Part shown: one piece after another, positions 1 through 64,000 of the stretch
How positions within the stretch are numbered: the first letter of the stretch is position 1
How the letters are laid out: every line of letters begins with the position of its first letter
IMG/VR virus record: IMGVR_UViG_3300020578_000006
Span: 1 to 64,000 of that record
Reading direction: 5' to 3' (one strand)
Length of the DNA: 64,000 nucleotides
The notes under the pieces: model-generated
Databases searched by the model: none
Seen by the model: only the letters and a program-made list of their open reading frames with translations
Told to the model about the DNA's origin: nothing
Program-made: the position numbers and the translations under genes

Positions 1-54
1 AAATCTGTGTACAGCTTATTCTCTTGTTCTGTTGTCATGATCTTAAAGCTTGTT

Positions 55-174
55 TCATTTGTTCTTTTTTATTATGTATGTTAAAAAACCAATAACTCCA
101 AACACCATAAATAAAAGAAATAATATGCTTGGATTGAATTCAGTTCCAATTAATAATTTACAGTTGGGACACAT
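55..174 (-). CDS. small membrane protein (39 aa, MCPNCKLLIG...)
   Basis: Hand translation, below ORF-track cutoff; hydrophobic C-half; overlaps neighbours on the dominant minus strand. Confidence 0.4.
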   Translation of the reverse strand: MCPNCKLLIGTEFNPSILFLLFMVFGVIGFLTYIIKKNK

Positions 175-334
175 TTTTATCTTTAAGAATATAATTTATA
201 TGATCAACAATAATATTTATTTCTTCTTTTTCAATGTATCCACAACTATGCTTGTAGCTATTAAGAGCAAAACGAATGCTTCTTAATTGATCTTCTGTAA
301 ACCAAATGTCAATTAAACTGTTTAATTTGCTCAA
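158..334 (-). CDS. hypothetical protein (58 aa, TTG start)
   Basis: Hand translation; start overlaps the stop of 331..792. Confidence 0.4.
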   Translation of the reverse strand: MSKLNSLIDIWFTEDQLRSIRFALNSYKHSCGYIEKEEINIIVDHINYILKDKNVSQL

Positions 335-792
335 TGTTCCATTCCTTGCTTATCATTTTCATACCAGCTTCTAGTATGCTGCAGGGCAAACTTTAAATCT
401 TTTTCTGGGTATCCTTTGCTACGTAAAAACTCTTCTAAGTTACCATCTTTGGTTTTATCATATACAGCAGGAAACCCATACTGCCAACCGCTAGGAGGGT
501 CAACATAAAACTTACCTTTAACTTCTAGATTGGCAGGAGCAGGAATATCTTTAGTATCTGTATCTGTTAAAGGCCATTCTTCCTTGTCTTCAACATCTTT
601 ATCAATTGGGTAATTGTCTACAAGATCTATATGACCATCAAAGTGAAACCCTGCACCTCTAAGAAAGTCTTCAAACTGCGTACAAACTTCTTCTATAGTA
701 TCAGCTTCAAATTCATGAGTAACCTTAATACCTTTATTGCTCCTATCAAGCTGATCAGGAACAAAGTCAGATGTAAATGTATACTTGCTCAC
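331..792 (-). CDS. hypothetical phage protein
   Basis: 153 aa ORF, tight operon packing. Confidence 0.8.
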   Translation of the reverse strand: MSKYTFTSDFVPDQLDRSNKGIKVTHEFEADTIEEVCTQFEDFLRGAGFHFDGHIDLVDNYPIDKDVEDKEEWPLTDTDTKDIPAPANLEVKGKFYVDPPSGWQYGFPAVYDKTKDGNLEEFLRSKGYPEKDLKFALQHTRSWYENDKQGMEH

Positions 793-1040
793 TTCTTTTT
801 CTTATTCTTCTTCAATGACTCAAGCTTAAATTCATTCTTTACTGCATTCTCAAGAACATGATTAACACCAATGTTACGGTATTGATCTTCCGTAATTACC
901 TCACGGCCGATATCTGCAAATGTTTGTAGCCAGCTATCTGGGCCTTCAATTTGAGCTTCATAATACTTGACAGCTTTAAAAGGACCAACATGAATGGTGT
1001 CGATATCTAGTTTTACATCTAATTTCTTACTTTTACTCAT
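789..1040 (-). CDS. hypothetical protein (start revised to MSKSKKLD)
   Basis: TTGATT..TATAAT promoter with ATG 6 nt after the -10; the longer ORF start lies in structured non-coding sequence. Confidence 0.75.
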   Translation of the reverse strand: MSKSKKLDVKLDIDTIHVGPFKAVKYYEAQIEGPDSWLQTFADIGREVITEDQYRNIGVNHVLENAVKNEFKLESLKKNKKKK

Positions 1041-1073
1041 ATTATTATTATACAGAAACTCAAAATAAATCAA

Positions 1074-1177
1074 GAGCGGAGGAACGATTAGAAACTTAGT
1101 CTCGCTTTCCAAGCTATGTGCTTGGTGCGCTGAGGTCTAACCTATTCAGCCACAGCTATAGTATCTGCCTCCTACTC
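1074..1177 (-). ncRNA. candidate structured RNA (multi-stem junction)
   Basis: GC-rich intergenic stretch; closing helix GAGUAGGAGG/CCUCCGCUC; inner hairpins CCAAGC/GCUUGG, GCUGA/UCAGC, GCAG/CUGU. Confidence 0.45.
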
Positions 1178-1402
1178 TCGAAGTCTTTTATAGTCTAAAT
1201 TCCATAGACTCATTTTGCGTTGAAAATCTCTTTCCTCATAATCTGCTCGAGCTTTGTAATAATTAGTCAACGCATTCTCTCCTTCAATATCTCGAAATGT
1301 ATCTACCCATCCTAAATCTTCTCCCATCCATGTAGAATATTCATACCTACATTTATTAAGTTTTTTGCCTTTGAACTTCTTCTTTTGATACATTTTAGGC
1401 AT
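1172..1402 (-). CDS. hypothetical protein
   Basis: 76 aa ORF in operon. Confidence 0.7.
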   Translation of the reverse strand: MPKMYQKKKFKGKKLNKCRYEYSTWMGEDLGWVDTFRDIEGENALTNYYKARADYEERDFQRKMSLWNLDYKRLRE

Positions 1403-1403
1403 A

Positions 1404-1889
1404 TTAAATAGGAACTCCTAGCTCTAGCAATCTAATAGCCTGCTCGTCTTTCTTCATATGTCTAATTTGAGCATTACTTAAAGGAAATGCTTTATGATAT
1501 TTTAAATTAAAATTCTCATCATTAATTGAAATTATATTTTCTAAGCTATTAACAGATAATCTCTCGCTTTTCATATCTACAACTTGATACACACCAAAGT
1601 ATTCCCCAGGAAGTGCATTAGGAGTACCGATACCTTTATCCCTATCTGATACAATAATACCATAATTAACCTTAATACCCTTAAAATCGTTACGTGTCTT
1701 AAGCTCTTGCTTAGTTAAAGCATCATAAACTTTACGGTATTCTTTAGAATCATAATCAGGAAGTGCTCTAGGTTTATACCAATATTTAAGATGAAATACT
1801 TTACTACAAATTGATTGTGTAGGGGAAATCTGAATATCCATCCAAGCAAACTTCTTGGGGCTAACTAATTTGTAAATGTATGCGCTCAT
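1404..1889 (-). CDS. hypothetical protein
   Basis: 161 aa ORF, ATGA overlap with upstream gene. Confidence 0.75.
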   Translation of the reverse strand: MSAYIYKLVSPKKFAWMDIQISPTQSICSKVFHLKYWYKPRALPDYDSKEYRKVYDALTKQELKTRNDFKGIKVNYGIIVSDRDKGIGTPNALPGEYFGVYQVVDMKSERLSVNSLENIISINDENFNLKYHKAFPLSNAQIRHMKKDEQAIRLLELGVPI

Positions 1890-2098
1890 CTGTTCCTTTC
1901 TAATGCTTTCTCTACCATTTTAACAAAATATAAATAGTCTTCTTTATCTTTTTTCTCTACATACCCGAGTAACTCGTTAATAATATTAGAGAACTCTGCA
2001 CCAATTTGGATATGCTTGTCAAGATTCTTACGAAGTTGGTCATTGCTTTCTCTAAGGTCCTTTAAAGCCTCTTCAAACATTTTCGTTGCTTCAGACAT
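1886..2098 (-). CDS. hypothetical coiled-coil protein
   Basis: 70 aa ORF in operon. Confidence 0.7.
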   Translation of the reverse strand: MSEATKMFEEALKDLRESNDQLRKNLDKHIQIGAEFSNIINELLGYVEKKDKEDYLYFVKMVEKALERNR

Positions 2099-2363
2099 TT
2101 TCTAGCTCCGTTAAACTATAATCTTTAAGAATACTTTCCCTTACAGTTGAGTAAGAAAGAAAAGTCTTAGCATCTTGCTTACTATTGAAGATAAATTGCT
2201 GATCTCGCTTACCGCTAGACAAATCTGTGCCCCCTCCAATATTTCGTCCTCCTAATTTATTAGCAAGAACTTCTAGTTTAGTCTCTTGATCGGAATACTT
2301 GTATTTGTTCTTGATAAAAACAAGTAGACTAACCTGTTGTTTAATTTTCGTAACTTTCATCAT
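2091..2363 (-). CDS. hypothetical protein
   Basis: 90 aa ORF directly behind a sigma70-like promoter. Confidence 0.75.
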   Translation of the reverse strand: MMKVTKIKQQVSLLVFIKNKYKYSDQETKLEVLANKLGGRNIGGGTDLSSGKRDQQFIFNSKQDAKTFLSYSTVRESILKDYSLTELENV

Positions 2364-2369
2364 ATCAAT

Positions 2370-2397
2370 ATTATGAATGAACCTAAGGTTTAGTCAA
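2370..2397 (-). promoter_or_regulatory. sigma70-like early promoter TTGACT-N16-CATAAT
   Basis: Consensus match; ATG 6 nt downstream of the -10. Confidence 0.7.
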
Positions 2398-2599
2398 GAT
2401 AAATTACATCAGCCTTGCAACTTCTTATGTCTAAACCAGTTACCTCTTTAATAGCTTTAGCTATCTTGGTATTTAGATTAAACGGACCAACCGGAATATC
2501 TTTACTCCATTCATAATCATCAAAATTTACAATAACTTCTGAAGGCCCGCTTTTGCTTCCCTCATAAACAATACTATAGATCTTCCAATACTTCTTCAT
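2390..2599 (-). CDS. hypothetical protein
   Basis: 69 aa ORF, ATGA overlap. Confidence 0.65.
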   Translation of the reverse strand: MKKYWKIYSIVYEGSKSGPSEVIVNFDDYEWSKDIPVGPFNLNTKIAKAIKEVTGLDIRSCKADVIYLD

Positions 2600-3291
2600 T
2601 TAAAAATACTTTTTGTTTCTGCTTCTTCTCTCCAGTGTATCTCATTCATGTGAAGAGCTCTATCAATTTCTGAAACTTTCCATGTACAAAAATCTTCGTA
2701 ATCATAGCCAAAAAACCGTACGCTGTTTTTACCTTTAATATTTGTTATTTTATTAACATCTTCATCTCTATCAAGATAGATATCTACGTCAGCAAAATGT
2801 TTTTTTAACACATTACTAAAAACAACAGGACCTGTTAACTCAACAACGCTGCTAGATGTTTGAAGATAAACATTTTCCAATGCTTTTTTAATTACTGCTT
2901 CTAAAATAGGGTGGTTTGCCTCAAACATTAAGCACCACTGAACAAACAAACCAGGATTTTTTTCTCTAGTTACTATTGCCCTATCTGAATCAACAATAAG
3001 TTCTCTTAATGAACGGTTAATAGATGAATCTATATCTAAATATATACCTCCATTTTTGTATAAAAACATATAACGCCATAAATCAGCTCTTGCTACTCTT
3101 AGTTGAAGGGAATCATATATATCAAATACCTGTTTGCTGTAGTTTTCTTTAACAAAAGAATCTATTTCTTCATCATTAAAAATGATATGCTTGTATTCGG
3201 GGTTTAGCTCTTTCATTTTATCGGTAAAAACTTTAGCAGCTAAAGGAAGCTCTTTAGTTTTCCATGTCTGATATATAAATTTGGGGATCAT
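2596..3291 (-). CDS. glycosyltransferase, DXD sugar-binding (GT32/OCH1-like)
   Basis: IPKFIYQTWK N-terminus, RADLWRYMFLYKNGGIYLDID motif. Confidence 0.9.
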   Translation of the reverse strand: MIPKFIYQTWKTKELPLAAKVFTDKMKELNPEYKHIIFNDEEIDSFVKENYSKQVFDIYDSLQLRVARADLWRYMFLYKNGGIYLDIDSSINRSLRELIVDSDRAIVTREKNPGLFVQWCLMFEANHPILEAVIKKALENVYLQTSSSVVELTGPVVFSNVLKKHFADVDIYLDRDEDVNKITNIKGKNSVRFFGYDYEDFCTWKVSEIDRALHMNEIHWREEAETKSIFK

Positions 3292-3313
3292 GTAAATATA
3301 TTACTTAATATGT

Positions 3314-3667
3314 TTAATATCTCAACAAGTAACTTTTTTGTTTTTCTTGACAAAGCTTAGCATTAGATAAAATATAAGAACTAATATTTTGACTGACACG
3401 ACTAATATAAGTAAGAATCAACAGCAATATAATATGAATATAATACTGCCAATGAAGAAGTGTATAGATTGTTTCATTTTTGGTAGGAAGAGAATTTCTT
3501 ATAAAAATGTACATGGTTATAATAGCCTCATATATTTTAGGAAATTTAAAAAATAAGAATTGAAGAGGGTGAAGAACAAATCGTAGGAATGTATATATTA
3601 TATCATAAAAAAATGACACCACAAAGTTTAGATAATTATTAAAGATCAGCTTTAGTTGATGGTTCAT
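3314..3667 (-). CDS. hypothetical membrane protein
   Basis: 117 aa hydrophobic ORF; start uncertain. Confidence 0.45.
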   Translation of the reverse strand: MNHQLKLIFNNYLNFVVSFFYDIIYTFLRFVLHPLQFLFFKFPKIYEAIITMYIFIRNSLPTKNETIYTLLHWQYYIHIILLLILTYISRVSQNISSYILSNAKLCQEKQKSYLLRY

Positions 3668-3914
3668 AATTAATATACCTATAAGGCTCTACTTCTTTTG
3701 TAGAATAAGAAAAGTTTACCCCTGGATAATATTTCATATATTTTGTACAATAGTTAGCAGCCGCACGAATAGCAGCGTGTGGGTTAGATGCTTTAAAAAC
3801 TCTTCTATATGACATTTCTGGTTTTATAGAAAAGCTACAATCTGGGTCATTAACCGTAATTTCAACCTTCCAATGCTGAATAGGCTGTCTACGTACAATA
3901 TTAATTTTTGCCAT
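3639..3914 (-). CDS. hypothetical protein (start likely MAKINIVR)
   Basis: ORF track 3639..3965; internal ATG fits operon packing better. Confidence 0.65.
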   Translation of the reverse strand: MAKINIVRRQPIQHWKVEITVNDPDCSFSIKPEMSYRRVFKASNPHAAIRAAANYCTKYMKYYPGVNFSYSTKEVEPYRYINYEPSTKADL

Positions 3915-4236
3915 ATGAACAATATATAATCTCAGGTCTAACAACACAAGGAACCCAATCGACAAATTTGTTCCCGTAATTATCTAACCAGATTTGAACC
4001 CCTTTAAATACCCTTGCAGGATCCATTTTTAACATATCTACCTCTAAAGCTGCTAATGTTTCTTTTACTTGATAGTCTCTAATTACATCAGCCTGTGTTT
4101 TAATCTTTACAGGAAGATCAAATTGAGTGAGCAATTCTTCAAATGTATTAGGACCAGAGAATATTTTATTTTCTTGATAAGGAACAGACGTCCAGGCTTT
4201 AAGTGTAGTTTTTAAAAAATTGTAAATGCTTTGCAT
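3901..4236 (-). CDS. hypothetical protein (start likely MQSIYNF)
   Basis: ORF track 3901..4311; the upstream part overlaps a separate 43 aa hydrophobic ORF (4212..4343). Confidence 0.6.
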   Translation of the reverse strand: MQSIYNFLKTTLKAWTSVPYQENKIFSGPNTFEELLTQFDLPVKIKTQADVIRDYQVKETLAALEVDMLKMDPARVFKGVQIWLDNYGNKFVDWVPCVVRPEIIYCSYGKN

Positions 4237-4339
4237 AAGATAGAAAATAACACACCCACAACAAAAGCAAAAATAAATAAAGCACCACAAAAGATTATTA
4301 AATCTAGACAAGAATTAAAAGCAGATATAAACCATTGCT

Positions 4340-4513
4340 TCATTCTTCAAAGTTAAAATATAATTGACAAAGTTGAATATTTTCTTTATCTTCTTCTTTT
4401 TCTAAAATAATTGACCGAGCTTCCTCTGGAGATGTGGCGGCAACAGTCTTAAACCCTTTAAATATTCTACCTCTAGAACTTACATTATAAATCTCAAACA
4501 AGTACCGGCTCAT
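4340..4513 (-). CDS. hypothetical protein (57 aa, MSRYLFEIY...)
   Basis: Hand translation; fills the gap between annotated ORFs. Confidence 0.55.
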   Translation of the reverse strand: MSRYLFEIYNVSSRGRIFKGFKTVAATSPEEARSIILEKEEDKENIQLCQLYFNFEE

Positions 4514-4679
4514 CTTTAACCTCCACTTCTACAACATTTAACATGGCGTGTAATTTTTGTTTATTAATTTTAGTTTTAAATCTACTTTCAACATCTTCCA
4601 CAACGCTATCAAATAAACTTTGATTATTGACTAAAGAGGTCAAAATCATATTTAACGTTAATTTCTGATTTTGCTTCAT
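4494..4679 (-). CDS. hypothetical protein
   Basis: 61 aa ORF; TTGCAA-N16-TATACT promoter at 4686..4713 with ATG 6 nt after the -10. Confidence 0.7.
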   Translation of the reverse strand: MKQNQKLTLNMILTSLVNNQSLFDSVVEDVESRFKTKINKQKLHAMLNVVEVEVKDEPVLV

Positions 4680-4703
4680 ATTATGAGTATAAAGGAATGT
4701 AGT

Positions 4704-4946
4704 TTAATTGCAAGGGTTTTCTTCACCACAAGATGTTGACTTATTATTAATATGTTCTGTTAAAAATCTTTCTGCTTCCTCATAAGAATCAAACCTCTTT
4801 AAAACTTCTTTATTCTTTGTCACATTAAAAATTGGTAATCTTCCATCATATTCTTCAATAATTTCATAATTATTCATTAATACCGGTCCTAAGATCTGTA
4901 GAATCAATAATGGCTTGATTAATGATGGTCTGCTCCTTTGCATCAA
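4704..4946 (-). CDS. hypothetical protein
   Basis: 80 aa ORF; true start possibly MNNYEII. Confidence 0.55.
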   Translation of the reverse strand: MMQRSRPSLIKPLLILQILGPVLMNNYEIIEEYDGRLPIFNVTKNKEVLKRFDSYEEAERFLTEHINNKSTSCGEENPCN

Positions 4947-5014
4947 TAACCTCTAAAGCTTTAAGGCGTCCATCTGGAAGACCTATGTTTAGAACCCAAA
5001 TACAAAAGAATATA

Positions 5015-5254
5015 CTAATAGGATCCCACATCTTTTTCTTTTTTCTTAGCTTCAGTATAATCTAAATGCTGTGATGAGTCAATAATAAAATCCAAAAATA
5101 GATCATACAAATTATTAAGCTGTTTATTATTACGAATAATATGTTTGGTTGAATCATCCAATCCGGCTAAATACCGATTAAATAATTCGCTATATCTGGA
5201 TATAAAAAGTCTACTTGAAGTGTTTTTTAATTCTTTTGCTAAATCTGAAGTCAT
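5015..5254 (-). CDS. hypothetical protein
   Basis: 79 aa ORF. Confidence 0.65.
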   Translation of the reverse strand: MTSDLAKELKNTSSRLFISRYSELFNRYLAGLDDSTKHIIRNNKQLNNLYDLFLDFIIDSSQHLDYTEAKKKEKDVGSY

Positions 5255-5343
5255 GATACTTGTTGTATATCTTTAACAAAACCACTAATGGGAGTAATAG
5301 AAATATTGATACTATTATCTCCGCTATCTTCCTCACATATTAT

Positions 5344-5724
5344 TTAGAAATTATAATCGTAGAAATAGGTAGCTTGTTCACCTTTCTGATGAAGGCCGAA
5401 CTTACTATAACGGGTCTGCTGCCCTACTTCACACCAGCGCTGGGCTTTACTTCTCCAGCTTAAGATCTTAATCTTGTTACTAGGGTTACTGGAGAGCTTA
5501 TATTCTTGATCATGATTATCTGCAAAATGCCCAGAGAAGCCGCCTGGATGAAAGTCCTTAGGCTTCTTGATACATTCTGCATCAAGCTCACGAATTTTAA
5601 TACGACGGGGGCTGATAATTTCAATGACTTCCCAAGCATCCCTATCAGTGTAATGAAATTCCGTTACATGTTGACCGACAAATGGTTTCACATCTGGTTT
5701 GTTATCTGTCTTTGTTTTCATCAT
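5344..5724 (-). CDS. hypothetical phage protein
   Basis: 126 aa ORF; TATAAT 6 nt upstream of ATG. Confidence 0.75.
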   Translation of the reverse strand: MMKTKTDNKPDVKPFVGQHVTEFHYTDRDAWEVIEIISPRRIKIRELDAECIKKPKDFHPGGFSGHFADNHDQEYKLSSNPSNKIKILSWRSKAQRWCEVGQQTRYSKFGLHQKGEQATYFYDYNF

Positions 5725-5750
5725 ACCTATATTATAAAAGAAATATTGAA

Positions 5751-6398
5751 TCAGGCAACACTATTTTCTAATTTCTTATCGTTATAAAGGTTTCTATAAT
5801 TCCTAAAACTATCTATCCATTCATCTCTATGGGCAAAAAATATCTGATTTTCACCAGTTTCACAACTAATAAGAATAGTAATATCTTGAATAGGAATACC
5901 TGTTCTATCCTCAAACATATAACTGTAAGCACTAGCTTGCATAAAATAATCCCAAATGTATTCTTTCTTCTTCGGCTTTGAGCTGGTCTTAAAGTCTATA
6001 ATTGATATACATCTATCAAACTCTGCAATACAATCAACCTGTCCGGCTACCTTTAATTCATCTGAATAAAGATGTTGCTCCATACATCTAATGTTCTTAA
6101 TTCTATCTAGGATGGGTTTAAATTGATTAAACATACCACCAACATTGTCTTCTGTATGCTCTTTATTTAGATATGATTCGCAAAGTGTATGGAATTGAGT
6201 ACCTCTTCTAGCTGCAAATTGTTTTATTCTATCCGCCTCTTCATCCCCTACCCGAGCTCTCCACTTAGCTAACTCTTTCTTCTTCCATTCAGATAGTACT
6301 GTTGTAACTGAAGGATATTTGTTTCCCTCAGGAGTAACATAGTGTCTTTCACCAGATTCCTTAGTTACTCTTTGTAACTTAGGCAATTCTATTTTCAT
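5751..6398 (-). CDS. PD-(D/E)XK exonuclease (Cas4/lambda-exo-like, T4-like phage exonuclease)
   Basis: YPSVTTVLS, RGTQFHTLCE, EQHLYS, AGQVDCI, IIDFKTS, QASAY motifs. Confidence 0.9.
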   Translation of the reverse strand: MKIELPKLQRVTKESGERHYVTPEGNKYPSVTTVLSEWKKKELAKWRARVGDEEADRIKQFAARRGTQFHTLCESYLNKEHTEDNVGGMFNQFKPILDRIKNIRCMEQHLYSDELKVAGQVDCIAEFDRCISIIDFKTSSKPKKKEYIWDYFMQASAYSYMFEDRTGIPIQDITILISCETGENQIFFAHRDEWIDSFRNYRNLYNDKKLENSVA

Positions 6399-6404
6399 GC
6401 CTAT

Positions 6405-6432
6405 ATTATGAATGGATTTGGAAGAATGTCAA
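6405..6432 (-). promoter_or_regulatory. sigma70-like promoter TTGACA-N16-CATAAT
   Basis: Consensus match; ATG 6 nt downstream. Confidence 0.75.
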
Positions 6433-6454
6433 GAAAAATATACAAAAAAGAAAA

Positions 6455-6792
6455 CATTCTATCTGCCGCATCAATTACACCGGATTCGAATTTTAATGCT
6501 GTAACTACCAGCTAAGTTAAGTGTAATTAGCGTACGTAACTTTGTCCTTCTCAGGACTATGCTCTAAGATGCGTAATACTAGCCTGGAGCTTCGTTCAGT
6601 GAATGAACTTTATATTTTAATATGACTTCTAGTGAATATTATTCACAGTAGACTTATATCTCTTACCGAATGCTACCAATCATATACTCCTTCATATGTA
6701 AATGTATCCATCTACACTCGCCTGTGGGGCACGGCGTTGGACTATTCAGACTGCCTTCAGGGTCCCAACCCTTACTTGCTACAGATAAAATG
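6455..6792 (-). ncRNA. candidate large structured ncRNA (~340 nt)
   Basis: No ORF >=60 aa; own promoter; 15-bp closing helix CAUUUUAUCUGUAGC/GCGGCAGAUAGAAUG followed by a U-rich tract; inner helices AAUUACAC/GUGUAAUU, GUCCU-GAGA-AGGAC, GUUCA/UGAAC, GUGAA/UUCAC, CAUAU/AUAUG. Confidence 0.7.
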
Positions 6793-6808
6793 TCAATGAA
6801 CTGTTATT

Positions 6809-6836
6809 ATTATATGTACTTCTTAAGAAGATGCAA
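6809..6836 (-). promoter_or_regulatory. promoter TTGCAT-N16-TATAAT for the candidate ncRNA
   Basis: Perfect -10 and same 16-nt spacing as other promoters; spacer contains palindrome CTTCTTAAGAAG. Confidence 0.6.
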
Positions 6837-7163
6837 CTAGTTTTTTTTATTTTTTTTTAACCAATCATAACCTATTGATGCTCCAGTTTTTAGAGATTCA
6901 ACTTCCGGACTATTTTTGCCTTCCAGTAACATATATTCTGCACTTAAGGACTTTCGTATCGATATAAGCTCATCTCCCTTTATTCCTTTAAGCATTGTAA
7001 TATATCCGCCGGGCCATTTACCATAAAGCTCCTCTAAAGATTCACAGCTAGGTTCACTCCAAACTTCTATAAATTCATTGTAATATCCTGTTGATTCTAA
7101 ATATTTTTCAGTAGGAGTTTTTGCCCACTTAGACCACGATAATTCATTTTGTGAGTTGAACAT
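6837..7163 (-). CDS. hypothetical protein
   Basis: 108 aa ORF; TAAATA upstream of ATG. Confidence 0.7.
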   Translation of the reverse strand: MFNSQNELSWSKWAKTPTEKYLESTGYYNEFIEVWSEPSCESLEELYGKWPGGYITMLKGIKGDELISIRKSLSAEYMLLEGKNSPEVESLKTGASIGYDWLKKNKKN

Positions 7164-7194
7164 AATATATTTAAATTAATAATATCTAAATCAA

Positions 7195-7267
7195 TAGCGA
7201 GTATGGGATTCGAACCCATGTATCGGGAATGAAAGTCCCGAGTCCTAGACCCCTAGACGAACTCGCC
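7195..7267 (-). tRNA. trnE: tRNA-Glu(UUC)
   Basis: Cloverleaf; anticodon stem CGGGA/UCCCG, loop CUUUCAU; GGUUCGAAUCC T-arm. Confidence 0.92.
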
Positions 7268-7271
7268 GTAT

Positions 7272-7347
7272 TGGTGGGCGTACAAGGATTTGAACCTTGG
7301 ACCAAGGCATTATGAGTGCCCTGCTCTGACCGCTGAGCTATACGCCC
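7272..7347 (-). tRNA. tRNA with CAU anticodon (Ile2 or elongator Met), encoded CCA
   Basis: GGGCGUA acceptor; loop CUCAUAA; 3' ACCA. Confidence 0.9.
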
Positions 7348-7352
7348 ATCTT

Positions 7353-7425
7353 TGGCTCAGGAGGGACTTGAACCCACACTTGAGCGATTTTAAGTCGCTT
7401 GCCTCTGCCGTTGGGCTACTAAGCC
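7353..7425 (-). tRNA. trnL: tRNA-Leu(UAA) with short variable loop
   Basis: AGCGA-CUUAAAA-UCGCU anticodon arm; only 5-nt variable region; U.U mismatch in T-stem. Confidence 0.85.
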
Positions 7426-7469
7426 AACTTGAAATAATAGTATATTGGAATTTAGAATTTAGGCAACTT

Positions 7470-7841
7470 TTAAAAGAATCGTTTTGCTGCCCCGGGCATC
7501 TGGCCGGCCCGTCTCATATGTTCGATATCTTTTTCAGCTAAAATTAATGCTTCAAGAAAAGCTTTTAAAACACCGAACCGCTCGTACATTCTTTTGTAAA
7601 CGAATTCAGGTTCGTTTTGTTTTATTCTTTTAGCCAAATCCTCAAACTTACCTGCTAAATTTTCTTTGATTTGGGCAAGAGTAAAAATACCAACACCCTG
7701 AACCATTACGTGGGAATTTTCTATATTCTCTTTATCCCATTTTGCTATAACTTTAATCTTACTCTTAGGTGCTGGAAGCCCTTGAGTGTTCTTTATAACA
7801 TCTTCATATTGTTCAAAGATTGTATGTGTATCTTTGTTCAT
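7470..7841 (-). CDS. late protein with MNKDTHTIFEQY N-terminal motif (putative internal head protein)
   Basis: TAAATA 5 nt upstream; N-terminus shared with 8086, 17031 and 17430 ORFs. Confidence 0.7.
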   Translation of the reverse strand: MNKDTHTIFEQYEDVIKNTQGLPAPKSKIKVIAKWDKENIENSHVMVQGVGIFTLAQIKENLAGKFEDLAKRIKQNEPEFVYKRMYERFGVLKAFLEALILAEKDIEHMRRAGQMPGAAKRFF

Positions 7842-7849
7842 ATTATTAT

Positions 7850-8089
7850 TTAGTTACTATGAATATACATATCTGTCCTTATTGCATATTCTTTATAATC
7901 AGCATAGTAAAATCCTCTATCCCCCCCATCTAGTATAATTGTTGGTCTATTCTTTATAAAAAAACACCATTGATCGGTAAACTCTTTACCGTGAAAATTT
8001 AATACATCTTCCTGTAAAACATAATCAGATGTTGTTTCAACTCCACCAATTCCTTTATAGTTTAATGTTCTTTTAGGACAAAATTTCAC
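7850..8089 (-). CDS. hypothetical protein
   Basis: 79 aa ORF, GTGA overlap. Confidence 0.7.
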   Translation of the reverse strand: MKFCPKRTLNYKGIGGVETTSDYVLQEDVLNFHGKEFTDQWCFFIKNRPTIILDGGDRGFYYADYKEYAIRTDMYIHSN

Positions 8090-8949
8090 GAGTTTTTAAC
8101 ACAATTATTAACTCTTTTTCCACCCTTAATTTTAGTTCCTTGTTTATGATATCCCTTCCAACATTTAGGGTCTAATCGTCTCTCTTCACTTTCAGCTGAA
8201 GCACGTCTTTGTTCATTATCTGCATCTTTTTTATTCTTTAATTCATTTTTTACGCTAAGAAGATGATTGATATCAATCTTATCTTCAGGCTTTGATGCCC
8301 ATGTCTGATTGTACATTTCGGCAAATTTCTTTAAAACCCAATCTTCATAAAAAGGAGAATGTGTCTCAAAAAACTTTATATAAGGGTCGGAACCTTCTCG
8401 TTTATATTCACTTCTAAAAAACTTGCCCAATATACTCATCCATCTTGATTCATTTTCTTTTCTTCTCTTCACATCACCTGGACTCTCTTCACCTTCGCCT
8501 TTTAACTCCATTTCATGTGCATAGTCTTGTGCAGAATATTCCTCTTTACTATCAGGCATTTGTTCTCTAAATTCATCTTCAACATCAGGGAATCCATGCT
8601 CTTGGTACCAACCATATTGAGACACCACATCCATAGGAAAGTCTTCATCATACATAAATAGATTCATAGCGCGTTTTTCTGGATTTTTATCGTGTTTAAA
8701 GATCCTCTTTACAACTTCATCAAACGCCAATTCCAGCACTTTCCTTTGACCTTCTTTTGTATTTGTATCAATATCTCTAGGAAGAAAAGCGGCTGCTATC
8801 TCGTGAGTATATTTTAATTTCTCTTTTGGCTTATCTTCAGGAAGCTTGGAGGCTGCATGTTTTGAAAGCTTTGCAAATTCTGGATATGGCATACTTTCGG
8901 TTACTACGGTTTTATATGCTTCAAATATAAGATGACTGTCTTTATTCAT
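8086..8949 (-). CDS. late acidic protein with MNKDSHLIFEAY motif and C-terminal CWKGY...NCVK module (putative internal head protein)
   Basis: Late promoter 5 nt upstream; small C-terminal module recalled from T4-like aquatic phages. Confidence 0.75.
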   Translation of the reverse strand: MNKDSHLIFEAYKTVVTESMPYPEFAKLSKHAASKLPEDKPKEKLKYTHEIAAAFLPRDIDTNTKEGQRKVLELAFDEVVKRIFKHDKNPEKRAMNLFMYDEDFPMDVVSQYGWYQEHGFPDVEDEFREQMPDSKEEYSAQDYAHEMELKGEGEESPGDVKRRKENESRWMSILGKFFRSEYKREGSDPYIKFFETHSPFYEDWVLKKFAEMYNQTWASKPEDKIDINHLLSVKNELKNKKDADNEQRRASAESEERRLDPKCWKGYHKQGTKIKGGKRVNNCVKNS

Positions 8950-8963
8950 CTTATTATTTAGTC

Positions 8964-9533
8964 TTACAAATCAATAGGTTCGTATTTGTCCAATACGTTA
9001 GAAAGGTCCTTTTTAGGCGGAGTAAAGTTTTTAAGTTTAAATTTTCTAAAGTATTCAATATTATTGCCAAGATTATCTCTAGAAACATTAAACGAAACAT
9101 ATTTCTTACCATTTTTATCTATTTTATATTCGGGCGATATTCTATTAATAAAATCAATCATGCTTGCTCTATCATATTCAACCACTACTCCTTCGTCCAT
9201 ATCTACATGCATCATTCTATGATTCTTTTTTCGAGATATTTCATCAGGGTAAACAAATATAAAACCGTTCTTTAAATTGGCTTTCACATCTACACTATAA
9301 TAATTGGCCCAGGTATTCTTTTTAAATTCAAAATCTATGCCGGCAATCTGCTTCTCCTTATCATTCTCATACCATATTACGTCATGGTAAGTACTTTCTA
9401 AATATTCTAGAATTAACTTTTCTGCCCGTAATCCTTTATCAGTATATTCATTATCCCCGTATGCCTCTTTTGTGGTGTTTGTCCATTTCCTTGTAATTCT
9501 CTTACTCACGGTCAAATACCTCAAAACCTTCAT
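8964..9533 (-). CDS. PD-(D/E)XK endonuclease-like protein
   Basis: GLRAEKLI helix, GIDF...VDVK active-site-like pattern. Confidence 0.6.
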   Translation of the reverse strand: MKVLRYLTVSKRITRKWTNTTKEAYGDNEYTDKGLRAEKLILEYLESTYHDVIWYENDKEKQIAGIDFEFKKNTWANYYSVDVKANLKNGFIFVYPDEISRKKNHRMMHVDMDEGVVVEYDRASMIDFINRISPEYKIDKNGKKYVSFNVSRDNLGNNIEYFRKFKLKNFTPPKKDLSNVLDKYEPIDL

Positions 9534-9783
9534 CTTCTAGCATATCAGCTGCTGTATCGCTTGCAATATTATAAGCTGTTTCAAATTCACCCTCACGGAG
9601 AAAATCTTGAATTTCATCTACCCCACTTCCGAACGTAGCAGTATCAGGTAAATCAGAACTTGTAAAATAAGATCTAGTATACTTTTTTAAGTAACTATCA
9701 ATTAGTTTTATAGCCACAACTTGTTCCCCGGATTGGTTTATAAGTCTCTTAAGTTTATCTTTTTGTTTTTCGGTTAAATTCAT
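9502..9783 (-). CDS. hypothetical acidic protein (start likely MNLTEKQ)
   Basis: ORF track 9502..9801; ATG at 9783 overlaps the upstream stop. Confidence 0.65.
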   Translation of the reverse strand: MNLTEKQKDKLKRLINQSGEQVVAIKLIDSYLKKYTRSYFTSSDLPDTATFGSGVDEIQDFLREGEFETAYNIASDTAADMLEDEGFEVFDRE

Positions 9784-9977
9784 TAATATTTTGCTCCCCA
9801 AATTTTTATTCTAGCATTAGGATCGTTGCTTCCATCAGGAGTGTCAAGCATATTATATTTGTTATAATCCCAATCTATACTGTCTTCGGCCATGTTATTC
9901 CTAGTATATGGTCCTTGTTTAACGCTAGTACAAGAACACAAAACAATTCCTGCTAGTAGTAACAATATTAAATTCAT
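9783..9977 (-). CDS. small putative lipoprotein
   Basis: Signal-like LILLLLAGIVLCSC; TTGACA-N16-TATAAT promoter (9984..10011) with ATG 6 nt after the -10. Confidence 0.65.
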   Translation of the reverse strand: MNLILLLLAGIVLCSCTSVKQGPYTRNNMAEDSIDWDYNKYNMLDTPDGSNDPNARIKIWGAKY

Positions 9978-10012
9978 ACTATTATTATAAAGGTTATTAA
10001 AGTTATGTCAAG

Positions 10013-10039
10013 AAAAAAAAGCGGTTTCAACGATACCGC
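10013..10039 (-). terminator. rho-independent terminator
   Basis: GCGGU-AUCGUUGAA-ACCGC hairpin followed by U8. Confidence 0.8.
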
Positions 10040-10114
10040 AAAACGTGGATTAGGATTGGTATGGGCTAATCCTACTTTCCTCCATACATCCACCTAATCA
10101 TTTACGTAGGAACT
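10013..10114 (-). ncRNA. candidate ~100 nt small RNA
   Basis: Bounded by TTGATT-N16-TATACT promoter (10121..10148) and a terminator; only a 9-codon ORF; alternative helices; multiple GGA motifs. Confidence 0.55.
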
Positions 10115-10148
10115 ATTATTAGTATAAGATAGAAGAAATAATAATCAA

Positions 10149-10352
10149 CTACCAATGTCGAATTACATTAGCTATAATAAACCCGCATGTAATAAAATTA
10201 ATTAGAACTATGAGAGTACGAATAATTAAGCTAATATTTGCATCTCTTACTTTAAGTGTGGGGATCTCGGGTTTATCGCCATCTGTTAGGCCAATTCTAT
10301 GATCAATAGTTCTAGACCATATTAGCCAGATTTTAGTAAAAGCTTTTTTCAT
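10149..10352 (-). CDS. small membrane protein
   Basis: 67 aa with C-terminal TM-like segment. Confidence 0.7.
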   Translation of the reverse strand: MKKAFTKIWLIWSRTIDHRIGLTDGDKPEIPTLKVRDANISLIIRTLIVLINFITCGFIIANVIRHW

Positions 10353-10573
10353 TTTACAGTTTTGTTCAGTCTCTCAACTTCGTCCAAAAATGCTACTAAT
10401 GATTCCGATATTCTATATCTGTCTTGGTTCACAATGCCTTCAATTTTCACATAATCACCATTAACATACCTGTATGCTTGATCTCTACATATTCTACGAA
10501 ACTCTCCAACACATTGTTTAAGCTCAAAAAATTCTTCTTGAGTTAATTTTACATCTCTGAATGTGTACTTCAC
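10349..10573 (-). CDS. hypothetical protein
   Basis: 74 aa ORF, GTG start. Confidence 0.65.
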   Translation of the reverse strand: MKYTFRDVKLTQEEFFELKQCVGEFRRICRDQAYRYVNGDYVKIEGIVNQDRYRISESLVAFLDEVERLNKTVK

Positions 10574-10584
10574 TAAGTAATTAT

Positions 10585-10854
10585 ATGCTCGATAAAATTA
10601 AAAGCCATTTTAACAAAAGCTATAATTTAGTTTTTTGGGTATTGTTTGCCCCTGCTATGATTTGGACATTTTACAGTATACACGAATTATATACGGTATA
10701 TTTTGATCTGCTGACCAAACAAGATCACATGCAATTTTTTCTTAGAATTTTCTTTCCATTATCTGTAGCGTTATATGTTACATCATTAGAACGGGCAGCA
10801 CGAAAGAGACGAGAAAGGCTTAAACAGAATATTGAAAATTATCTAGATACTTAA
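10585..10854 (+). CDS. two-TM membrane protein with basic C-tail (holin-like candidate)
   Basis: Start revised to MLDKIK, 5 nt after TAAGTA late-like motif; two hydrophobic helices then RKRRERLK. Confidence 0.55.
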   Translation: MLDKIKSHFNKSYNLVFWVLFAPAMIWTFYSIHELYTVYFDLLTKQDHMQFFLRIFFPLSVALYVTSLERAARKRRERLKQNIENYLDT

Positions 10855-10924
10855 TCTTTAAATCTCTCCCGTAGGTAGAATACATATAACAATACGGCCA
10901 CACATATTAATAAAGATCCAATGC

Positions 10925-11179
10925 TCATATCTTAAATGATTTATTCCACATAATCTCAAATGTCCATCCAGCGTAATCAATTGACAGCTCCCAAAAAGTA
11001 GAGTGAAACACACCATAAAATTTTGGAAACCATCTAAATCTATAAGAGTTTAAAATATAAAAACCTAGACCGTCTTCAAATACTATTTTGTAGTGAGGTT
11101 GGCTCACAAATACGTTTTCACCGAAGTTATGCGGCTTTATATCCTTAGGAGTACCAAATATAATTTTCATTAATCCCAA
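10925..11179 (-). CDS. hypothetical protein
   Basis: 84 aa ORF. Confidence 0.6.
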   Translation of the reverse strand: MGLMKIIFGTPKDIKPHNFGENVFVSQPHYKIVFEDGLGFYILNSYRFRWFPKFYGVFHSTFWELSIDYAGWTFEIMWNKSFKI

Positions 11180-11709
11180 AGGTTCATATAATAAATGGAA
11201 AATAGCTTTAATCCACGTCTGTGTCTTTTATAATAATTATTATATTTCTCTTCATTAAACTCTGTTCTTTTATCTTCATCTAATGTAAATTGAAATGCAA
11301 AAATAATATCATCAAGTACGGCGCGCCACTCATCCTCTGTAAGCGATGTAGGTGGGTCTTGTGCAAATGCCTCATCACGAGTAAGTTCAATTATTTCTCC
11401 AAATCTATCCTCTATATGCCACCTGACACTGGTACCGTGAAATTGATTTCTCATTGCTTTTAAAACTGGAATAGATTTTCTAGCAATGTACCAAGCTGCA
11501 TTCCATTTATCTAAATCATCATACCCGCGAATATGGCGTTGAATAAAATATTTTATTTTAAAGTAAAGCCCAGAGGTTAGAGTATATTTCCATCTTGAAA
11601 CCCATATACAAAACTCTTCTATTAATCTATGTCTTGAGTATACTGGCTCTCCATCACCCCACAAAGATTTTATCTCAGCCAATCTTTTATTAATTTCGTT
11701 ATTTGACAC
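11170..11709 (-). CDS. conserved hypothetical phage protein
   Basis: 179 aa ORF; W..VLDDIIFAF and G..LF..YYMNLWD C-terminus. Confidence 0.75.
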   Translation of the reverse strand: MSNNEINKRLAEIKSLWGDGEPVYSRHRLIEEFCIWVSRWKYTLTSGLYFKIKYFIQRHIRGYDDLDKWNAAWYIARKSIPVLKAMRNQFHGTSVRWHIEDRFGEIIELTRDEAFAQDPPTSLTEDEWRAVLDDIIFAFQFTLDEDKRTEFNEEKYNNYYKRHRRGLKLFSIYYMNLWD

Positions 11710-11710
11710 A

Positions 11711-11860
11711 CTAAACCTTCTTTAAAGTCCAGCTGTTATCTTTGTTGTCTTGCCATTCAATTTTATCACCAACAGACCACCCTAGATTAGCCAACAAATC
11801 ATCAGGAAGCTCAATATACAACTCGTCTGTTTTAAGGTCTTTTTTAATTTCTATTTTCAC
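11711..11860 (-). CDS. AbrB/MazE/SpoVT-like small DNA-binding protein (49 aa)
   Basis: Hand translation VKIEIKKDLKTDELYIELPDDLLANLGWSVGDKIEW; typical swapped-hairpin pattern. Confidence 0.65.
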   Translation of the reverse strand: MKIEIKKDLKTDELYIELPDDLLANLGWSVGDKIEWQDNKDNSWTLKKV

Positions 11861-12546
11861 ACACCTGTCCAACGATAAGTCAGATTAGAAATTTTATGGC
11901 AAATCTTTTGAATTAGTTTAGAAGAGAAGAATACAAAAGGATTATAAATTTCCTTTACAATTGGATAATACCATTTTGCTCTAAAAACATTTCGCTTTGC
12001 AATTGATGTAGAGAGCTTTTGTTCAAATTCTTCGTTTTGCTTCTTTCTTGCTTTAGCAGTTTTCTCTGATTCAATCTCGGCTTTAATAAGATTTATCTTT
12101 TTTACCTTACCCTCAACAGCAATAACATTAAACTCAATATCTAGATATCTACCTCCTACTTCCTCATAGGTGTAAATACCAAAAGTACTAGTAGTCTTTA
12201 CTTTAACCTTAACTGGCTTCCTTTCATCTACAGTCTTTAGAGTAGGATGCTTTTTATTAATTTGTCTTTGAATAAATTTAAAATACAAACGCTCTAAAAA
12301 AGACCTATTATCTGTCCAACCGGAAAAAGGAGGGGTATAGGGTATCTTCTTACCGGTCGGTCTATACTCTGTAACAGATATTTGACCGGAAGAATCAATT
12401 GTAAAGGAAGATAATGTATTATCTAAATCTTTTGTCTGGAACTCGGAGGGTACTTGCTTATTATTATTCTTCAAAAAAGAAGATACTTCTTTTGGAAGAG
12501 AAGGAAGCTTTAAGTTTTCTATAACTACTGTGTCGAACATACCCAT
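11857..12546 (-). CDS. conserved hypothetical phage protein (MGMFD family)
   Basis: MGMFDTV...FQTKDLD; start revised from 12585. Confidence 0.75.
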   Translation of the reverse strand: MGMFDTVVIENLKLPSLPKEVSSFLKNNNKQVPSEFQTKDLDNTLSSFTIDSSGQISVTEYRPTGKKIPYTPPFSGWTDNRSFLERLYFKFIQRQINKKHPTLKTVDERKPVKVKVKTTSTFGIYTYEEVGGRYLDIEFNVIAVEGKVKKINLIKAEIESEKTAKARKKQNEEFEQKLSTSIAKRNVFRAKWYYPIVKEIYNPFVFFSSKLIQKICHKISNLTYRWTGV

Positions 12547-12601
12547 AATATATATTATAAGAAATATGTGGAATATCAATAACATTTTATAAATTATTGA
12601 T

Positions 12602-12883
12602 ATGAAAGTGACCTTTACTCAGCCTGACAAAAGAGATAATAAAATACCTTTTTCCGAATTAAAGGTAGGAGATGTTTTCACCATAGCTGACCCAAAAATG
12701 TCTAAGGTCACATGCTATATGAAGACGAAGGTTAGCAAATATTATACAGCTTCTAATCTAGATTGTATTAACCTAGAAACTGGAGAGATATCTATATTTT
12801 CAGATACTAAAAAAGAAGTTATATCTGTAGATCAGTTATTTGTTTACAAAGTAAATGCTGAGATTAATGTAAAGGTTGATTAA
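12602..12883 (+). CDS. hypothetical protein
   Basis: 93 aa ORF, divergent from 12546 gene. Confidence 0.7.
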   Translation: MKVTFTQPDKRDNKIPFSELKVGDVFTIADPKMSKVTCYMKTKVSKYYTASNLDCINLETGEISIFSDTKKEVISVDQLFVYKVNAEINVKVD

Positions 12884-13614
12884 GGTTCTAAGGGATACCA
12901 TTTCTTAGAATCGGTTAGTTCGTGATATTCTAGAATACTAACACTACCGTTTAAGAACGCAACAATAGCATTATCGTTATATCTGGCTGAAATATAGCCC
13001 GTACTCTTTGGGTTACTTCTTGGATCATATTTGGATTTACTTTTAGGTATATCAACATAATAAAACCCTTCAAACCTCTCCCCCACGGCCATACTTCTTG
13101 ATGAAACAAACGCTATCGTTTGAGAAGGCTTTGTAACCTGGACTAATGATGAAGCAATTCTATTCTGATATTGCTTACCTTCATAATCATTTCCACCTAG
13201 ATAGATATTAAGACCAAAAGAAGGAAGCACACTTACAAGGTATGTCTGTGTTAAGCCTCCTTGTTTTTTGATATATCTGGCCGCCTCATTCACTAAAGTA
13301 CATCCATAAAAATCGTAGTTAAAGTAAGGAGCAAGTCTCCAAGGCCATCGGTGTGATTCATGACTCTCTTCACCGCCAATTTGCTTACCATTTATATCAA
13401 ACGCGGTACCATTAAGATCATAACTCTTCATTAGTAAATTATTATTATCACTACTATAAAGATTGTATGCGGTTATTAAATTTTTTATAGCACTAACCTC
13501 TTTTGCCTTTTTACCGGTATCATGCGCTTTACTCAAAACTGGAAGCCCAACACCTAGTAATATACCTATTACGCAAACTACTACCAAGCTCTCAACAAGC
13601 GTGAAAGCTTTCAT
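12880..13614 (-). CDS. prepilin-type N-terminal cleavage/methylation domain protein (PVC-type, H-X9-DG-like C-terminus)
   Basis: MKAFTLVESLVVVCVIGILLGVGLPVLSKA; HRWPW..APY; ARYNDNAIVAFLNGSV. Confidence 0.85.
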   Translation of the reverse strand: MKAFTLVESLVVVCVIGILLGVGLPVLSKAHDTGKKAKEVSAIKNLITAYNLYSSDNNNLLMKSYDLNGTAFDINGKQIGGEESHESHRWPWRLAPYFNYDFYGCTLVNEAARYIKKQGGLTQTYLVSVLPSFGLNIYLGGNDYEGKQYQNRIASSLVQVTKPSQTIAFVSSRSMAVGERFEGFYYVDIPKSKSKYDPRSNPKSTGYISARYNDNAIVAFLNGSVSILEYHELTDSKKWYPLEP

Positions 13615-14327
13615 TTTCTATTTAAAAACCATGTAATAAAAACAACCCCCATAGCGGCTATTAAAAATTCAAATGTAGATGGCTCAGGTATAATTGATAC
13701 ATTAGGGTGAAGAATTGGATCAGAATATTCTAATGAATAAAATTGTGCCGTTGTACCTTCAACGCTAGAATATGTTCCAATAAGCCCTATACCAAAATTA
13801 GTAAGAGGATCTATTTTCCATTGATTAAGAGCCTGGGTAATATTAAAGGATATCTCTCCAGATTGAATAAAAGTTACACTATCTAGAGTAGGTCTGTTTA
13901 AGAGATTAGTATTATACCAACTAAGAGGATCAGAAGCAAATTCTATATTTGAAAAACTATCTCCTAAGGCCACAGCCTTAATTGTAAAGGTCACTCCCGA
14001 AGTCAAATAAGAATATGTTGGGGGGCCTTGATAACCTGGTACCACAGTTCCAGGTACTCTGAATCTTTGAAGATTGAGTTTAAGTAGACCGGTACTGCCT
14101 AGCTCATAATTTGTAATATCATTAACCTCAACACCTCCCACATTGAAATGATATTGATAAGGGCTGCCAGCCTGTTGATTGTTAACACCTACAAAGAGAG
14201 GGGTTCTGGTTGAATTAAATGTTCCGTAATAAAGATAGTAATCAGCATCAGTAGATACGGCCAAGTTAACAGCATGACAGGCTGCACTAAGAAGCAGTGA
14301 TAATATAATTGTAATTAGTTTGTTCAT
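13611..14327 (-). CDS. PEP-CTERM sorting-domain secreted protein
   Basis: N-terminal signal peptide; C-terminal IPEPSTFEFLIAAMGVVFITWFLNRK. Confidence 0.9.
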   Translation of the reverse strand: MNKLITIILSLLLSAACHAVNLAVSTDADYYLYYGTFNSTRTPLFVGVNNQQAGSPYQYHFNVGGVEVNDITNYELGSTGLLKLNLQRFRVPGTVVPGYQGPPTYSYLTSGVTFTIKAVALGDSFSNIEFASDPLSWYNTNLLNRPTLDSVTFIQSGEISFNITQALNQWKIDPLTNFGIGLIGTYSSVEGTTAQFYSLEYSDPILHPNVSIIPEPSTFEFLIAAMGVVFITWFLNRK

Positions 14328-14333
14328 AAGATT

Positions 14334-14405
14334 TCGCGGGGGTCGGATTTGAACCGACGATCTCCTGGTTATGAGCCAGACGAGTTACCACTTCTCCACC
14401 CCACA
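14334..14405 (-). tRNA. trnfM: initiator tRNA-fMet(CAU)
   Basis: Near-identical to bacterial fMet tRNA (GGGGUGGAG...CUCAUAA...GUCGGUUCAAAUCCG); U1.G72; anticodon stem UCUGG/CCAGG. Confidence 0.9.
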
Positions 14406-14436
14406 ATATATATATTAATATATATTAAATAATACA

Positions 14437-14904
14437 ATGAAAAGAATAGAAGATGTTATTTTGGAAGCATCTACAGAGACAAAAGCTAAGTTGTATGTAC
14501 CGGCAAAGAAAGCTTTCGAAGCCCCAGATACAGGAGTAACAATCAATAAGCCAGCCGCATATAGAGTAATTAAAGATTGTGCTGAAACAACATTGCTCTT
14601 TTTACCTATAGAAATCTTTCTTAAATTTAAATCTCCAACTCAAGCGTTAAAGGGAAAATTTTCTAGAGAGCAAGTAATTGATCTCTATAACAGAACAACA
14701 ACAGATTCTGTTGCTAAGATTCTCTTTCAAACAATACTAGATACTTGCCCTAAAGCTCCCCCGCAATTAACCCCTACAAAAGCTGCTATAATAACAGATG
14801 TTGATATAGATGATCCTTACGACACATATGGAGACAATACACCCGCTCAAAGTGCTGAGACATCTAAATCGTTAGTTGATATAATTGTTTCGGCTTACTC
14901 TTAA
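14437..14904 (+). CDS. late hypothetical protein (MKRIEDVILE)
   Basis: TAAATA 5 nt upstream; I-L-E motif near the N-terminus. Confidence 0.75.
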   Translation: MKRIEDVILEASTETKAKLYVPAKKAFEAPDTGVTINKPAAYRVIKDCAETTLLFLPIEIFLKFKSPTQALKGKFSREQVIDLYNRTTTDSVAKILFQTILDTCPKAPPQLTPTKAAIITDVDIDDPYDTYGDNTPAQSAETSKSLVDIIVSAYS

Positions 14905-15590
14905 AGAGTAAAAGATGCTATCTGTGTATTAGTAGAGGAATTCACTGAAGGCCATCCAGCGGCTTTTCTTTCGTTAAATAATTTTCCATCTTCTTTCTCT
15001 GTTCTTCTACCTTCCTTATAAACGTTATCATCTCTTTCTTGCCCATAAAAGTAGGCGTGATTATGAAATAAGATTGCCCAAGCATCTTTATAATAAACCT
15101 TATCTTCTATTGCTCTAGTACATAGCTCAGCATCACCAAAATTATGTTTATACCAAACTGGCCATCCCCCATATTTTGCTAATAAGTTTCTATGTATTAA
15201 TGAATGGCAGGAGTTTTCAAAACCATGACTATCACCGTTAAAACCAACCATACCAAAATTATTTCTTCCTATTTGTTTATCATATGCAATAAGACCTCTT
15301 CTCAACCAATCCTTTCCTGCAAGAATATCATTAGATAAATTTGCCAATATAGGAATATCCGTAAATGTATCTGTTGCATATTGTAATGCTTCCCAATAGG
15401 AGAGCTTAGGCTTATTACTTACAAGAGGGGTAGCTCCTAATTTTTCTGTAGAAAGTACTATATCTCTATCTTCTTGTCCTGAAACTGTTACCAATTTATA
15501 AGGAACGCTAGCTGTATAGTTTAGCCTTTTTACACATTCTAAAGTAATTTCCTTTCGTCCTCTACAAGGCATTATAGCTAATACTAACAT
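14901..15590 (-). CDS. glycosyltransferase family 2-like
   Basis: IMPCRGRKE, LSNDILAG, HNFGDAELC, FHNH motifs. Confidence 0.75.
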   Translation of the reverse strand: MLVLAIMPCRGRKEITLECVKRLNYTASVPYKLVTVSGQEDRDIVLSTEKLGATPLVSNKPKLSYWEALQYATDTFTDIPILANLSNDILAGKDWLRRGLIAYDKQIGRNNFGMVGFNGDSHGFENSCHSLIHRNLLAKYGGWPVWYKHNFGDAELCTRAIEDKVYYKDAWAILFHNHAYFYGQERDDNVYKEGRRTEKEDGKLFNERKAAGWPSVNSSTNTQIASFTL

Positions 15591-15635
15591 ATTGATTATG
15601 TTATAATATTAATAATAAAAAGCAATAAATAATTA

Positions 15636-16286
15636 ATGGTTTCTTACAGACAGTTTATTAAAGAGGCTAATTTCAATGTTAATACAGGACGGGGAATTGT
15701 AGGGCCTGGAACAAAGAGAGGTACAAATCAGCAGCAACCGTATTACCCAGTACAAACATCATCACAAATACAAAGAACACAGCAACCACGTGCTTACTCA
15801 CCTACACAACAAGTTGCTCCGTCAGTGACTCAGCGTAATATAGCAACGACATCTTATCCTGTTCAAACTACCGCACCAACACAGCCTCAACAAACCGCTA
15901 CTGGGAAGAATGGACAGCTAACACAAAAGGAATTAAAACTTGTAGGCAAGTATAACGCTGGTCCATCTGGTAAGAGGCAATGGTATACTAATAATGCATT
16001 TTTAAGTCCGAGAGCTGCAGATGCTTTTCTTGCCGCGCAACAAGCCTACGGAAGACCGTTTCCAATTAATAGTGCTTATAGAAATTTAGAACATCAAAGA
16101 GGTCTATCTGGTGAGGGGCATAAAGTAGTAGGAAGAGCTGGAACCTCTAGACATGGTTTAGGAATGGCAATAGATATTCAGCCTAATACACCTCATTATA
16201 ACTGGTTCAAACAGAATGGGCCGCAATTTGGATGGCATTTTGCCTCTATACCTGGTGATCCTTATCATTTTGAGTTTAGAGGTTGA
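15636..16286 (+). CDS. peptidase M15 (VanY-like) with capsid-targeting-like N-terminus
   Basis: SAYR, SRHGLGMAIDI, DPYHFEF zinc motifs; MVSYRQFIKEA start; Q/T/P-rich linker; late promoter. Confidence 0.85.
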   Translation: MVSYRQFIKEANFNVNTGRGIVGPGTKRGTNQQQPYYPVQTSSQIQRTQQPRAYSPTQQVAPSVTQRNIATTSYPVQTTAPTQPQQTATGKNGQLTQKELKLVGKYNAGPSGKRQWYTNNAFLSPRAADAFLAAQQAYGRPFPINSAYRNLEHQRGLSGEGHKVVGRAGTSRHGLGMAIDIQPNTPHYNWFKQNGPQFGWHFASIPGDPYHFEFRG

Positions 16287-16316
16287 TTTTTTTATAGCTT
16301 CCTGTATAAATAGTGA

Positions 16317-16622
16317 ATGAATAAACTACTTGCCTCACTTGTAGTTGGCCTTGCGCTAACTACTATCGCGTTGGCCGATTCTGGTACCTGTACTCCCTGT
16401 GATGACAGTGATTGGACAGTCGCGCGTGGCTTTGCCGCAGTGGGCGACCTTCTGGTAGTTAGACCTCTGGGAACCGCCGCGACAATAGGTGGTTTTGGTC
16501 TATTTGCAGTTGCGTCCCCATTTGCTGCTATGGCTGATGCAACAGATGAAGTATTTGATACGCTCGTTCAAGAGCCTGGCGAATATACGTTTGTTCGCGA
16601 TCTTGGCGATTTCAGTCGCTAA
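16317..16622 (+). CDS. secreted/membrane protein of bacterial type
   Basis: Signal peptide; DLLVVRPLG...P.EYTFVR.LG pattern; higher GC; TATAAATA 4 nt upstream. Confidence 0.75.
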   Translation: MNKLLASLVVGLALTTIALADSGTCTPCDDSDWTVARGFAAVGDLLVVRPLGTAATIGGFGLFAVASPFAAMADATDEVFDTLVQEPGEYTFVRDLGDFSR

Positions 16623-16649
16623 TAATAATAGACTAAGGGTTCTATTCCT

Positions 16650-16850
16650 TTAGTCTATTTTACCATATACTGTTTTATTAATCGCTTTATCGGTTCTTTT
16701 TACTAAGCGAAACGTACATTGATCACAAGTTTTTTCACTAACTGCAAGCGTTTCAATTGCTTCATCTAATGTATGTGATTCGCCTAGCACTACCCAATCT
16801 TCCCATTGTTCGTTGATTAATTTTTCCACAACGTAATAGGTTATACTCAT
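16650..16850 (-). CDS. hypothetical protein
   Basis: 66 aa; TAAATA 5 nt upstream. Confidence 0.7.
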   Translation of the reverse strand: MSITYYVVEKLINEQWEDWVVLGESHTLDEAIETLAVSEKTCDQCTFRLVKRTDKAINKTVYGKID

Positions 16851-17030
16851 ACTATTATTTAGTCTGATTTTGTAAAGATAATAATTCTTTTAAAGCATCT
16901 TCCAAGCTAACTTCTTTTAAATTATCCTTAATTTCTGGTTTAGGAGGTTCCACTATTTGACATAACTGCTGAAGCACTGAAGCTTCTAGGTTTTTAATTG
17001 TATTATCTTTTGTTATTGTAACGCCGGCTA

Positions 17031-17426
17031 TCACACACCGGCTACTGAAGGTACAATAGATTCAGCATTTTCATTACGACCGCGAGCGGAAAGATGGGTA
17101 TCTAATGCTTTACGGAGAATTTGTTCACACTCTTCAGTAGAATAAGATCTGTTTAAATCTCCTAGAAGCTTATTTGAAGCAACATCAATTCTTGTACCGC
17201 GAGCTTTTGATTCTTCTTGCTCGCTTTGCTGCTTCTTAGCAATTGCATCTGTTACTTTTCTATTTAAATTGGCTAGATATCTATCAGATGGTGTTCCTTT
17301 TTTACCATCGCGATCGATATCTTCTTTAGGGTTAGTAGACCTAGATCTCTTCTTCTCTTCTACTACTTCTGAGGAAGGTCTGCTCTTAACAAAATTTTCA
17401 AATATTAAGCGGCTATCGTTGTCCAT
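17031..17426 (-). CDS. late protein with MDNDSRLIFENF motif (putative internal head protein)
   Basis: Shared N-terminal motif; late promoter 6 nt upstream. Confidence 0.7.
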   Translation of the reverse strand: MDNDSRLIFENFVKSRPSSEVVEEKKRSRSTNPKEDIDRDGKKGTPSDRYLANLNRKVTDAIAKKQQSEQEESKARGTRIDVASNKLLGDLNRSYSTEECEQILRKALDTHLSARGRNENAESIVPSVAGV

Positions 17427-17429
17427 ATA

Positions 17430-18284
17430 TTATTTATTTGCCGATGGCTTATTTATTTGATAAGCCCCGGGGGTTCCTTTTGTGGTCAATCTAGGGCCTT
17501 TTGTTGTCATAACATAGTATGGGCCTTCGGATGGAGCCGGTGTTCCATCTGGTAGTGTTGCTTTTCTTACTGGCTCTTCTTTTGTTGGATCAACTCCCGG
17601 CGCAACAGTCTCGTCACCTGTAGCTGGGGCTGCTGGTGCAACAGTATCATCTTGAACTGGAGCACCCTTAATTGTAGCTCCATCCCCTGTATCAGATACC
17701 GCGCCTGTAACTGATGCCCCAGCAGGCGCAGCATCTGAGGTTTTGGGTATTGCTAATCTAGCTGGGGTATTGGGTATTGCTATTCTAGAATTGGTATCTG
17801 CAACCCCTCCTATAATACTAGCCGGGGTTTGTTCACCTCCACCAGAGGGGCCTAGATTTTTAATTACATTATTAACCATAGAAGCAATTTGTGGTGCTAA
17901 AGATAATGATTTAGATAGCATACTCAATTGTTGTGTTGTTGGTGATGCTAGTGAAATAATATTCAAAATGTAAGAAGGAAGGTTTTGTATTCCTGACTGT
18001 AAGGCTTGCAGCGAACCAGGTACATTATTTTTTTGTAAAATATCAGCTGTATCTTTAGCTTTAGTAAATGAATCGGAAATATTTTTTAATATTTTTTTTA
18101 CATCATCAATAGACAGACTCACGTTTTGTGGTGTTGTGACACCCGCAGCACCAGGCACTGCTTGAGGTAGAGGGGTACTAGATGTTGTAACGCTCTTATT
18201 AGGGCTTACAACAGCACCTGTCTCGTTAGCTTCTTTACAAACCTTTCTGTAGGCTTCAAATATTAAGCCAATATCATTTCTCAC
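17430..18284 (-). CDS. late Ala/Pro/Thr-rich protein with MRNDIGLIFEAY motif (putative internal/ejection protein)
   Basis: TATAAATA 4 nt upstream of GTG; shared N-terminal motif; low complexity. Confidence 0.75.
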   Translation of the reverse strand: MRNDIGLIFEAYRKVCKEANETGAVVSPNKSVTTSSTPLPQAVPGAAGVTTPQNVSLSIDDVKKILKNISDSFTKAKDTADILQKNNVPGSLQALQSGIQNLPSYILNIISLASPTTQQLSMLSKSLSLAPQIASMVNNVIKNLGPSGGGEQTPASIIGGVADTNSRIAIPNTPARLAIPKTSDAAPAGASVTGAVSDTGDGATIKGAPVQDDTVAPAAPATGDETVAPGVDPTKEEPVRKATLPDGTPAPSEGPYYVMTTKGPRLTTKGTPGAYQINKPSANK

Positions 18285-18306
18285 CTATTATTTATAGGCA
18301 AAAAAG

Positions 18307-18471
18307 TTATTTTTGAATTACAGCATCCTTTGGAAGATAAGCATTTAACTCTAGTTTAGAACCAATATACCCTGTTTGTACAAGGTTCTTAGACTTAATA
18401 TCAATAGTATAAACAGCATATCCACCACACGGGAGAGGCTTAACAATAGGTTTGTCTTTAGATTCGCTCAT
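18307..18471 (-). CDS. hypothetical protein (54 aa, MSESKDKPIV...)
   Basis: Hand translation. Confidence 0.55.
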   Translation of the reverse strand: MSESKDKPIVKPLPCGGYAVYTIDIKSKNLVQTGYIGSKLELNAYLPKDAVIQK

Positions 18472-18523
18472 TGATCTATTATATTGTTGACAACAAATAA
18501 TCTACAGAAGACTAAATAATAAT

Positions 18524-18847
18524 ATGAAGTCATTGAAACTAAGAGTTTCATCGTCTGACATCAAAAACGGAGAGAGATCTAACCCACAAAACTGCGCCAT
18601 TGCTCGTACACTTAAGAGAAATAATAGTATAAAAAAGCTTAAGAGTGTGAGTGTATTCCATAACGTTTGCATTATTAAAAAAGAAGAAAAAGGTAAAATT
18701 CAAAACTATCGTGCTGAAGTACCTTATGAAGCACAAAACTTCATAAGAAATTTCGATCATGGTGTTGCGGTTGTTCCTTTTAATCTATCTCTTAATTTTG
18801 AGAAGGTCAGCAACAGAACCGCCTTCCATAATCTCTACAACAGCTAA
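18524..18847 (+). CDS. conserved hypothetical phage protein
   Basis: DIKNGERSNPQNCAIAR motif; TAAATA 5 nt upstream. Confidence 0.75.
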   Translation: MKSLKLRVSSSDIKNGERSNPQNCAIARTLKRNNSIKKLKSVSVFHNVCIIKKEEKGKIQNYRAEVPYEAQNFIRNFDHGVAVVPFNLSLNFEKVSNRTAFHNLYNS

Positions 18848-18900
18848 ATGTTGTAGGGGGGTTGTTTTGTTATATTAAAGACCCTAGCCGTATGTAAACA

Positions 18901-18935
18901 CAAAAATAGGGCAAGGTTTTACCCTTACCCTATTT
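18901..18935 (-). terminator. rho-independent terminator (possibly bidirectional)
   Basis: AAATAGGG(C)AAGG...CCTT(A)CCCTATTT hairpin between convergent genes. Confidence 0.7.
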
Positions 18936-18953
18936 AAGGTACAGCAAGCAATA

Positions 18954-19259
18954 TTACTCAGAACGATGCTTGCCGTTCAAAGCGATGGCTCGCTTCAGCA
19001 CATCAGCGTTAATGGGCTTGTTATAGTCCGTAACGTTGAGGGCTTTGCGGGTCTCTTCCACCGACTGACCAGCACGCAGGAGCTTGAGAGCGCCGCGGCT
19101 GATGTAGTGGCTGAGATAAGCCTCGACGGAACCAGCGTTGATGGACTTACGTTCCAAATACGCACGATTCGTCAGACGGCTCTTGCCTGTGATCAAGCAA
19201 GTCAACCGAGGGGTCACCTCGCGCTCGCTCGACGTCCTAACCGTAGTAGCAGTAGTCAT
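18954..19259 (-). CDS. GC-rich early hypothetical protein (start MTTATT)
   Basis: Strong SD AAAGGAGGT before ATG; TTGACT-N16-TAGAAT promoter at 19289..19316; own terminator. Confidence 0.8.
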   Translation of the reverse strand: MTTATTVRTSSEREVTPRLTCLITGKSRLTNRAYLERKSINAGSVEAYLSHYISRGALKLLRAGQSVEETRKALNVTDYNKPINADVLKRAIALNGKHRSE

Positions 19260-19332
19260 TATATTACCTCCTTTCATCTTATTCATATATTCTATAGGAA
19301 GCTCAGTTCTAGTCAAGTAAAAATTAGTCAAT

Positions 19333-20169
19333 TTATTTAGTTGATTCTGAAGCGGTCAGCGACTCCATCTGTTTAAACTTGGAAAGGAGGTCCAGATCTT
19401 TATTAGAATTCTTCGGAGGAATAACTTTAATAAGATCGGTAATATGTGTTACTTCTTGAACCTCAGGCTTTTCCTCCTTAGTCCATTCATACCCCTTTTT
19501 ACCAATACTAATAATCATCTCCTTATCAGCTGGTCCGAACCTATTCTTACTCCAAGTAAATACCCTTAATGTATTATCTTCTTCATCTACATTAAGATTA
19601 ATACAAGCATCTACCCCGTGCAATACGGCCGTAGAGCCTTTGTACACACCTGCTTTAGTAAGATGACATAAAGCAATAACAGTACACTTTGTATCCTTAG
19701 CCCGAGCACAAAGACGTGCAATACAATGTTGTTCTTTTTTTCTCGGGGTCATCTGCTTTTTGGTAGATAGAGTTTGAAAGCTGTCAATTACGATAAATTC
19801 AAACTCTGACATCTTCTCACAAATAGCATCAATATCGGATTGAACTGCAATAGGAACATCTTTAACATTAAGACGCTTACAAGCAAATGCGAGTTGCTCG
19901 ATAGATTCCTCTCCAGAAGCATGAGCAACCTTTACACCTTTATCGTGAAGAGCCTGCGCAAGCTGAAGACAGAAAGTACTTTTACCAGTACCTGCACCTG
20001 CGGCTAATAGATAAACGCCCCCTCTAAGAAATCCACCAGTCTCGCTTTCAGCACCACCGAGAAACTCATCTACCTCAACAAGACCCGTCTTAAGCCTGTT
20101 AAAATAAATATCTGGAATTTTGACCTTATTTGCAGGTACAAAGTCCGTACTCTTTAATATCATTTTCAT
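19333..20169 (-). CDS. radA: RadA/Sms-like RecA-fold ATPase (core only)
   Basis: Walker A AGAGTGKST, SGEES, IVIDSFQ, KNRFG motif; no N-terminal Zn finger or Lon-like domain; TTGACT-N16-CATAAT promoter at 20177..20204. Confidence 0.85.
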   Translation of the reverse strand: MKMILKSTDFVPANKVKIPDIYFNRLKTGLVEVDEFLGGAESETGGFLRGGVYLLAAGAGTGKSTFCLQLAQALHDKGVKVAHASGEESIEQLAFACKRLNVKDVPIAVQSDIDAICEKMSEFEFIVIDSFQTLSTKKQMTPRKKEQHCIARLCARAKDTKCTVIALCHLTKAGVYKGSTAVLHGVDACINLNVDEEDNTLRVFTWSKNRFGPADKEMIISIGKKGYEWTKEEKPEVQEVTHITDLIKVIPPKNSNKDLDLLSKFKQMESLTASESTK

Positions 20170-20253
20170 TACCTATATTATGTATGAAATCGAGACTTAG
20201 TCAAGATAAAAAATAATATTGACATTCATAATCAGATATATTAAAATTGTATA

Positions 20254-20475
20254 ATGAACATTAAAAATAGTCCACCTTTTCCTATTAGTATGGTTAAACC
20301 TAAATTAAACCTGCCTCCAGAAAAAATGCGTAACCGTTATGGACGAATGGTTTATGGGCACAAAACCGCTGGTGCGATTGAGGTTATGACTAAAGAATGT
20401 TGGGATAGTAATAAGAAGTACTTCATTCCCAACGGTGCACGAAGTTGTGTTAAGAACTTTTCTAAAGTTACTTAG
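20254..20475 (+). CDS. hypothetical protein
   Basis: TTGACA-N17-TAAAAT promoter (20219..20247), ATG 6 nt after the -10. Confidence 0.65.
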   Translation: MNIKNSPPFPISMVKPKLNLPPEKMRNRYGRMVYGHKTAGAIEVMTKECWDSNKKYFIPNGARSCVKNFSKVT

Positions 20476-20487
20476 AATAAATAATAG

Positions 20488-20772
20488 ATGTTCGAACAAG
20501 TTTATGTTCAATTATTAACTGAAGAAATCTTGGAAGAAAAAAAAGGTTCTCGCTGTACTAAAGTTACAGGTCAACAATCTTCTACAAGATCAGATAAAAA
20601 GTATATGAGATGTACCCGCGTTGGGGGGAAGTTAAAACGTGTTCATTATGGAGATCCCAAAAGAAGAATTAAAAAATCTAATCCAAAAAAGCGCGCCTCG
20701 TTTAGGGCTAGACATAAATGTTCATCGGCAAAGCCTGGTACTGCTAAATACTTTAGCTGTAAGAACTGGTAA
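20488..20772 (+). CDS. conserved T4-like late basic protein
   Basis: RASFRARHKC...KYFSCKNW motif; TAAATA 4 nt upstream; acidic LTEEILEE N-terminus. Confidence 0.8.
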   Translation: MFEQVYVQLLTEEILEEKKGSRCTKVTGQQSSTRSDKKYMRCTRVGGKLKRVHYGDPKRRIKKSNPKKRASFRARHKCSSAKPGTAKYFSCKNW

Positions 20773-20816
20773 TAATAAATCTTGATATATATTAAAAATA
20801 CATCTATAATAGATGT

Positions 20817-21098
20817 ATGACTAAGAGAAAAGAGTATGATGCTGTTCTCAATAAAATTGTTAATACCTCTAAAGTGGTGTCTAGAGGACAAAGGGTACCA
20901 GTTATAGAACTTACTTTTAAGCCAGATGGTTATAGAAAAGATGGACACTTGGTTTATGTAGATTATAGGTGTGCTAAAGAGCTTATTGAGAAATTAAACG
21001 ATCAAGTAAGAGAGATAGAAACAACCTATTATCCCTATGAGCTGTTTAATAGAATAAATAATAGAGTCCATGAAGGACTCAAAGATCAAGAAGGGTAG
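20817..21098 (+). CDS. hypothetical protein
   Basis: TTGATA-N17-TATAAT promoter, ATG 6 nt after the -10. Confidence 0.7.
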   Translation: MTKRKEYDAVLNKIVNTSKVVSRGQRVPVIELTFKPDGYRKDGHLVYVDYRCAKELIEKLNDQVREIETTYYPYELFNRINNRVHEGLKDQEG

Positions 21099-21288
21099 CC
21101 TTGAAGAGCTATTCTATTTAATCTACGATAAAGAACCAGAACTATCGTCTGAGAGTAGTATTGCTTGTGAGAAGTTTAAGTCTACTATGGAGTTGGTTAA
21201 TTTTAATACTGATCTGTATGATGCACTTCATGGAAAGGATGGTTGGCATTATAACCTTTTGACTGGTAAATTAGAAAGAAGAGTTTAA
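21070..21288 (+). CDS. hypothetical protein
   Basis: 72 aa ORF. Confidence 0.6.
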   Translation: MKDSKIKKGSLEELFYLIYDKEPELSSESSIACEKFKSTMELVNFNTDLYDALHGKDGWHYNLLTGKLERRV

Positions 21289-21300
21289 CCTTAATCTGTT

Positions 21301-21374
21301 GCACCTGTAGCTCAGTTGGATAGAGCAGCAGATTTCTAATCTGCGGGTCACAGGTTCGAACCCTGTCAGGTGCG
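21301..21374 (+). tRNA. trnR: tRNA-Arg(UCU)
   Basis: GCACCUG/CAGGUGC acceptor; GCAGA-UUUCUAA-UCUGC. Confidence 0.93.
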
Positions 21375-21382
21375 AATAATTT

Positions 21383-21661
21383 ATGAAAGTAAAATATAAC
21401 AACAAAGATGTTGAATTTACCCCGCTATTACAAGTGTTGCAGGTAAAAAAAGATTTATTATTTGCAGTAGAACCTTTAAAGAAAAAGATTAGCGTCGACC
21501 CAACTACTACTGCTGCAATAATGTTTAATGTATTAGGGTTTTATGTTCAGTTATTACAAGATAATGAACAAATAGAATTTGTTGCAGATGTACAGAGGGA
21601 ATTAAAAGAAATGATTGAAACAGGTTTTGATAGATTTGATAGAGGTGAGAAGATAAAATAA
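21383..21661 (+). CDS. hypothetical protein
   Basis: 92 aa ORF inside the tRNA cluster. Confidence 0.7.
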   Translation: MKVKYNNKDVEFTPLLQVLQVKKDLLFAVEPLKKKISVDPTTTAAIMFNVLGFYVQLLQDNEQIEFVADVQRELKEMIETGFDRFDRGEKIK

Positions 21662-21662
21662 C

Positions 21663-21740
21663 ATGCTGGGTAGACCTTTTAGTGCTTTCGAGTCTTTGGG
21701 ATAATTAAAGGAAAAGTACGTCAAATTATCCACCAGCATT
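21663..21740 (+). ncRNA. candidate small structured RNA in tRNA cluster
   Basis: AUGCUGG/CCAGCAU closing stem, inner AGAC/GUCU and GGAUAAUU/AAUUAUCC arms; ends 2 nt before tRNA-Tyr. Confidence 0.45.
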
Positions 21741-21742
21741 AT

Positions 21743-21825
21743 GCCGGGGTGCCAGAGTGGTCAAATGGACCTGATTTGTAATCAGGCGCGAAAGCTACGC
21801 AGGTTCAAATCCTGTCCCCGGCCCA
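21743..21825 (+). tRNA. trnY: tRNA-Tyr(GUA)
   Basis: CUGA-UUGUAA-UCAG anticodon arm; long variable arm GC-GAAA-GC. Confidence 0.9.
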
Positions 21826-21827
21826 TT

Positions 21828-21900
21828 TGCCAGGTGGTGCAATTGGTAGCACAGCAGACTTTGGATCTGCATGTTCTAGGTTCGAGTCCTAGCCTGGCAG
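21828..21900 (+). tRNA. trnQ: tRNA-Gln(UUG)
   Basis: UGCCAGG/CCUGGCA acceptor; GCAGA-CUUUGGA-UCUGC. Confidence 0.93.
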
Positions 21901-21976
21901 TGCTATATGGCTCATTTATTATTTTTAGCAATAAATTACTTTAGAATTATTATATACTATTGACATAAATAATATT

Positions 21977-22195
21977 ATGCCCGTAACAGTCACAAAAGTA
22001 GACACATTTCAAGCAAAATTAAATAGTGCTTTATTCAATCTAACTCAAGCAGATCCAACAACATATCCTGCAGTAACGTCTATGAGAATTGATGGTCCAG
22101 ATACTTCTAATGCATTTACAGGTACAACATTTGAATCGATCACGGCTTACTATATCTTTGATCAGTACGCATTAAGAACTAGAAATTCTCCGTAA
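21977..22195 (+). CDS. late small protein (possible virion component)
   Basis: TAAATA 5 nt upstream; T/S-rich. Confidence 0.7.
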   Translation: MPVTVTKVDTFQAKLNSALFNLTQADPTTYPAVTSMRIDGPDTSNAFTGTTFESITAYYIFDQYALRTRNSP

Positions 22196-22223
22196 CGCCA
22201 TTTAAAAACGACTAAATATTCTT

Positions 22224-22895
22224 ATGTTTTCAATAGCCGACTTATGGGCTAATACAGAGACTACAAACCATATTGTAGCGTTAGCAATTGCTTTTATTAC
22301 GGGTGTATTAAGCCCGATTATAGCCTCCTGGGCTAAGGCAAGATTTTCTTTTAAGAAGGTAGAAATAGAAGAAGAAGAAACAGATGAGATTTTAAAAATG
22401 TTAAACGCAAATGAATTAGTAGATGAAAGAATAGAAAATATAAGAGCAGATTATGATTTCGATAGAGTGTGGATTGCACAATTTCACAACGGTGGTTCTT
22501 TTTATCCTTCAGATAAAGTTTTAAATAAATTTCAAAAGTTTAGCTTAACTTATGAGGCATGTAAAAATAATATTTCAAGTGAGTTAAGTACAGTGCAAAA
22601 TGTACCGGTAACTGTCTTTACCTCTATATTAAGAAAAGTTAAAGAAGATGGCTATTTTGGAATTGATAATGTATCTGATGCAGTAGATACGAGTATGTCA
22701 TTAAAGCCGTTTTGGTGTGAACGGGGTGTGAAGAGTTTTGTGATAGTTGCAATAAAAAGTTTAGATAAGAAGTTTTTAGGAATTATGGTCGTAGATATGG
22801 TAACACAGGTTAGACCGTTTTCTGAAGAAATTATTAAAAATCTTATTGTCGAATCCAAAATACTTGGAGGATACTTGGTACGAGAAAATACGTAG
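22224..22895 (+). CDS. single-TM protein with GAF-like domain (T4 holin T-like candidate)
   Basis: N-terminal TM, then DRVWIAQFHNGG...FSLTYE...LGIMVVD; late promoter 5 nt upstream. Confidence 0.55.
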   Translation: MFSIADLWANTETTNHIVALAIAFITGVLSPIIASWAKARFSFKKVEIEEEETDEILKMLNANELVDERIENIRADYDFDRVWIAQFHNGGSFYPSDKVLNKFQKFSLTYEACKNNISSELSTVQNVPVTVFTSILRKVKEDGYFGIDNVSDAVDTSMSLKPFWCERGVKSFVIVAIKSLDKKFLGIMVVDMVTQVRPFSEEIIKNLIVESKILGGYLVRENT

Positions 22896-22915
22896 ATATA
22901 GTTTATAATAAAAGA

Positions 22916-23104
22916 ATGAGGCGTCGTAATTATTTTTACCGAACGCATGAAGAGGATTATAATTCATTGGCCCGGGATGCAGCCGAGCTTTATGTTTTTA
23001 GAAAAAGTTTACTTGAAGCACAATTATGTTCTAAGAGATTAATTTTATTTCTTGTAACCAGTGGGCTAATTAGTATCTCACTTCTACTTACATTAATGTT
23101 TTAA
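22916..23104 (+). CDS. small membrane-anchored protein
   Basis: TATAAT 6 nt upstream; C-terminal hydrophobic stretch. Confidence 0.6.
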   Translation: MRRRNYFYRTHEEDYNSLARDAAELYVFRKSLLEAQLCSKRLILFLVTSGLISISLLLTLMF

Positions 23105-23373
23105 TGCATGTTTTACTTCGTCTAAAAATTGAGGAGAAAAGTAACAATTGCCCCTATACTCCTCAATCGGTGAGTGATATCACTGAATCTATTAAAGAGG
23201 CCGTATTAAGACTTAAGATTAAAAACCCTCTTTTTGAGACGCTAGTCAAATTAGAAAAAAATAAAGTCACATATTGTCAGTTTAAAATGTCACCGACTGT
23301 GTGGAGATTTTTTCTCGCAGCCTTCGGTTCAGTTGAGACTATTGAAAGAGACTACGAAATATATTTAGTTTAA
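23104..23373 (+). CDS. hypothetical protein
   Basis: 89 aa, TAATG overlap. Confidence 0.6.
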   Translation: MHVLLRLKIEEKSNNCPYTPQSVSDITESIKEAVLRLKIKNPLFETLVKLEKNKVTYCQFKMSPTVWRFFLAAFGSVETIERDYEIYLV

Positions 23374-23410
23374 CCTTGCTTTTTCGTTTCATAACTTATA
23401 ATATAACCAG

Positions 23411-23569
23411 ATGAGAGAGCTAATTGTACAAATCTTTTTTCTTGGAATTGCGATTGGTTTTTCTTTATATTTTTATTATGCTTGGCAAATTTCTAAAAAA
23501 GACGATCTTTCTTCTACCCGTAGTAGGAAAAGTGGTGGAGGCGCTAAAAAGCGTTCCAACAAAAAGTGA
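23411..23569 (+). CDS. small membrane protein (52 aa, MRELIVQIFF...KKRSNKK)
   Basis: Hand translation: TM followed by a basic tail; replaces the spurious 23424..23732 ORF. Confidence 0.65.
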   Translation: MRELIVQIFFLGIAIGFSLYFYYAWQISKKDDLSSTRSRKSGGGAKKRSNKK

Positions 23570-23640
23570 GGTTTGGGGTTATCCTTTTTTCTTTTATGAA
23601 AGAAAACCCCGCTTATTTTCGAATATGATACCGGGCATTT

Positions 23641-23731
23641 GGCCCGGTAGTTTAATGGTAAAACAGCAGACTTATACTCTGTATTATCGCCAGATTAGCG
23701 TAAAATGTAGGTTCGACTCCTACCCGGGCTA
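23641..23731 (+). tRNA. trnI: tRNA-Ile(UAU) with long variable arm
   Basis: GGCCCGG/CCGGGCU acceptor, GCAGA-CUUAUAC-UCUGU, 24-nt variable region with CGC/GCG stem, GUAGG-UUCGACU-CCUAC T-arm. Confidence 0.85.
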
Positions 23732-23735
23732 GTGT

Positions 23736-24530
23736 ATGATTATAGATTGCTTTACATACAATAATGAAGAGGAGATGCTCAATTTTAGACTTCATGAATT
23801 AAATCACGTAGTAGACAAATTTGTTTTATTGGAAAGCCCTTACTACCATCAAGGCGGTTTAAAACAGAATACCTTTGAAAAGCATAAAGTGAAGTTTATA
23901 CAATTTAAAAATAAGATTGTACATATCGTTCATACTGCCAAGCCTCATCCCAATCCCTGGATTAATGAAAAGAATTTAAGAAATGTTGCTACAACCGGTT
24001 TAAAGTATATTAAACCGAGTTCTACTGATTATGTAGGTATATCAGATATTGATGAGATACCTGACCCTCTTGCTCTTGAAAAGTTAAAAGAGATAAAGCC
24101 TAAGATTTTACTTGGTTTTATGCATAATTTTTATTACTATAATATTAATTGTAGGAAGAGAAATAAGTGGTTTGGTTCTGTATTTGGAGATTTAGATAGT
24201 ATATATTACCATTTTAATAATGATTTTAATGAGCTAAGACATGCATTAAAACGGGGAGATTCAAATTTAAAAGTGGCGGGGCTCAAAACATTTTCTGCAG
24301 GGGGTTGGCATTTTTCTTATTTTGGTACTTTAGATAAAATAATAGAGAAATTAGAAAGCTTTACTCATTCTGAATATAATAAATCTGAGTATAAGAACAA
24401 AGACAATATTATAAAGGCTATTAGAGAAGGTAAAGATTTGTTTAACCGGGGTGGAAATGAAGATTTGAATATAATAACAGAAACTTACCTTCCAAAGTAC
24501 ACTAATTTGTTGCCAAATATATTTGTATAA
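23736..24530 (+). CDS. glycosyltransferase family 17 (beta-1,4-GlcNAc-transferase III-like)
   Basis: MIIDCFTYNNE...LNHVVDKFVLLES, ISDIDEIP, GGWHFSY motifs. Confidence 0.88.
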   Translation: MIIDCFTYNNEEEMLNFRLHELNHVVDKFVLLESPYYHQGGLKQNTFEKHKVKFIQFKNKIVHIVHTAKPHPNPWINEKNLRNVATTGLKYIKPSSTDYVGISDIDEIPDPLALEKLKEIKPKILLGFMHNFYYYNINCRKRNKWFGSVFGDLDSIYYHFNNDFNELRHALKRGDSNLKVAGLKTFSAGGWHFSYFGTLDKIIEKLESFTHSEYNKSEYKNKDNIIKAIREGKDLFNRGGNEDLNIITETYLPKYTNLLPNIFV

Positions 24531-24567
24531 ACAGTTGATAACTGAATTTTTATTATAAAATTAAACT

Positions 24568-24714
24568 ATGGCCGGTAAAGGAAGTAAGCCAAGAAATTGT
24601 TTTAGCAAGGAGTTTAAAAGAAACTTCGACGATATAAACTGGGTAACTAAAGAAGGTAAAGAGATTAGAAACTATAAAGAAAAGAAAGGGAAGAAAATTT
24701 ACAAATACCCATGA
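24568..24714 (+). CDS. small basic protein (48 aa, MAGKGSKPR...)
   Basis: Hand translation; ATGA overlap with the next gene. Confidence 0.65.
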   Translation: MAGKGSKPRNCFSKEFKRNFDDINWVTKEGKEIRNYKEKKGKKIYKYP

Positions 24715-25001
24715 AATTTGACGTTGAAGAGCTTATTGGAAAATTGGAGGTGTTAAATAATACCTACCTTTGGTCAATTCAAGAGGCTAAAAAAATTGTT
24801 GAGGAGACGGAGAAGCTTATTAGCTCTAAAGACCCTAACAGATTTTCTAAAATAGATAAGCTTAGAAATAAATTTTTAGAGCTTCAAACCCGTCATATTA
24901 ACGATAAAACATATTACAATAAGCTTATAGCACAATCTCGGTCTTACTTCCTGAAGAAGTATAATACTGACATAATTAAACTACTAGGAGATGAGGAATG
25001 A
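24711..25001 (+). CDS. hypothetical coiled-coil protein
   Basis: 96 aa in operon. Confidence 0.7.
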   Translation: MKFDVEELIGKLEVLNNTYLWSIQEAKKIVEETEKLISSKDPNRFSKIDKLRNKFLELQTRHINDKTYYNKLIAQSRSYFLKKYNTDIIKLLGDEE

Positions 25002-25180
25002 GAAAGCTGAGTAAAAAAGAAATTAGAAGATTAGAAGAAGAAGGTAGATTGCGTGATTTAGTAGAGATTTGGGTTGACCGTCACAATCATAAACTCGAAC
25101 TTCTTCGTACTTTTACCAGTCTTGTTGCAGCTATAGCATCTTCTGTTGTCCTATTAAAATTACTTCATATTATAAATTGA
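24998..25180 (+). CDS. small membrane protein
   Basis: 60 aa with C-terminal TM. Confidence 0.65.
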   Translation: MRKLSKKEIRRLEEEGRLRDLVEIWVDRHNHKLELLRTFTSLVAAIASSVVLLKLLHIIN

Positions 25181-25578
25181 AAGTCTTCAATAAGATTAAA
25201 GAAGTAAGTTATGCTCTTTTAAATGAGCATCCTAGTTCTCATAGATGTCGTCATTTTAGTTTTATATTGGATGGTAATAAGATACTAAAAATAGGGTTTA
25301 ATAGAAGCAAAACCCATCCTAGGAACCTTCTTTATAATTATAAAAATAGACGAGGTGAATTTATGGCCGATCAAATTGGTATACATAGTGAGATGGATGC
25401 GGTTATTAAGTTAGGGGCGACTGATTGTTCTGGATTATCAATTGTTAATACTAGAATTAATAGAAATAATGAGCTAGATATGAGCAAACCTTGTAGCGGT
25501 TGTTTACATATGTTAAGAAGTTTAAATTTTAACAATATCTATTATTTTGATTATAGTAAGCTTTTCAAAAAACTTTAA
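25177..25578 (+). CDS. zinc-dependent cytidine/dCMP deaminase-superfamily protein
   Basis: HSE and PCSGC zinc motifs. Confidence 0.8.
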   Translation: MKVFNKIKEVSYALLNEHPSSHRCRHFSFILDGNKILKIGFNRSKTHPRNLLYNYKNRRGEFMADQIGIHSEMDAVIKLGATDCSGLSIVNTRINRNNELDMSKPCSGCLHMLRSLNFNNIYYFDYSKLFKKL

Positions 25579-25581
25579 TAG

Positions 25582-26052
25582 TTAATCTTCGCCAGTAATT
25601 AAAGGTGCCGGCTTTACATTTGGATCTATGGGTGCGGCTGTTTTATGTGATAATGATTCGTCACTGTTTTCTTGTGCTCCTGTTACTGATGTTTCTTGCA
25701 AGTCCCATTTAAGTGTATTAGAGTTCCATGAATAATGACTAACGTCATCTGGTATAGGTAATATATGTTCCCACTTACATGTTTCTTTATTTAAAACTAA
25801 ATCTCGATGAGGTTTAGGAGGTATAAATGCATCCAAAGATTCATCATATGAATCTCCAATAGCAGCAAATTTTTTTCTAATAATATTATTATAGCTAGTT
25901 TTAATCCATTTTTCCCCGCCAAAATTATCTCTACAGAATTTTTTACCTATTTCTTCATTTTCTTTATTTGTATTATCTATAGTATCTTTATCGGCTATAG
26001 CCAAAACTCTAACTACAATATTTTCTTTATTAATTTCTGCGTAGTGTGCCAT
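25582..26052 (-). CDS. tail-fibre-associated hypothetical protein
   Basis: MAHYAEIN...WIKTSYN...DAFIPPKP pattern; follows the Gly-rich fibre gene. Confidence 0.7.
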   Translation of the reverse strand: MAHYAEINKENIVVRVLAIADKDTIDNTNKENEEIGKKFCRDNFGGEKWIKTSYNNIIRKKFAAIGDSYDESLDAFIPPKPHRDLVLNKETCKWEHILPIPDDVSHYSWNSNTLKWDLQETSVTGAQENSDESLSHKTAAPIDPNVKPAPLITGED

Positions 26053-26053
26053 A

Positions 26054-29000
26054 TTATCTCACAAATATATTTACAAATTGTATAGCATGACATTCAGTGC
26101 CTGCCTGAAACCCGGGGCCACATATAGATGCACCAGTACTAAACCCTGTCCAACCTTGATGACCACTCCAATTCCACGTAAACATTCTGTTTGAGTCATT
26201 ACTTAATCCGTTAGTTTGGGTATCTGGCCAAAGTGCATTATTATAGGTATAGATTGGCGATCCACCTGCCCATAAATTTGGGTATCTAGAATATGTTAGT
26301 GGTAAGATAGCTATTGTTGTTGAGTCTGGAGCACGACCAACTGGATTATTAAAACTAAATCCACAGTTATTTGGATTGTTTAGTACAGATTGATCTTTTT
26401 CCGATAAAATTGGACAAAAATCAGCCCATCCAAATACGTATCTACTCCCCGGACTTCTTAGATAAAAACTATCATTAAGCTGTACTCGGTTAATAATCAT
26501 TTCCATATTATTCCAAGTATCTTCACCTTTAATACCGTGAATTACACCCGAAGGTAAATAACGAGGAACAAAATTACTAGTTACAGCAGCAAGGTTGGCT
26601 TGTCTCAAGCCTTCTTTATAGTTTCCGCCCCCAGCATTTGCAAACCATTGTGTGTGCCATTTTACTGTAACGCTGCTCCCGGCGCCCTCTCTTCCAACAG
26701 CAACTAACACCCATCCACCTCCAAAACTTGTCATGTCACAATAAATTGACGTGGGCTCTCCGTCAACCCATAAGAAATAATCTCCACTTGGAGCCCCTGG
26801 TCTAGCTGCTAAAATTTCCCTTGCATTATTTGCAGGATTTTCAATAGTACCAAGAAGTCCTCTGCTCTTATTATTAGTATACTTATACCTTACAATCACT
26901 ATACCCTTTCCACCGTTTCCACCCGTACTATAAGCGTGCGTCCCTCCACCGCCACCACCGCCTGTATTTGCTGCACCATTTCCCCCCCGTATACTAGATC
27001 CACTGTACCCGGCCTCACCAGAACTATCCCACATCCACCTCCAGTTAGAGTTAGGGCTTGAGTAATTTATCTGACTGCTTCCGCTTTGTCCACCTGCTCC
27101 ACCCTGGCTACCATAACTATCATCATACCTACTCCCTCCACCGCCTCCGCCCATTCCTGCAGGCCCAGATCCCGGTCCAGTATAGTTTGCCGCTCCTCCT
27201 CCACCTCCAAAACATTTCTCAATTCCTAGAATATAAGAATAATACCCATCCCCCCCTATACCAGACTGAATACTCGCTCGACCATTTGCAAGTGAATTTC
27301 CATCAGTGGTAGGAGAATTAAAAGATGCTCCCCCACCAGAACCTCCATAATAATCTACTGTACCTGCAGAAGCCCCTCCAGAAGTACCCTGACCGGCAAT
27401 ATTTTTACCCCCATATCTTATACCCACTACATTATGGGTGGCAGAGGCCCCTCCCCCGGAACCACCTCTAGTTGGATTTGGACCAATATATCTTTCCCCG
27501 CTTGTCCCGGTAGATCTATAATGCCCGCTTTGAGCGCCGCCACCCCCTCTTGCCTGTATAATTTGTTGATTAGAATTTATAAATTGCCATGTACCAGGGG
27601 TTAGAAACTCGTGAATTGTATATTGAACACCCCCTATAACTCTTTGATATATCCTATCACCACCGTGTGCACGCTGTACACCCTGATATCTCACTACAAC
27701 AATACCAGAACCACCAAATCCTCCTCTATTATTTGAGTTATAATGTGCACTTCCTCCACCACCACCTCCGGTGTTTTCCCCTGCATCACCTCCGGGTGTA
27801 TTACCACCATCTCCCCCACCTGGACTACCAACATTATATGCAGAGCCACCACCCTGGCCGCGCAAACCGCCCCCAGAGCCCCCACCTCCTCCGCCTATAC
27901 CACCGTTTCCTGATTCTCTTGAATGTCCAGCGCCGCCTCCTCCTCCGGCCCAATAATAATTATCACCTGTTATGTTATTTAAGATGCCAGGGCCCCCATC
28001 TGATCTAGCTGTGGAATCAACGCCTTGACCGCCTGCACCTCCTCCTCCACCAGAATAATACTGAGGTCCACCACGACCACCTCTAAATCCTTGACCTGCG
28101 GTCCCAGCGCCTCCATCTCTAAAAGAAGCACTACCATCACTGTACCCAGAAGCCCCTCCACCAGATCCTCCGGCACATCCTGCTGGGCCAGGATTATACT
28201 GGTAATATGAACTACCTCCCCGGCCACCCCCTATAGCAGTAAAAGTAGCAAATTGTGAGTTGCCCCCGTTACCAGCGGCAATATTAAACTGATGGGTAGA
28301 ACTTTGTTGGAATGTACCGCCTGCAGGTGCACCAGCACCCCCTGCTCCTACTACAACAGTATACGATTGACCAGCTATAATCGGTAATGTACCAGATAAT
28401 ACTCCACCGCCTCCGCCTCCACCACCCATATCCATACCTCCACCGCCACCACCTGCTACAACCAGATAGTCTACGCTAGTTACATTAGTTTGACCAGCAG
28501 ACAGAGGGGTTGTAAGATAGAGAAAAGAATCACCCCCAACACTACCTGTAGGAGGAGGGCCGTTATAAGGGCCAGGTGAACCGGCTCCACCGGCTCCTAC
28601 AACTACTGTACAATTACCTGTTAAAACAGTAGCACATTGATTTTCAATAACTCCACCGCCTCCGCCTCCACCACCCATATCCATACCTCCACCACCTCCA
28701 CCTGCTACCACTGTATACCAAATTTTATTTCCTCTAGAAGGATCAGTACCTAATTGTGTGATATTAAAAGTACCTGAATTTTCAAATACATGTACTCTAT
28801 TATCTCCAATATCATATATAACATCACCCCCGGTGGCAATCATTCCTTGAGGGAAAGTAATTCCTGATGTTATTGTCAATCTACTTCTATTAGGTAGTTC
28901 TTCTACTGTACACTCCCCTTGAATGGTTCTATTTCTAGCTGTTGCTCCATCTAAATTATCTCCATAACCATTTACCCACCAATTAGTTGTCATAAATTGA

Positions 29001-29566
29001 TGTTGATTACTACCACCATACCTTCTCGCCTGAAGACCTATTCTACCATTTGTAGTTCCCCAGCTTGGTACTATTCTTTCAAAATGCCAGGTTTTTTCAT
29101 CATACAAATCAGAGTTTGAAAACTTACAAATTTCAGTATTATTAGCATAAAATATCCAATGAGAGATAGTATGGGAGTTATAATAACCGTGTCCTATTTT
29201 TGCAGTAAATCTTAAATAACTATTCACAGAGGTAGGTGTAAAATCTACATACGCACCTGCAAACCAATCAAAACTATTTGTTAGATAGTAAGCACCGCCT
29301 GTATAATAAGAAATGACTCTATTATTACAGAAATTTAAATCTTCAGAGATGGCCAAGCTTCCAGTACTATCATAAATTAAAGGTCTGATATTGCCTTGTG
29401 TATCTAAATTTTGTACTGATTGTGGGTTAATACTTAAATTTGCAAATTTACTATTTGTTAGCGCTTTGTCCGCAATTTTTAACCCAGTAACAGATAGATT
29501 AGTAAATGCATTATTTGCAATAGCATTCACATCAACATTAGAATTTACTATTTTTGTTAATGGCAT
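26054..29566 (-). CDS. glycine-rich tail fibre/adhesin with C-terminal fibrinogen-like domain
   Basis: 1170 aa; repeated VVAGGGGGG...G.GG.GIVVVRY modules; SGDYFL...IYCDMTSFGGGWVLVA. Confidence 0.85.
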   Translation of the reverse strand: MPLTKIVNSNVDVNAIANNAFTNLSVTGLKIADKALTNSKFANLSINPQSVQNLDTQGNIRPLIYDSTGSLAISEDLNFCNNRVISYYTGGAYYLTNSFDWFAGAYVDFTPTSVNSYLRFTAKIGHGYYNSHTISHWIFYANNTEICKFSNSDLYDEKTWHFERIVPSWGTTNGRIGLQARRYGGSNQHQFMTTNWWVNGYGDNLDGATARNRTIQGECTVEELPNRSRLTITSGITFPQGMIATGGDVIYDIGDNRVHVFENSGTFNITQLGTDPSRGNKIWYTVVAGGGGGGMDMGGGGGGGGVIENQCATVLTGNCTVVVGAGGAGSPGPYNGPPPTGSVGGDSFLYLTTPLSAGQTNVTSVDYLVVAGGGGGGMDMGGGGGGGGVLSGTLPIIAGQSYTVVVGAGGAGAPAGGTFQQSSTHQFNIAAGNGGNSQFATFTAIGGGRGGSSYYQYNPGPAGCAGGSGGGASGYSDGSASFRDGGAGTAGQGFRGGRGGPQYYSGGGGGAGGQGVDSTARSDGGPGILNNITGDNYYWAGGGGGAGHSRESGNGGIGGGGGGSGGGLRGQGGGSAYNVGSPGGGDGGNTPGGDAGENTGGGGGGSAHYNSNNRGGFGGSGIVVVRYQGVQRAHGGDRIYQRVIGGVQYTIHEFLTPGTWQFINSNQQIIQARGGGGAQSGHYRSTGTSGERYIGPNPTRGGSGGGASATHNVVGIRYGGKNIAGQGTSGGASAGTVDYYGGSGGGASFNSPTTDGNSLANGRASIQSGIGGDGYYSYILGIEKCFGGGGGAANYTGPGSGPAGMGGGGGGSRYDDSYGSQGGAGGQSGSSQINYSSPNSNWRWMWDSSGEAGYSGSSIRGGNGAANTGGGGGGGTHAYSTGGNGGKGIVIVRYKYTNNKSRGLLGTIENPANNAREILAARPGAPSGDYFLWVDGEPTSIYCDMTSFGGGWVLVAVGREGAGSSVTVKWHTQWFANAGGGNYKEGLRQANLAAVTSNFVPRYLPSGVIHGIKGEDTWNNMEMIINRVQLNDSFYLRSPGSRYVFGWADFCPILSEKDQSVLNNPNNCGFSFNNPVGRAPDSTTIAILPLTYSRYPNLWAGGSPIYTYNNALWPDTQTNGLSNDSNRMFTWNWSGHQGWTGFSTGASICGPGFQAGTECHAIQFVNIFVR
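28401..28693. repeat. 44-nt exact direct repeat (28401..28444 and 28650..28693)
   Basis: ACTCCACCGCCTCCGCCTCCACCACCCATATCCATACCTCCACC occurs twice; encodes GGGMDMGGGGGGGGV. Confidence 0.9.
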
Positions 29567-29567
29567 A

Positions 29568-30224
29568 TTAGTTATTTAGAAACTCCTCTAACACTAATTG
29601 TGTTACAGTGTTTCCTGAAGTCCCTCCATCGCCATTCCAATATCTAGTCCCGTGAAACGCTCCATAATAATTTCCAGAATAATATCTGCACTGAATACCT
29701 ATTCTTCCTGATGTAGTTCCCCAGCTCGGATACATACGTTCATAATGAAGTCTTTTTTCTCCATATTGCGCCCCAAGTGTCCATTGATCTCTTAATTGAT
29801 TATTCCAATAAAATAGTTGATGTTGAATTCCGTAACTACCATCATTCCAATACCAACTATAATTTGCTGCCCACCTAATTATACTATCCGCTCTAAGGGG
29901 GGTATAATCAATAAATAAACCAGGTACCCAGGTAAAAGAAGCAGGGGCCCCAAACGGTATATTATAGGTTTGTATGACTCTATTAATACAGTAGGCCTTA
30001 TTATTGCTATACTGAAGAGTTCCTGTAGAACTAAATACTAATTGCTGAAAAGAAGATGTAGAGGATAATATCTTTCCTAATGTTAGAGTATTATCTGCGA
30101 TTAAATTACCAGTAATACTATTAAGAGATAGCTTACTTGTAGTTATCGATAAATTATTAACCTGACTATCGTTAAAAGTATTTGCAGTTATTAACGAGGG
30201 GGATGATATTCTAGTTAATGCCAT
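29568..30224 (-). CDS. short tail-fibre paralog (shares N-terminal ~220 aa layout with 26054 gene)
   Basis: MALTRI; INRVI..WVPGLFIDYTP..PSWGTTSGRIGIQ. Confidence 0.8.
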   Translation of the reverse strand: MALTRISSPSLITANTFNDSQVNNLSITTSKLSLNSITGNLIADNTLTLGKILSSTSSFQQLVFSSTGTLQYSNNKAYCINRVIQTYNIPFGAPASFTWVPGLFIDYTPLRADSIIRWAANYSWYWNDGSYGIQHQLFYWNNQLRDQWTLGAQYGEKRLHYERMYPSWGTTSGRIGIQCRYYSGNYYGAFHGTRYWNGDGGTSGNTVTQLVLEEFLNN

Positions 30225-30907
30225 TAGCTTGATAACTCCTCTATTACTAATTGAGGTCTAACAAAGTAATTTCCGCCCCCTCCATTCCAATAATAAGTAC
30301 TATGGACTGCAAGGCGATATCTATTAGAAGAATAATCTCTATATTGCATACCTATTCTTGAGCGAAATCTTCCCCAAGAATTTACAAAAAATTGAAAGTA
30401 ATTCATGGATTCTGGATAATAACCAGAGTCATTATACCTGCAAGTATCTACATTATTTGCAAAGAAAATGTAGTGACTAATTTGATGGGCATTTCCGGTC
30501 CACCCTGTACCCCAACTACAAGAAAATTTTAATTTGCTACTTGATGATAAAGGGGTATAATCGTAATACAAACCTGGTACCCAATTATAGGTACTATTAG
30601 ATGTTGCAATATATCTACCTGCTTGAGAATTAACATCGGAATTACCTCCTAGGTAGTTATATACAACTCTATTAATACAGTGATTAAAATTAACTGCAGT
30701 AGTAGGAGTACCATTAATATCTGTATATATACTTCTATTTGGTGTACTAGTTGCAAACGTACAAAGCGGTATTGTATTAGATGTTATTTGACCGGTACCA
30801 ATACTAAGGTCACTTATCTTATTAGTAGAAACTGTTTTATTAGTTATAAATGACGAAGTTACGGTAGAATCATTAAACAACCCAGATTTAATACGAGTTA
30901 AAGGCAT
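30224..30907 (-). CDS. short tail-fibre paralog
   Basis: MPLTRI; INRVV..WVPGLYYDYTP..SWG..RIGMQYR. Confidence 0.8.
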   Translation of the reverse strand: MPLTRIKSGLFNDSTVTSSFITNKTVSTNKISDLSIGTGQITSNTIPLCTFATSTPNRSIYTDINGTPTTAVNFNHCINRVVYNYLGGNSDVNSQAGRYIATSNSTYNWVPGLYYDYTPLSSSSKLKFSCSWGTGWTGNAHQISHYIFFANNVDTCRYNDSGYYPESMNYFQFFVNSWGRFRSRIGMQYRDYSSNRYRLAVHSTYYWNGGGGNYFVRPQLVIEELSS

Positions 30908-30913
30908 ACATAT

Positions 30914-30934
30914 TATTTAATGTTTTTATAAATA
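30914..30934. promoter_or_regulatory. back-to-back T4-type late promoters
   Basis: TAAATA on minus (30914..30919, 6 nt to ATG) and TATAAATA on plus (30927..30934, 5 nt to ATG). Confidence 0.75.
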
Positions 30935-30939
30935 ATAGT

Positions 30940-31458
30940 ATGCCTATTTTCGGTATTAATAACAATAATATATATGCAGACAATACATCTCAAGAGTTTA
31001 GAATATCTGTAAACAATGTAGATGCATGGCGTTATAATATTAATAACAGTACTATACGGCAAATTTATCGTCCGATTTTACAGATAAATAGTACACTTGC
31101 AGGCGATACAAACCCTGGTCAGAATTATTTACACACTTGGACGCCACAAAGTTATCAAGGACCTGCTTCAACTGTAGCAACAGCTAATTACTTTACTGCA
31201 CCTCAAACCGGGATATATAAAGCAAATATTACAGCATTATGTCGGCACAATCATCATCATTGGATTATGAGAAATGGATCTGCACCAGCTAGTTTTTCAC
31301 ATTATGTCTATCAAGGGACCGGTAACTATATGTCTATTGGCGCAAGTATGATTTTTTCTTTAAATGCAGGAGATACAATATCGTTTGGTGGTAATAGAAA
31401 TGATGGTAATATTTGGGGAGGTGGATGGACAATAGGCTCAATAGAAAGGATGGGATAA
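30940..31458 (+). CDS. C1q/TNF-like jelly-roll fibre-tip protein
   Basis: FTAPQTGIYKAN...FSLNAGDTI pattern. Confidence 0.65.
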   Translation: MPIFGINNNNIYADNTSQEFRISVNNVDAWRYNINNSTIRQIYRPILQINSTLAGDTNPGQNYLHTWTPQSYQGPASTVATANYFTAPQTGIYKANITALCRHNHHHWIMRNGSAPASFSHYVYQGTGNYMSIGASMIFSLNAGDTISFGGNRNDGNIWGGGWTIGSIERMG

Positions 31459-31459
31459 T

Positions 31460-32122
31460 ATGGGGGTAAATTTTAGATTTGGTACTACCGGTAACACAAT
31501 AGAATTGGCTTCTGGTGTAGATGACTGTTTTATTGGAAGAGATTTTGCTAATTTTACTACTTTACCGGATGGTCTAGACGCCGTACAAAGACAACCTGTA
31601 TTAAGACTTAATAATACAACTACTGGTCAAGAATTATATAGATGGTCTAATAATTCCTTAGTAGCAGGACCGGGAGTTAACAGGATAACACCAAGCCTAT
31701 TTGTTGGTAAAAACGCAAATGAAGCCAACGGAAATCAAAACCCTGTTCCTTTTGGCTTAGTACTTAGAGATACAGCTGGGGGGTGGGTAGCAGCTAGCAA
31801 TCGGTATGTAATTCCTGTTGCTGGATGGTATAGGGTGAGTGTCACAGGATTAATTAGAAACAATGCGGTTTTAAATCCAAGGGTAAACGGGAGTCGTTGG
31901 TTTAACGGTGTACATACAGTACAGAGCTGCTACACAACATGCACTGTAGAATTTGTAAGAAACTGTGTGGCGGGAGACTTTATAGATGTCGAATCATGGA
32001 ATGGAGGAAATGTAGATGGAGGTACAGATTTAGGCCCTTCAGATAGAAATGAAGCACAATATTCCCCTTTAGGGGTAACCGGTATACCATGGACTTACAT
32101 GTGTATTGATTATATTTCATAA
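31460..32122 (+). CDS. C1q/TNF-like jelly-roll fibre-tip protein
   Basis: YVIPVAGWYRVS...CVAGDFIDV pattern. Confidence 0.65.
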   Translation: MGVNFRFGTTGNTIELASGVDDCFIGRDFANFTTLPDGLDAVQRQPVLRLNNTTTGQELYRWSNNSLVAGPGVNRITPSLFVGKNANEANGNQNPVPFGLVLRDTAGGWVAASNRYVIPVAGWYRVSVTGLIRNNAVLNPRVNGSRWFNGVHTVQSCYTTCTVEFVRNCVAGDFIDVESWNGGNVDGGTDLGPSDRNEAQYSPLGVTGIPWTYMCIDYIS

Positions 32123-32126
32123 TTTT

Positions 32127-32696
32127 ATGGCTATTTCATTTTCTAACGGTATGTCAATAAATACTTCTTTATCGGAAGTATTTTTTAATAATAATGCAAA
32201 TCAAGAGATTTCAAGAATTGGAATAACAGGTACTTCACAACCTCAATTGCCTTTTGCTTCTGTTCGCTATAACGCATCAACTACTTCAATGTCATATTAT
32301 CCACAAAATAACTATCCCAACTCTCCTTTTGGTCAATCCTATTTTCCAGTACAGGTACCTGCTAATGAACCTTACTATTGGAATCCGAGATATTTTAATA
32401 GAAGAACCAGTGAATTTGTGTGCCCGGTATATGGAAAATATAGAATGACAATGAATGTTTTGACTACAGGTAATAGCTATAATAGAGATGGGATGCAGTG
32501 TTACCCGGTAAGGAACGGTATCTCTATCGGGGTAAATGGTGCAATAGTACTTGGTGGTGCAAGCTACGCCACCGTACAAAGTGTGGTTGTAGTGGTTGCA
32601 AATGGAGGGGATAGACTGTGTTGGTATGCAAATGAAGGAATGAGAAGAGGTTATAGTGATACTTGGTCAACATTTACATATTGTTTATTAGCATAA
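32127..32696 (+). CDS. C1q/TNF-like jelly-roll fibre-tip protein (start MAISF)
   Basis: FVCPVYGKYRMT...ANGGDRL pattern. Confidence 0.65.
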   Translation: MAISFSNGMSINTSLSEVFFNNNANQEISRIGITGTSQPQLPFASVRYNASTTSMSYYPQNNYPNSPFGQSYFPVQVPANEPYYWNPRYFNRRTSEFVCPVYGKYRMTMNVLTTGNSYNRDGMQCYPVRNGISIGVNGAIVLGGASYATVQSVVVVVANGGDRLCWYANEGMRRGYSDTWSTFTYCLLA

Positions 32697-32712
32697 TTAA
32701 AATAAATATATT

Positions 32713-32985
32713 ATGGCAAAAACATTTAAAGTCGAAATTTCTGATTTAAGCGATAAAATTCTAAGATGGGGAGAATGTGATCCACAGAAATGGTTTGAAA
32801 TTGTAGTAAAAAATAGGGCTAATGCTGCTATTGAGGAGCTTTACGCATTAGAGTTAAGAAAAGCAATAAAAAATAAAACTAATATAAGCGGGGATAAGAA
32901 AAAAGTAGTTTTAGAAAGTACAGAATTAAACGCAAAAGAAAGACATTTAAAGGTAAGCAATGAGCTTCCATCAACTAGTATATAA
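32713..32985 (+). CDS. tail-fibre-associated small protein
   Basis: Late promoter 4 nt upstream; paralog of the next gene. Confidence 0.7.
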   Translation: MAKTFKVEISDLSDKILRWGECDPQKWFEIVVKNRANAAIEELYALELRKAIKNKTNISGDKKKVVLESTELNAKERHLKVSNELPSTSI

Positions 32986-32996
32986 AGGGTAACCAC

Positions 32997-33287
32997 ATGG
33001 CTGAATATTATGTAACTTTAGACGACGCTGAAATAAAAGCAATGGAATATGTTGCTGCTGATGTTCAAGACTGGATAGATAATTTAATTAATTTTAAGAT
33101 TCAGACATGTACAGATGAGTTTCTCAAGAGATATATAGAAATTCAGCAAGCTAAAAACGAAGAAATTATAACTAACACTGATTTATTAATTCAAGAAAGT
33201 ACAGAATTGCCTGCGTCACAGAGAATGGAAGAAAAAAATTATAAGATATTTCCTGACGATCCGTTTAATCCTTCTCTGATACCTTAG
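32997..33287 (+). CDS. tail-fibre-associated small protein
   Basis: EIKAMEYVAADVQDWIDN motif. Confidence 0.7.
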   Translation: MAEYYVTLDDAEIKAMEYVAADVQDWIDNLINFKIQTCTDEFLKRYIEIQQAKNEEIITNTDLLIQESTELPASQRMEEKNYKIFPDDPFNPSLIP

Positions 33288-35964
33288 GAACTTCTGCCGG
33301 GTCTACTTCTATTAACGCAAACTTGTATGTTTTCTTTCTTTTATTATTTATAATATATAGATTATCTTCACCTTCAACAATAGTATAATCACCTATTGAA
33401 TTGCTCAGATGTAAATCTTGTGTAAAGATATTTCTCCATCTTAACGCAGGGCTTCCTAGATCCCACGTATTATTAGCCCGAGGAAAGATGTTATTACTGC
33501 TTATATTGCCGGCTATTGTAACATTTGAAGCTATATCCCAAGAAGGAGCCCCTGTAGAAAGCTTTATTGGAGTAACATTACCATCAGCAATTTTTACTGT
33601 TGTTACAGAATTACTGGTTAGCTTATTAGCCCCTATAGTATTATCATCAACCGATACAATTGTATTTCTAATGGGTAAAGGTGAAGCGTTCACATATTGC
33701 ACTTCTAAAACATCAGTCCCTGCTGGTACCGCTTCCGACATTAATAATGTAAATGGAGAAGGGAGAGAATAAGCAGATTTATTTTGATAGACACCGGAAA
33801 CAAATACCATTATTTCATTGGGTGAGTACGCGGCACTTACCAACGTAAATGTTGTTGTTGTTCCTGTTGAATTGAACGATTGACTATGATAAACATATCG
33901 TACCCCTTCAATACCATCGTACGCGGTAATAGGTTTTGTAGCGAGTAATCTATCTACAAAAATATTATTAGCAGTAAGAGAGGGAACTGATAGAGATTTA
34001 GTAATAGTAACATCACCGAAGAATAAAGTTCCTGCTGCTGTAGTTATATTTCCAATAGTAAGATTACCTATAATATTAACATCCTTAATAAAAGTAGCAT
34101 TTTCTCTAAATAAACTAGAATTTACAGCTGTAAACGCTGCTACTCTCGTATCGCTTGCACTAAGTGTACCATCAATTTTTATGTCTCCAAAAAATACACT
34201 TTCTAAATATCTATAATTTGGAGACCCCAATATAAATTGTTGATTTCTTGTTGCTTGAGCTTCTCGACCTACTAATATAGTATTATCAAGTGTTGTTAAT
34301 GAACCTAAAGTATTATTTACACTGGTACCGATATGAATATTATAGCTTCCTGCTTGTACAAGTCCGCCTGCATCAGTTCCAATAGAAATATTAAAACTAC
34401 CAAAATTATAATTATCACCTGCACTATGACCTACAGCTACATTACCAACTCCATCACCTTGTAGAGTTAATGCTCTAAAACCAACTACAACGTTGGAATT
34501 AGCATTACTAAAATTTGTACCAGCATTAGAACCAATAAAAACATTTTCGCTTCCGTCAACAATATCTCTACCTGCCCTATAACCTATTTGCACAGAATCT
34601 ATACTAAAACCTATATTTGTTGCAACTTCTTCCCCAATAAGTACATTGCTAAATCCACCAATTTTGCCTAATGTAGGTACATTTCTACCTATAACAACAC
34701 TGCTTCTTTCACCAAATATAATTAAATCATTATAGGTGCTAGTTGTACTAAGTGTACCAGCAATAGTTAAAGTTCTATTTGGTATCCCGGTTCTAATTCC
34801 AATAACCCCTTGGGGTTGGGTACCATCAGTATTTTGAGCATTACCTATTAGAAGAACAGGATTATCGAACTCTGCATCATAAAATTCAGCTAATACTTGA
34901 CCGGTACCTCCCTGTCTTAAGTAAAGTGCAGGTCCTTTATCTTCATTAATAACGCTAAGTGCACTAGTAGTTGTAATAATAGTATTTGCTAGGAATGAAC
35001 TACCTGAGGCAAATAAATTACCAAAAATTCGAACATCCCCTCTAAAAGTTGCACCTGATAAGATAAAATTAGAACTAGATAAATCTGCTTTGGTTGCATA
35101 TTGACTGCTTGTAGAGAACCATGAACTGTACACTGACTCCCAGCTGGCACTATTAGCAGTCATTGTTGCATATGTTGACTGAAGAATAGGGGGTATAGCT
35201 TCGTAAATAACGTAATCTAGCGTTTTATTACCACTAAAATATTGTGTAGTTACATATAAATTTCCTGTAGCGCTAATAGAGCCTGCTACTGTTAATTCAT
35301 GGTTAGGGTATTCTGTATTAATACCAATAATACCGGTGTTCATTCCTGGAACCCAAGGTGTAATGTTTCCTATATGTAAAGCAACGCCTCCTTCAGTATC
35401 AACAAATTGTGCTATATCGTCAAAACCGGTTTGCTCTACATAGAGAGCAGGTCCTTGACCTATATTAACAATTCTTAATGCAGTTGTTTCAACAACCTTT
35501 GTATCTGTAGTAGCTATACCTCCAAGAGCTGAAAGTACTCCGACAACTACAAGATCGCCTTCAACGCGTACATCACCAAAAATAGAGCCACCGGTTAACT
35601 TAAAGAACAATGCGCTAGCAGAAGGTTCTGTTAGCCAGGTTGCACTATTAAGTCTTAATGTTGTATAAGTAGAATTCCAATTACCGCTATTTGCCCTTAC
35701 CCCGACATAAGTATTTTGCCAAAATGCACTATTAGCAACAAATTGATTTCTAACTGCATCATAATTTACAGTAGAAGCAAAACTCCTTACCCCGGCTGGT
35801 GTTGATACTAAGACGAATGCTGCACTAAGAGCTGGCGATAAACCGATAGGTGCACCTAAATTGGGCTCTGCATCTTTAAGAGTAAAAAATTCGTAACGTT
35901 CAGGATTAGGGTTAGTTGGTGGTGTTGGATGTTCTTTACCACTTATTAAAAAAGGTGTGTTCAT
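33265..35964 (-). CDS. large tail fibre/structural protein
   Basis: 899 aa; duplicated GPALYV..Q..A.F.D module; trimeric-adhesin-like G.N(V/I)..G repeats; WDLGSPALRWRNIFTQDL C-terminus. Confidence 0.8.
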   Translation of the reverse strand: MNTPFLISGKEHPTPPTNPNPERYEFFTLKDAEPNLGAPIGLSPALSAAFVLVSTPAGVRSFASTVNYDAVRNQFVANSAFWQNTYVGVRANSGNWNSTYTTLRLNSATWLTEPSASALFFKLTGGSIFGDVRVEGDLVVVGVLSALGGIATTDTKVVETTALRIVNIGQGPALYVEQTGFDDIAQFVDTEGGVALHIGNITPWVPGMNTGIIGINTEYPNHELTVAGSISATGNLYVTTQYFSGNKTLDYVIYEAIPPILQSTYATMTANSASWESVYSSWFSTSSQYATKADLSSSNFILSGATFRGDVRIFGNLFASGSSFLANTIITTTSALSVINEDKGPALYLRQGGTGQVLAEFYDAEFDNPVLLIGNAQNTDGTQPQGVIGIRTGIPNRTLTIAGTLSTTSTYNDLIIFGERSSVVIGRNVPTLGKIGGFSNVLIGEEVATNIGFSIDSVQIGYRAGRDIVDGSENVFIGSNAGTNFSNANSNVVVGFRALTLQGDGVGNVAVGHSAGDNYNFGSFNISIGTDAGGLVQAGSYNIHIGTSVNNTLGSLTTLDNTILVGREAQATRNQQFILGSPNYRYLESVFFGDIKIDGTLSASDTRVAAFTAVNSSLFRENATFIKDVNIIGNLTIGNITTAAGTLFFGDVTITKSLSVPSLTANNIFVDRLLATKPITAYDGIEGVRYVYHSQSFNSTGTTTTFTLVSAAYSPNEIMVFVSGVYQNKSAYSLPSPFTLLMSEAVPAGTDVLEVQYVNASPLPIRNTIVSVDDNTIGANKLTSNSVTTVKIADGNVTPIKLSTGAPSWDIASNVTIAGNISSNNIFPRANNTWDLGSPALRWRNIFTQDLHLSNSIGDYTIVEGEDNLYIINNKRKKTYKFALIEVDPAEVPKVSEKD

Positions 35965-36323
35965 TATGTATCATTGAATGCTTCTAGAAGTGAAAATGAG
36001 ACGTGTACACCGCTTGCTGTATCTGTATCAGTATAAGCGAGAATTGCGTCTCCGTCTATTATTAATACTTTACCTAAAATTACATTTGCTGAATCGTTTC
36101 TTGGTACCGTAAATCCAGATACTAGGTAATATAAAGTTTTATCGGCTGCGCTAGATATACCTACAGATACCGTAGCTGTTTTGTTAGTCATGTTTGCTGC
36201 TTGAACTGTAAGAATAATTGTAGCTCGTTGAGAGGGACAGATATAGAAAGGAGTAAAATCAGTATTTATATCGGTTAGCAATCTAAACCGTCTAACAAAT
36301 TTATTTAAAGGAATCTGAGCCAT
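35964..36323 (-). CDS. virion structural protein (beta-sandwich-like)
   Basis: Late promoter 6 nt upstream; between structural genes. Confidence 0.7.
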   Translation of the reverse strand: MAQIPLNKFVRRFRLLTDINTDFTPFYICPSQRATIILTVQAANMTNKTATVSVGISSAADKTLYYLVSGFTVPRNDSANVILGKVLIIDGDAILAYTDTDTASGVHVSFSLLEAFNDT

Positions 36324-36332
36324 ATATTTTAT

Positions 36333-37820
36333 TTATTCCAAAGATAGTACAAATGGAGTTATAAGTGAGAATATTGATCTATTAAAGGTTCTTCCTTCAA
36401 TAGTACCTGTGGCTTGTCTAATAGTAAAGTCAGACCCTACTTTAAAATCACCTTTCTCATTGGTTAAAGTTACAAATATTCTTGCACCGTCGGTTGCTCT
36501 GACCTCGTTTTCCGGCTTGGCTACACCACCTAAAACAGGCAAAGCAGTCGCCAAAGTAGACCCAGCACCAACATATTCCATAGTATATGCACTAGCTAAA
36601 ATTTGACTTCTGAAGTACAAGTACACAGCATTCTCCGTTCCATCTTCATTTGGATCAGGAATAAGTGGGCCGCTAGAAATATAGGACTGAACTGTATCTT
36701 CAGCAATTAATTCATATGTATAAGCAGGGTACCCATTACCACCGACACTAAGAGCAGATACTAATGTATGTAATGTTTTTTGTTGCTCCCCTGCGCAGTC
36801 AAATACCATTAATTCTGCAGGATATCTTGCCAATAATGTGGGAAATATATCTTTAACTAAAAAGCTACCTTCACCTGCAGAAACGTCTCTTATTAAAGTA
36901 CCAGTCAACATTGGTGCGTTAGATTTTCCAAAAGCAACAAGACCAGATAAACCAAATGATGCATTAGAGGTATTAATATCGCATTGACCCCCTGCACTCA
37001 CCATAACAGCCGTTGTACCGCCAATAGTGAAGATACTAACAAGCTGCGCATAACCATTGTTCAGTATTATAATACCATCTCCACCCTCATTAAACTGGGT
37101 ATAGGAATCAAGAACCATACTTCTCAAGAATCCTCCTACTCTGTCCCCGTCGATTCTCATACCGGCTCCGGCATCATCTCTACCCGGGGCAGTTGATTGT
37201 GTAATAGAACTACACCCCTGTACATAAGGACTAGTAAAGATATAAAGGGGATGTCCAGGAACGTGTTTGTTACCGGTAGGTGGAGACACAATATAGCCTG
37301 GAGTTTGAAAGGCTACTTGGTAGTCTTGTTCAGCAGTGTTTAAGTGAGGAAACGCTATAGCTGCCCCCGGGCGTTTATGACCTCTGAATGTAAATCCCCA
37401 GATATAATCTGCATTAGTAACCCAAAATAAATCTAATGCAGAGTTTCTAGGAAATACACTTGTACGTCTTAAATTATCACCAATAATGGAAGTGCGTTGT
37501 GGTACAAACACTGGGTTTAATTCATGATATTCACCGGTCTTTACAAAAATAGTCCATTGCCTTTGGGGGTTTTGTGCCGCAAACTGACAAGCTCTTTTAA
37601 TAGTTTTAAAAGGATAATTTTCTGCTGTACCTACATTACCATCAGATCCACTTACTGTTACATACAAAACATTTGGTGTGCTCCATAACCCACCACTAAG
37701 AAGATTAGATATAGCGTAAAAATCTACTTGAAACTCACCTTGAAACGGTCTGTAACCTACTAGATAATCTGAAGGAAGCGGACTAGTCCGTGAAAAATCG
37801 GCAAATGAACGGTAGGCCAT
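36333..37820 (-). CDS. virion structural protein with pectin-lyase-like beta-helix
   Basis: LYVTVSGSD..G.....PFKTIKRA, IFVKTGEY.E, SPYVQGCS, DSYTQFN.GG motifs. Confidence 0.75.
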   Translation of the reverse strand: MAYRSFADFSRTSPLPSDYLVGYRPFQGEFQVDFYAISNLLSGGLWSTPNVLYVTVSGSDGNVGTAENYPFKTIKRACQFAAQNPQRQWTIFVKTGEYHELNPVFVPQRTSIIGDNLRRTSVFPRNSALDLFWVTNADYIWGFTFRGHKRPGAAIAFPHLNTAEQDYQVAFQTPGYIVSPPTGNKHVPGHPLYIFTSPYVQGCSSITQSTAPGRDDAGAGMRIDGDRVGGFLRSMVLDSYTQFNEGGDGIIILNNGYAQLVSIFTIGGTTAVMVSAGGQCDINTSNASFGLSGLVAFGKSNAPMLTGTLIRDVSAGEGSFLVKDIFPTLLARYPAELMVFDCAGEQQKTLHTLVSALSVGGNGYPAYTYELIAEDTVQSYISSGPLIPDPNEDGTENAVYLYFRSQILASAYTMEYVGAGSTLATALPVLGGVAKPENEVRATDGARIFVTLTNEKGDFKVGSDFTIRQATGTIEGRTFNRSIFSLITPFVLSLE

Positions 37821-37877
37821 AGAATTATTTAGTTTATTTTACCGTAAAAGAAGGTATTAAACTAAATAATTCTTTAA

Positions 37878-38069
37878 TTACGACTCTGAAGAATTATTTT
37901 CAACCGCTTCATTAGGAACAATATCAACACGGCTGAGAATACGTGTACCACTAATTAATGTTACAGGTACTAAGGCGGCCTTGTATTGATTAAGAAGCTC
38001 TTCAATTTTGCTCTTAGCTTCTACTAGTTCCTTTTCACGCGGAGTCAAATTTTTGTTAGTATCTGTCAT
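37878..38069 (-). CDS. hypothetical protein
   Basis: TAAGTA 5 nt upstream. Confidence 0.65.
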   Translation of the reverse strand: MTDTNKNLTPREKELVEAKSKIEELLNQYKAALVPVTLISGTRILSRVDIVPNEAVENNSSES

Positions 38070-38107
38070 ACTACTACTTATATATCTACAAGTTTATTTC
38101 CACTATT

Positions 38108-38455
38108 TTATTCTACTATTTCTATATAGTCAAATCTTTTTGCCTCAGATGCTTTTTGGTAACCTGCATCATTTGCAAAGATAATTTCTAATTTCTGCGG
38201 TGTATAAAAAGTAGGAAGCGTAAAAGACATAGCATTATTAGTATGTGTTACATAATCAAAAATAGGATAAGCACTAAAAGGCGGATTACCTGCACTTGTA
38301 CTTTTTACCCCGGTATAAAAATTATATGATTTTTGCTTACCATCAAATTTATTAGAACTTAAATATAAGCCAGCATCAGTTTTGTAGCTAAACATATCAC
38401 CATAAAGATAGATTTGTTTTCCAGAGGTACCTACTTTTACTGTAATATTAGGCAT
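38108..38455 (-). CDS. hypothetical structural protein
   Basis: TAATG overlap with gp15-like gene. Confidence 0.7.
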   Translation of the reverse strand: MPNITVKVGTSGKQIYLYGDMFSYKTDAGLYLSSNKFDGKQKSYNFYTGVKSTSAGNPPFSAYPIFDYVTHTNNAMSFTLPTFYTPQKLEIIFANDAGYQKASEAKRFDYIEIVE

Positions 38456-39282
38456 TATGGTTCTCCCAGAGGGGTATATAACTTTACTTCTGATATTTGA
38501 GGTCGCCCTGAAACTGTAACAGTTTCTGTATTAGAAAATGCAGAAAGTGCAGGGTCAGTATTGGATATAACTTGTGTCCTAAGAAATGTGTAGCTACCAT
38601 AATCAAGAGATACCCCAGTGCTAACAGCTGTAAGCTGGGTATCAATTTTAAATATATTTTTGACCGGGGCCTGAGGATCAGGAAACATCCAGCCTTTAAT
38701 AGTAAATGCAGTATCTGCAATTATTTGAGCTTTTTGATTACCATTAATATCAGTAGGGTAATTTAAGTTTATAGATCCATTCCATAAAACTTCGCTGCGA
38801 ATTTCTTGAGTATATGGAAGATTAAATTCTTTTGGAACTGTCCAGCTTAATATAATATAAGGATTATTAAAAGGAACAAAATTACTTAAAATTTGATCCA
38901 TGTCTGATTGATATCTAGTAATAATACTCATCTTTACATCAATGTTAATTGGGACAGGGGCCTTATAGAAAAACGTTACATTCCCCGGACTATCTTCAAC
39001 TGGATTGCTTGGAGCAAAGAACCCGGCATTTTTGTTAAAAACTCTATTATTATCTCGGGAAATACTACCTATTGTTACACTAACGACAGGTAGAGATAAA
39101 TTTTGACCAGGGTTAATTAAATCGTGAAGTACTCTCTGTTTTGGTGCATAAATGTATCTTACCTGTTGAGAGGCCTCAGCCACTCTATTCTTATTATATC
39201 TTTTAATAACAACATCATCAAATGCTGCTAAAAACTGAATTAATAGATCCTTGATCTCAAAATAATGAGTAGGAAGCTTCAT
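38455..39282 (-). CDS. gp15: T4 gp15-like tail sheath stabiliser/tail completion protein
   Basis: QFLAAFDDVVIKR...YAPKQR...LPVVSV...RDNNR...P.NI...MSI; late promoter. Confidence 0.75.
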   Translation of the reverse strand: MKLPTHYFEIKDLLIQFLAAFDDVVIKRYNKNRVAEASQQVRYIYAPKQRVLHDLINPGQNLSLPVVSVTIGSISRDNNRVFNKNAGFFAPSNPVEDSPGNVTFFYKAPVPINIDVKMSIITRYQSDMDQILSNFVPFNNPYIILSWTVPKEFNLPYTQEIRSEVLWNGSINLNYPTDINGNQKAQIIADTAFTIKGWMFPDPQAPVKNIFKIDTQLTAVSTGVSLDYGSYTFLRTQVISNTDPALSAFSNTETVTVSGRPQISEVKLYTPLGEP

Positions 39283-39316
39283 ATATCTTATTTAGTAGTG
39301 AATCCGACCAACTACT

Positions 39317-39520
39317 TCAATAATACTTCCACTTATTATGACTAATCTTTGATGCTAACTTTCTTTTGGCTGATGGTTTTAAATAAGATCTTAAAAGCTT
39401 TACTTCTTCAAGAATACCACATCTTTTTACGGCATTACTAAACTGTTTTAGTTTTTTGTCAAAATATAACTTATTGGAAGACTTCTTCTTATCGAGAACG
39501 ACTTCACAGTTAATGATCAT
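39317..39520 (-). CDS. rpsU: ribosomal protein bS21 homologue
   Basis: KLKQFSNAVKRCGILEEVKLLRSYLKPSAKRK matches the bS21 core; TAAATA 4 nt upstream. Confidence 0.8.
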   Translation of the reverse strand: MIINCEVVLDKKKSSNKLYFDKKLKQFSNAVKRCGILEEVKLLRSYLKPSAKRKLASKISHNKWKYY

Positions 39521-39534
39521 AATCTATTTACTTA

Positions 39535-39903
39535 TTAAATCTGATCTTCAACTACTACTATCTCTGCTTTAGTATTAAAGTATTTTCCAGGCTTTTTGGG
39601 TATAAGAAACTTTGCATACTCTAAAATTTTTCTATCTTCATTACACAAGCTGTCAACAGAATAATCAAAAATTATTTTTTTTGTACCTATACAAAAATTG
39701 TATGGATAAGGAACTTCAAAAACTTTCTTAGTTTGATTAACCATTATGGTAAAAATTAAGTAAAAGTCTTTTATACAAAAAAGTATAAGTCTACCAGTCT
39801 TTATAGATTTACCGTTTACAGAAAAAGATATCTTCTGTTGTAACAAAGTGTTGATGCTTTTCTCTAATTTCTCTACGTACATATTAAGAATCCATATAAG
39901 CAA
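39535..39903 (-). CDS. hypothetical protein
   Basis: 122 aa; start may be MYVEK. Confidence 0.7.
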   Translation of the reverse strand: MLIWILNMYVEKLEKSINTLLQQKISFSVNGKSIKTGRLILFCIKDFYLIFTIMVNQTKKVFEVPYPYNFCIGTKKIIFDYSVDSLCNEDRKILEYAKFLIPKKPGKYFNTKAEIVVVEDQI

Positions 39904-40303
39904 TCTTTTGAGGAGTTGTCATTCTTGCTAAATTTTCTCTAAAGTATTTCCAAAATGCTGGACCTGCAGGTATACTGGTAATTAAATCACAACTATCGCA
40001 ATTTACACACCTATAATCCTGCATAAAAAGATCCCACACAATGACAAGATTTTTCTGATCTGGACTATATCTTGTACCTTTAACTGCAGGTTTATAATTA
40101 AGAGTTACTCTTCCATCTACACTGTTAAGAACAGCCTGTGCATTAGTACATAACATTCTTCTTGTCATAGGTTTACCAGGCCGGGGGCGCCTGCGGGCAA
40201 ACTTTATCTCACAGACGTTGTTTTGAAGTACGCTTTTCAGGCTTGCTAGAGATACTAACATCTTCTTTTCTGGGTTGTACGACACCGAATATTCTTTGTT
40301 CAT
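39884..40303 (-). CDS. SH3-fold/WYL-like phage protein (DUF2693-like)
   Basis: CEIKF.R....TRRMLCT...VWDL...YR pattern. Confidence 0.6.
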   Translation of the reverse strand: MNKEYSVSYNPEKKMLVSLASLKSVLQNNVCEIKFARRRPRPGKPMTRRMLCTNAQAVLNSVDGRVTLNYKPAVKGTRYSPDQKNLVIVWDLFMQDYRCVNCDSCDLITSIPAGPAFWKYFRENLARMTTPQKIAYMDS

Positions 40304-40664
40304 TAAGAAATATCCCGTGGCTTAGTTTTCCATAATTTACTACTTCAATATTAGCAATAGGAACTCCCATATTATTGGGAAAACATACATAATCACCTTC
40401 CTTTACTAACTTACAACTATCACCCCTCAATATAACCTTACCAATGCGCCAGGCATTTGTATCTGCATTAACAGGAACAACTATACCATTTCTTACAATA
40501 GTGTTCGATGTACCGCCTTCATCAACAAATTCTACTAGTAAAATATCATCTAGTAGTTTTGAAAGATTATAACCTACGAAAACACTATTAAGTGAATTTC
40601 TTGAATGTGAGCTAAGATCTATTAAACTTTTCTGTACTGGTCCAAGTTGATCTACGTTTGCCAT
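40209..40664 (-). CDS. groES: GroES-like co-chaperonin
   Basis: LLDDILLVE...GIVVP...GKVILRG...VKEGDYVCF...FLNEQRIFG. Confidence 0.8.
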   Translation of the reverse strand: MANVDQLGPVQKSLIDLSSHSRNSLNSVFVGYNLSKLLDDILLVEFVDEGGTSNTIVRNGIVVPVNADTNAWRIGKVILRGDSCKLVKEGDYVCFPNNMGVPIANIEVVNYGKLSHGIFLNEQRIFGVVQPRKEDVSISSKPEKRTSKQRL

Positions 40665-40696
40665 ATATAGTCACTTATGTACAAACTACCTTAAAA

Positions 40697-40978
40697 TCAA
40701 GAGTCTTTAATTGTTTTTGGCTTTTTTATATAGTTAATTCTCTGCCTTTTAAATCTCGGCAAAACATTAACCAAGAGTTTGTATTGATCTTGTACCGTTG
40801 TAAACTGTCTTAAATTTCTATTGGATGTTAAATTTACTACTTTAGCCGCAAGCGGGTCAAGCATAGATAACCACCGATTGACAAGATATAGTGAAAACTC
40901 TTTTTCTGATTCTGGAGAATCTATTAAATTATTTTTTTTACTAAAAGCGATGCCATCAATAATATCAAATATATTCAT
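40697..40978 (-). CDS. gp62: T4 gp62-like clamp loader small subunit
   Basis: EFSLYLVNRWLSM...QYKLLVNVLPR.KR..I.YIK. Confidence 0.7.
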   Translation of the reverse strand: MNIFDIIDGIAFSKKNNLIDSPESEKEFSLYLVNRWLSMLDPLAAKVVNLTSNRNLRQFTTVQDQYKLLVNVLPRFKRQRINYIKKPKTIKDS

Positions 40979-41583
40979 GCGTTATTATGCTTATACAGTA
41001 AATGGGAATCAGTAAATTTATGAAATAAAGTATAATTCCGTATTGTAAAAAAATTAATATAGTTTTCACTGTAATACTTACCGGTACCATCATGATTATT
41101 GCCCCAGTGTTCTTCAAATAAAATATATTTTGGACTATAACGATTAAAGTCTAAACCTTTAAGAACTTCTATTTCAAACCCTTCTACATCAAGAGAGAAA
41201 AAATCGATTTCATTAATATTATGTTTTTTCAAAAGAGAAGTCAAAGTCTTTGCTGGTACCTCAATAGTTGTGTTGTGTGATTCTGTACAACCACCGGATG
41301 GGTCATCATTAAAAAAACTACCTTTAATTGTGGCTTCCTTATAATCAAAAGAAACTAAGGCGCACTCTTCAATAATAGAACCCGGTCTTGTTAATTTAAG
41401 ATTATCTCTAAAAATAGGATTTGGTTCAACTAATAACCCTTTCCATCCTTTTTGTTCTAGGGGGTAGGTATTACTTTGAAATACACCGTTATGGGCACCG
41501 GCCTCAATAAAAAAACCTACTCTATCTTTATAGATATCTAAGATAAATCTATCTTGACCATATTGTGACGTATGGTCAGACAT
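40975..41583 (-). CDS. FkbM family methyltransferase
   Basis: SQYGQD, FIEAGAHNG, LLVEPNP, FSLDVEGFE motifs. Confidence 0.9.
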   Translation of the reverse strand: MSDHTSQYGQDRFILDIYKDRVGFFIEAGAHNGVFQSNTYPLEQKGWKGLLVEPNPIFRDNLKLTRPGSIIEECALVSFDYKEATIKGSFFNDDPSGGCTESHNTTIEVPAKTLTSLLKKHNINEIDFFSLDVEGFEIEVLKGLDFNRYSPKYILFEEHWGNNHDGTGKYYSENYINFFTIRNYTLFHKFTDSHLLYKHNNA

Positions 41584-41584
41584 A

Positions 41585-42175
41585 TTAATGTGAAATAATC
41601 TTTGTAGATGCTATAAAAATATCGTCGTTGGTTTGGTAAAAGAAATTAACTACATCCTTCATAAAGGATACAGCCTGGTCATTATCAAGATTAGTACTAA
41701 ACGCAAATGCAGGTGCGCGTTTACCAGCAACCACATTGATACCAGTATGACCGAGCGCGGCCCCATCTTTTACGTGTACAATACTAACACTACATTTACC
41801 CTTTTGTTGAGTGACACCACCCTGGGTAAACTCCTTCGTGACCATAAGATCATCCCCATCTACTTCAATTGGTGCTTGAATATACTTGTAGAGTATATTT
41901 GCAATATTTGCATTAAACATTCTCTGATAACAAATGGCACCAAAACTTTCTGTAATTAGAGGTATCTCATACAAAAAATGAATCATGTCTTCGCTGTAGA
42001 TAAAGTCTTTATTTAAGGAATCTTCTTGATCTATTAATCCTTCTGTCTCCACATTGGCAGGAGCTCTAAAAGCAATTATATTACCAATTGGAAGGCACTT
42101 ATCTCTAAAATACCGGTAAGCAAATCTCTTATGTAATAACACCCCATCGTAAACTTTAATATCATTTAAAATCAT
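41585..42175 (-). CDS. DUF366-like protein (BPL/LplA/LipB fold)
   Basis: YDGVLLH..FAY...GNIIAFRAP...DQED...IYSEDMIHF...GDDL...KCSVSI...HTGINV; TATAAT 6 nt upstream. Confidence 0.75.
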   Translation of the reverse strand: MILNDIKVYDGVLLHKRFAYRYFRDKCLPIGNIIAFRAPANVETEGLIDQEDSLNKDFIYSEDMIHFLYEIPLITESFGAICYQRMFNANIANILYKYIQAPIEVDGDDLMVTKEFTQGGVTQQKGKCSVSIVHVKDGAALGHTGINVVAGKRAPAFAFSTNLDNDQAVSFMKDVVNFFYQTNDDIFIASTKIISH

Positions 42176-42194
42176 AGAACAATTATAATATGTA

Positions 42195-42410
42195 TTATAG
42201 ATTAGTCCACACTATGTTCACACCAAAGCCAAGAATAGAAATTTGAAAGATATAACCGTAATCGTATCTGCTATAAAAAATACCGGTATCTAATTTGGTA
42301 ATAAAAGGACCGCACTCTATACCATCATCAGTTTTGCGATGAAATAGTATATGAGGATATATAAATCTAATTATTGGTATCATAATATTGTAACGTTTGC
42401 GCGCGCGCAA
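42195..42410 (-). CDS. hypothetical protein (start likely MIPII at 42383)
   Basis: 71 aa ORF whose GTG start falls inside the (GC)5 palindrome. Confidence 0.5.
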   Translation of the reverse strand: MRARKRYNIMIPIIRFIYPHILFHRKTDDGIECGPFITKLDTGIFYSRYDYGYIFQISILGFGVNIVWTNL

Positions 42411-42411
42411 A
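42396..42411. repeat. perfect 16-bp palindrome TTTGCGCGCGCGCAAA
   Basis: Read directly; (GC)5 run in an AT-rich genome near the coding-strand switch. Confidence 0.9.
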
Positions 42412-42651
42412 AAGATAAGGTACTAGTAAATTGATGATTCTCATATCCTATATAAAAGACAAAGTCATTAGATGGGGATAAACAATTTTCAAAACGCGTG
42501 AGCAAAAAAAGCTTTTTCCCGGAATTTTTTTCTTTCATATTAAAGGGTTTGTCTTAATAACCCACAATACATTTTATAGCGTATAAACACAAAAATCAAC
42601 TGGTAAATTTCATTTGAATATATTTTTTAACGTATAAATAAGATATCTATT

Positions 42652-44466
42652 ATGCCTGAGTACGGAAATTCTGATTCTGGACGTGAATCGACATTTGGTC
42701 GTTCGTTAATGAGTTATATTAACTCTAAGCTTCCTTATCAGAGCTATACATCTATTGATACTATAAGTAAACTAAATCCCAAATTTAAAGTATTTCAAGA
42801 TACAGGCAGTAAGAGAACAGAAGCACTAGCCAGACAAAGCATTAGCAGTAATACTGAATATAATAGCTTAGACCCATCCGGCATTATTGGTCTAGATAAC
42901 AATTTCACCCAATACATGTATGCAAATGTGCAACATGACAAAGTATCTAGATTAAGAGACTACAGAACAATGGCATCTTTTTCTGAAGTAGCCGATGCGC
43001 TAGATGAAATATGTGATGATGCAATAAACAAAGATTCAAAAGGCAAAGTAGTTCATGCTAAGTTTCTAGATCTAGATTTAAATGACAAAGACACTACAGT
43101 TCTAGAAGAAGAGTTTCAAAAATATATTCAACATTTTGATTTGTCCCATAAAGGGTGGGAATATTTTAGAACACTACTAGTTGATGGTGAGTTATACTTT
43201 GAACATATTATCCACAAGCAATACGAGGATGAAGGAATATTAGGAGTTATAACTGTACCTAACGAATTTGTTGATCCTATTTTTGGCAATGTACAGAATA
43301 TGATGATTAAGGGCTTCTTGTTAAGAAAGCCAGTTTTTGACAAAAACAACCCTACCAAGATATTGGAATATAAGCTTGTTCCAATGGACAAAAATCAAAT
43401 AACTTATATTAACTCTGGTATATGGAATGAGAACAAGACAATAAGACTTCCGTTCATAGAGAACGCAAGAAGAGCATATAGGCAGATTAGTCTATTAGAA
43501 GATGCGGTCGTAATTTATAGGTTGGCACGAGCACCTGCGCGTTTAATCTTCAATGTAGATGTTGGCAATATGCCTGCACCAAAAGCAGAAGCGTATATGC
43601 GTAAATTAATGAACCAATATTGGTCATCTAAGAGTTTTGATGCGCAGCAAGGCGGAGGGGCTCTTAAAAAATATAACCCACAAAGTATTTTAGATAATTT
43701 CTGGTTTGCAAAGCGCGCTGGTTCTGAAGGTACAGATGTAAGACAATTAGAAGGTGCAAATCAAGCTTGGGGGCTAGAGGAAATGAACTATTTCTTAAAG
43801 AAACTTTATAAGAGCTTAAAGGTACCAGTATCCAGACTTAATGCTGAAACTGGCTACAAAGATGATATGAACATTCTTCGTGAGGAATTAAAATTTGCTA
43901 AATTTATTGTTAGAATGCAGCAGCAATTTGCTGAAGGCTTAAAGAATGGTTTTGTAACGCATTTAAAGCTTAGAAAGCTTTGGGAAAAATTTGATCTTAA
44001 GGAAACTAACATTGATATTGAGTTTAATGTACCAATTAACTTCTTTGAGATGAGAGAGGCACAAAAACAGGAGATCAAATCAAAGACATTCGGTGACATA
44101 ATTCAATCAGCTGATAATATTAGTAAGACATATGCATTAAAGAAATACATGGATTGGACAGATGTAGAAATTCTTGCAAATAGAGAATTTATGAGAAAAG
44201 ATATGGCATTTAGCTGGGAATTAGAGCAAATTAAAGCTGGAGGCCCTAATTGGAAAGAAAATGCTTTAGCGGGTGTTGCTCCAGCAGAAGGTGGTGAAGT
44301 TGGTGGTGCAAGTGTTGGTGGTGGAGCCGCAAGTACATTACCGCCTGCTTTTGGACCTACCCCGGCTGGTGGACCAGAAGGTGGAGTTCCTGCTGAAGGC
44401 GGGCCTGCTCCAGCAGAGGGTGCACCGGGCCCTGCGGCCGGTGGGGCACCACCCCCTACCGGTTAA
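42652..44466 (+). CDS. gp20: T4-like portal vertex protein
   Basis: YRTMA...EVADALDEIC, FRTLLVDGELYF, LLEDAVVIYRLARAPARLIFNVDVGNMP, SILDNFWFAKR, EELKFAKFI; TATAAATA upstream. Confidence 0.97.
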   Translation: MPEYGNSDSGRESTFGRSLMSYINSKLPYQSYTSIDTISKLNPKFKVFQDTGSKRTEALARQSISSNTEYNSLDPSGIIGLDNNFTQYMYANVQHDKVSRLRDYRTMASFSEVADALDEICDDAINKDSKGKVVHAKFLDLDLNDKDTTVLEEEFQKYIQHFDLSHKGWEYFRTLLVDGELYFEHIIHKQYEDEGILGVITVPNEFVDPIFGNVQNMMIKGFLLRKPVFDKNNPTKILEYKLVPMDKNQITYINSGIWNENKTIRLPFIENARRAYRQISLLEDAVVIYRLARAPARLIFNVDVGNMPAPKAEAYMRKLMNQYWSSKSFDAQQGGGALKKYNPQSILDNFWFAKRAGSEGTDVRQLEGANQAWGLEEMNYFLKKLYKSLKVPVSRLNAETGYKDDMNILREELKFAKFIVRMQQQFAEGLKNGFVTHLKLRKLWEKFDLKETNIDIEFNVPINFFEMREAQKQEIKSKTFGDIIQSADNISKTYALKKYMDWTDVEILANREFMRKDMAFSWELEQIKAGGPNWKENALAGVAPAEGGEVGGASVGGGAASTLPPAFGPTPAGGPEGGVPAEGGPAPAEGAPGPAAGGAPPPTG

Positions 44467-44902
44467 GTTTTTTTAACCGTTTAACAACAAAATCTAATTT
44501 TTGAATTTCGTATCTACGAGCATCTATTTCTTCTGGCGCATACCAATATTTGTCTGATACATTGATCATATCTTTATATGAATATTCAAAACTAACTGGC
44601 TTGTGTTGAATTTTATATTGGATAAAATGTCTTAATTCATGCAGTAAGTTTCTTATCATTCTTCTAACTCTTAGTTTTTTATTAAAAGACTTACAGTCTA
44701 TTCCAATGTTAATTTCGTTCCTGCTTATATCAAAATCACTGTACCCTTTACTTCTAATATGAATGTGAAGGGTCTTGTTAGAGGGATAGCCTTCCTTGTA
44801 GCATAGATAGGAAACTACATCTTTAAGTGATCTGTAACAAATATTAAAACGCTTTAACCACTTATGGGAATTTCTTGAAAAAATAATTTTCATTTCAACC
44901 AA
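44456..44902 (-). CDS. HExxH zinc metalloprotease-like protein
   Basis: LLHELRHFIQ...PEEIDAR. Confidence 0.65.
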   Translation of the reverse strand: MVEMKIIFSRNSHKWLKRFNICYRSLKDVVSYLCYKEGYPSNKTLHIHIRSKGYSDFDISRNEINIGIDCKSFNKKLRVRRMIRNLLHELRHFIQYKIQHKPVSFEYSYKDMINVSDKYWYAPEEIDARRYEIQKLDFVVKRLKKLNR

Positions 44903-45492
44903 ACAGTTGTCGGGTCGAATGCGGTTGTATTCAAGAAATCCCAGACTTCATAATCTGGTTTTATTTCTATTGTTGCAGCTTTTAATAGGTTTGCTAACAA
45001 CGATTCTAAATCTTGAATATGCCACACATCATCTAAAAGTCTTCTACCGGATGTACGTGTTTTATGGGCAACGTGATCGGCATAGGAATATGCAAAACCT
45101 GCAAAAGGGGGAATCATACAACCCAAACTAACTAAATTTCCTAGAATTCTTGAACAAACTTCTTTACCACCAACGGAGTGCATTGTAACTATTGCACAAG
45201 CCGGTTTACCGACAAGATATTTAGATCCTTCTAATACAGTCATCTTTTCAAATAATTGCTGCATACTTGACCCCCAACTATCCCAATATGTACCTGTTGA
45301 AAAAATTAATGCGTCTGCTTTTTTAATAGCACGTTTAACGCTATTCCAACAAAATGAAGGAGATAAATGAATAATTCTAACACGAACAGAATCATTTTTT
45401 TTGAGAAGCATTCGCTTAATTTTTCTTAACAACATTGAAGTATTGCCAGTTCGCCCACCTATGGCACCATTGATTATTAGGACGTTCTTCAT
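44890..45492 (-). CDS. NAD(P)H-dependent FMN reductase/flavodoxin-like protein
   Basis: LIINGA....GNT, ADALIFSTGTYW, GKPACAI. Confidence 0.8.
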   Translation of the reverse strand: MKNVLIINGAIGGRTGNTSMLLRKIKRMLLKKNDSVRVRIIHLSPSFCWNSVKRAIKKADALIFSTGTYWDSWGSSMQQLFEKMTVLEGSKYLVGKPACAIVTMHSVGGKEVCSRILGNLVSLGCMIPPFAGFAYSYADHVAHKTRTSGRRLLDDVWHIQDLESLLANLLKAATIEIKPDYEVWDFLNTTAFDPTTVWLK

Positions 45493-45571
45493 TTATAGAG
45501 TATAAAAGAAAATATATGTAAAATCAAATTATTTATATTGATTTTTTTAGAATACCTCTTATTATATGGAT

Positions 45572-45775
45572 ATGGAAAAGTTTACAGTAGTTATTAAAAA
45601 CGTATATAGTTCAGATAAAAGCAGATCTGTAACTATTAAAGCGGAAGACAGTTGGTTGGCCCATAAAGAGGCAAATAACTATTATAATCAGCTTAGGGAA
45701 GATGTTGTCTCCATTAAAGACAGCAAAAACAATGAAGTCTACAATCTAGAAAAAGGCTTTATTTTTGAATCCTAA
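45572..45775 (+). CDS. hypothetical protein (start likely second ATG)
   Basis: TTGATT-N16-TATTAT at 45538..45565; ATG 6 nt downstream is at 45572. Confidence 0.65.
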   Translation: MEKFTVVIKNVYSSDKSRSVTIKAEDSWLAHKEANNYYNQLREDVVSIKDSKNNEVYNLEKGFIFES

Positions 45776-46094
45776 TTTAGAAACTTTTAAGAAATATAAC
45801 CAGCTTGGGGTTAGACGCAGCTACAAGCCCACTAAAAACCGGATAGAAAAATTTAAATATAATAGCGAATGGGAATCTGATCCTGACCAAAATGTATTTA
45901 CACTTAGAGACTATAAATGTTGTTATATAACAATAATGAAAAATAAGCAAGGCAAATACCGCCCAACAGTTAATGGTGCCTTCCTCTGTGACCATTTAGA
46001 TGTCATTGAATTACCAAAAGAATATGATACTTTAGAAGATGCCCAAAATAATGCATTTCTATTTGTAGACACAGTAACTGGAAAGAATAAATAA
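45765..46094 (+). CDS. hypothetical protein
   Basis: 109 aa ORF. Confidence 0.6.
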   Translation: MNPNLETFKKYNQLGVRRSYKPTKNRIEKFKYNSEWESDPDQNVFTLRDYKCCYITIMKNKQGKYRPTVNGAFLCDHLDVIELPKEYDTLEDAQNNAFLFVDTVTGKNK

Positions 46095-46114
46095 TAAATA
46101 CATGAGCGTGATTA

Positions 46115-46348
46115 ATGAATAGTTTTCATCTACAAGTTGTAGATCAAAGCGCCAGCGGATCACTTCATGTAAAGTTGATTATAGACTCTAAAGAGTCTGG
46201 CATTCTTTATTTGTCTCAAGAACAGTTAGATGCTATCAGTAGCGGTCTCAAATCATATTGCTATGAAAATGACCTTTCTTTTTCTACAGAAAATCCTTTC
46301 GATATTTCTTCCCTCGACGATCTTGAGGACGACGACGAACTAGAATAA
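46115..46348 (+). CDS. hypothetical acidic protein
   Basis: 77 aa ORF. Confidence 0.65.
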   Translation: MNSFHLQVVDQSASGSLHVKLIIDSKESGILYLSQEQLDAISSGLKSYCYENDLSFSTENPFDISSLDDLEDDDELE

Positions 46349-46356
46349 ATATATGT

Positions 46357-46563
46357 GTGAAAAAAACACATTCATCTGTTCGAGGATTCTGTGAAGAATT
46401 TTCTTCACACGTATACGAAGACACGGCCCATCATAGCATTCTTGTGAATGTAGAGCATGATTGGTTTAGTATTATGGATGGTGGGTTAAAAAAGCTCGGA
46501 TATAAATTAGTTCACATGACGGAAATGCCAAAAACACTTACCTGTGTGTATTATAAGGCTTGA
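46357..46563 (+). CDS. hypothetical protein
   Basis: 68 aa, TAAATA upstream. Confidence 0.6.
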   Translation: MKKTHSSVRGFCEEFSSHVYEDTAHHSILVNVEHDWFSIMDGGLKKLGYKLVHMTEMPKTLTCVYYKA

Positions 46564-46591
46564 TATTTCTTTTTTTTGTTTATAATTAGTT

Positions 46592-47335
46592 GTGCCTAAA
46601 ATACTGCTAGCGGACAAACCTGTTTTTGATGCAAAAGAACATACATATACTGACCCTAAGGATAAATTTCAGTATACTAGTGTAACAAGATGGGTAGAAA
46701 AATTCAAATATCCTTTTGATGAAATGGATATTGCTTATAGGGTAGCCAGAAGTCAAGATGTAACAGTTCAAACCGTTTTAGATCTATGGAAGAGGAAGAG
46801 GGATGATAGTGCAAATTTTGGAACAAAAGTACATAAAGTTTTAGAGGTATTTCTTAGTAAAAACAAAATTATTGACTCTCATTACAAGGAAATAATTAAC
46901 GGTTTTAAAGCGTTAAATATTTCCCTTGATACAAAGAGAAGTATGTTTGAAAACTTGGTATATAACAGGAAGTATGGTATTGCTGGAACCTCTGATATTA
47001 TTGTTCAAAACAAAGATAAAAAAACGTTTAATGTCTATGATTTTAAAACCAACAAGCAATTTAGATATACTTCTCCGTTTGGGCATCGAATGTTAAAGCC
47101 GCTAGAGCATTTTCCGTGCTCAGAGTACCATACATACTCCTTACAGCTAAGCATGTACGCATTTCTCTATAAGCTAATGTCTGGTCTAGAACCGTTAAGA
47201 TTAAAGATTTTTTGGTATGAACGCAAGGAGCCAGAAAATTATGAAAAAGTAGCCGGAAAATGGCATATTATCAATATTCCTTACATGGAAGAAGAAATAT
47301 TAAAATGCTTACACCATGAAGATGCTGAAGAATAG
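46592..47335 (+). CDS. PD-(D/E)XK exonuclease (Cas4-like)
   Basis: YTSVTR, FGTKVHKVLE, AGTSDII, VYDFKTN, QLSMYA. Confidence 0.88.
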   Translation: MPKILLADKPVFDAKEHTYTDPKDKFQYTSVTRWVEKFKYPFDEMDIAYRVARSQDVTVQTVLDLWKRKRDDSANFGTKVHKVLEVFLSKNKIIDSHYKEIINGFKALNISLDTKRSMFENLVYNRKYGIAGTSDIIVQNKDKKTFNVYDFKTNKQFRYTSPFGHRMLKPLEHFPCSEYHTYSLQLSMYAFLYKLMSGLEPLRLKIFWYERKEPENYEKVAGKWHIINIPYMEEEILKCLHHEDAEE

Positions 47336-47750
47336 AATTTCGTGGGAAGAGTATGCATTATTGTTAGCTCGTGAGGCTTCTAAGAGAAGTGAAGATCCTT
47401 TTAAAAAAGTTGGTGCATGTGCCCTTGGCTATAATAATAGGGTTTTAGGTATTGCTTATAATGGTCTTGTATCCGGTAAAAAAGTAAGCAATTCCTTTTG
47501 GCGCAATAGAGATAAAAGGCTACCTTATATTATTCATGCTGAACAGAATCTATTGAGTTTATTTAAAAGAGGCGAGGCAAGAATGATAGCTTGTACATTA
47601 TTACCGTGCTCTGATTGTGCACGACTAATATGTAGTTGGGAAATACCATTAGTATGTTATTTGGACGATTATAATAGAGATAGTGGTGCTATTGAAATAT
47701 TTAAATTTTACAATACGAGACTAAAAAAACTTAGTTTAACTGGAAAATAG
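47316..47750 (+). CDS. dCMP deaminase
   Basis: W..Y...LA.EASKRS.DP..KVGAC, HAEQN, PCSDC. Confidence 0.9.
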   Translation: MKMLKNRISWEEYALLLAREASKRSEDPFKKVGACALGYNNRVLGIAYNGLVSGKKVSNSFWRNRDKRLPYIIHAEQNLLSLFKRGEARMIACTLLPCSDCARLICSWEIPLVCYLDDYNRDSGAIEIFKFYNTRLKKLSLTGK

Positions 47751-47773
47751 TTTTCTAGACATAAATATGGTAT

Positions 47774-48517
47774 ATGGCCGTAGCAACAATTTCTGTTAAT
47801 TTCGCAACTTTATCTGACGCACGCGCTGGTACTAGTACAGTAACAAGTATCAATCCCAAGCAGTTAAAAGATTTATTTAATAGCGCCAATAACATGTACG
47901 ATATTAGCGTTAAGAGCATTACAACAAACGGTAACGTTACAATTAATGGCACGGTAAATGCCTCTGCAGGATATGCAGGTAATTTTGTTGCTTCTGGAAC
48001 AATATCAGGCACAGGCTGGGCTGGTAATCTTGGAGTTACCGGTAATATTTCTGCTACTCAAGGGTGGAACGGTAATTTAACGGTCACAGGTAGTATTTTT
48101 GCTTCTAACGGATATGCTGGTACCCTCTCGGTAACAGGTAATATTCAAGCCACCCAAGATATCATTGCATATTATTCTGATAAAAGATTAAAAAACATTA
48201 GCGGTAATATTTCTGGTGCTCTAGAAAAAGTAAACAAGCTAAACGGCATATATTATACTAATAATGATGTGGCAAACTCTTTTGGCTATAATGATACAGA
48301 AAACAAAGTCGGTTTAATAGCTCAAGAGGTGAAAGAAGTTTTACCAGAATCCGTAAAACTAGCTCCGTTTGATTCAGACGGAAATAGTAAGAGTATTTCC
48401 GGTCAAAATTATTTAACTGTTCAGTATGATAAGATTGTTCCTTTACTTGTTGAAGCAATAAAAGAGCTTACAGCAAAAGTTAAAGATTTAGAAGCATCTA
48501 AGACGTTGGAGAAGTAA
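47774..48517 (+). CDS. tail fibre with C-terminal intramolecular chaperone (peptidase S74-like)
   Basis: G.L.VTG.I.A repeats; SDKRLKNI...GLIAQEVKEVLPE...V.YDKIVPLLVEAIKEL; late promoter. Confidence 0.88.
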   Translation: MAVATISVNFATLSDARAGTSTVTSINPKQLKDLFNSANNMYDISVKSITTNGNVTINGTVNASAGYAGNFVASGTISGTGWAGNLGVTGNISATQGWNGNLTVTGSIFASNGYAGTLSVTGNIQATQDIIAYYSDKRLKNISGNISGALEKVNKLNGIYYTNNDVANSFGYNDTENKVGLIAQEVKEVLPESVKLAPFDSDGNSKSISGQNYLTVQYDKIVPLLVEAIKELTAKVKDLEASKTLEK

Positions 48518-48518
48518 C

Positions 48519-49280
48519 ATGCCGACAACCGGCAATAATCTGTCATTAAATCAGCTAGCAGCTGCTACAGGGCAAGCGGTTAAAGGTCTTTCTAATGCCG
48601 CTGGTGGAACAGGCCCAAATATAAATATATCACATTTTACGATCACCGGTGTTACAACCCCTACCTGGAATGTAGCTACTGTAGCTTATGGCGGCAATTT
48701 TACCGCGTCCGGTAATTTTTCAGGAGCAGGATCAAGATTTGGTAGAATAAGTTCAAGAGATGCAAATTTTACCTGGGGAACTACACCTGCAGGATCATCA
48801 GTGGTTTCAACAGCAGGCTTTCAAAGAACGTTTAACAACGCTTATAACCCAGGCGGCACATCATGTTCTTCCTCAGCGGTAAGAACTGTTACATTAAGAT
48901 TTAATGATGGGTTTAATGATGATGCAACAAATTATAATGCTACATTAGTAACCGGTAACATAACACTTTATTCGCCCCCAGCACCTTCTTTCTCTGTTAC
49001 AGGGAAAACACAACCCCCTCGACCTTGTAACACAGGCGGCGGTTGTGGAGGCTTATGTCGAGGAGCATCTATTTCTGTTAGTAGTACAGCAGGTAATTGG
49101 CAAGGTGTTGCCGGTGGTTCTGTAAACTACTATATTAATGGTGGGTTTGCCGGGTCTAACGGAGGAGGTGGGTTCACCTATACCAATCTTTGCGGTAACA
49201 CGTTATATTCGCTGTACGTGCAAAACTCTTATAGCTGTAATAGCAGTACACAAAACGTCACCACCCCAGCATACATTTAA
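48519..49280 (+). CDS. Gly/Ser/Thr/Cys-rich virion protein (fibre tip/adhesin candidate)
   Basis: MPTTGNNLSLNQL start typical of fibre-adjacent proteins; CNTGGGCGGLC cluster; almost no acidic residues. Confidence 0.65.
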   Translation: MPTTGNNLSLNQLAAATGQAVKGLSNAAGGTGPNINISHFTITGVTTPTWNVATVAYGGNFTASGNFSGAGSRFGRISSRDANFTWGTTPAGSSVVSTAGFQRTFNNAYNPGGTSCSSSAVRTVTLRFNDGFNDDATNYNATLVTGNITLYSPPAPSFSVTGKTQPPRPCNTGGGCGGLCRGASISVSSTAGNWQGVAGGSVNYYINGGFAGSNGGGGFTYTNLCGNTLYSLYVQNSYSCNSSTQNVTTPAYI

Positions 49281-49314
49281 TCTGGATTATTTTGTTATTA
49301 AGCTAATATAATAT

Positions 49315-50253
49315 ATGAGCGTAGACTTAACCTTTTTTAAGTCAAATCCAAACAATATCTTAAGAGTCAAAAGAACAGGTTCATCAAGATCGCATGTAAT
49401 TATTGACTTTGTTAAGAATAACAAAAGCCTTCTTTCCGGAAAAGAATACAACGTTAAAGATTATGAAAGTATAATGTGTTATAGTGTAAGCCCTAATATA
49501 GATGAATTAAAATATTATTTAAAAAATAAAAAAAAGAACGACTATCTCGAACTTAATGATAAGCTCGATCACTTTTATATTGCACGTGCATTAAAACTAC
49601 CAATAGCAAAAATCTTGGAAAAAGATAAGGATAAAATAGTAAAAAGCTTTTATAAAATATACATTTCGTTTTTGAAGCAGTATTATGTAGAAGAGCAAGA
49701 TTTAAAGAGAATTAAAAAGACTGTTAGTAATATTAGTGATTTTTCCATATTACTTCAATATCTTCCGTATGACAGTGAATATAAGAATGGTAAGAAAAGA
49801 GTTATTGTATTAGACAGAATTCGCAAATGGCTTTATTCCTATTTTTACCCCGGTTGTCTTCCTTTTATTGAATTATATGATAAAGAGCTTATATGGGCGC
49901 AAAATATTATGCAAACACTTTTACCTTTAAATTTAGAGTATGCCTATCTTAATATAGGTAGTGGTATTAAATTTGATGAGGCTAAAGATATATGGAGAGG
50001 TCTTATTAGAAGCAAATACGAAACAGCTATTAAGCTTTTATCTGAAGAGGAAGCAGAAGCCAAGGAAATTGACGACCAGGAAACGATTTTAGAAATAAAT
50101 TTATTAAGAGAGAAGCTTAAGACTGTTGTTGAGGCTTTAAGGTTTGATTCAGTAAAAAGTATTCAAGAATTAATTATGTTTTGGCCAGAAGAGCTTTCAC
50201 CCGGGCCTCAAATTACTATTGACCCAGTTGGCCGGTCTTTAGTCTTTAGATAA
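49315..50253 (+). CDS. hypothetical helical protein, paralog of 61444..62313
   Basis: Shared C-terminus W..LI......L...E...I.E.I..WP..L.P. Confidence 0.75.
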   Translation: MSVDLTFFKSNPNNILRVKRTGSSRSHVIIDFVKNNKSLLSGKEYNVKDYESIMCYSVSPNIDELKYYLKNKKKNDYLELNDKLDHFYIARALKLPIAKILEKDKDKIVKSFYKIYISFLKQYYVEEQDLKRIKKTVSNISDFSILLQYLPYDSEYKNGKKRVIVLDRIRKWLYSYFYPGCLPFIELYDKELIWAQNIMQTLLPLNLEYAYLNIGSGIKFDEAKDIWRGLIRSKYETAIKLLSEEEAEAKEIDDQETILEINLLREKLKTVVEALRFDSVKSIQELIMFWPEELSPGPQITIDPVGRSLVFR

Positions 50254-51618
50254 ATAGCCCTTAATTATATTAATTAATCCTTCCAGCATAGTTTTATAAG
50301 GCTCAGGGTAAAACAATAAACACTTTAAATATTCGATAATTTTCTTTAATTCTTGCTTTGATAATGTTTCTATACAAAACTCAGGTATGAGTACATCATT
50401 AGTATGATTAATTTTTTCCATTGATAGACCATTCCATACATATTCTTCTTTACCGTTTTCATGAATCCCTTTAATTCGACTCCCCAGGGGGCCATGTACA
50501 GTATTAATATATAAACGTAATTTGTTTTTAACACAAAAATCGACTATTCTATGGGTTTCATAAATATTTTGAATTAGCGGGCAAAACAGAAGCGAATATA
50601 ATCTATTAAGCGAAAGCAATTTTTCTATATTTTTTTGTACCATGTTAAAATTACCATTTTTTCTAATAAAATTATAATTAGATTCTGTTAAAGAATCTAT
50701 AGATAGCAATATACCCATATTGGGAAGTTTTGCAAATAAATCTTCTATTCTTTTGTTTAAAATAGAACCATTTGTAGTTACAAGAACAGATATATTTGGA
50801 TTAATTTCTGCTATACTATCCCATATTTTATAATATAAAGGTGTTAAAAACGGCTCACCGCCTAGAAAATTTGTCGTTGTTAAATGAGGTATAAATTCTT
50901 TAAGTTGATTGACAAAAGCATCATCATAGGGTGATATTAGTTGTGGTAGTTTTTCCCTATTTTTTCTTATAGAAGATGACCACTTTCCACCACACATAAT
51001 GCATTCGTAATTACAAACTGTTCCAAATTCAAAATCCATATTTACCGGCATATCATTGTATATACTAGAACGCCATGAATTAAACTTCTTAATTAATATA
51101 TTTTTGTTTAATGCAAGAATGCCTTTATAACACAAATCACAGCCTTTTGTAAAATCTAACTTAGATAATGCAGCTATTAAATCTTTTCTCTCTGTGCTAT
51201 TCCACATTTCTTTTATAGTTTTGTTGGGGTAGCTACCTAAGACATGCTGTCTATTATAACAGCATACATTGACATTTCCTGTAGAATCAAAATTAAGCGA
51301 TGTATATGGTGCACAGCAAATAGGAGGCTCTCTATGTATAATGTTTTCTTCTTTTAACACTTGTATGTTGGTTAGTAGTTTTTCCCTTTCAGATTCTCTA
51401 TAGAGATTATCTATTGCTGTATCTACAAACTCCTTATAGCCATAAGTGTCACACAACCACACAACAGTCTCAATAGGATTATCCACCTCATCAAGACTAC
51501 CGTCGTGCGGGTTAATTCTTACCGACATTGCTTTAAATTGCTCTGTAGAAAAAGGTGCTTGTCTTTCTTGTTTTATTGCTAAAAACAAATCAATTATTTT
51601 TTCTGGAAATTTAGACAT
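50239..51618 (-). CDS. radical SAM protein with N-terminal SPASM/twitch-like domain
   Basis: CCAPY...GNVNVCC; CNYECIMC; GGEPFL; TTNG; SIDS. Confidence 0.9.
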   Translation of the reverse strand: MSKFPEKIIDLFLAIKQERQAPFSTEQFKAMSVRINPHDGSLDEVDNPIETVVWLCDTYGYKEFVDTAIDNLYRESEREKLLTNIQVLKEENIIHREPPICCAPYTSLNFDSTGNVNVCCYNRQHVLGSYPNKTIKEMWNSTERKDLIAALSKLDFTKGCDLCYKGILALNKNILIKKFNSWRSSIYNDMPVNMDFEFGTVCNYECIMCGGKWSSSIRKNREKLPQLISPYDDAFVNQLKEFIPHLTTTNFLGGEPFLTPLYYKIWDSIAEINPNISVLVTTNGSILNKRIEDLFAKLPNMGILLSIDSLTESNYNFIRKNGNFNMVQKNIEKLLSLNRLYSLLFCPLIQNIYETHRIVDFCVKNKLRLYINTVHGPLGSRIKGIHENGKEEYVWNGLSMEKINHTNDVLIPEFCIETLSKQELKKIIEYLKCLLFYPEPYKTMLEGLINIIKGYLSKD

Positions 51619-52432
51619 ATATCTTACTTTTTTCTACGTAACTATCAAAAATGTATTTTAGCTTGTTAATTATTAGTTTACTAGATGTTGCATTTTTTGT
51701 TATTTCATCCTTTACAAATTCTTCAAAACACTCTTCTGCTTTATCTGAATGCCACGGCTTAACAAAACCATGATATTGAATAATATGTGCATCTTTTAAG
51801 GATTGTACAGAGGCTATAGATGAAACCACATTATATTTTTGCGGAAGGTAGAATACATCACCGGCGAAACACACATTAAATACAGGCTGATCACTCGACC
51901 ATGATTTTTCGGATGCTAATTTTATTAAAGATTGCTTGTACTTAGGCTTTAAGAATTTTTTAGAAAATGACATTAAACCACAATTAAATCTTTTGCGATT
52001 TTGTTCTATTGGGCTGTTTGGCTCAATCTCAGGAATGCCTAAATATTTTTCACACGCAGAAAACAAATGTTTATCTTCCCATAGCTCCTTAATATCATTA
52101 AGAAATACCATATCACTATCAAATATAATAATACGATCATACCCTAAATTCCCCATCTCAAATACATCAAATCTGTAGTATAAATTATATCCCCATTTTT
52201 GGGTAGTAGGTAGGCACCCACTATAATCATTATTCTTAGCATTAATAACAATAATGTTTTTATAAATTTTTTTAAGTGTTAAAATATTTTTTTCTGATAA
52301 ACTACCATCTGATAACAATATTATATCACCATCGAACCATGGATTACTTTCTTTTAAACTAATCAAAAAAACTTTCATACTAAGCACAAAACTATCGTTA
52401 AGAGCCAATAACATAGCAATCTTTTTATTCAT
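51611..52432 (-). CDS. glycosyltransferase family 8
   Basis: YYRFDVF, DRIIIFDSDM, FNCGLM, DQPVFN, YNV, IIQYHG.VKPW. Confidence 0.9.
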   Translation of the reverse strand: MNKKIAMLLALNDSFVLSMKVFLISLKESNPWFDGDIILLSDGSLSEKNILTLKKIYKNIIVINAKNNDYSGCLPTTQKWGYNLYYRFDVFEMGNLGYDRIIIFDSDMVFLNDIKELWEDKHLFSACEKYLGIPEIEPNSPIEQNRKRFNCGLMSFSKKFLKPKYKQSLIKLASEKSWSSDQPVFNVCFAGDVFYLPQKYNVVSSIASVQSLKDAHIIQYHGFVKPWHSDKAEECFEEFVKDEITKNATSSKLIINKLKYIFDSYVEKSKIYV

Positions 52433-52471
52433 TAATAAATAATTTAGTCAAAAACAATTTTATTTCAATGT

Positions 52472-53356
52472 ATGCCTAAAATATCTATAGTAATGCCAGT
52501 TCGCAATAACGAACAGTATTTAGATGAATCAATACAGAGTATTCTAAATCAGACAGAAAAGGACTATGAATTTTTAATATTTGCCGATAGATGTAATGAA
52601 GTAACACTATTTAAACTCTCTCAATACAAAGACAGTAGAGTTAAAATCATTTCTAACCCTAGCATAAAGGGCATTACAGACTCGTTAAACTTTCTTATAT
52701 CTAATGCATCGTCTAATATAATAGCCAGACAGGATGCAGATGACATTTCTTCTTTAGATAGACTAAAAATATTTTTTGACGAAAATCAAAAAACTCATCT
52801 TACTACTAGTAATTTTTTTATTAAAGTAGACAATCAATTAACTTTACAAAAAAAATCTAATCTTCACGTTGTAAATTTGTTTAATTTTTTATTTTTCTAT
52901 AATTTTGGAGCCCATGGGCAGTTATTCTTTAATAAACAGTTTTATAATTCACAATTTAAATATTGTCAAGATTATGAACTCTGTAGTAGTATTTTAAGAG
53001 AGAATTTTAAAGATTTTTATTTGATTGAAAAACCGATCTATACGTATAGAAAGCATAACAATTCTATTTTTAATAATCACCGGTCAAAACAAGTTTATTT
53101 CTCTCTTTTAACATCTCAAGAAAATATTAGGCATTTTTTAGGCCTTAATCCACCTCTCTGTAAAGTAAAAGATATGCGTAACTTTTTCTTAGAACATAAG
53201 AAGCCTGTACATACTAGCGAGACACTCTTTTTATCGATGACAAAGACTATACTTGAAAGATTTAAAAGTCTTTTTTGTTCTTCTGATATAGAGAAAAATG
53301 CAGTAGACGAAACATATTACAAAGCCTATAATTCTACTTTTATTAAATCACAATAA
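52472..53356 (+). CDS. glycosyltransferase family 2
   Basis: ISIVMPVRN.EQYL.ESIQSIL.Q, IARQDADDIS, QDYEL. Confidence 0.9.
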   Translation: MPKISIVMPVRNNEQYLDESIQSILNQTEKDYEFLIFADRCNEVTLFKLSQYKDSRVKIISNPSIKGITDSLNFLISNASSNIIARQDADDISSLDRLKIFFDENQKTHLTTSNFFIKVDNQLTLQKKSNLHVVNLFNFLFFYNFGAHGQLFFNKQFYNSQFKYCQDYELCSSILRENFKDFYLIEKPIYTYRKHNNSIFNNHRSKQVYFSLLTSQENIRHFLGLNPPLCKVKDMRNFFLEHKKPVHTSETLFLSMTKTILERFKSLFCSSDIEKNAVDETYYKAYNSTFIKSQ

Positions 53357-54015
53357 ATCTTTTGCAATTTTGAAAATATAAATTCTTTATCTCTTTCGGA
53401 AAAAACTACAGTCTTATGTTTTAAATTGATGCTAACTAACCATTTTCTAACCGTAGACTGAATATTTAGATCTGCAGGAAGATCGACCTCAAATACATTC
53501 TTCTGTCTGGTTTTTGTAATTATTTTATATTTTGCTATAGCAAGCAGTTTACCCTCTTCATTTAATATTGTTAACTCTTTATCAAATATAAGATTATAAT
53601 GGGAATAAAAATTATAATGATTGTTATTAAATTTATAATTTCTTATAATTTTATTTGCATATATGGAGGGAATATAATCTAGATTATTAGTTAGAAAACC
53701 TCTTTCGTAACTTCTTATTATCTTAAAGAACTTTCCACTATTTTCCAAGCAGTCTTTGTGTGACTTACCGCACGTTATATAAATTTTATTATTTTTATTA
53801 AATCTTATAGCAGCACACTTGATGTAAATTTTTTCATTATTCATTTTTTCATAATCTGGATCTGAAAAGTTTGGCATTAGAATAATGCCGTGCTTGGTTT
53901 TATAGGGTTCGTCCCATATTTTGGTCGAACGTAAAGGCTTAGGGTCTATACTATTGAGTAATTCATAGTAATCACCACTCTTTATTGCGTTTTGTCTTTT
54001 AATTAATAAATTCAT
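53326..54015 (-). CDS. hypothetical phage protein
   Basis: CAAI...GKSHKDC...GFLTN motif. Confidence 0.6.
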   Translation of the reverse strand: MNLLIKRQNAIKSGDYYELLNSIDPKPLRSTKIWDEPYKTKHGIILMPNFSDPDYEKMNNEKIYIKCAAIRFNKNNKIYITCGKSHKDCLENSGKFFKIIRSYERGFLTNNLDYIPSIYANKIIRNYKFNNNHYNFYSHYNLIFDKELTILNEEGKLLAIAKYKIITKTRQKNVFEVDLPADLNIQSTVRKWLVSINLKHKTVVFSERDKEFIFSKLQKIYCDLIKVEL

Positions 54016-54016
54016 T

Positions 54017-54772
54017 ATGAGACCGCTAGTATTGATATTTACCTGTAAAAAATATATTTATAGGTGTAAAGATATACAAGAAACTTGGGGCCATGACCTT
54101 AAAAAAAATAATATAGATTACTTTTTTGTTAGTGGTGACAATCTCGATATAGAGCCATATCTAAATATAGATTTTAAAGAAAGCTATGAACAACTTCCAC
54201 AAAAAACATATATTACTTTTAATAGAGTAAAAGATTTAAATTATACCCACTTTATTAAGACAGATGACGATACATTTTTTAACGTTATTTCGTTTTTAAA
54301 AGAGCTAAACAGCTTATCAAATTTTGACTACATAGGTAAGTTTAACAAGCAAACTTCAGCTTCTTCAAAAATTCATTATTTTAAATGTAATGATTCTTTT
54401 AAAATTCCCAAACGTATATCTAAATTTTCTTATGCAGAGGGGGGTTTTTATATTTTAAGCAAAAAAGCACTAAACTATATTTGTGCTCAAAAAGAAAGTA
54501 CATTCGTCAATAAACCTACATCCTATAAGGGGGAGGATGTTTTAGTGGGTAGCATACTAAAGAATAAAGTAAAATCATTAGACATTAAAAATAACAACTC
54601 AGAAAAATTTAATATGGATCTAACTTTGTTCTCTCTTCACCCTGTAGATACTAGCATATTCAAACAGCTATACAAAAAAACCTTTAATTCTCAATTAAAA
54701 ATCTTACAACAAAATCAACTTCTAAACGAATATAATATTAGAGATAAATTCTTGGCAAATCTTAAACCTTGA
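54017..54772 (+). CDS. galactosyltransferase/fringe-like glycosyltransferase (GT31-like)
   Basis: ESYEQLPQKT, FIKTDDDTF, YAEGGFYILS, EDVLVG. Confidence 0.85.
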   Translation: MRPLVLIFTCKKYIYRCKDIQETWGHDLKKNNIDYFFVSGDNLDIEPYLNIDFKESYEQLPQKTYITFNRVKDLNYTHFIKTDDDTFFNVISFLKELNSLSNFDYIGKFNKQTSASSKIHYFKCNDSFKIPKRISKFSYAEGGFYILSKKALNYICAQKESTFVNKPTSYKGEDVLVGSILKNKVKSLDIKNNNSEKFNMDLTLFSLHPVDTSIFKQLYKKTFNSQLKILQQNQLLNEYNIRDKFLANLKP

Positions 54773-56150
54773 AAAAATCTTCCGGTAGCTTCTTACAAAA
54801 GCCTACTTTTTCATAAATTTCTTTACCCGCCGTATCCACGTCCACAAAAGGAAATTGCCGCTCTAACATATATTGTCTTTGAGGCTCTTTAAAATTATTG
54901 TATTTTGATTTATCTAGCCAAAGCGTTTCCTGCCATAACTTTTTATCGAGATAGGGATATCTTACCTCTATACCATGGACTCCACAGCAATACTCACAAG
55001 AATAAGGATTATTATCATCATAATCTATAACACCATTAATATCCTTAAGCCTTTTAAATAGCTTATTAATACCCTTAAAGCCAATGGCATCTCCACCTAA
55101 GCCGGATAAACAAATCTTATATCCTTCTTTTTTTGCTTTTAAAAAAATAAGACCGGCCCCTATAAACCCATAAGTCTCTCTACATACATATCCTACAAAT
55201 TTATTTTTATAAAAATCAAAGTGAGTATAGGCATAGTCCTCGACATTTTTAAAAATTTCATCTCGAGTAATCTCATGCATACTATCTGTAGGGTCGATAA
55301 GCTCTTTATTGACAATATTAGGTATTAAAATCTGTTTTCCTTCTATGATAGGTGGATTTTTAGTACTCAATCCATGGCGCCATAATAAAACATTAGACGG
55401 CTTTTCTAATACATTGACGGAATAAGCTTTAAAAGGAAGGTTATACTTTAACAGGGCGCTGCAAATAGCTCCGCTATCATACCCCTCACTAACACCCATA
55501 AAAATTTTTTTAGAAGCAGCAACAGTTCTTTTCAATATACTTTCATCAAACGCCATTTTCCAATCATCTAAATTAACTTTGTGTTCATTATCTAAATCAA
55601 AAGCTGTTATTTTATTTAATTTTATATTATCATTGCTTATATCGTATGTGTAATAATAATTTCCATATACGTGAAAAATTTCTTTATACCCTAATACAGA
55701 CAGTGCGCTCTTATATGAAGCTATACCTATTGTATTATTATGAATACTAAAAAATATAGGCTTAGTACCGAAAGTGTCAGAGCCAAAAATTAATTTCTTT
55801 TTTTTCTTATCTAACAAAACGATAGTAAATTCACCATCAAGATATTTAAAAAATTCTGCTCCATACTCTTCATATGCTTTGATTATACTTTCTCCATCTG
55901 ATAGACTATCAGGGGTAATGTCTTTATAATTATATATTTCACCATTGAAAACCATTATGATGTCACCACATTTAGAAATAAGTGGTTGAGGGGTCAAGTC
56001 TCCGGTAATACTTAGTAAATTATGTATAAAGTGAAAGCCGCTTTCGTTTTTATAAGAAGTTAAATCTGGTCCTCTAAATTTTTGATAGAAATTGGCGGCA
56101 TTTAAAACTTCTTCGGATGTATCTTTATTTGTGACCAAAAAACTACACAT
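54762..56150 (-). CDS. asparagine synthetase (glutamine-hydrolysing)-like amidotransferase
   Basis: N-terminal Cys2, RGPD, FNGEIYN, degenerate PP-loop SEGYDS, SGLGGD, EVRYPYLD; TATAAATA 4 nt upstream. Confidence 0.88.
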   Translation of the reverse strand: MCSFLVTNKDTSEEVLNAANFYQKFRGPDLTSYKNESGFHFIHNLLSITGDLTPQPLISKCGDIIMVFNGEIYNYKDITPDSLSDGESIIKAYEEYGAEFFKYLDGEFTIVLLDKKKKKLIFGSDTFGTKPIFFSIHNNTIGIASYKSALSVLGYKEIFHVYGNYYYTYDISNDNIKLNKITAFDLDNEHKVNLDDWKMAFDESILKRTVAASKKIFMGVSEGYDSGAICSALLKYNLPFKAYSVNVLEKPSNVLLWRHGLSTKNPPIIEGKQILIPNIVNKELIDPTDSMHEITRDEIFKNVEDYAYTHFDFYKNKFVGYVCRETYGFIGAGLIFLKAKKEGYKICLSGLGGDAIGFKGINKLFKRLKDINGVIDYDDNNPYSCEYCCGVHGIEVRYPYLDKKLWQETLWLDKSKYNNFKEPQRQYMLERQFPFVDVDTAGKEIYEKVGFCKKLPEDFFKV

Positions 56151-56200
56151 AAAATATTTATACAGTAGTATAAAAAATAAAAACTACAGGTAAATAAAGC

Positions 56201-57355
56201 ATGCTTGATAAAAATTTATGTATTTTGCCATGGATTTCGCTTTATATAAGAGCGGACGGCAATATTTATCCCTGTGAAAGTGTAGCCTGGCAAGGAGACG
56301 ACTACTTACTTGGTAATCTAAACACAACAACACTAGAGGAAGCTTGGAACCACGATATGATGAAGAAGCTTCGGCTTAAAGTTATTACCAATTCTACATG
56401 CGAACTGTCTAATGAAGAGAAAAATTCTTGCATGTACCTTATAAATCATTCTCTTTATGAAGACGTATATAAAAATTACAAAAACGAAACAAAGTCAGAC
56501 GGAAGTTATAAAGTTGATATAAAAGCATTATTTTTAGAAAGATCCAATCTTTGTAATCTTCAATGTTTATATTGTTGTGATGTTAGTAGCTCTAGCTGGG
56601 AGCGAAAAAATAAAACCAATATAATGAAAATTAGTGATACTGTTTATGATTTAAAAGTGCTACCTATAACAAACAATCTTAGAGAATTATTTTTATCTGG
56701 CGGTGAACCGGTTATTAACAAATACAATAAAAAACTCTTACAACATTTAATTAACCATAATCCAAATATAGAATTAGGAATGGCAACGAATTTAACTTAT
56801 AATTTTGAACTATATGAAGAGTTTTTTAGTTTATTAGAAAAATTTAATAATACTAAAGTTTTTTGTAGTGTAGACAGCTCAGAAACTCGACACGATTTTA
56901 TTAGAATCAACTCAAATTGGAATACCGTAAAAACCAATTTAAATAAACTTAAAAACTATAAAGTAAGAATATATTTTAATAGTGTTATATCTTTATTAAG
57001 TGCTTTCTACTTAAAAGAATTTCACGAAACTTTAATTAATATGAAGATAATAGGCATTGACGGTATTCGATATATTAATTTGACTGGTCCAGAAGAACTT
57101 TGTATACAGTCGCTTTCGTTTAATAAGAAAAAAGAACTTAAAGAGTATCTTATTAGCTACATTAATTTTTTAAAAGAAAATGAAAATTTATCTAATAATA
57201 TAGATTTATATCCAAACAATAACAAGCCTTCTCAGGCTGCAGACAATATAATAAAATTTTTATTTAAAAAACTAGGTAATAATAATTATATAGACAATTT
57301 GTCTAAATTTGTATCTATAGATACTATTAAAAAACACTTTGACAGATTACTCTAA
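56201..57355 (+). CDS. radical SAM protein with N-terminal SPASM/twitch-like domain
   Basis: CILPW...GNIYPC; CNLQCLYC; GGEP; late promoter. Confidence 0.9.
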   Translation: MLDKNLCILPWISLYIRADGNIYPCESVAWQGDDYLLGNLNTTTLEEAWNHDMMKKLRLKVITNSTCELSNEEKNSCMYLINHSLYEDVYKNYKNETKSDGSYKVDIKALFLERSNLCNLQCLYCCDVSSSSWERKNKTNIMKISDTVYDLKVLPITNNLRELFLSGGEPVINKYNKKLLQHLINHNPNIELGMATNLTYNFELYEEFFSLLEKFNNTKVFCSVDSSETRHDFIRINSNWNTVKTNLNKLKNYKVRIYFNSVISLLSAFYLKEFHETLINMKIIGIDGIRYINLTGPEELCIQSLSFNKKKELKEYLISYINFLKENENLSNNIDLYPNNNKPSQAADNIIKFLFKKLGNNNYIDNLSKFVSIDTIKKHFDRLL

Positions 57356-57592
57356 AATATCGCCATAATTTTTGGAATAAGAAAAAATACTTCCAAAAAA
57401 CTTTTTTTGATTAAAATTATAATAGGCTATAAATTCTTTATCTTCAGTGGTGTAATTAATTGCAAAGATATTTTTACCTAGAACACTTTTGTAGAAATTG
57501 CCGCTAATTTTTTGTTTTGTGCTTATTTGTTCGGCTAAAAAAGTACCATTATCATTTAAATTTATTATCTCATCTCTTGTCTTAAATACCAT
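57347..57592 (-). CDS. hypothetical protein
   Basis: 81 aa ORF. Confidence 0.5.
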   Translation of the reverse strand: MVFKTRDEIINLNDNGTFLAEQISTKQKISGNFYKSVLGKNIFAINYTTEDKEFIAYYNFNQKKFFGSIFSYSKNYGDILE

Positions 57593-57648
57593 AAACGTAT
57601 TTAGATGTATATCATTGATTACAACTAGGTTTATATTATAATTAATTT

Positions 57649-58317
57649 ATGGTCAAAACTATGGTTATAGTTCCTCATGGAGATGATGAAATATTAGGCT
57701 TTTATGGGGCTATAAAAAGAAATTTAGAGCAGAACAATCATGTTAGTGTTGCGTTTATTATGGGGCCTAAGAACCTAACTAACGAAAGGAACACTCATCA
57801 ATTTCACACTATAGAAAAAGTTAAAGATAAGTTAGGTTATAACGAGGTGTTTTATCTAGATATTTTTAACGAACACAATATTCATTCAAATAAGCTCGAG
57901 CTCATCACAAGAATAGAAGAACTTGTATCTAATAATCATATAGATATCGTTTACACCACCCACTGGGGTGACAACCATCAAACACATAAATTATGCTATG
58001 AAGCGGTTGTTGCAGCCATAAGACCTATAGGGCCATGTAAAGCATCGAGACTAATTACAGGGGAGATTATATCCTCTACAGATCAAGCCCCGCAAACAGA
58101 AGCACATAGCTTTATCCCTAATATATTTTTGGAATTGTCCGAACAAGAAATAGAGGAAAAGATTAATCTTTTGAAAATGTATGAATATGAATATATGCAA
58201 ACCCCTCACCCTAGATCTGAGTGGGGGCTAAAAGCGGTAGCTAGCTTTAGAGGTATACAAGCAGGTGTTAAATACGCTGAAGGATATTTTTGTGCAAGAG
58301 AAATCATTAAAAAATAA
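57649..58317 (+). CDS. PIG-L/LmbE family N-acetyl-sugar deacetylase
   Basis: PHGDDEILG, DNHQTH, KINLLKMY..E...PHPRS...LA.FRG...G..YAE.F. Confidence 0.9.
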   Translation: MVKTMVIVPHGDDEILGFYGAIKRNLEQNNHVSVAFIMGPKNLTNERNTHQFHTIEKVKDKLGYNEVFYLDIFNEHNIHSNKLELITRIEELVSNNHIDIVYTTHWGDNHQTHKLCYEAVVAAIRPIGPCKASRLITGEIISSTDQAPQTEAHSFIPNIFLELSEQEIEEKINLLKMYEYEYMQTPHPRSEWGLKAVASFRGIQAGVKYAEGYFCAREIIKK

Positions 58318-59527
58318 CATAGAACAAATTGTAAATCAAAAGCATTTTTGTATTTTACCGTGGGTACATTTATATCATTTTACTGATAAAAAAGTATATC
58401 CATGCCCTGTTATGGGTGCATGGGGAGTCAACTCATTAGGCAACACTTCTGATGATATAGAAAAATTATGGAATAGTGAGCATCTTAAAGAGATAAGACG
58501 CAAGATGCTTAACAACGAAGCAATACCTTTTTGTAATAGAAACTGTAATGATTCTATAAACTCGTGCAAAAGACATTTTGGATTAGAGCTCATAGACAAG
58601 GCATCCTCAGCCATTCTAAATACCAAGCCTGATGGAAGTGTCGACCCTATAAACTTTATTGCGTGGAATATTATAGAATCAAACAAATGCAATTTTAAAT
58701 GTAGTTATTGCAATGTAAAATACTCTAATCGATTTGGTGAAAAATTAGAGACGTTCTCAGATACAGAGGCCATGAAGGATAAGATATTTCCATATCTTGA
58801 TAATATAGAAGAACTTTGGCTAGCATCTGGGGAGTCAGCCATACAAGACAGCTATTATGATATTCTAGAAGAACTTATTACAAGAAACCGTACAGATATA
58901 AGATTGTTTTTTATCACTAATATGAGTGTTGTAAATTATAAAGGTAGAAATATTTTTGAAATACTGAGCAAATTTAAAAATGCAGTAATATTTGGAAGTA
59001 TAGATGATAGGGAATCTAGACTTGAATACATAAGGTTTGGAAGTTCTTACAGTAAGATATTAGAAAATAGAATAGAGCTTTTAAAATATCCTAGTATTAA
59101 GTTTTACTTGCAACCTGTAATTAGTATATTTAATATTTTCTCTTTTCCAGATTTTCATAGAGATTGGTATAATCGAGGTCTTATAGGGGCTGACGAAGTA
59201 AGATATTATGTATTAGATTCTCCTTCATATCTTCAAGCCAACATTTTGCCTTTAAAATATAAAAACAAACTTTTAGAAAAATGGCGCGGCTATCAACAAT
59301 GGATAAAGGACAACTTAACTGATAAGGTAGATACATACCCTAACAGATGTAACCCCGTTAACTTTATTGACACACTTATAAACCATATAAGCGTACCAAA
59401 AGATAATTTAGAGCTACAGCATTTTTTTACTTTTATAGATGAAAATGATAAAAAGACCGGGCTTGCTTTTAATAATGTTTTTAATGAATATGGAGATATC
59501 AAATGCATTTCAAAGAAATATTTTTAA
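58265..59527 (+). CDS. radical SAM protein with N-terminal SPASM/twitch-like domain
   Basis: FCILPWVH...VYPC; CNFKCSYC; start uncertain. Confidence 0.88.
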   Translation: MLNTLKDIFVQEKSLKNNIEQIVNQKHFCILPWVHLYHFTDKKVYPCPVMGAWGVNSLGNTSDDIEKLWNSEHLKEIRRKMLNNEAIPFCNRNCNDSINSCKRHFGLELIDKASSAILNTKPDGSVDPINFIAWNIIESNKCNFKCSYCNVKYSNRFGEKLETFSDTEAMKDKIFPYLDNIEELWLASGESAIQDSYYDILEELITRNRTDIRLFFITNMSVVNYKGRNIFEILSKFKNAVIFGSIDDRESRLEYIRFGSSYSKILENRIELLKYPSIKFYLQPVISIFNIFSFPDFHRDWYNRGLIGADEVRYYVLDSPSYLQANILPLKYKNKLLEKWRGYQQWIKDNLTDKVDTYPNRCNPVNFIDTLINHISVPKDNLELQHFFTFIDENDKKTGLAFNNVFNEYGDIKCISKKYF

Positions 59528-60345
59528 ATTTTTATAATTCTTTACCCATACAAAAGTTTATTAAGAATATTAATAATATTGGTAGGGGGGTTAAAGATAT
59601 TAATCAAACAGGGTTTCCCTCTAAGCTTTCTACACTAATATCTTTTAACTTTAAAGAAAATAAATTACTAAATTTTAAGATCTATTGTGAAATATTTAGA
59701 AAATTTAAAAAGTACGAAATCTTAAAGTTCTTACCAACAGACAAAGACTTTAACTACTATTTTAGTTATTGGGACAACACCCTTTCATCTAGCCTTTGCT
59801 TTGGTATAAAAGTAGACAAAGACCATCTACCCACTCAATATTTTCATATTAAATTAAACCGTGTAATAAAAGAATTTACAGAGTGTAAAATTTATAAGGA
59901 AAGGCCAACTTTTAAGAGAACGGGCATTTCATTTGAGTATACTGGTTCTTCTGTTAAAAAGAAATACTATTTTTACTTTACGGAAAGTGATGACATAGAG
60001 TATTTTAAGCAAAAATATAATCTAACATTAGACGGGGGGTGTATTGATCATATAGAATTTACAGAATTTGATAACGGTGATCAAAAAATAATAGTAGTAT
60101 ATTCATATAAAAACGAGGCTGCTTACTCTAATATTCAAAAAACTTTTTTTCATCATACTTTAATTAAAGACTGTGTAGAATACTTTACCCAAGACCACGA
60201 CCTCTTACCTTGTTACTTCGGTGTCTATAAAAACAATACAATTGCACTGTATTGGAGCGTTACAGAAAAAGAATTAAAAAATGTAGTAAATATAGATCCG
60301 CTAGCCTTTAAAAATAAATTAGAAAAATTACTCGATAAAGTATGA
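59503..60345 (+). CDS. hypothetical protein in the rSAM-amidinotransferase operon
   Basis: 280 aa, aromatic beta-strand-rich, translationally coupled to both neighbours. Confidence 0.75.
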   Translation: MHFKEIFLNFYNSLPIQKFIKNINNIGRGVKDINQTGFPSKLSTLISFNFKENKLLNFKIYCEIFRKFKKYEILKFLPTDKDFNYYFSYWDNTLSSSLCFGIKVDKDHLPTQYFHIKLNRVIKEFTECKIYKERPTFKRTGISFEYTGSSVKKKYYFYFTESDDIEYFKQKYNLTLDGGCIDHIEFTEFDNGDQKIIVVYSYKNEAAYSNIQKTFFHHTLIKDCVEYFTQDHDLLPCYFGVYKNNTIALYWSVTEKELKNVVNIDPLAFKNKLEKLLDKV

Positions 60346-61436
60346 AATGTGTTAATAGCTATAATGAATGGGATCCTTTAGAGGAGATTATTGTTGGTAA
60401 TGGATTTCCAGCAGATCTTCCTTCAGATGATCTGGGGTTTAAATTCTTTTTTCATGATAATCTTTTAGGACCAGATGGCGCATTATATGCAGGAAGATGG
60501 TATTTAGAAAAGAGATATATTGAAGAATTAAGAGAGGATTTAGAGTCATTTGTCAATATTTTAAAACAAAGAAATATTACTGTAAGAAGGCCTAAGGAAC
60601 CTGCAGGACCTCATGAAGTGAAAACGCTTTGTTGGTCATCAAGCAACTATCCTGCTCTCAATGTTCGAGATCTTACACTAGTAGTAGGTAATGAAATAAT
60701 AGAAACATCTGTATTGGCACGGTGGCGTCAATTTGAAAACGATTATCTTAAGCATTTATTCTTAGACTACTTTAAGAGAGGGGCTAAATGGACGGCTGCC
60801 CCAAGGCCCTTAAGTACTGATAAGTCTATAGATTATTCTAGAGTAGAGCAAACACCAGAAATAAAAAAGTATTATGATACTCTTAAACAACAAGAACATA
60901 GTAATCTAGATTGTGGGGTAGAGATAATGTTTGATGCAGCAAATTGTATTAGAATGGGCAACACAATAATGTTTAACGCGCCAACTGAACATGAGAGATT
61001 GGGCGCAGAGTGGCTACAGAGACATCTAGGTAAAAAATATAAAGTATGGACCGTTAATATATTTGATAACCATATAGATTCTTTATTTCTTCCTATTCGC
61101 CCGGGGTTAGCAATCTTAACCCTCCCCATAAAGCACAAATTGCCTGAGCCACTAAGAAAATGGGATATTGTCTATGTTCCTTCTTTACTAGAGCCGCACA
61201 AAACCCCTGATTATATGCCTATTGCATCAGAGAAAATATTTTGTAACCTGCTCTCTCTTTCACCGAACGAAGTCATATGTCAGCCAGAATATTATGATAT
61301 TTTATCTAAAAGGCTAAAACCATTTAAAGTAGAGGTAACACCAAACAGATTAAGACATAGTCGATTATTTGGTGGAGGACATCATTGTCTCACACTGGAT
61401 ATAAGAAGAAAGGGCAAATTAGAAAATTATTTCTAA
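60342..61436 (+). CDS. L-arginine-dependent amidinotransferase (AGAT/StrB1 family)
   Basis: NSYNEWDPLEEIIVG, NVRDL, MFDAAN (Asp), NHIDS (His), GGGHHCLTLDIRR (Cys) catalytic triad. Confidence 0.92.
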   Translation: MKCVNSYNEWDPLEEIIVGNGFPADLPSDDLGFKFFFHDNLLGPDGALYAGRWYLEKRYIEELREDLESFVNILKQRNITVRRPKEPAGPHEVKTLCWSSSNYPALNVRDLTLVVGNEIIETSVLARWRQFENDYLKHLFLDYFKRGAKWTAAPRPLSTDKSIDYSRVEQTPEIKKYYDTLKQQEHSNLDCGVEIMFDAANCIRMGNTIMFNAPTEHERLGAEWLQRHLGKKYKVWTVNIFDNHIDSLFLPIRPGLAILTLPIKHKLPEPLRKWDIVYVPSLLEPHKTPDYMPIASEKIFCNLLSLSPNEVICQPEYYDILSKRLKPFKVEVTPNRLRHSRLFGGGHHCLTLDIRRKGKLENYF

Positions 61437-61443
61437 TTAATAT

Positions 61444-62313
61444 ATGCTCTACAAGTTGGCACAAAAACTATCCTTAAGGGGAATTATTATAAAAATTAGT
61501 TTTATTAATAATGGTATTGCTATCTTTAGAACTGTTTGTAATAGTAAGCATGCAGACTTATTTGGGTTGAAAGGTTCAGATTCTGAATTTACAGATATTA
61601 TTACAGAGCAGCCCGTAGAGTTCGATGAAAACTCTGTTACATGTCTAGAGTATCTTTATGTTCCTAAGCATATTTTTTTAGATGATTTTGAAAAAAATAC
61701 CGAATATACAAATTTATTTGGGGAAGATTTTCTTATAAAGAGTAAACATTATATCGAAACTACAACTAAAAAAATTCAAGAAGAGCGGGCCAGATTTATA
61801 ATGTACTCTTCCGAACAACTAGAACCTTGCAACCGATTTTCTAATGATTTGCTAGATGATTATTATTATATGAAGTTTTACCCTGAAAAGCGAGATAATA
61901 TTTCAAGAGAAATTGTTTATGATAAAATTAAAGAAGATATTATTAAAAAGTACTTTCTTATTAAGGATTCTGATAATAGAAAAATAAAAGGAGCTTTTAG
62001 AAGGCTTGGTATTACAAACGCTGCAGAGCAAATAAACGATCCAGATTATATTAATGCGTTTAAGAATATATGGTATAGCCTTATAGAAGAACAAAAAGAA
62101 GAGCAACTCTTACAGTTGGATACGGCCAAACAAAATATTCTAAAAGCCGAGGGTGTTGATAAAGAGGATTTTTTACAGCAATGTGATATACTTGAATTAA
62201 TGATCAAACAAATAGATAAAACTGTTCTATTAGGTTGTAATTCTATCAGTGAAATTATTAAAACCTGGCCCAGCTATCTTCAACCTGAACCATATTACAT
62301 AGACAATGAGTGA
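61444..62313 (+). CDS. hypothetical helical protein, paralog of 49315..50253
   Basis: Shared C-terminal WP..L.P region. Confidence 0.75.
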   Translation: MLYKLAQKLSLRGIIIKISFINNGIAIFRTVCNSKHADLFGLKGSDSEFTDIITEQPVEFDENSVTCLEYLYVPKHIFLDDFEKNTEYTNLFGEDFLIKSKHYIETTTKKIQEERARFIMYSSEQLEPCNRFSNDLLDDYYYMKFYPEKRDNISREIVYDKIKEDIIKKYFLIKDSDNRKIKGAFRRLGITNAAEQINDPDYINAFKNIWYSLIEEQKEEQLLQLDTAKQNILKAEGVDKEDFLQQCDILELMIKQIDKTVLLGCNSISEIIKTWPSYLQPEPYYIDNE

Positions 62314-63052
62314 AACAATTAACTTCTTCTGGTTAGGAGACAAGCTTGGATTATTAGAGCAGCTATCATTGAAGTCATTTTTAGACCATGGACATAAAAC
62401 AATTCTATGGGCTTACAATATCAAATGCCACGGGGTGCCTTCAGGTGTCATTGTTAATAATGCTAATGAAATACTTTCCGAAGATCGAATATTTAAATAT
62501 ACCGGTAACGGCGATTGTCGTGTAAATAGTATCGGTGGGTTTTCTGACTTATTTAGATATTATCTTTTGAATAAAGTTGGCGGGTGGTATTGTGATATGG
62601 ATGTTACCTGTCTAGCCCCTTTCAATAATATTAATCAGGAGTATGTTATAAGACCTCATAAAAATACTAAAATTGTTGGTAATATCCTTAAGACCCCTAA
62701 CAATAATAGTTTTCTAGAAGATTGTATAGCTGAAACCGAAAGACTTGTCGATAAGGATAACGATAGATGGATTAAACCATTAGAGATATTAAGAGATTGC
62801 GTATACAAGCACGGTATTGATAAGTTTATTGTTCAAAAAGATTGGTTTGGTAATGATGATATTGAGGAGATAAGAAAAATGTTAAACATAGGAGTATTCA
62901 CCAAATATATTAATTTACCTAAGTATGCTATTCATTGGTGTAATGAGGCAATTTCTACTGGTCGCTGGGACTATTCTATAAAGCGAGATTTTAATAAACC
63001 ATTGCCTACTACTCTATTTTATAACCTATTAAAAAAACATGAACTCTTGTAA
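62306..63052 (+). CDS. glycosyltransferase, GT32 alpha-1,4-transferase-like
   Basis: FFWLG..L..LEQLSLKSF, FSDLFRY, GGWYCDMDV. Confidence 0.88.
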   Translation: MSETINFFWLGDKLGLLEQLSLKSFLDHGHKTILWAYNIKCHGVPSGVIVNNANEILSEDRIFKYTGNGDCRVNSIGGFSDLFRYYLLNKVGGWYCDMDVTCLAPFNNINQEYVIRPHKNTKIVGNILKTPNNNSFLEDCIAETERLVDKDNDRWIKPLEILRDCVYKHGIDKFIVQKDWFGNDDIEEIRKMLNIGVFTKYINLPKYAIHWCNEAISTGRWDYSIKRDFNKPLPTTLFYNLLKKHELL

Positions 63053-63839
63053 TATAGCGTTTGTAACTACGTTAAGCGATGATTTTTTGCCTGGAGCGGT
63101 TGCAGCAATTAAAAGCCTCATTAAAAATACCCCTACATTTAGCTACCCTATAATAATCTTAGAGTGGGGAGGCTTATCTGATTATAATAAAAGCTTACTT
63201 AAGAAAATATATAAAAATATTTCTTTTAAACATGTAGACTCTAATAACTACCCTGAGTATCAATCCGGTGAAAATAGAGTTTGGAATTATAATTTTAACT
63301 ATAGATATGATATATTTTTACTCGATAAATTTGATAGGATAATTTTCTTTGATTCTGATATAATTTTTAATATAGATATATCCAAATTGGCTAAGATAAA
63401 ATGTAATTTTGGTGCTGTTCCAAGGTCTAGAGGGACTAATGTTCAGATAGGAAAAAGACCGGGGTTTAATGCCGGCTTAATGATTATTGGGAAGAAGTTT
63501 TTAAATAAAGAAACCCGGGATAGTTTAATAAAGCTTTCTAAGCAGCCAGCTATTTTGGATATCCGTGTAAAAAAACAATTATGGATAGGAAATGAGCCCA
63601 TTCTAAACAATTTCTTTAAAACATTTACCAAATTACCAAAAAAATATAACTTGTGTATAGATGATATAAAGCCAAAAATTAATTTACTAGACTATAATAT
63701 ACATTATATTGGTAAACGTAAGCCGTGGAATAATTCTATAGATAGTTACGCCACTAACAAATTAGCATCAAAATACGGACAGTTCTTTGCAGTTCTTACG
63801 TCTAAAAAGCTTGTTAATTTATATAAAAAGTATACTTAA
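63039..63839 (+). CDS. glycosyltransferase family 8
   Basis: YRYDIF, DRIIFFDSDI, FNAGLM, YNL, IHYIGKRKPW. Confidence 0.88.
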   Translation: MNSCNIAFVTTLSDDFLPGAVAAIKSLIKNTPTFSYPIIILEWGGLSDYNKSLLKKIYKNISFKHVDSNNYPEYQSGENRVWNYNFNYRYDIFLLDKFDRIIFFDSDIIFNIDISKLAKIKCNFGAVPRSRGTNVQIGKRPGFNAGLMIIGKKFLNKETRDSLIKLSKQPAILDIRVKKQLWIGNEPILNNFFKTFTKLPKKYNLCIDDIKPKINLLDYNIHYIGKRKPWNNSIDSYATNKLASKYGQFFAVLTSKKLVNLYKKYT

Positions 63840-63842
63840 TAT

Positions 63843-64000
63843 ATGGAACTAGATGATATATTAGCGTTTTTTAATGAAGATGCTTTATGCCCAGAAAACA
63901 TTAAAAATTGTAGATCTCTTAGAGATGCTTACTTTAAAGAGTACAATGGCCTTTTAAACAAAAAATGTGAACATTGTACTTTAGTATCCTTGAGAGACAA
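63843..64000 (+). CDS. hypothetical protein, truncated by window edge (MELDDILAFF...CEHC)
   Basis: Hand translation; open to the end of the window. Confidence 0.6.
   Translation, partial: MELDDILAFFNEDALCPENIKNCRSLRDAYFKEYNGLLNKKCEHCTLVSLRD

What the first reader, a model, noticed from the sequence alone, without database searches (positions are those of the whole stretch)
1040..57655. Window-wide promoter geometry implies leaderless mRNAs
Seen: early -10 boxes sit 6 nt before the ATG of genes starting at 1040, 2363, 4679, 5724, 6398, 9977, 20254, 20817, 22916, 42175 and 57649 (7 nt at 20169). Late TAAATA/TATAAATA boxes sit 4-6 nt before the starts at 7841, 8949, 14437, 15636, 16317, 16850, 17426, 18284, 18524, 20488, 21977, 22224, 30907, 30940, 32713, 36323, 37820, 39282, 39520, 47774, 56150 and 56201. 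SD motifs are essentially absent. Known: sigma70 starts ~6-7 nt after the -10, and T4 late starts ~6 nt after TATAAATA. Inference: transcripts begin at or next to the AUG. Together with bS21 and a phage tRNA-fMet, this suggests a phage programme built on leaderless translation initiation.
Basis: partly seen in the sequence, partly recalled or inferred. Interest (0 to 1): 0.72.

Follow-up and report, generated by a model that had tools for sequence, protein, structure and literature searches.

The report
Promoters fused to start codons
In this 230-kb freshwater T4-like phage about a third of all genes have an early or late promoter box placed so that transcription should begin on the first letter of the ATG or GTG start codon, so many of its messages probably lack a leader and a ribosome-binding site; no RNA data could be found to prove it.

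Summary
The geometry is real. All 34 coordinates check out. Genome-wide (229,717 bp; the window is its first 64 kb), 113 of 322 genes have a promoter box at this spacing. For 46 it is a sigma70-type box, TTGAyw-N15-17-TATAAT, mostly 6 nt before the start. For 67 it is the T4-type late box, TAAATA, 4-6 nt before the start (Poisson p 1e-23 to 1e-44).

New points:
- About 20 late genes start with GTG at this spacing. TTG starts are not enriched there.
- The phage encodes a gp55-type late sigma factor.
- The spacing persists in relatives down to about 60% portal identity, while the intervening bases, and ATG versus GTG, change.
- In distant relatives one gene instead has the box, a short leader, a Shine-Dalgarno (SD) motif and then the start.

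"SD essentially absent" is overstated. SD cores occur at 22% of genes that lack an adjacent promoter, including the major capsid and sheath genes, and at 3% of promoter-adjacent genes.

Pelagibacter phages HTVC008M and Mosig, which also carry bS21, show the same late spacing. T4, Aeh1 and two cyanophages do not.

The initiator-like tRNA shows no such association, and the bS21 link stays speculative. No RNA run covered the phage, so start sites are inferred. Thermus phages are a known precedent.

The parts
9975..10011 (-). Early module for gene 9783-9977: TTGACA, 16 nt, TATAAT, 6 nt, ATG. A perfect 12/12 sigma70 consensus.
6396..6432 (-). Early module for the PD-(D/E)XK exonuclease gene 5751-6398: TTGACA, 16 nt, CATAAT, 6 nt, ATG.
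1038..5758 (-). Four more early modules, at 1038-1073, 2361-2397, 4677-4713 and 5722-5758. In each the -10 hexamer ends 6 nt before the ATG.
7161..8960 (-). Three late modules (TAAATA, then 4-5 nt, then ATG) at 7161-7173, 7839-7852 and 8947-8960.
13612..13624 (-). Late module, gap 4, for gene 12880-13614 (pilin-like N-terminus).
14333..14406 (-). Initiator-like tRNA with CAU anticodon. It is 88% identical to E. coli initiator tRNA genes and keeps A11:U24, but has U1.G72 and only two of the three G:C pairs in the anticodon stem.
14426..16319 (+). Three late modules at 14426-14439, 15626-15638 (peptidase/endolysin-like gene) and 16307-16319.
16848..18294 (-). Three late modules at 16848-16861, 17424-17436 and 18282-18294. 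The last opens a 284-codon frame with GTG, whose first in-frame ATG is 121 codons in.
18469..18526 (.). Divergent pair 52 nt apart: TATAAT-N6-ATG on the minus strand (18469-18483) and TAAATA-N5-ATG on the plus strand (18513-18526).
20167..20256 (.). Two back-to-back early promoters fill the 84-nt gap between the divergent starts at 20169 (minus strand, gap 7, helicase-like ATPase) and 20254 (plus strand, gap 6).
20478..22918 (+). Five modules on the plus strand: late at 20478-20490, early at 20782-20819, late at 21966-21979 and 22213-22226, and TATAAT-N6-ATG without a recognisable -35 at 22904-22918.
29564..29578 (-). Late module, gap 6, for the 1170-aa gene 26054-29566.
30905..30942 (.). Divergent late pair. 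The 32 nt between the two ATGs (30907 minus strand, 30940 plus strand) hold two opposed TAAATA boxes and nothing else.
32703..32715 (+). Late module, gap 4, for gene 32713-32985.
36321..37831 (-). Late modules at 36321-36335 (gap 6) and 37818-37831 (gap 5, tail fibre gene). Both are kept at gap 4-7 in 11 and 13 distinct relatives.
39280..39294 (-). Late module, gap 6, for the gp15-like tail sheath stabiliser gene 38455-39282. In relatives it switches between ATG and GTG, or becomes box, leader, SD, start.
39317..39530 (-). bS21 gene (67 aa) with its own late module, gap 4.
42173..42209 (-). Early module for the DUF366 gene 41585-42175: TGGACT, 16 nt, TATAAT, 6 nt, ATG. A -10 box lies 6 nt from the start in 14 of 24 distinct relatives and 7-9 nt in 9 more, although the spacer bases differ.
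42627..42654 (+). Portal gene start with TAAATA 11 nt upstream, which implies a leader of about 5-6 nt and no SD. Relatives have gaps of 4, 5, 6, 8, 9, 10 or 11.
45490..45527 (-). Early module TTGATT, 17 nt, TATACT, 6 nt, ATG. In 10 relatives the start codon is GTG, 6-8 nt after the -10 hexamer.
46560..46594 (+). Early module ending in a GTG start for a second exonuclease gene, 46592-47335. The family match begins at residue 9 of the GTG-started protein.
47762..47776 (+). Late module, gap 6, for tail fibre gene 47774-48517. The gap is 6 in 8 of 8 distinct relatives.
56148..56203 (.). Divergent late pair, 50 nt between the ATGs at 56150 (minus strand) and 56201 (plus strand). Both have gap 4.
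57590..57651 (.). Late module, gap 5 (57590-57603, minus strand), beside an early module, gap 6 (57615-57651, plus strand, PIG-L deacetylase gene).
4514..4533 (-). Contrast case: the internal gene starting at 4513 overlaps its upstream neighbour and has a GGAGG core 6 nt before the ATG. Thirteen other window genes are similar, for example 24998, 30224 and 48519.

Best explanation
The window is the first 64 kb of a complete 229.7-kb genome of a distant T4-like myovirus from lake water.

The first gene of most transcription units is fused to its promoter. Early units use a host sigma70-type promoter: TTGAyw, then 15-17 nt (mostly 16), then TATAAT. Late units use a T4-type late promoter, (A/T)(A/C)TAAATA, read by the phage's own gp55-like sigma factor. 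In both classes the box sits where the known start-site rule puts +1 on the A or G of the ATG or GTG start codon, or within about two bases of it. The mRNA would therefore begin with its start codon, have no room for a Shine-Dalgarno site, and have to be translated by the leaderless route, in which the ribosome with initiator tRNA recognises the 5'-terminal start codon.

Genes further down each unit start by overlap or close coupling with the gene before, and about a fifth of them have an SD. A few late genes, including capsid and sheath, use ordinary leadered SD messages.

Shown here: the geometry, its statistics, its conservation, the late sigma gene, and the split in SD use between the gene classes. 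Inferred: the actual 5' ends and the mode of translation.
For: 1. Sharp spacing peaks, independent of gene calls.

2. The modal gaps equal the known distance from box to +1. For sigma70 the gap is 6. For TAAATA the gap is 5, because the T4 box occupies -13 to -6.

3. A gp55 homologue is present: phrog_234 'late sigma transcription factor', E 1.8e-24, and a T4 gp55 tblastn match at E 8e-8.

4. Where a function is known, late-box genes are late genes: tail fibres, gp15-like stabiliser, protease, terminase-like, tube. Early-box genes are exonucleases, a helicase-like ATPase and small ORFs.

5. Of 78 genes that open a divergent unit, 40 have the geometry. Divergent starts lie only 29-50 nt apart.

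6. SD-like cores occur at 0 of 46 early and 3 of 67 late promoter-adjacent genes, against 47 of 209 others (Fisher p 5e-7).

7. GTG is enriched at the late spacing (21 cases against 0.75 expected), including reading frames of 2179, 1019 and 893 codons. TTG is not enriched (3 against 2.8). This fits a purine-initiating start site.

8. T at -1 is enriched: 67% in late-box genes against 44% in genes without an adjacent promoter.

9. Relatives with 60-93% portal identity keep the spacing while the spacer bases and ATG/GTG change. In four distant relatives the gp15-like gene instead has box, short leader, GGAGG or AAGGAG, then start.

10. Controls: T4, Aeh1, P-TIM68 and S-CAM9 show no such peak. 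T4 and Aeh1 show a hump at 23-29 nt, as expected for leadered messages.

11. Experimental precedent: in Thermus phages YS40 and Lalka27a most transcripts begin with the A or G of the initiator codon.
Against: - No 5' end was observed. The RNA runs found with the capsid gene gave no coverage of the stretch laid. Metagenome contig ends were uninformative.
- The late gap varies from 4 to 6. In the gap-6 class the fifth base after the box is a purine in 14 of 15 genes, so some messages may carry a 1-2 nt leader.
- Some orthologues and some genes, such as the portal gene at 42652, have gaps of 8-11 nt, which implies leaders of about 3-6 nt.
- The host is unknown, so its ability to translate leaderless messages, above all GUG-initiated ones, is untested. 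E. coli handles these poorly (my knowledge).
- The first 40 nt of these genes are not less structured than those of other genes.
Confidence: 0.8

Rival explanations
1. The boxes are real promoters, but most messages carry a very short leader of about 1-9 nt rather than starting exactly on the start codon. Translation would still be SD-independent, but not strictly by recognition of a 5'-terminal start codon.
For: - The late gap ranges over 4-6 nt.
- In gap-6 genes a purine sits two bases before the ATG in 14 of 15 cases.
- Orthologues and the portal gene have gaps of 7-11 nt.
- Several genome-wide cases have gaps of 8-12 nt and no SD.
Against: - The early class is very tight: gap 6 in 36 of 46 genes.
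- The modal late gap of 5 puts +1 on the A by the T4 rule.
- With gap 4 (25 genes) a start site any further downstream would destroy the codon.
- Many studies count a 5' UTR under 10 nt as leaderless anyway.
Confidence: 0.12
2. The AT-rich boxes next to start codons act mainly in translation, for example as unstructured A/U-rich ribosome landing sites bound by protein S1. The genes would be transcribed from more distant promoters as parts of long polycistronic RNAs.
For: - A/U-rich upstream tracts can enhance initiation (my knowledge).
- 11 of the 52 late-box genes of the first gene set lie within 10 nt of the upstream gene's end.
- No RNA data exclude read-through.
Against: - A -35 box at a fixed 15-17 nt from the hexamer has no role in translation.
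- The late box equals the T4 gp55 motif, and the phage encodes gp55.
- Divergent pairs need promoters within 29-50 nt.
- The same box sits upstream of a leader plus SD at the sheath gene, and at the gp15-like gene of relatives.
- TTG starts are excluded at this spacing.
Confidence: 0.06
3. The pattern is a by-product of AT-rich composition and of how starts were chosen.
For: Loose sigma70-like sites are as common in shuffled sequence as in the real one: 79 against 82.6.
Against: - Tests that do not depend on gene calls give p of 1e-23 to 1e-44.
- No shuffle reached the observed TAAATA count.
- Four T4-like genomes, two of them of like G+C content (T4 and P-TIM68; Aeh1 and S-CAM9 are richer), lack the peak.
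- The independent GenBank annotation of HTVC008M places CDS starts exactly 5 nt after TAAATA.
Confidence: 0.01

Closest known systems
Thermus phages phiYS40 and Lalka27a (experimentally mapped transcripts)
   Same: A large lytic phage in which most transcripts start with the A or G of the initiator codon. Promoters without a leader occur in more than one temporal class (bioRxiv 10.64898/2026.04.20.719267).
   Different: - Unrelated phages of a Deinococcus-Thermus host, in which leaderless expression is also the host's habit (PMC12340547).
- Different promoter motifs.
- There the 5' ends were measured; here they are only inferred.
T4 late transcription (gp55 sigma, TATAAATA at -13 to -6)
   Same: The same box, a gp55 homologue, and the box in front of orthologues of T4 late genes.
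   Different: In T4 and Aeh1 the start codon lies mostly 23-29 nt after the box, with an SD in between. Here it mostly lies 4-6 nt after it. gp33 and gp45 partners were not identified.
Pelagibacter myophages HTVC008M and Mosig
   Same: T4-like, low G+C, encode bS21, and show TAAATA exactly 5 nt before 12 and 7 gene starts respectively. These include annotated late genes such as head closure, DNA end protector and tube cap.
   Different: - Only about 30% protein identity to this phage, in about 26 shared genes.
- No early TATAAT-N6 peak, no GTG class and far fewer cases.
- A published attempt to predict their late promoters was reported as unsuccessful (PMC7029224).
Leaderless genes predicted from a -10 box next to the ORF (Deinococcus-Thermus, Actinobacteria, mycobacteria)
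   Same: TAnnnT a fixed short distance before an ATG or GTG start and no SD. The -10 motif adjacent to ORFs is described as a common expression pattern (PMC12340547, PMC3160421, PMC4633059).
   Different: Those are cellular genomes using the housekeeping sigma factor. Here a phage also applies the layout to a phage-specific late sigma factor.
Lambda cI mRNA from the PRM promoter
   Same: A phage message that starts with its AUG. It is translated by 70S ribosomes with initiator tRNA (PMC10491246).
   Different: It is a single regulatory gene in a phage that otherwise uses SD sites. In E. coli its translation improves when uS2 and bS21 are missing.
bS21-encoding freshwater phages of Bacteroidetes (Chen et al. 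2022, PMC9723584)
   Same: Lake phages that carry bS21 among late structural genes. bS21 was proposed to favour phage messages late in infection.
   Different: Those phages are assigned to hosts that ignore SD sites, and that paper does not analyse promoters. This phage has canonical sigma70 early promoters and uses SD sites at some genes.

Membership tests
Leaderless mRNA expression (promoter adjacent to ORF) | A -10-type promoter element ends about 5-8 nt before the start codon | tested here: met
   113 of 322 genes genome-wide and 39 of 108 in the window.
Leaderless mRNA expression (promoter adjacent to ORF) | The primary 5' end maps to the start codon | tested here: inconclusive
   RNA runs were found, but the stretch laid had no coverage. 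Contig-end and metagenome checks were empty.
Leaderless mRNA expression (promoter adjacent to ORF) | These genes have no SD, while other genes of the same genome do | tested here: met
   3 of 113 against 47 of 209, Fisher p 5e-7.
Leaderless mRNA expression (promoter adjacent to ORF) | The 5'-terminal codon is AUG, or GUG in some lineages | tested here: met
   92 ATG, 21 GTG and 0 TTG in the gene set (ATG and GTG only were tried there). TTG is not enriched in the gene-call-independent scan either.
Leaderless mRNA expression (promoter adjacent to ORF) | Protein is made from the leaderless message | not testable with these tools
   Needs reporter assays, toeprinting or ribosome profiling.
T4-type late transcription | gp55-family late sigma factor | tested here: met
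   G000 164060-164677 (minus strand): phrog_234, E 1.8e-24; tblastn with T4 gp55, E 8e-8.
T4-type late transcription | TATAAATA-like box in front of late genes | tested here: met
   Consensus (A/T)(A/C)TAAATA from 67 genes. Those with a known function are structural.
T4-type late transcription | gp33 co-activator and gp45 sliding clamp | tested here: inconclusive
   T4 gp45 gave no tblastn hit at E 0.01, although gp44 did. gp33 was not searched for.
Ribosomal protein bS21 (PF01165) | Match above the curated Pfam threshold and to solved bS21 chains | tested here: met
   28.2 bits against a cut-off of 27. The best PDB matches are bS21 chains, E 4e-4. The protein is divergent, with an N-terminal extension of about 8 residues.
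Ribosomal protein bS21 (PF01165) | Is incorporated into host 30S subunits | not testable with these tools
   Host unknown; no structure or proteomics.
Bacterial initiator tRNA (tRNA-fMet) | CAU anticodon, A11:U24, overall likeness to known initiators | tested here: met
   88% identity to the four-copy E. coli initiator-type gene. A11 is conserved in the alignment.
Bacterial initiator tRNA (tRNA-fMet) | Three consecutive G:C pairs in the anticodon stem | tested here: not met
   Two G:C pairs plus U29:A41. The same arm occurs in tRNA genes of Patescibacteria, Bdellovibrionales and Opitutaceae.
Bacterial initiator tRNA (tRNA-fMet) | Unpaired 1:72 (C1 x A72) | tested here: not met
   U1.G72 wobble instead. 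A weak pair may still allow formylation (my knowledge), so I call it initiator-like and not a proven tRNA-fMet.

The most novel reading that the evidence does not exclude
Fusing promoters to start codons and carrying bS21 may be two halves of one late-translation strategy. It would be shared by this freshwater lineage and by the marine pelagimyophages, which are among the most abundant phages known. In this reading the phage bS21 replaces the host protein on the 30S platform and changes how the anti-SD tail and the mRNA exit channel are held. Messages that begin with AUG, or even GUG, would then be preferred late in infection. That would give phage-encoded bS21 a function and explain why T4-style late-promoter searches failed in pelagimyophages.
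Probability: 0.15. Interest if true: 0.85.

Novelty: new variant of a known kind. Interest (0 to 1): 0.62.

Why it matters
Leaderless expression as a genome-wide phage strategy has been shown only for Thermus phages. Here the same layout appears in the T4 superfamily and is applied to the gp55 late sigma system, whose model member T4 uses leadered, SD-bearing messages.

If the 5' ends are confirmed, four things follow:
- Gene callers and promoter predictors that expect a leader will mis-place starts in such phages. About 20 GTG starts here were missed by a first-ATG rule.
- Late promoters of pelagimyophages, reported as not predictable, can be read directly.
- The unknown host must translate 5'-terminal AUG and GUG messages efficiently.
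- The unexplained presence of bS21 in aquatic phages becomes testable in a cultured system, HTVC008M or Mosig on Pelagibacter HTCC1062.

Tried and rejected
- Direct RNA evidence. Two run searches found lake DNA runs and 24 metatranscriptomes holding 11-39% of capsid-gene words. The single read-laying run, on G000 134500-140499 (sheath region, six predicted promoters) with four RNA runs, returned three short diverged pieces. In hindsight the capsid words probably came from relatives.
- Contig ends of 30 related IMG/VR contigs and a metagenome scan with the first 32 nt of the protease gene (which found only the source contig) gave no RNA-like ends. The look-up of encoding contigs on bS21 showed only long DNA contigs.
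- Host. The bS21 homologue search found only phage relatives. bS21 against the phage collection found nothing. The exact anticodon arm of the initiator-like tRNA occurs in Patescibacteria, Bdellovibrionales and Opitutaceae, which is not a coherent host signal. Bacteroidetes seem unlikely because the early promoters are canonical TTGACA/TATAAT (my knowledge of Bacteroidetes promoters).
- Other translation genes. No peptide deformylase and no IF3 domain.
- tRNA-fMet as a correlate. It is absent from HTVC008M, Mosig and Melnitz, and an initiator-like tRNA is present in Aeh1, which lacks the geometry. Rejected.
- Lower 5' structure in leaderless genes: no difference.
- Enrichment of A at +4, proposed as a recognition signal for lambda cI: 70% early, 43% late and 57% other genes, so no consistent signal.
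- Megablast of 12 kb against phage records: no match.

Full report
WHAT THE WINDOW IS

The 64-kb window is the first part of a single 229,717-bp virus contig that CheckV rates as complete. It is held at 0.97-1.00 of sampled words by 20 lake-water DNA runs. G+C is 28-40% along the window.

The phage is a distant member of the T4 superfamily:
- The portal protein is 27-32% identical, and the major capsid protein at most 34% identical, to T4-like phages and cyanomyoviruses.
- Only about 31 genes give tblastn hits to T4, HTVC008M or P-TIM68.
- There is no nucleotide match in the phage collection.

I built my own set of 322 genes from long open frames and a codon-usage score. I then refined the starts.

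CHECK OF THE OBSERVATION

I printed the 60 nt upstream of every coordinate in the finding.

- All 12 'early' starts have a TAnnnT hexamer ending 6 nt before the ATG (7 nt at 20169). Eleven of them have a TTGAnn or TGGACT box 15-17 nt further up. The gene at 22916 has no -35.
- All 22 'late' starts have TAAATA ending 4, 5 or 6 nt before the start codon. At 18284 that codon is GTG.

- Late boxes at 7163, 13614, 29566 and 57592.
- Early boxes at 24568 and 45492, and at 46592 with a GTG start.
- TATAAT-N6-ATG at 18471.

By my criteria 39 of 108 window genes qualify, 26 late and 13 early. Those criteria exclude 42175 and 22916, which nevertheless have TATAAT at gap 6.

IS IT MORE THAN CHANCE?

Anchored on gene starts, exact TATAAT ends 6 nt upstream of 24 genes and at most 3 genes at any other gap from 0 to 39. 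TAAATA is found at gaps 4, 5 and 6 in 14, 23 and 15 genes, against about one per gap elsewhere.

To avoid circularity I also scanned every motif occurrence on both strands. For each gap I asked whether a start codon at that gap opens at least 40 codons.

| Motif and start codon | Gaps | Observed | Expected | p |
|---|---|---|---|---|
| TAAATA then ATG | 4-6 | 53 | 3.3 | 3e-44 |
| TAAATA then GTG | 4-5 | 21 | 0.75 | 2e-23 |
| TATAAT then ATG | 6 | 25 | 1.3 | 1e-23 |
| TAAATA then TTG | 4-6 | 3 | 2.8 | not significant |

In the window alone, the raw pattern TAAATA-N4-6-RTG occurs 33 times against 13.4 +/- 3.8 in dinucleotide shuffles. A loose sigma70 scan finds as many sites as in shuffles, 79 against 82.6. 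The signal therefore lies in where the best sites sit, not in how many there are. The finding's own refutation test, a distance distribution matching random AT-rich background, is clearly not met.

SHINE-DALGARNO SITES

The statement that SD motifs are essentially absent needs correcting.

- There is no overall G enrichment upstream of starts.
- Among genes without an adjacent promoter, 47 of 209 (22.5%) have a GGAG, GAGG or AGGA core. The spacing peaks at 6-8 nt. The rate is 6-8% at random positions and internal ATGs.
- Among promoter-adjacent genes the count is 0 of 46 early and 3 of 67 late (Fisher p 5e-7).
- The major capsid gene (G000 99167, minus strand) has AAAGGAGA upstream and no nearby box.
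- The sheath gene (137900, minus strand) has TAAATA 45 nt upstream followed by GGAGG.

The ribosomes that translate this phage therefore do read SD sites. SD is missing exactly where the promoter leaves no room for it. In 112 of the 208 genes without an adjacent promoter for which an upstream neighbour could be scored, the gene lies within 10 nt of, or overlaps, a co-directional upstream gene.

WHY THE BOXES ARE PROMOTERS

1. The early class has a -35 box at a fixed 15-17 nt, mostly 16. Such a box has no role in translation.

2. The late consensus, (A/T)(A/C)TAAATA, is the T4 late motif. The phage encodes a gp55-type late sigma factor at G000 164060-164677.

3. Where functions are recognisable, the two classes separate as early and late genes should.
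   - Late-box genes: tail fibres, the gp15-like sheath stabiliser, the prohead protease, a terminase-like gene, the tube gene and bS21.
   - Early-box genes: two PD-(D/E)XK exonucleases, a DnaB/KaiC-like ATPase and runs of small ORFs at both genome ends.

4. Of 78 genes that open a divergent unit, 40 have the geometry. Several divergent pairs leave only enough room for two opposed boxes:
   - 32 nt at 30907/30940
   - 50 nt at 56150/56201
   - 84 nt at 20169/20254
   - 29 nt at G000 140306/140336

WHY +1 SHOULD FALL ON THE START CODON

The sigma70 -10 hexamer occupies -12 to -7 (established knowledge). A 6-nt gap therefore puts +1 on the A. The T4 late box TATAAATA occupies -13 to -6 (PMC1524935). 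TAAATA followed by 5 nt, the modal gap for ATG, does the same.

Several details fit a start-site window of about three positions with a preference for purines:
- The base before the codon is T in 67% of late-box genes, against 44% of genes without an adjacent promoter. This is the usual pyrimidine-purine start context.
- ATG and GTG occur at this spacing, but TTG does not.
- In the gap-6 class the fifth base after the box is a purine in 14 of 15 cases. Those messages may carry a two-base leader.

GTG STARTS

Twenty-one reading frames begin with GTG 4-5 nt after TAAATA. They include frames of 2179, 1019, 893, 389 and 289 codons. In these the first in-frame ATG lies 619, 808, 132, 163 and 217 codons downstream, so the GTG start is hard to avoid.

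In the window this applies to 18284 and to the small frames at 5336 and 46357. The GTG at 46592 follows an early promoter instead, and a family match beginning at residue 9 supports it.

RELATIVES

A portal-based search found 44 related IMG/VR loci at 51-100% identity.

- The spacing peaks persist in the 83-88% and 71-79% groups and are weaker at 51-68%.
- The tail-fibre gene keeps gap 4-6 in 12 of 14 distinct upstream sequences.
- Gene 47774 keeps gap 6 in 8 of 8.
- Gene 36323 keeps gap 4-7 in 11 of 11.
- The DUF366 gene keeps a -10 box at gap 6 in 14 of 24 and at 7-9 in 9 more, while the six spacer bases differ freely.
- Gene 45492 has ATG here and GTG in relatives, mostly at the same 6-nt distance from TATACT.
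- The gp15-like gene alternates between ATG and GTG. In four distant relatives (L028, L032, L033, L042) it has the box, a few bases, GGAGG or AAGGAG, 6-8 nt and then the start.

The last case is a natural experiment. Where a leader exists it carries an SD directly after the box. Where there is none the codon sits at the predicted +1.

The portal gene shows that the layout is not absolute. Its gap is 11 here and 4, 5, 6, 8, 9 or 10 in relatives.

CONTROL GENOMES

I applied the same scan to seven complete T4-like genomes.

- T4, Aeh1, P-TIM68 and S-CAM9 show no peak at 4-6 nt. T4 and Aeh1 show the expected hump at 23-29 nt.
- HTVC008M has 12 genes with TAAATA exactly 5 nt before the ATG. The deposited annotation independently starts CDSs at those positions, including the genes for the head closure protein, DNA end protector, tube cap and tape measure.
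- Mosig has 7 such genes.
- Melnitz has 3, which is near background.

The three pelagimyophage-type genomes and this phage carry bS21. The four others do not. This is suggestive, but it amounts to about two independent lineages. A published comparison of pelagimyophages reported that late-promoter prediction 'was unsuccessful' and singled out S21 as their main translation-related difference from cyanomyophages (PMC7029224).

bS21 AND THE tRNA

The 67-aa protein passes the Pfam threshold narrowly (28.2 against 27 bits). Its best solved relatives are bS21 chains. Its gene has its own late box at gap 4.

The mechanistic link is open. In E. coli the ribosomes that lack uS2 and bS21 translate the leaderless lambda cI message better (PMC10491246). 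The phage's most abundant late proteins also use SD sites.

The tRNA at 14333-14406 is clearly initiator-derived. It is 88% identical to the E. coli initiator genes and keeps A11:U24. However, it has U1.G72 and only two of the three G:C pairs. The second CAU tRNA (7272-7347) has G1:C72 and is not an initiator.

Initiator-like tRNAs do not track the geometry in the control genomes. No deformylase or IF3 domain is encoded.

WHAT COULD NOT BE DONE

No 5' end was seen. The host remains unknown.

COMPARISON WITH WHAT IS KNOWN

A phage programme of mostly leaderless transcripts, with the A or G of the initiator codon at the 5' end, has been shown for Thermus phages YS40 and Lalka27a. A -10 box next to the ORF is a described expression mode in Deinococcus-Thermus and other bacteria (PMC12340547, PMC3160421). 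By contrast, phiKZ has no leaderless transcripts and AR9 has leaders of 26-491 nt.

My literature searches found no report of this layout in T4-like phages or pelagiphages.

I therefore rate it a new variant of a known kind. It works like the Thermus phage case. It sits in a different phage lineage, it involves the gp55 late system, and it has a GTG class.

Noticed in passing
L028, L032, L033, L042 (orthologues of window 38455-39282): In four distant relatives the codon aligned to Met1 of the gp15-like protein is ATT. It is preceded by a strong SD (GGAGG or AAGGAG) at 6-8 nt. These may be ATT start codons.
   Followed up: no
window 23640-23732 (+): ARAGORN calls a tRNA-Ile with anticodon TAT that is 93 nt long. 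That is unusually long for this tRNA class, so it may have an insertion or be a mis-call.
   Followed up: no
window 52000-64000: A low-G+C (28-32%) cluster of sugar-modifying and radical SAM genes: family 2 glycosyltransferase, galactosyltransferase, AsnB-like amidotransferase, two radical SAM proteins (one with a SPASM domain), PIG-L deacetylase and a DXD glycosyltransferase. Several of them have early or late boxes at leaderless spacing.
   Followed up: partly
window 40665-40701 (-) and about 25 relatives: A third conserved motif lies before gene 40209-40664: TTGATT, 17 nt, TAAGTG, then 5-7 nt to the ATG. It may be a separate (middle?) promoter class at the same close spacing.
   Followed up: partly
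HTVC008M (NC_020484) 6280, 7562, 11972, 16007, 18916, 18943, 19456 and others; Mosig: Cultured Pelagibacter myophages show TAAATA exactly 5 nt before annotated late-gene starts, including a divergent pair only 26 nt apart. My searches found no report of this.
   Followed up: partly
G000 97516-97700 and 99168-99241 (outside the window): The major capsid gene is followed by a strong hairpin-plus-T-run terminator. It is preceded by a 74-nt spacer with small hairpins and an AAAGGAGA SD but no late box. It is probably expressed from the protease-gene promoter at 100989, perhaps after RNA processing.
   Followed up: no
G000 196600-197400 (outside the window): Three small frames start with TTG after a nearly identical element of about 20 nt that ends in GATGTATAA. 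This is a local repeat of unknown meaning, lying opposite a 2179-codon gene.
   Followed up: no
window 5751-6398 (-) and 46592-47335 (+): Two paralogous PD-(D/E)XK exonuclease genes (phrog_298). Both follow early-type promoters, one with an ATG start and one with a GTG start.
   Followed up: partly
window 12586-12601 and 54016: The divergent gene pairs 12585/12602 and 54015/54017 are only 16 nt and 1 nt apart and have no recognisable box at the usual spacing. Their promoters must lie inside the neighbouring coding sequences.
   Followed up: no

What the first reader, a model, noticed from the sequence alone, without database searches (positions are those of the whole stretch)
12880..14405. Phage-borne PEP-CTERM plus prepilin-type gene pair beside tRNA-fMet
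Seen: a signal-peptide protein ending IPEPST-TM-RK is coupled (ATGA overlap) to a type-IV-pilin-like protein with an H-X9-DG-like C-terminal motif, immediately downstream of tRNA-fMet. Known: PEP-CTERM proteins are exosortase substrates, and this pairing is abundant in Verrucomicrobia/Planctomycetes. No exosortase is in the window. Inference: points to a PVC host, and the phage may feed its own cargo into host exosortase and pilus/T2SS systems to remodel the cell surface (e.g. receptor masking).
Basis: partly seen in the sequence, partly recalled or inferred. Interest (0 to 1): 0.65.

Follow-up and report, generated by a model that had tools for sequence, protein, structure and literature searches.

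The report
Phage-borne PEP-CTERM lectin plus pseudopilin pair
A 230-kb T4-like lake phage carries a two-gene cassette, apparently copied from Verrucomicrobia/Planctomycetes-type bacteria, for a sugar-binding surface protein and a pilin-like protein; the enzymes expected to mature both are missing from the phage, which points to the host group and suggests the phage alters the surface of the infected cell.

Summary
On the minus strand a 238-aa protein (signal peptide, CBM96-like jelly roll, IPEP-TM-RK tail; Pfam PEP-CTERM above threshold) overlaps by ATGA a 244-aa prepilin-type protein. A tRNA-Met(CAT) ends 5 nt upstream.

The window is the start of a complete 229.7-kb T4-like phage from lake metagenomes. 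Independent contigs bridge every junction, so this is not a chimera. The whole genome has no exosortase and no prepilin peptidase. It does hold a second cluster with four more PEP-CTERM signals, a second pseudopilin and a secreted GH13 amylase.

The pair is conserved in well over 60 metagenomic sequence clusters. It sits at two different genomic positions in related phages, so the tRNA adjacency is incidental. Phage pseudopilins form one clade nested among bacterial ones. The nearest cellular loci carry the same coupled pair and look verrucomicrobial, and related genomes hold 3-7 exosortases and 10-38 PEP-CTERM proteins.

Best reading: a host-derived envelope cassette that depends on host exosortase and prepilin peptidase. 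A PVC host is likely but unproven. The H-X9-DG motif is only family-like (Y-X9-NG here). The pairing recurs in PVC genomes but is not abundant. Receptor masking is untested, and no RNA data were found.

The parts
14333..14406 (-). tRNA-Met (anticodon CAT), initiator-like, no encoded CCA. Its 3' end lies 5 nt upstream of the PEP-CTERM gene's ATG. It is adjacent only in this phage and its near-identical copies, so it is not part of the conserved cassette.
   Evidence: ARAGORN; Rfam RF00005, 60 bits; sequence read; absent next to the pair in L097-L102, L007 and L009.
13611..14327 (-). Gene 1: 238-aa secreted protein made of a signal peptide, a CBM96/DNRLRE-like beta-jelly-roll and a PEP-CTERM sorting signal.
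   Evidence: ORF; AlphaFold2 pLDDT 86; 107 homologous clusters; profile search finds bacterial proteins of 220-260 aa with the same architecture.
14271..14327 (-). Sec-type signal peptide (residues 1-19, cleavage after CHA).
   Evidence: Read from the sequence; N-terminal helix 2-15 in the model. No signal-peptide predictor was available.
13698..14270 (-). CBM96-like carbohydrate-binding-module fold (residues about 20-210).
   Evidence: Foldseek PDB: 8wab chondroitin-sulfate-binding CBM, E 5e-8; 7vbo alginate-binding CBM, E 1e-3. ESM-Atlas CBM96 clusters at TM 0.60-0.65. Feature search finds CBM96+PEP-CTERM clusters at 0.97. NCBIfam DNRLRE scores 20.3 bits, below its cut-off of 34.
13614..13691 (-). 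PEP-CTERM sorting signal (IPEPST, hydrophobic helix, NRK).
   Evidence: PF07589: 22.8 bits against 20.7; 23.3 bits. P214, E215 and P216 are at least 90% conserved in the family alignment.
13611..13614 (-). ATGA stop/start overlap coupling gene 1 to gene 2.
   Evidence: Stop/start overlaps also occur in phage relatives, by gene coordinates, and in bacterial locus L103.
12880..13614 (-). Gene 2: 244-aa prepilin-type (pseudopilin-like) protein of a subfamily related to DUF1559/H-X9-DG proteins.
   Evidence: ORF; AlphaFold2 pLDDT 90.5, with a 50-residue N-terminal helix and a globular head. Best PDB matches are type IV pilins and T2SS pseudopilins at Z 4-5. Atlas structural neighbours are N_methyl/SBP_bac_10 clusters at TM 0.91-0.92.
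13543..13611 (-). Prepilin-type N-terminal cleavage/methylation motif (MKA|FTLVE..., Glu at +5).
   Evidence: TIGR02532: 16.8 against 16.3; 20.3 bits.
12946..12981 (-). C-terminal Y-X9-NG motif (residues 212-223). It occupies the columns that read H-X9-DG in some bacterial relatives.
   Evidence: Alignment A1. There is no HMM hit to TIGR04294 or PF07596.

Best explanation
This is a host-derived two-gene envelope cassette (a 'moron') carried by an uncultivated T4-like jumbo phage of lakes.

Gene 1 encodes a Sec-exported protein with a CBM96-type fold, so probably glycan-binding. Its C-terminal IPEP-TM-basic tail is the substrate signal of an exosortase. Gene 2, translationally coupled to it, encodes a pseudopilin of a DUF1559-related subfamily whose N-terminus is the substrate of a prepilin peptidase.

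The phage encodes neither enzyme. Both proteins can therefore mature only in a host that has an exosortase and a type II secretion or type IV pilus apparatus. That host is most likely a member of the PVC group, with Verrucomicrobiota the best candidate.

Shown:
- gene structure and domains;
- absence of the two processing enzymes from the phage genome;
- conservation of the cassette across a phage lineage, and its movement within those genomes;
- bacterial ancestry of the cassette, including the same coupled pair in bacteria.

Inferred:
- In the infected cell the lectin is released or anchored at the surface by host exosortase.
- The pseudopilin enters the host pseudopilus and acts as its partner or adaptor.
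- My committed guess for the outcome is that the lectin binds the cell's own acidic surface polysaccharide. This would mask it from further phage adsorption, both superinfection and loss of progeny on infected or lysed cells.
- Expression is probably late in relatives.
For: Phage identity: complete 229.7-kb virus record. T4-type portal at 27-32% identity to cultured T4-likes. Relatives place the pair next to the Portal_T4 and T4-gp15 genes.

Real junctions: contigs from a run not flagged as the source bridge 12485-12968, 13146-13851 and 13829-14612 at 100% identity. Two further IMG/VR contigs are collinear.

Domains.

Dependence on the host: no PF09721 and no PF01478 in the genome. Yet there are five PEP-CTERM signals and two prepilin motifs in two clusters. 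The P-E-P residues are at least 90% conserved across divergent phage copies.

Bacterial origin:
- Phage pseudopilins form one clade (99/96). It is sister to the bacterial L103/P0064 clade (97/95) and nested among bacterial sequences.
- L103 and L104 (GC 46-50%, against about 34% for the phage pair) carry the same CBM96-PEP-CTERM gene followed by the same pseudopilin. In L103 the two genes overlap by one base.
- L105 shows cellular neighbours.
- The L105 aminotransferase is 70% identical (747 bits) to Verrucomicrobiota and 52% (532 bits) to Planctomycetota.
- The five best-matching Verrucomicrobiota genomes each hold 3-7 exosortases and 10-38 PEP-CTERM proteins.
- Three of the five best-matching genomes hold pseudopilins of this subfamily, five loci in all. 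At three of those loci a PEP-CTERM gene lies within about 2.2 kb (coordinates).

Mobility as a unit: the pair lies in a variable region in the window, L097, L098 and L101. It lies between the portal and DUF366 genes in L007, L009 and L010.

Timing: in L097 and L101 an (N)ATAAATA motif starts 13 nt before the ATG of gene 1. That is the spacing seen for the portal and 22 other genes in this genome.
Against: - There is no direct host link: no CRISPR spacer, Hi-C or prophage evidence.
- Freshwater bS21-encoding jumbo myophages with the same GC content were assigned to Bacteroidetes (PMC9723584). This phage also encodes bS21 and barely uses Shine-Dalgarno motifs.
- No cellular homologue closer than about 48% identity was found. 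Only 5 of 401 sampled Verrucomicrobiota genomes matched the gene-1 profile, and only one over its full length.
- In phage relatives the tail is too degenerate to reach Pfam's threshold. NCBIfam TIGR02595 does not report the window copy. The tail could therefore act as a plain membrane anchor.
- Carbohydrate binding is inferred from fold alone. The CBM96 and DNRLRE HMMs are below threshold.
- The window copy has no late-type motif upstream; the tRNA sits there instead.
- No RNA evidence was found.
Confidence: 0.6

Rival explanations
1. Glycan-foraging auxiliary module. The CBM96 lectin and pseudopilin work with the phage's second cluster (four more PEP-CTERM signals, a second pseudopilin and a 1052-aa secreted GH13 amylase). 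Together they would capture and degrade external or periplasmic alpha-glucans or other polysaccharides through the host's T2SS, fuelling phage replication rather than masking receptors.
For: The second cluster at G000:C1 203.9-210.5 kb has, in one strand and order, PEP-CTERM proteins, a pseudopilin and a signal-peptide GH13. The closest solved structural matches of gene 1 are CBMs of polysaccharide-degrading enzymes. In Verrucomicrobiota, pseudopilins of this subfamily directly follow genes for large secreted proteins (L127, L128). From general knowledge, the archetypal T2SS (Pul) secretes a GH13 pullulanase.
Against: The two clusters lie about 190 kb apart. Their ectodomains are unrelated. 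The late-type promoter motif in relatives fits poorly with a metabolic role that would have to act early. No transporter or catabolic genes were seen beside the pair.
Confidence: 0.2
2. The genes are of PVC origin but the host is not PVC: for example Bacteroidota, as proposed for other freshwater bS21 jumbo phages, or another phylum with PEP-CTERM systems such as Cyanobacteria or Proteobacteria. In a host without a matching exosortase the tail would serve only as a C-terminal membrane anchor.
For: The genome has 35% GC, encodes bS21 and shows almost no Shine-Dalgarno use: 14-17% of genes against a background of 7-8%, with A-rich leaders. These traits match the Bacteroidetes-assigned phages in PMC9723584. 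The strongest portal matches by bit score and E-value are cyanophages. Tails in relatives fall below the PEP-CTERM threshold.
Against: - Five PEP-CTERM signals and two prepilin signals are kept in one genome.
- The P-E-P residues are conserved over many divergent copies.
- No T9SS C-terminal sorting domain and no psbA were found.
- All cellular relatives with a known phylum are PVC.
- Two sampled Verrucomicrobiota genomes also show no Shine-Dalgarno enrichment in a crude count, so that trait does not discriminate.
- The bS21 gene here lies on the same strand as its neighbours and the genome is 230 kb, unlike the 293-331-kb clades described.
Confidence: 0.2
3. Lysis accessory. The pair would be an inner-membrane-anchored periplasmic protein plus an envelope-targeted partner, encoded by overlapping late genes. 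It would act like a two-component spanin or otherwise help breach the PVC envelope at the end of infection.
For: The two genes overlap. The pseudopilin has a type-II membrane topology before cleavage. A late-type motif lies upstream in relatives. In the window and in L097, L098, L101 and L102 the pair lies near a conserved 101-aa membrane protein driven by a perfect TATAAATA. In the window it also lies near an M15 peptidase.
Against: The same coupled pair exists in bacterial chromosomes beside housekeeping genes. Both proteins have globular lectin or pilin folds rather than coiled-coil or lipoprotein spanin features. In L007 and L009 the pair is not near lysis-type genes.
Confidence: 0.07
4. 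Artefact: bacterial DNA mis-joined into a phage contig, or a chance motif match.
For: Both genes belong to bacterial families, and no GenBank phage has a homologue.
Against: - Contigs from independent runs bridge all junctions at 100% identity.
- The genes are collinear in two other IMG/VR records.
- The pair's GC matches the phage, not its bacterial relatives.
- The pair recurs in all 10 related phage contigs inspected.
- The motif scores exceed curated cut-offs, with no hits in control genomes.
Confidence: 0.02

Closest known systems
Small CBM96 (DNRLRE-type) + PEP-CTERM proteins of Verrucomicrobiota and Planctomycetota (ESM-Atlas clusters; bacterial hits P0195-P0220; P0190 in locus L103)
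   Same: Same architecture and size: signal peptide, a jelly roll of about 190 aa, then a P-E-P motif, a TM segment and a basic tail. The profile match covers the full length. P0190 is about 45% identical and is followed by the same pseudopilin.
   Different: The phage clade is a distinct, AT-rich sub-family. Its tail is degenerate (IPEP, with only one to three basic residues). It is encoded in a virus that has no exosortase.
DUF1559 / SBP_bac_10 (PF07596) and H-X9-DG (TIGR04294) prepilin-type proteins of Planctomycetes, Verrucomicrobia and Lentisphaerae
   Same: Prepilin N-terminus plus a globular head. Atlas structural neighbours carry these families (TM 0.73-0.92). More distant full-length relatives (L017, L021) pass PF07596. 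The C-terminal motif lies in the same columns.
   Different: The window protein and its close bacterial relatives do not hit either HMM. The motif here is Y-X9-NG. The function of the family is unknown; PMC10632474 calls it a large paralogous family of unknown function.
T2SS pseudopilins (GspG/PulG, GspH) and type IV pilins
   Same: N-terminal cleavage/methylation motif with Glu5. A long N-terminal helix plus an alpha-beta head. The best solved matches are PilA4, EpsG and PulG. Partial N-terminal HMM matches.
   Different: Matches are weak (Z 4-5) and the HMM hits cover only the N-terminal 60 residues, far below equivalog cut-offs. The head domain is larger. No secretion or pilus machinery genes lie nearby.
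Exosortase / PEP-CTERM sorting system (EpsH/XrtA; for example the flocculation protein PepA)
   Same: A C-terminal tripartite signal together with an N-terminal signal peptide, and several paralogous cargos in one genome.
   Different: The cargo genes are in a virus and the sortase must come from the host. No EPS biosynthesis genes lie beside the pair.
Phage 'moron' pilins (PHROG 3433) and CBM96 modules in phage tail proteins
   Same: phrog_3433 'pilin' matches the N-terminus. CBM96-like folds occur in tail-fibre and lyase proteins of Bacillus and Brevibacillus phages.
   Different: The PHROG match covers 36 residues only. The viral CBM96 modules sit inside large virion proteins, not in a small exported protein with a sorting tail. 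No GenBank phage holds a homologue of either gene.

Membership tests
PEP-CTERM sorting domain (PF07589 / TIGR02595) | HMM match above the curated threshold at the extreme C-terminus | tested here: met
   PF07589 scores 22.8 bits against 20.7 over residues 213-238, and 23.3 bits. Caveats: TIGR02595 is not reported at E<=1, and copies in phage relatives fall below the Pfam threshold.
PEP-CTERM sorting domain (PF07589 / TIGR02595) | Tripartite tail (P-E-P motif, hydrophobic helix, basic cluster) together with an N-terminal signal peptide | tested here: met
   IIPEPST, 17 hydrophobic residues, then NRK; N-terminal MNK, hydrophobic stretch, CHA|V. P-E-P is at least 90% conserved. The basic cluster is weak (R and K only).
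PEP-CTERM sorting domain (PF07589 / TIGR02595) | An exosortase encoded in the same genome | tested here: not met
   No PF09721 in the 229.7-kb phage genome at E<=1. The enzyme would have to be the host's. The Verrucomicrobiota genomes whose aminotransferase best matches the one flanking the bacterial pair locus have 3-7 each.
PEP-CTERM sorting domain (PF07589 / TIGR02595) | Actual cleavage or anchoring by an exosortase | not testable with these tools
   Needs expression in a host with and without its exosortase.
Prepilin-type (type IV pilin / T2SS pseudopilin) proteins | N-terminal cleavage/methylation motif with Glu at +5 | tested here: met
   TIGR02532 scores 16.8 against 16.3 and 20.3 bits. 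The motif reads A|FTLVE, with Ala at -1 as in many bacterial relatives. Pfam N_methyl scores only 13.1 against 21.2.
Prepilin-type (type IV pilin / T2SS pseudopilin) proteins | Pilin fold: a long N-terminal helix packed on an alpha-beta head | tested here: inconclusive
   The model has helix 6-56 plus a globular head, pLDDT 90.5. 22 of the top 25 VIA-align rows are pilins, pseudopilins or a pilus-assembly protein, but Z is only 2.5-5.1. Foldseek found nothing significant.
Prepilin-type (type IV pilin / T2SS pseudopilin) proteins | A prepilin peptidase and assembly machinery in the same genome | tested here: not met
   No PF01478 in the phage genome. These would have to be supplied by the host.
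DUF1559 / H-X9-DG proteins (PF07596, TIGR04294) | HMM match to PF07596 or TIGR04294 | tested here: not met
   No hit at E<=1, or at E<=10 for the C-terminal parts. More distant verrucomicrobial homologues (L017, L021) do pass PF07596.
DUF1559 / H-X9-DG proteins (PF07596, TIGR04294) | The H-X9-DG motif near the C-terminus | tested here: not met
   The window protein has Y212-X9-N222-G223. In the subfamily the first position is H, Y, F or W and the second is mostly DG. The protein is therefore a related subfamily, not a canonical member.
DUF1559 / H-X9-DG proteins (PF07596, TIGR04294) | Structural likeness to SBP_bac_10 proteins and restriction to PVC taxa | tested here: met
   Atlas neighbours reach TM 0.92 and 0.91 (N_methyl with or without SBP_bac_10, Planctomycetota) and 0.73 (SBP_bac_10, Lentisphaerota). 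In the GTDB scan the clear full-length hits are Planctomycetota and Verrucomicrobiota; one near-full-length hit carries no phylum label.
CBM96 / DNRLRE carbohydrate-binding module (PF24517, NF033679) | HMM match above threshold | tested here: not met
   NF033679 scores 20.3 bits against 34. PF24517 is not reported at E<=1.
CBM96 / DNRLRE carbohydrate-binding module (PF24517, NF033679) | The fold | tested here: met
   8wab at E 5e-8 (TM 0.52-0.71) and 7vbo at E 1e-3. CBM96 Atlas clusters at TM 0.60-0.65. Feature search scores 0.97.
CBM96 / DNRLRE carbohydrate-binding module (PF24517, NF033679) | Binding of an (acidic) polysaccharide | not testable with these tools
   Needs glycan arrays or binding assays with the purified ectodomain.
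T4-like (Straboviridae-type) phage | gp20-type portal and T4-type tail genes | tested here: met
   The portal at 42652-44466 is 27-32% identical to T4-like portals in 2584 records. The homologous genes in relatives carry Portal_T4 and T4-gp15_tss, at 55-82% identity to window genes.

The most novel reading that the evidence does not exclude
The pair is a 'cargo plus cognate pseudopilin' cassette. In PVC bacteria, DUF1559-type pseudopilins would be cargo-specific adaptors that hand particular secreted or PEP-CTERM proteins to the T2SS/exosortase route. That would explain the huge paralogous expansions of this family. A whole lineage of T4-like jumbo phages would have captured such cassettes at least twice (two clusters) to load their own lectins and an amylase onto the host's two sorting machines late in infection. 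The cassette would also be the first sequence marker for T4-like phages of freshwater Verrucomicrobiota.
Probability: 0.2. Interest if true: 0.75.

Novelty: new variant of a known kind. Interest (0 to 1): 0.55.

Why it matters
Phage genes for host-surface proteins (morons) are well known. Cargo that depends on an exosortase, paired with a DUF1559-type pseudopilin, was not found in any GenBank phage. It also does not appear in the searchable literature: 15 papers co-mention PEP-CTERM, exosortase and phage, and judged by their titles and abstracts none of the 14 listed is about phage cargo. No paper co-mentions DUF1559 and phage.

If the reading holds, it offers three things:
1. A practical host marker for a widespread, uncultivated lake phage lineage. 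PVC bacteria have few known phages, from general knowledge.
2. A natural experiment on what PEP-CTERM proteins and the enigmatic DUF1559 pseudopilins do, because the phage keeps only a minimal two-gene unit.
3. A case of a virus relying on two separate host protein-sorting enzymes at once.

Tried and rejected
- Complex prediction of the two ectodomains returned no verdict (ipSAE 0.01, controls not run). It is not evidence either way.
- Foldseek of the pseudopilin model against PDB gave nothing significant. Only VIA-align showed weak pilin matches.
- BLASTP of gene 1 against PEP-CTERM-like proteins that lie beside pseudopilin genes in planctomycete-like loci L013 and L011 was not significant (E about 0.5). 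The A2 profile also misses L013, L080 and L090. Only the sorting signal and the gene order are shared there, not the ectodomain.
- The second-cluster proteins are not paralogues of the pair. Only the N-terminal pilin helix aligns.
- A sample of 401 Verrucomicrobiota genomes gave 5 hits to the gene-1 profile, one of them full length and without an adjacent pseudopilin. No close donor was found.
- Five named PVC or other genomes had no P0190 homologue.
- Shine-Dalgarno usage was tried as a host discriminator. It is low in the phage but also not enriched in two sampled Verrucomicrobiota genomes, and the method is crude, so it is uninformative.
- There is no psbA, so this is not a classic cyanomyophage, and no T9SS sorting domain.
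- The 'moraphage' paper describes a different, Bacteroidota-linked lineage.
- The metaHi-C preprint mentions a Verrucomicrobiaceae-linked virus but nothing that can be tied to this phage.
- The sigma-70 promoter scan found fewer sites than in shuffled sequence.
- No RNA-seq run holds the locus.
- I could not obtain a Bacteroidota or Cyanobacteria genome handle. The aminotransferase and bS21 comparisons therefore lack non-PVC controls.
Full report
**1. What is in the sequence**

On the minus strand, ORF 13611..14327 (238 aa) is followed by ORF 12880..13614 (244 aa). The stop of the first and the start of the second share ATGA. A tRNA-Met(CAT) at 14333..14406 ends 5 nt before the first ATG. There is no Shine-Dalgarno motif in between.

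The first protein has a Sec-type leader and ends IIPEPST, a hydrophobic helix, then NRK. Pfam PEP-CTERM scores 22.8 bits against a gathering score of 20.7. The same model rings in none of 14 control genomes. NCBIfam's TIGR02595 does not report it.

The second protein begins MKA|FTLVE. It passes TIGR02532 (16.8 against 16.3; 20.3 bits) and matches the PHROG 'pilin' family over its N-terminus.

In an alignment with bacterial relatives these columns read (H/Y/F/W)-X9-(D/N)G, and several bacterial members have an exact H-X9-DG. Neither the TIGR04294 nor the PF07596 model hits the protein.

The tRNA is initiator-like: A11:U24, two of three G:C pairs in the anticodon stem, and a weak 1:72 pair. That is not proof. 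A second tRNA-Met(CAT) at 7272..7347 looks like an elongator or Ile2 type.

**2. What carries it**

The window is the first 64 kb of a 229,717-bp IMG/VR virus record that CheckV rates complete, with about 35% GC overall. Its portal (42652..44466) matches T4-type portals in 2584 phage records, but only at 27-32% identity. Relatives carry the Portal_T4 and T4-gp15 genes next to the pair. This is therefore a distant, uncultivated T4-like jumbo phage.

The locus occurs in more than 20 lake-water metagenome runs. In a run not flagged as the possible source, contigs at 100% identity bridge the pseudopilin/flank junction, the junction between the two genes, and the gene-1/tRNA/next-gene junction. Two other IMG/VR contigs are collinear over 12.7 kb. 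An assembly chimera is excluded.

The GC content around the pair (34-36%) matches the phage. Its bacterial relatives have 46-67% GC, so the genes are long-term residents of phage genomes.

**3. The rest of the genome changes the picture**

The whole genome has no exosortase and no prepilin peptidase. It does have a second cluster outside the window, at 203.9-210.5 kb on the minus strand. In order, this cluster holds:
- a 216-aa PEP-CTERM protein;
- a 522-aa ORF with two PEP-CTERM signals;
- a 217-aa PEP-CTERM protein;
- a 186-aa prepilin-type protein;
- a 1052-aa GH13 alpha-amylase with a signal peptide.

The ectodomains of this cluster are unrelated to those of the pair. The phage therefore keeps several different cargos that share only the two sorting signals. 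This is the strongest internal argument that its host provides both processing enzymes.

**4. Folds**

Both AlphaFold2 models are confident, with pLDDT 86 and 90.5.

The ectodomain of gene 1 is a beta-jelly-roll. It is closest to a chondroitin-sulfate-binding CBM (8wab, E 5e-8) and an alginate-binding CBM (7vbo). It also matches CBM96 clusters of the ESM Atlas at TM 0.60-0.65. The sequence-feature search gives CBM96+PEP-CTERM clusters whose commonest phyla are Verrucomicrobiota and Planctomycetota. The HMMs for DNRLRE and CBM96 stay below threshold. In viruses this fold is otherwise seen inside large tail or lyase proteins.

The pseudopilin model has a 50-residue N-terminal helix and a globular head. 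Its best solved matches are type IV pilins and T2SS pseudopilins, at weak Z values of 4-5. Its Atlas neighbours (TM 0.91-0.92) are N_methyl/SBP_bac_10 clusters of Planctomycetota, then Lentisphaerota and Verrucomicrobiota.

**5. Relatives**

The word-based search found 82 clusters for the pseudopilin and 107 for gene 1, all from metagenomes. Most are 53-95% identical, and the two lists share contigs. All 10 contigs I inspected are T4-like phage. No GenBank phage has either gene.

The pair sits at two different places:
- in a variable region near a conserved 101-aa membrane-protein gene (the window, L097, L098, L101, L102);
- between the portal and a DUF366 gene (L007, L009, L010). In the window these two genes are neighbours without the pair.

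The pair always moves as a unit. The tRNA is next to it only in this phage, so that adjacency is incidental.

More distant pseudopilin homologues (25-36% identity) lie in high-GC bacterial contigs beside housekeeping genes. A pattern scan of one genome per GTDB species found clear full-length relatives only in Planctomycetota (31%, E 1e-35) and Verrucomicrobiota; one further near-full-length hit carries no phylum label.

A full profile search with gene 1 found 211 proteins. They include many bacterial proteins of 220-260 aa with the same architecture and canonical VPEPS...RRRR tails.

**6. The same pair in bacteria**

The closest cellular homologues are about 45% identical for gene 1 and about 48% for the pseudopilin. 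They lie together in L103 and L104 (GC 46-50%). L103 has a CBM96 paralogue without the tail, then the PEP-CTERM protein, then the pseudopilin overlapping it by one base. L105 shows an aminotransferase and a glutaredoxin next door.

In a maximum-likelihood tree the phage pseudopilins form one clade (99/96). That clade is sister to the L103/P0064 clade (97/95) and nested among bacterial sequences. PF07596-positive verrucomicrobial proteins lie outside. The root is a midpoint, and the 'phage' labels rest on the contigs I inspected.

The L105 aminotransferase is 60-70% identical to 12 of 401 sampled Verrucomicrobiota genomes, best 747 bits. Its best match in 401 Planctomycetota is 52%, 532 bits. 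The five best-matching Verrucomicrobiota genomes each carry 3-7 exosortases and 10-38 PEP-CTERM proteins. Three of those five carry pseudopilins of this subfamily, five loci in all (E 1e-54 to 1e-65 against the family profile). At three of the five loci a PEP-CTERM gene lies within about 2.2 kb. I estimate the chance expectation at about 3-4% per locus from the counts.

More widely the linkage is rarer. Among 90 prepilin ORFs in 80 mostly PVC loci, only two (Pirellulales, Tepidisphaerales) have an adjacent same-strand PEP-CTERM gene. The pairing is recurrent, with the order conserved, but it is not 'abundant'.

**7. Mechanism**

Shown:
- two exported proteins with the substrate signals of exosortase and prepilin peptidase;
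- translational coupling;
- neither enzyme present in the phage;
- bacterial (PVC, probably verrucomicrobial) ancestry of the coupled pair;
- retention, and conservation of the P-E-P motif, across a diversified phage lineage.

Inferred:
- In the infected cell the lectin is exported by Sec, held by its C-terminal helix and processed by the host exosortase.
- The pseudopilin is cleaved by the host prepilin peptidase and enters a T2SS or T4P-like fibre.
- The two act together at the surface.

In two relatives an (N)ATAAATA motif starts 13 nt before the ATG of gene 1. In this genome the T4-late-like motif lies 12-14 nt before most of 23 start codons, and 19 nt before the portal's. This suggests late expression in those phages. 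The window copy lacks the motif.

My preferred outcome is masking of the cell's own acidic surface glycan against further adsorption. A glycan-foraging role together with the GH13 cluster is a serious alternative, and a lysis role a minor one. None of these has been tested. A complex prediction gave no verdict.

**8. Host**

The PVC inference rests on gene ancestry and on dependence on host enzymes.

Against it: freshwater bS21 jumbo myophages of the same GC content were assigned to Bacteroidetes (PMC9723584). This phage also has a bS21 gene and almost no Shine-Dalgarno use.

However, its bS21 lies on the same strand as its neighbours, and its genome is 230 kb against 293-331 kb. It has no T9SS-type sorting domain and no psbA. 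Two sampled Verrucomicrobiota genomes also show no Shine-Dalgarno enrichment in a crude count.

I put a PVC host at roughly 0.6-0.7, with Verrucomicrobiota ahead of Planctomycetota.

**9. Novelty**

The protein families are known. What is new is the setting: exosortase-dependent cargo and DUF1559-type pseudopilins as a mobile cassette in a T4-like phage lineage. Nothing comparable turned up in GenBank phages, in PHROGs beyond a 36-residue pilin match, or in the searchable literature.

I rate it a new variant of a known kind (a phage moron for a host-surface protein) and of moderate interest. Its main value is as a host marker and as a minimal system for studying PEP-CTERM and DUF1559 proteins.

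The reads tool was given 5,001 letters.

Noticed in passing
G000:C1:203915-210510 (outside the window; locus L111:915-7510, minus strand): A second envelope cluster. In order: a 216-aa PEP-CTERM protein, a 522-aa ORF with two PEP-CTERM signals, a 217-aa PEP-CTERM protein, a 186-aa prepilin-type protein and a 1052-aa GH13 alpha-amylase with a signal peptide. The ectodomains are unrelated to the pair in the window.
   Followed up: partly
L111:5295-6863 (G000:C1:208295-209863, minus strand): The 522-aa ORF is two [signal peptide - domain - PEP-CTERM] modules in one frame with no stop between them. The basic cluster of the first tail (MRTKNKTK) doubles as the N-region of the second signal peptide. 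This could be a fusion, read-through or internal initiation.
   Followed up: no
window 12588, 16305, 42633 and 20 further sites genome-wide: A T4-late-like motif ([TC]ATAAATA or TATAAAT[AT]) starts 12-14 nt upstream of most of 23 start codons, and 19 nt upstream of the portal's. Only 14-17% of genes have a Shine-Dalgarno core, against a background of 7-8%, and leaders are A-rich. Late mRNAs may be leaderless or nearly so.
   Followed up: partly
window 16317-16622 (+): A 101-aa protein with a signal peptide or TM segment plus a second hydrophobic segment, and no family hit. It is driven by a perfect TATAAATA. It is 57-68% conserved and lies beside the pair in L097, L098, L101 and L102. It may be a holin, spanin or third partner.
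   Followed up: partly
window 15636-16286 (+): A 216-aa protein with a Q/P/T-rich N-terminal half and a C-terminal M15/VanY-type peptidase domain (Peptidase_M15_3, 23.4 bits against 23.2). It is a likely endolysin.
   Followed up: no
window 39317-39520 (-): A phage-encoded ribosomal protein bS21 (TIGR00030, 24.3 bits, just under the 28.95 cut-off) inside the structural module, on the same strand as its neighbours. In the published Bacteroidetes-linked bS21 phages the gene is on the opposite strand.
   Followed up: partly
window 23640-23732 (+); also L097:128-219: tRNA-Ile(TAT) of 92-93 nt, unusually long for a class I tRNA (possible intron or insertion). The window holds eight tRNA genes in all.
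   Followed up: no
window 26054-29566 (-): A 1170-aa ORF in a GC-rich island (41-45% against about 33% around it) with strongly negative GC skew. It may be a fibre or other repetitive structural protein.
   Followed up: no
L127:21-1448 and L128:59-1447, followed by pseudopilin genes L127:1228-2340 and L128:1465-2346 (Verrucomicrobiota genomes G302, G251): In verrucomicrobial chromosomes, pseudopilins of the same subfamily directly follow genes for secreted proteins of about 470 aa that lack PEP-CTERM tails. This hints at general 'secreted cargo plus pseudopilin' cassettes.
   Followed up: no
window 46000-63900: A long run of genes of 220-460 aa at only 27-32% GC. It looks like a sugar- or glycan-modification block; relatives carry a Sulfotransfer_2 gene near the Peptidase_S74 gene whose window counterpart is 47774-48517. 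It was not annotated here.
   Followed up: no
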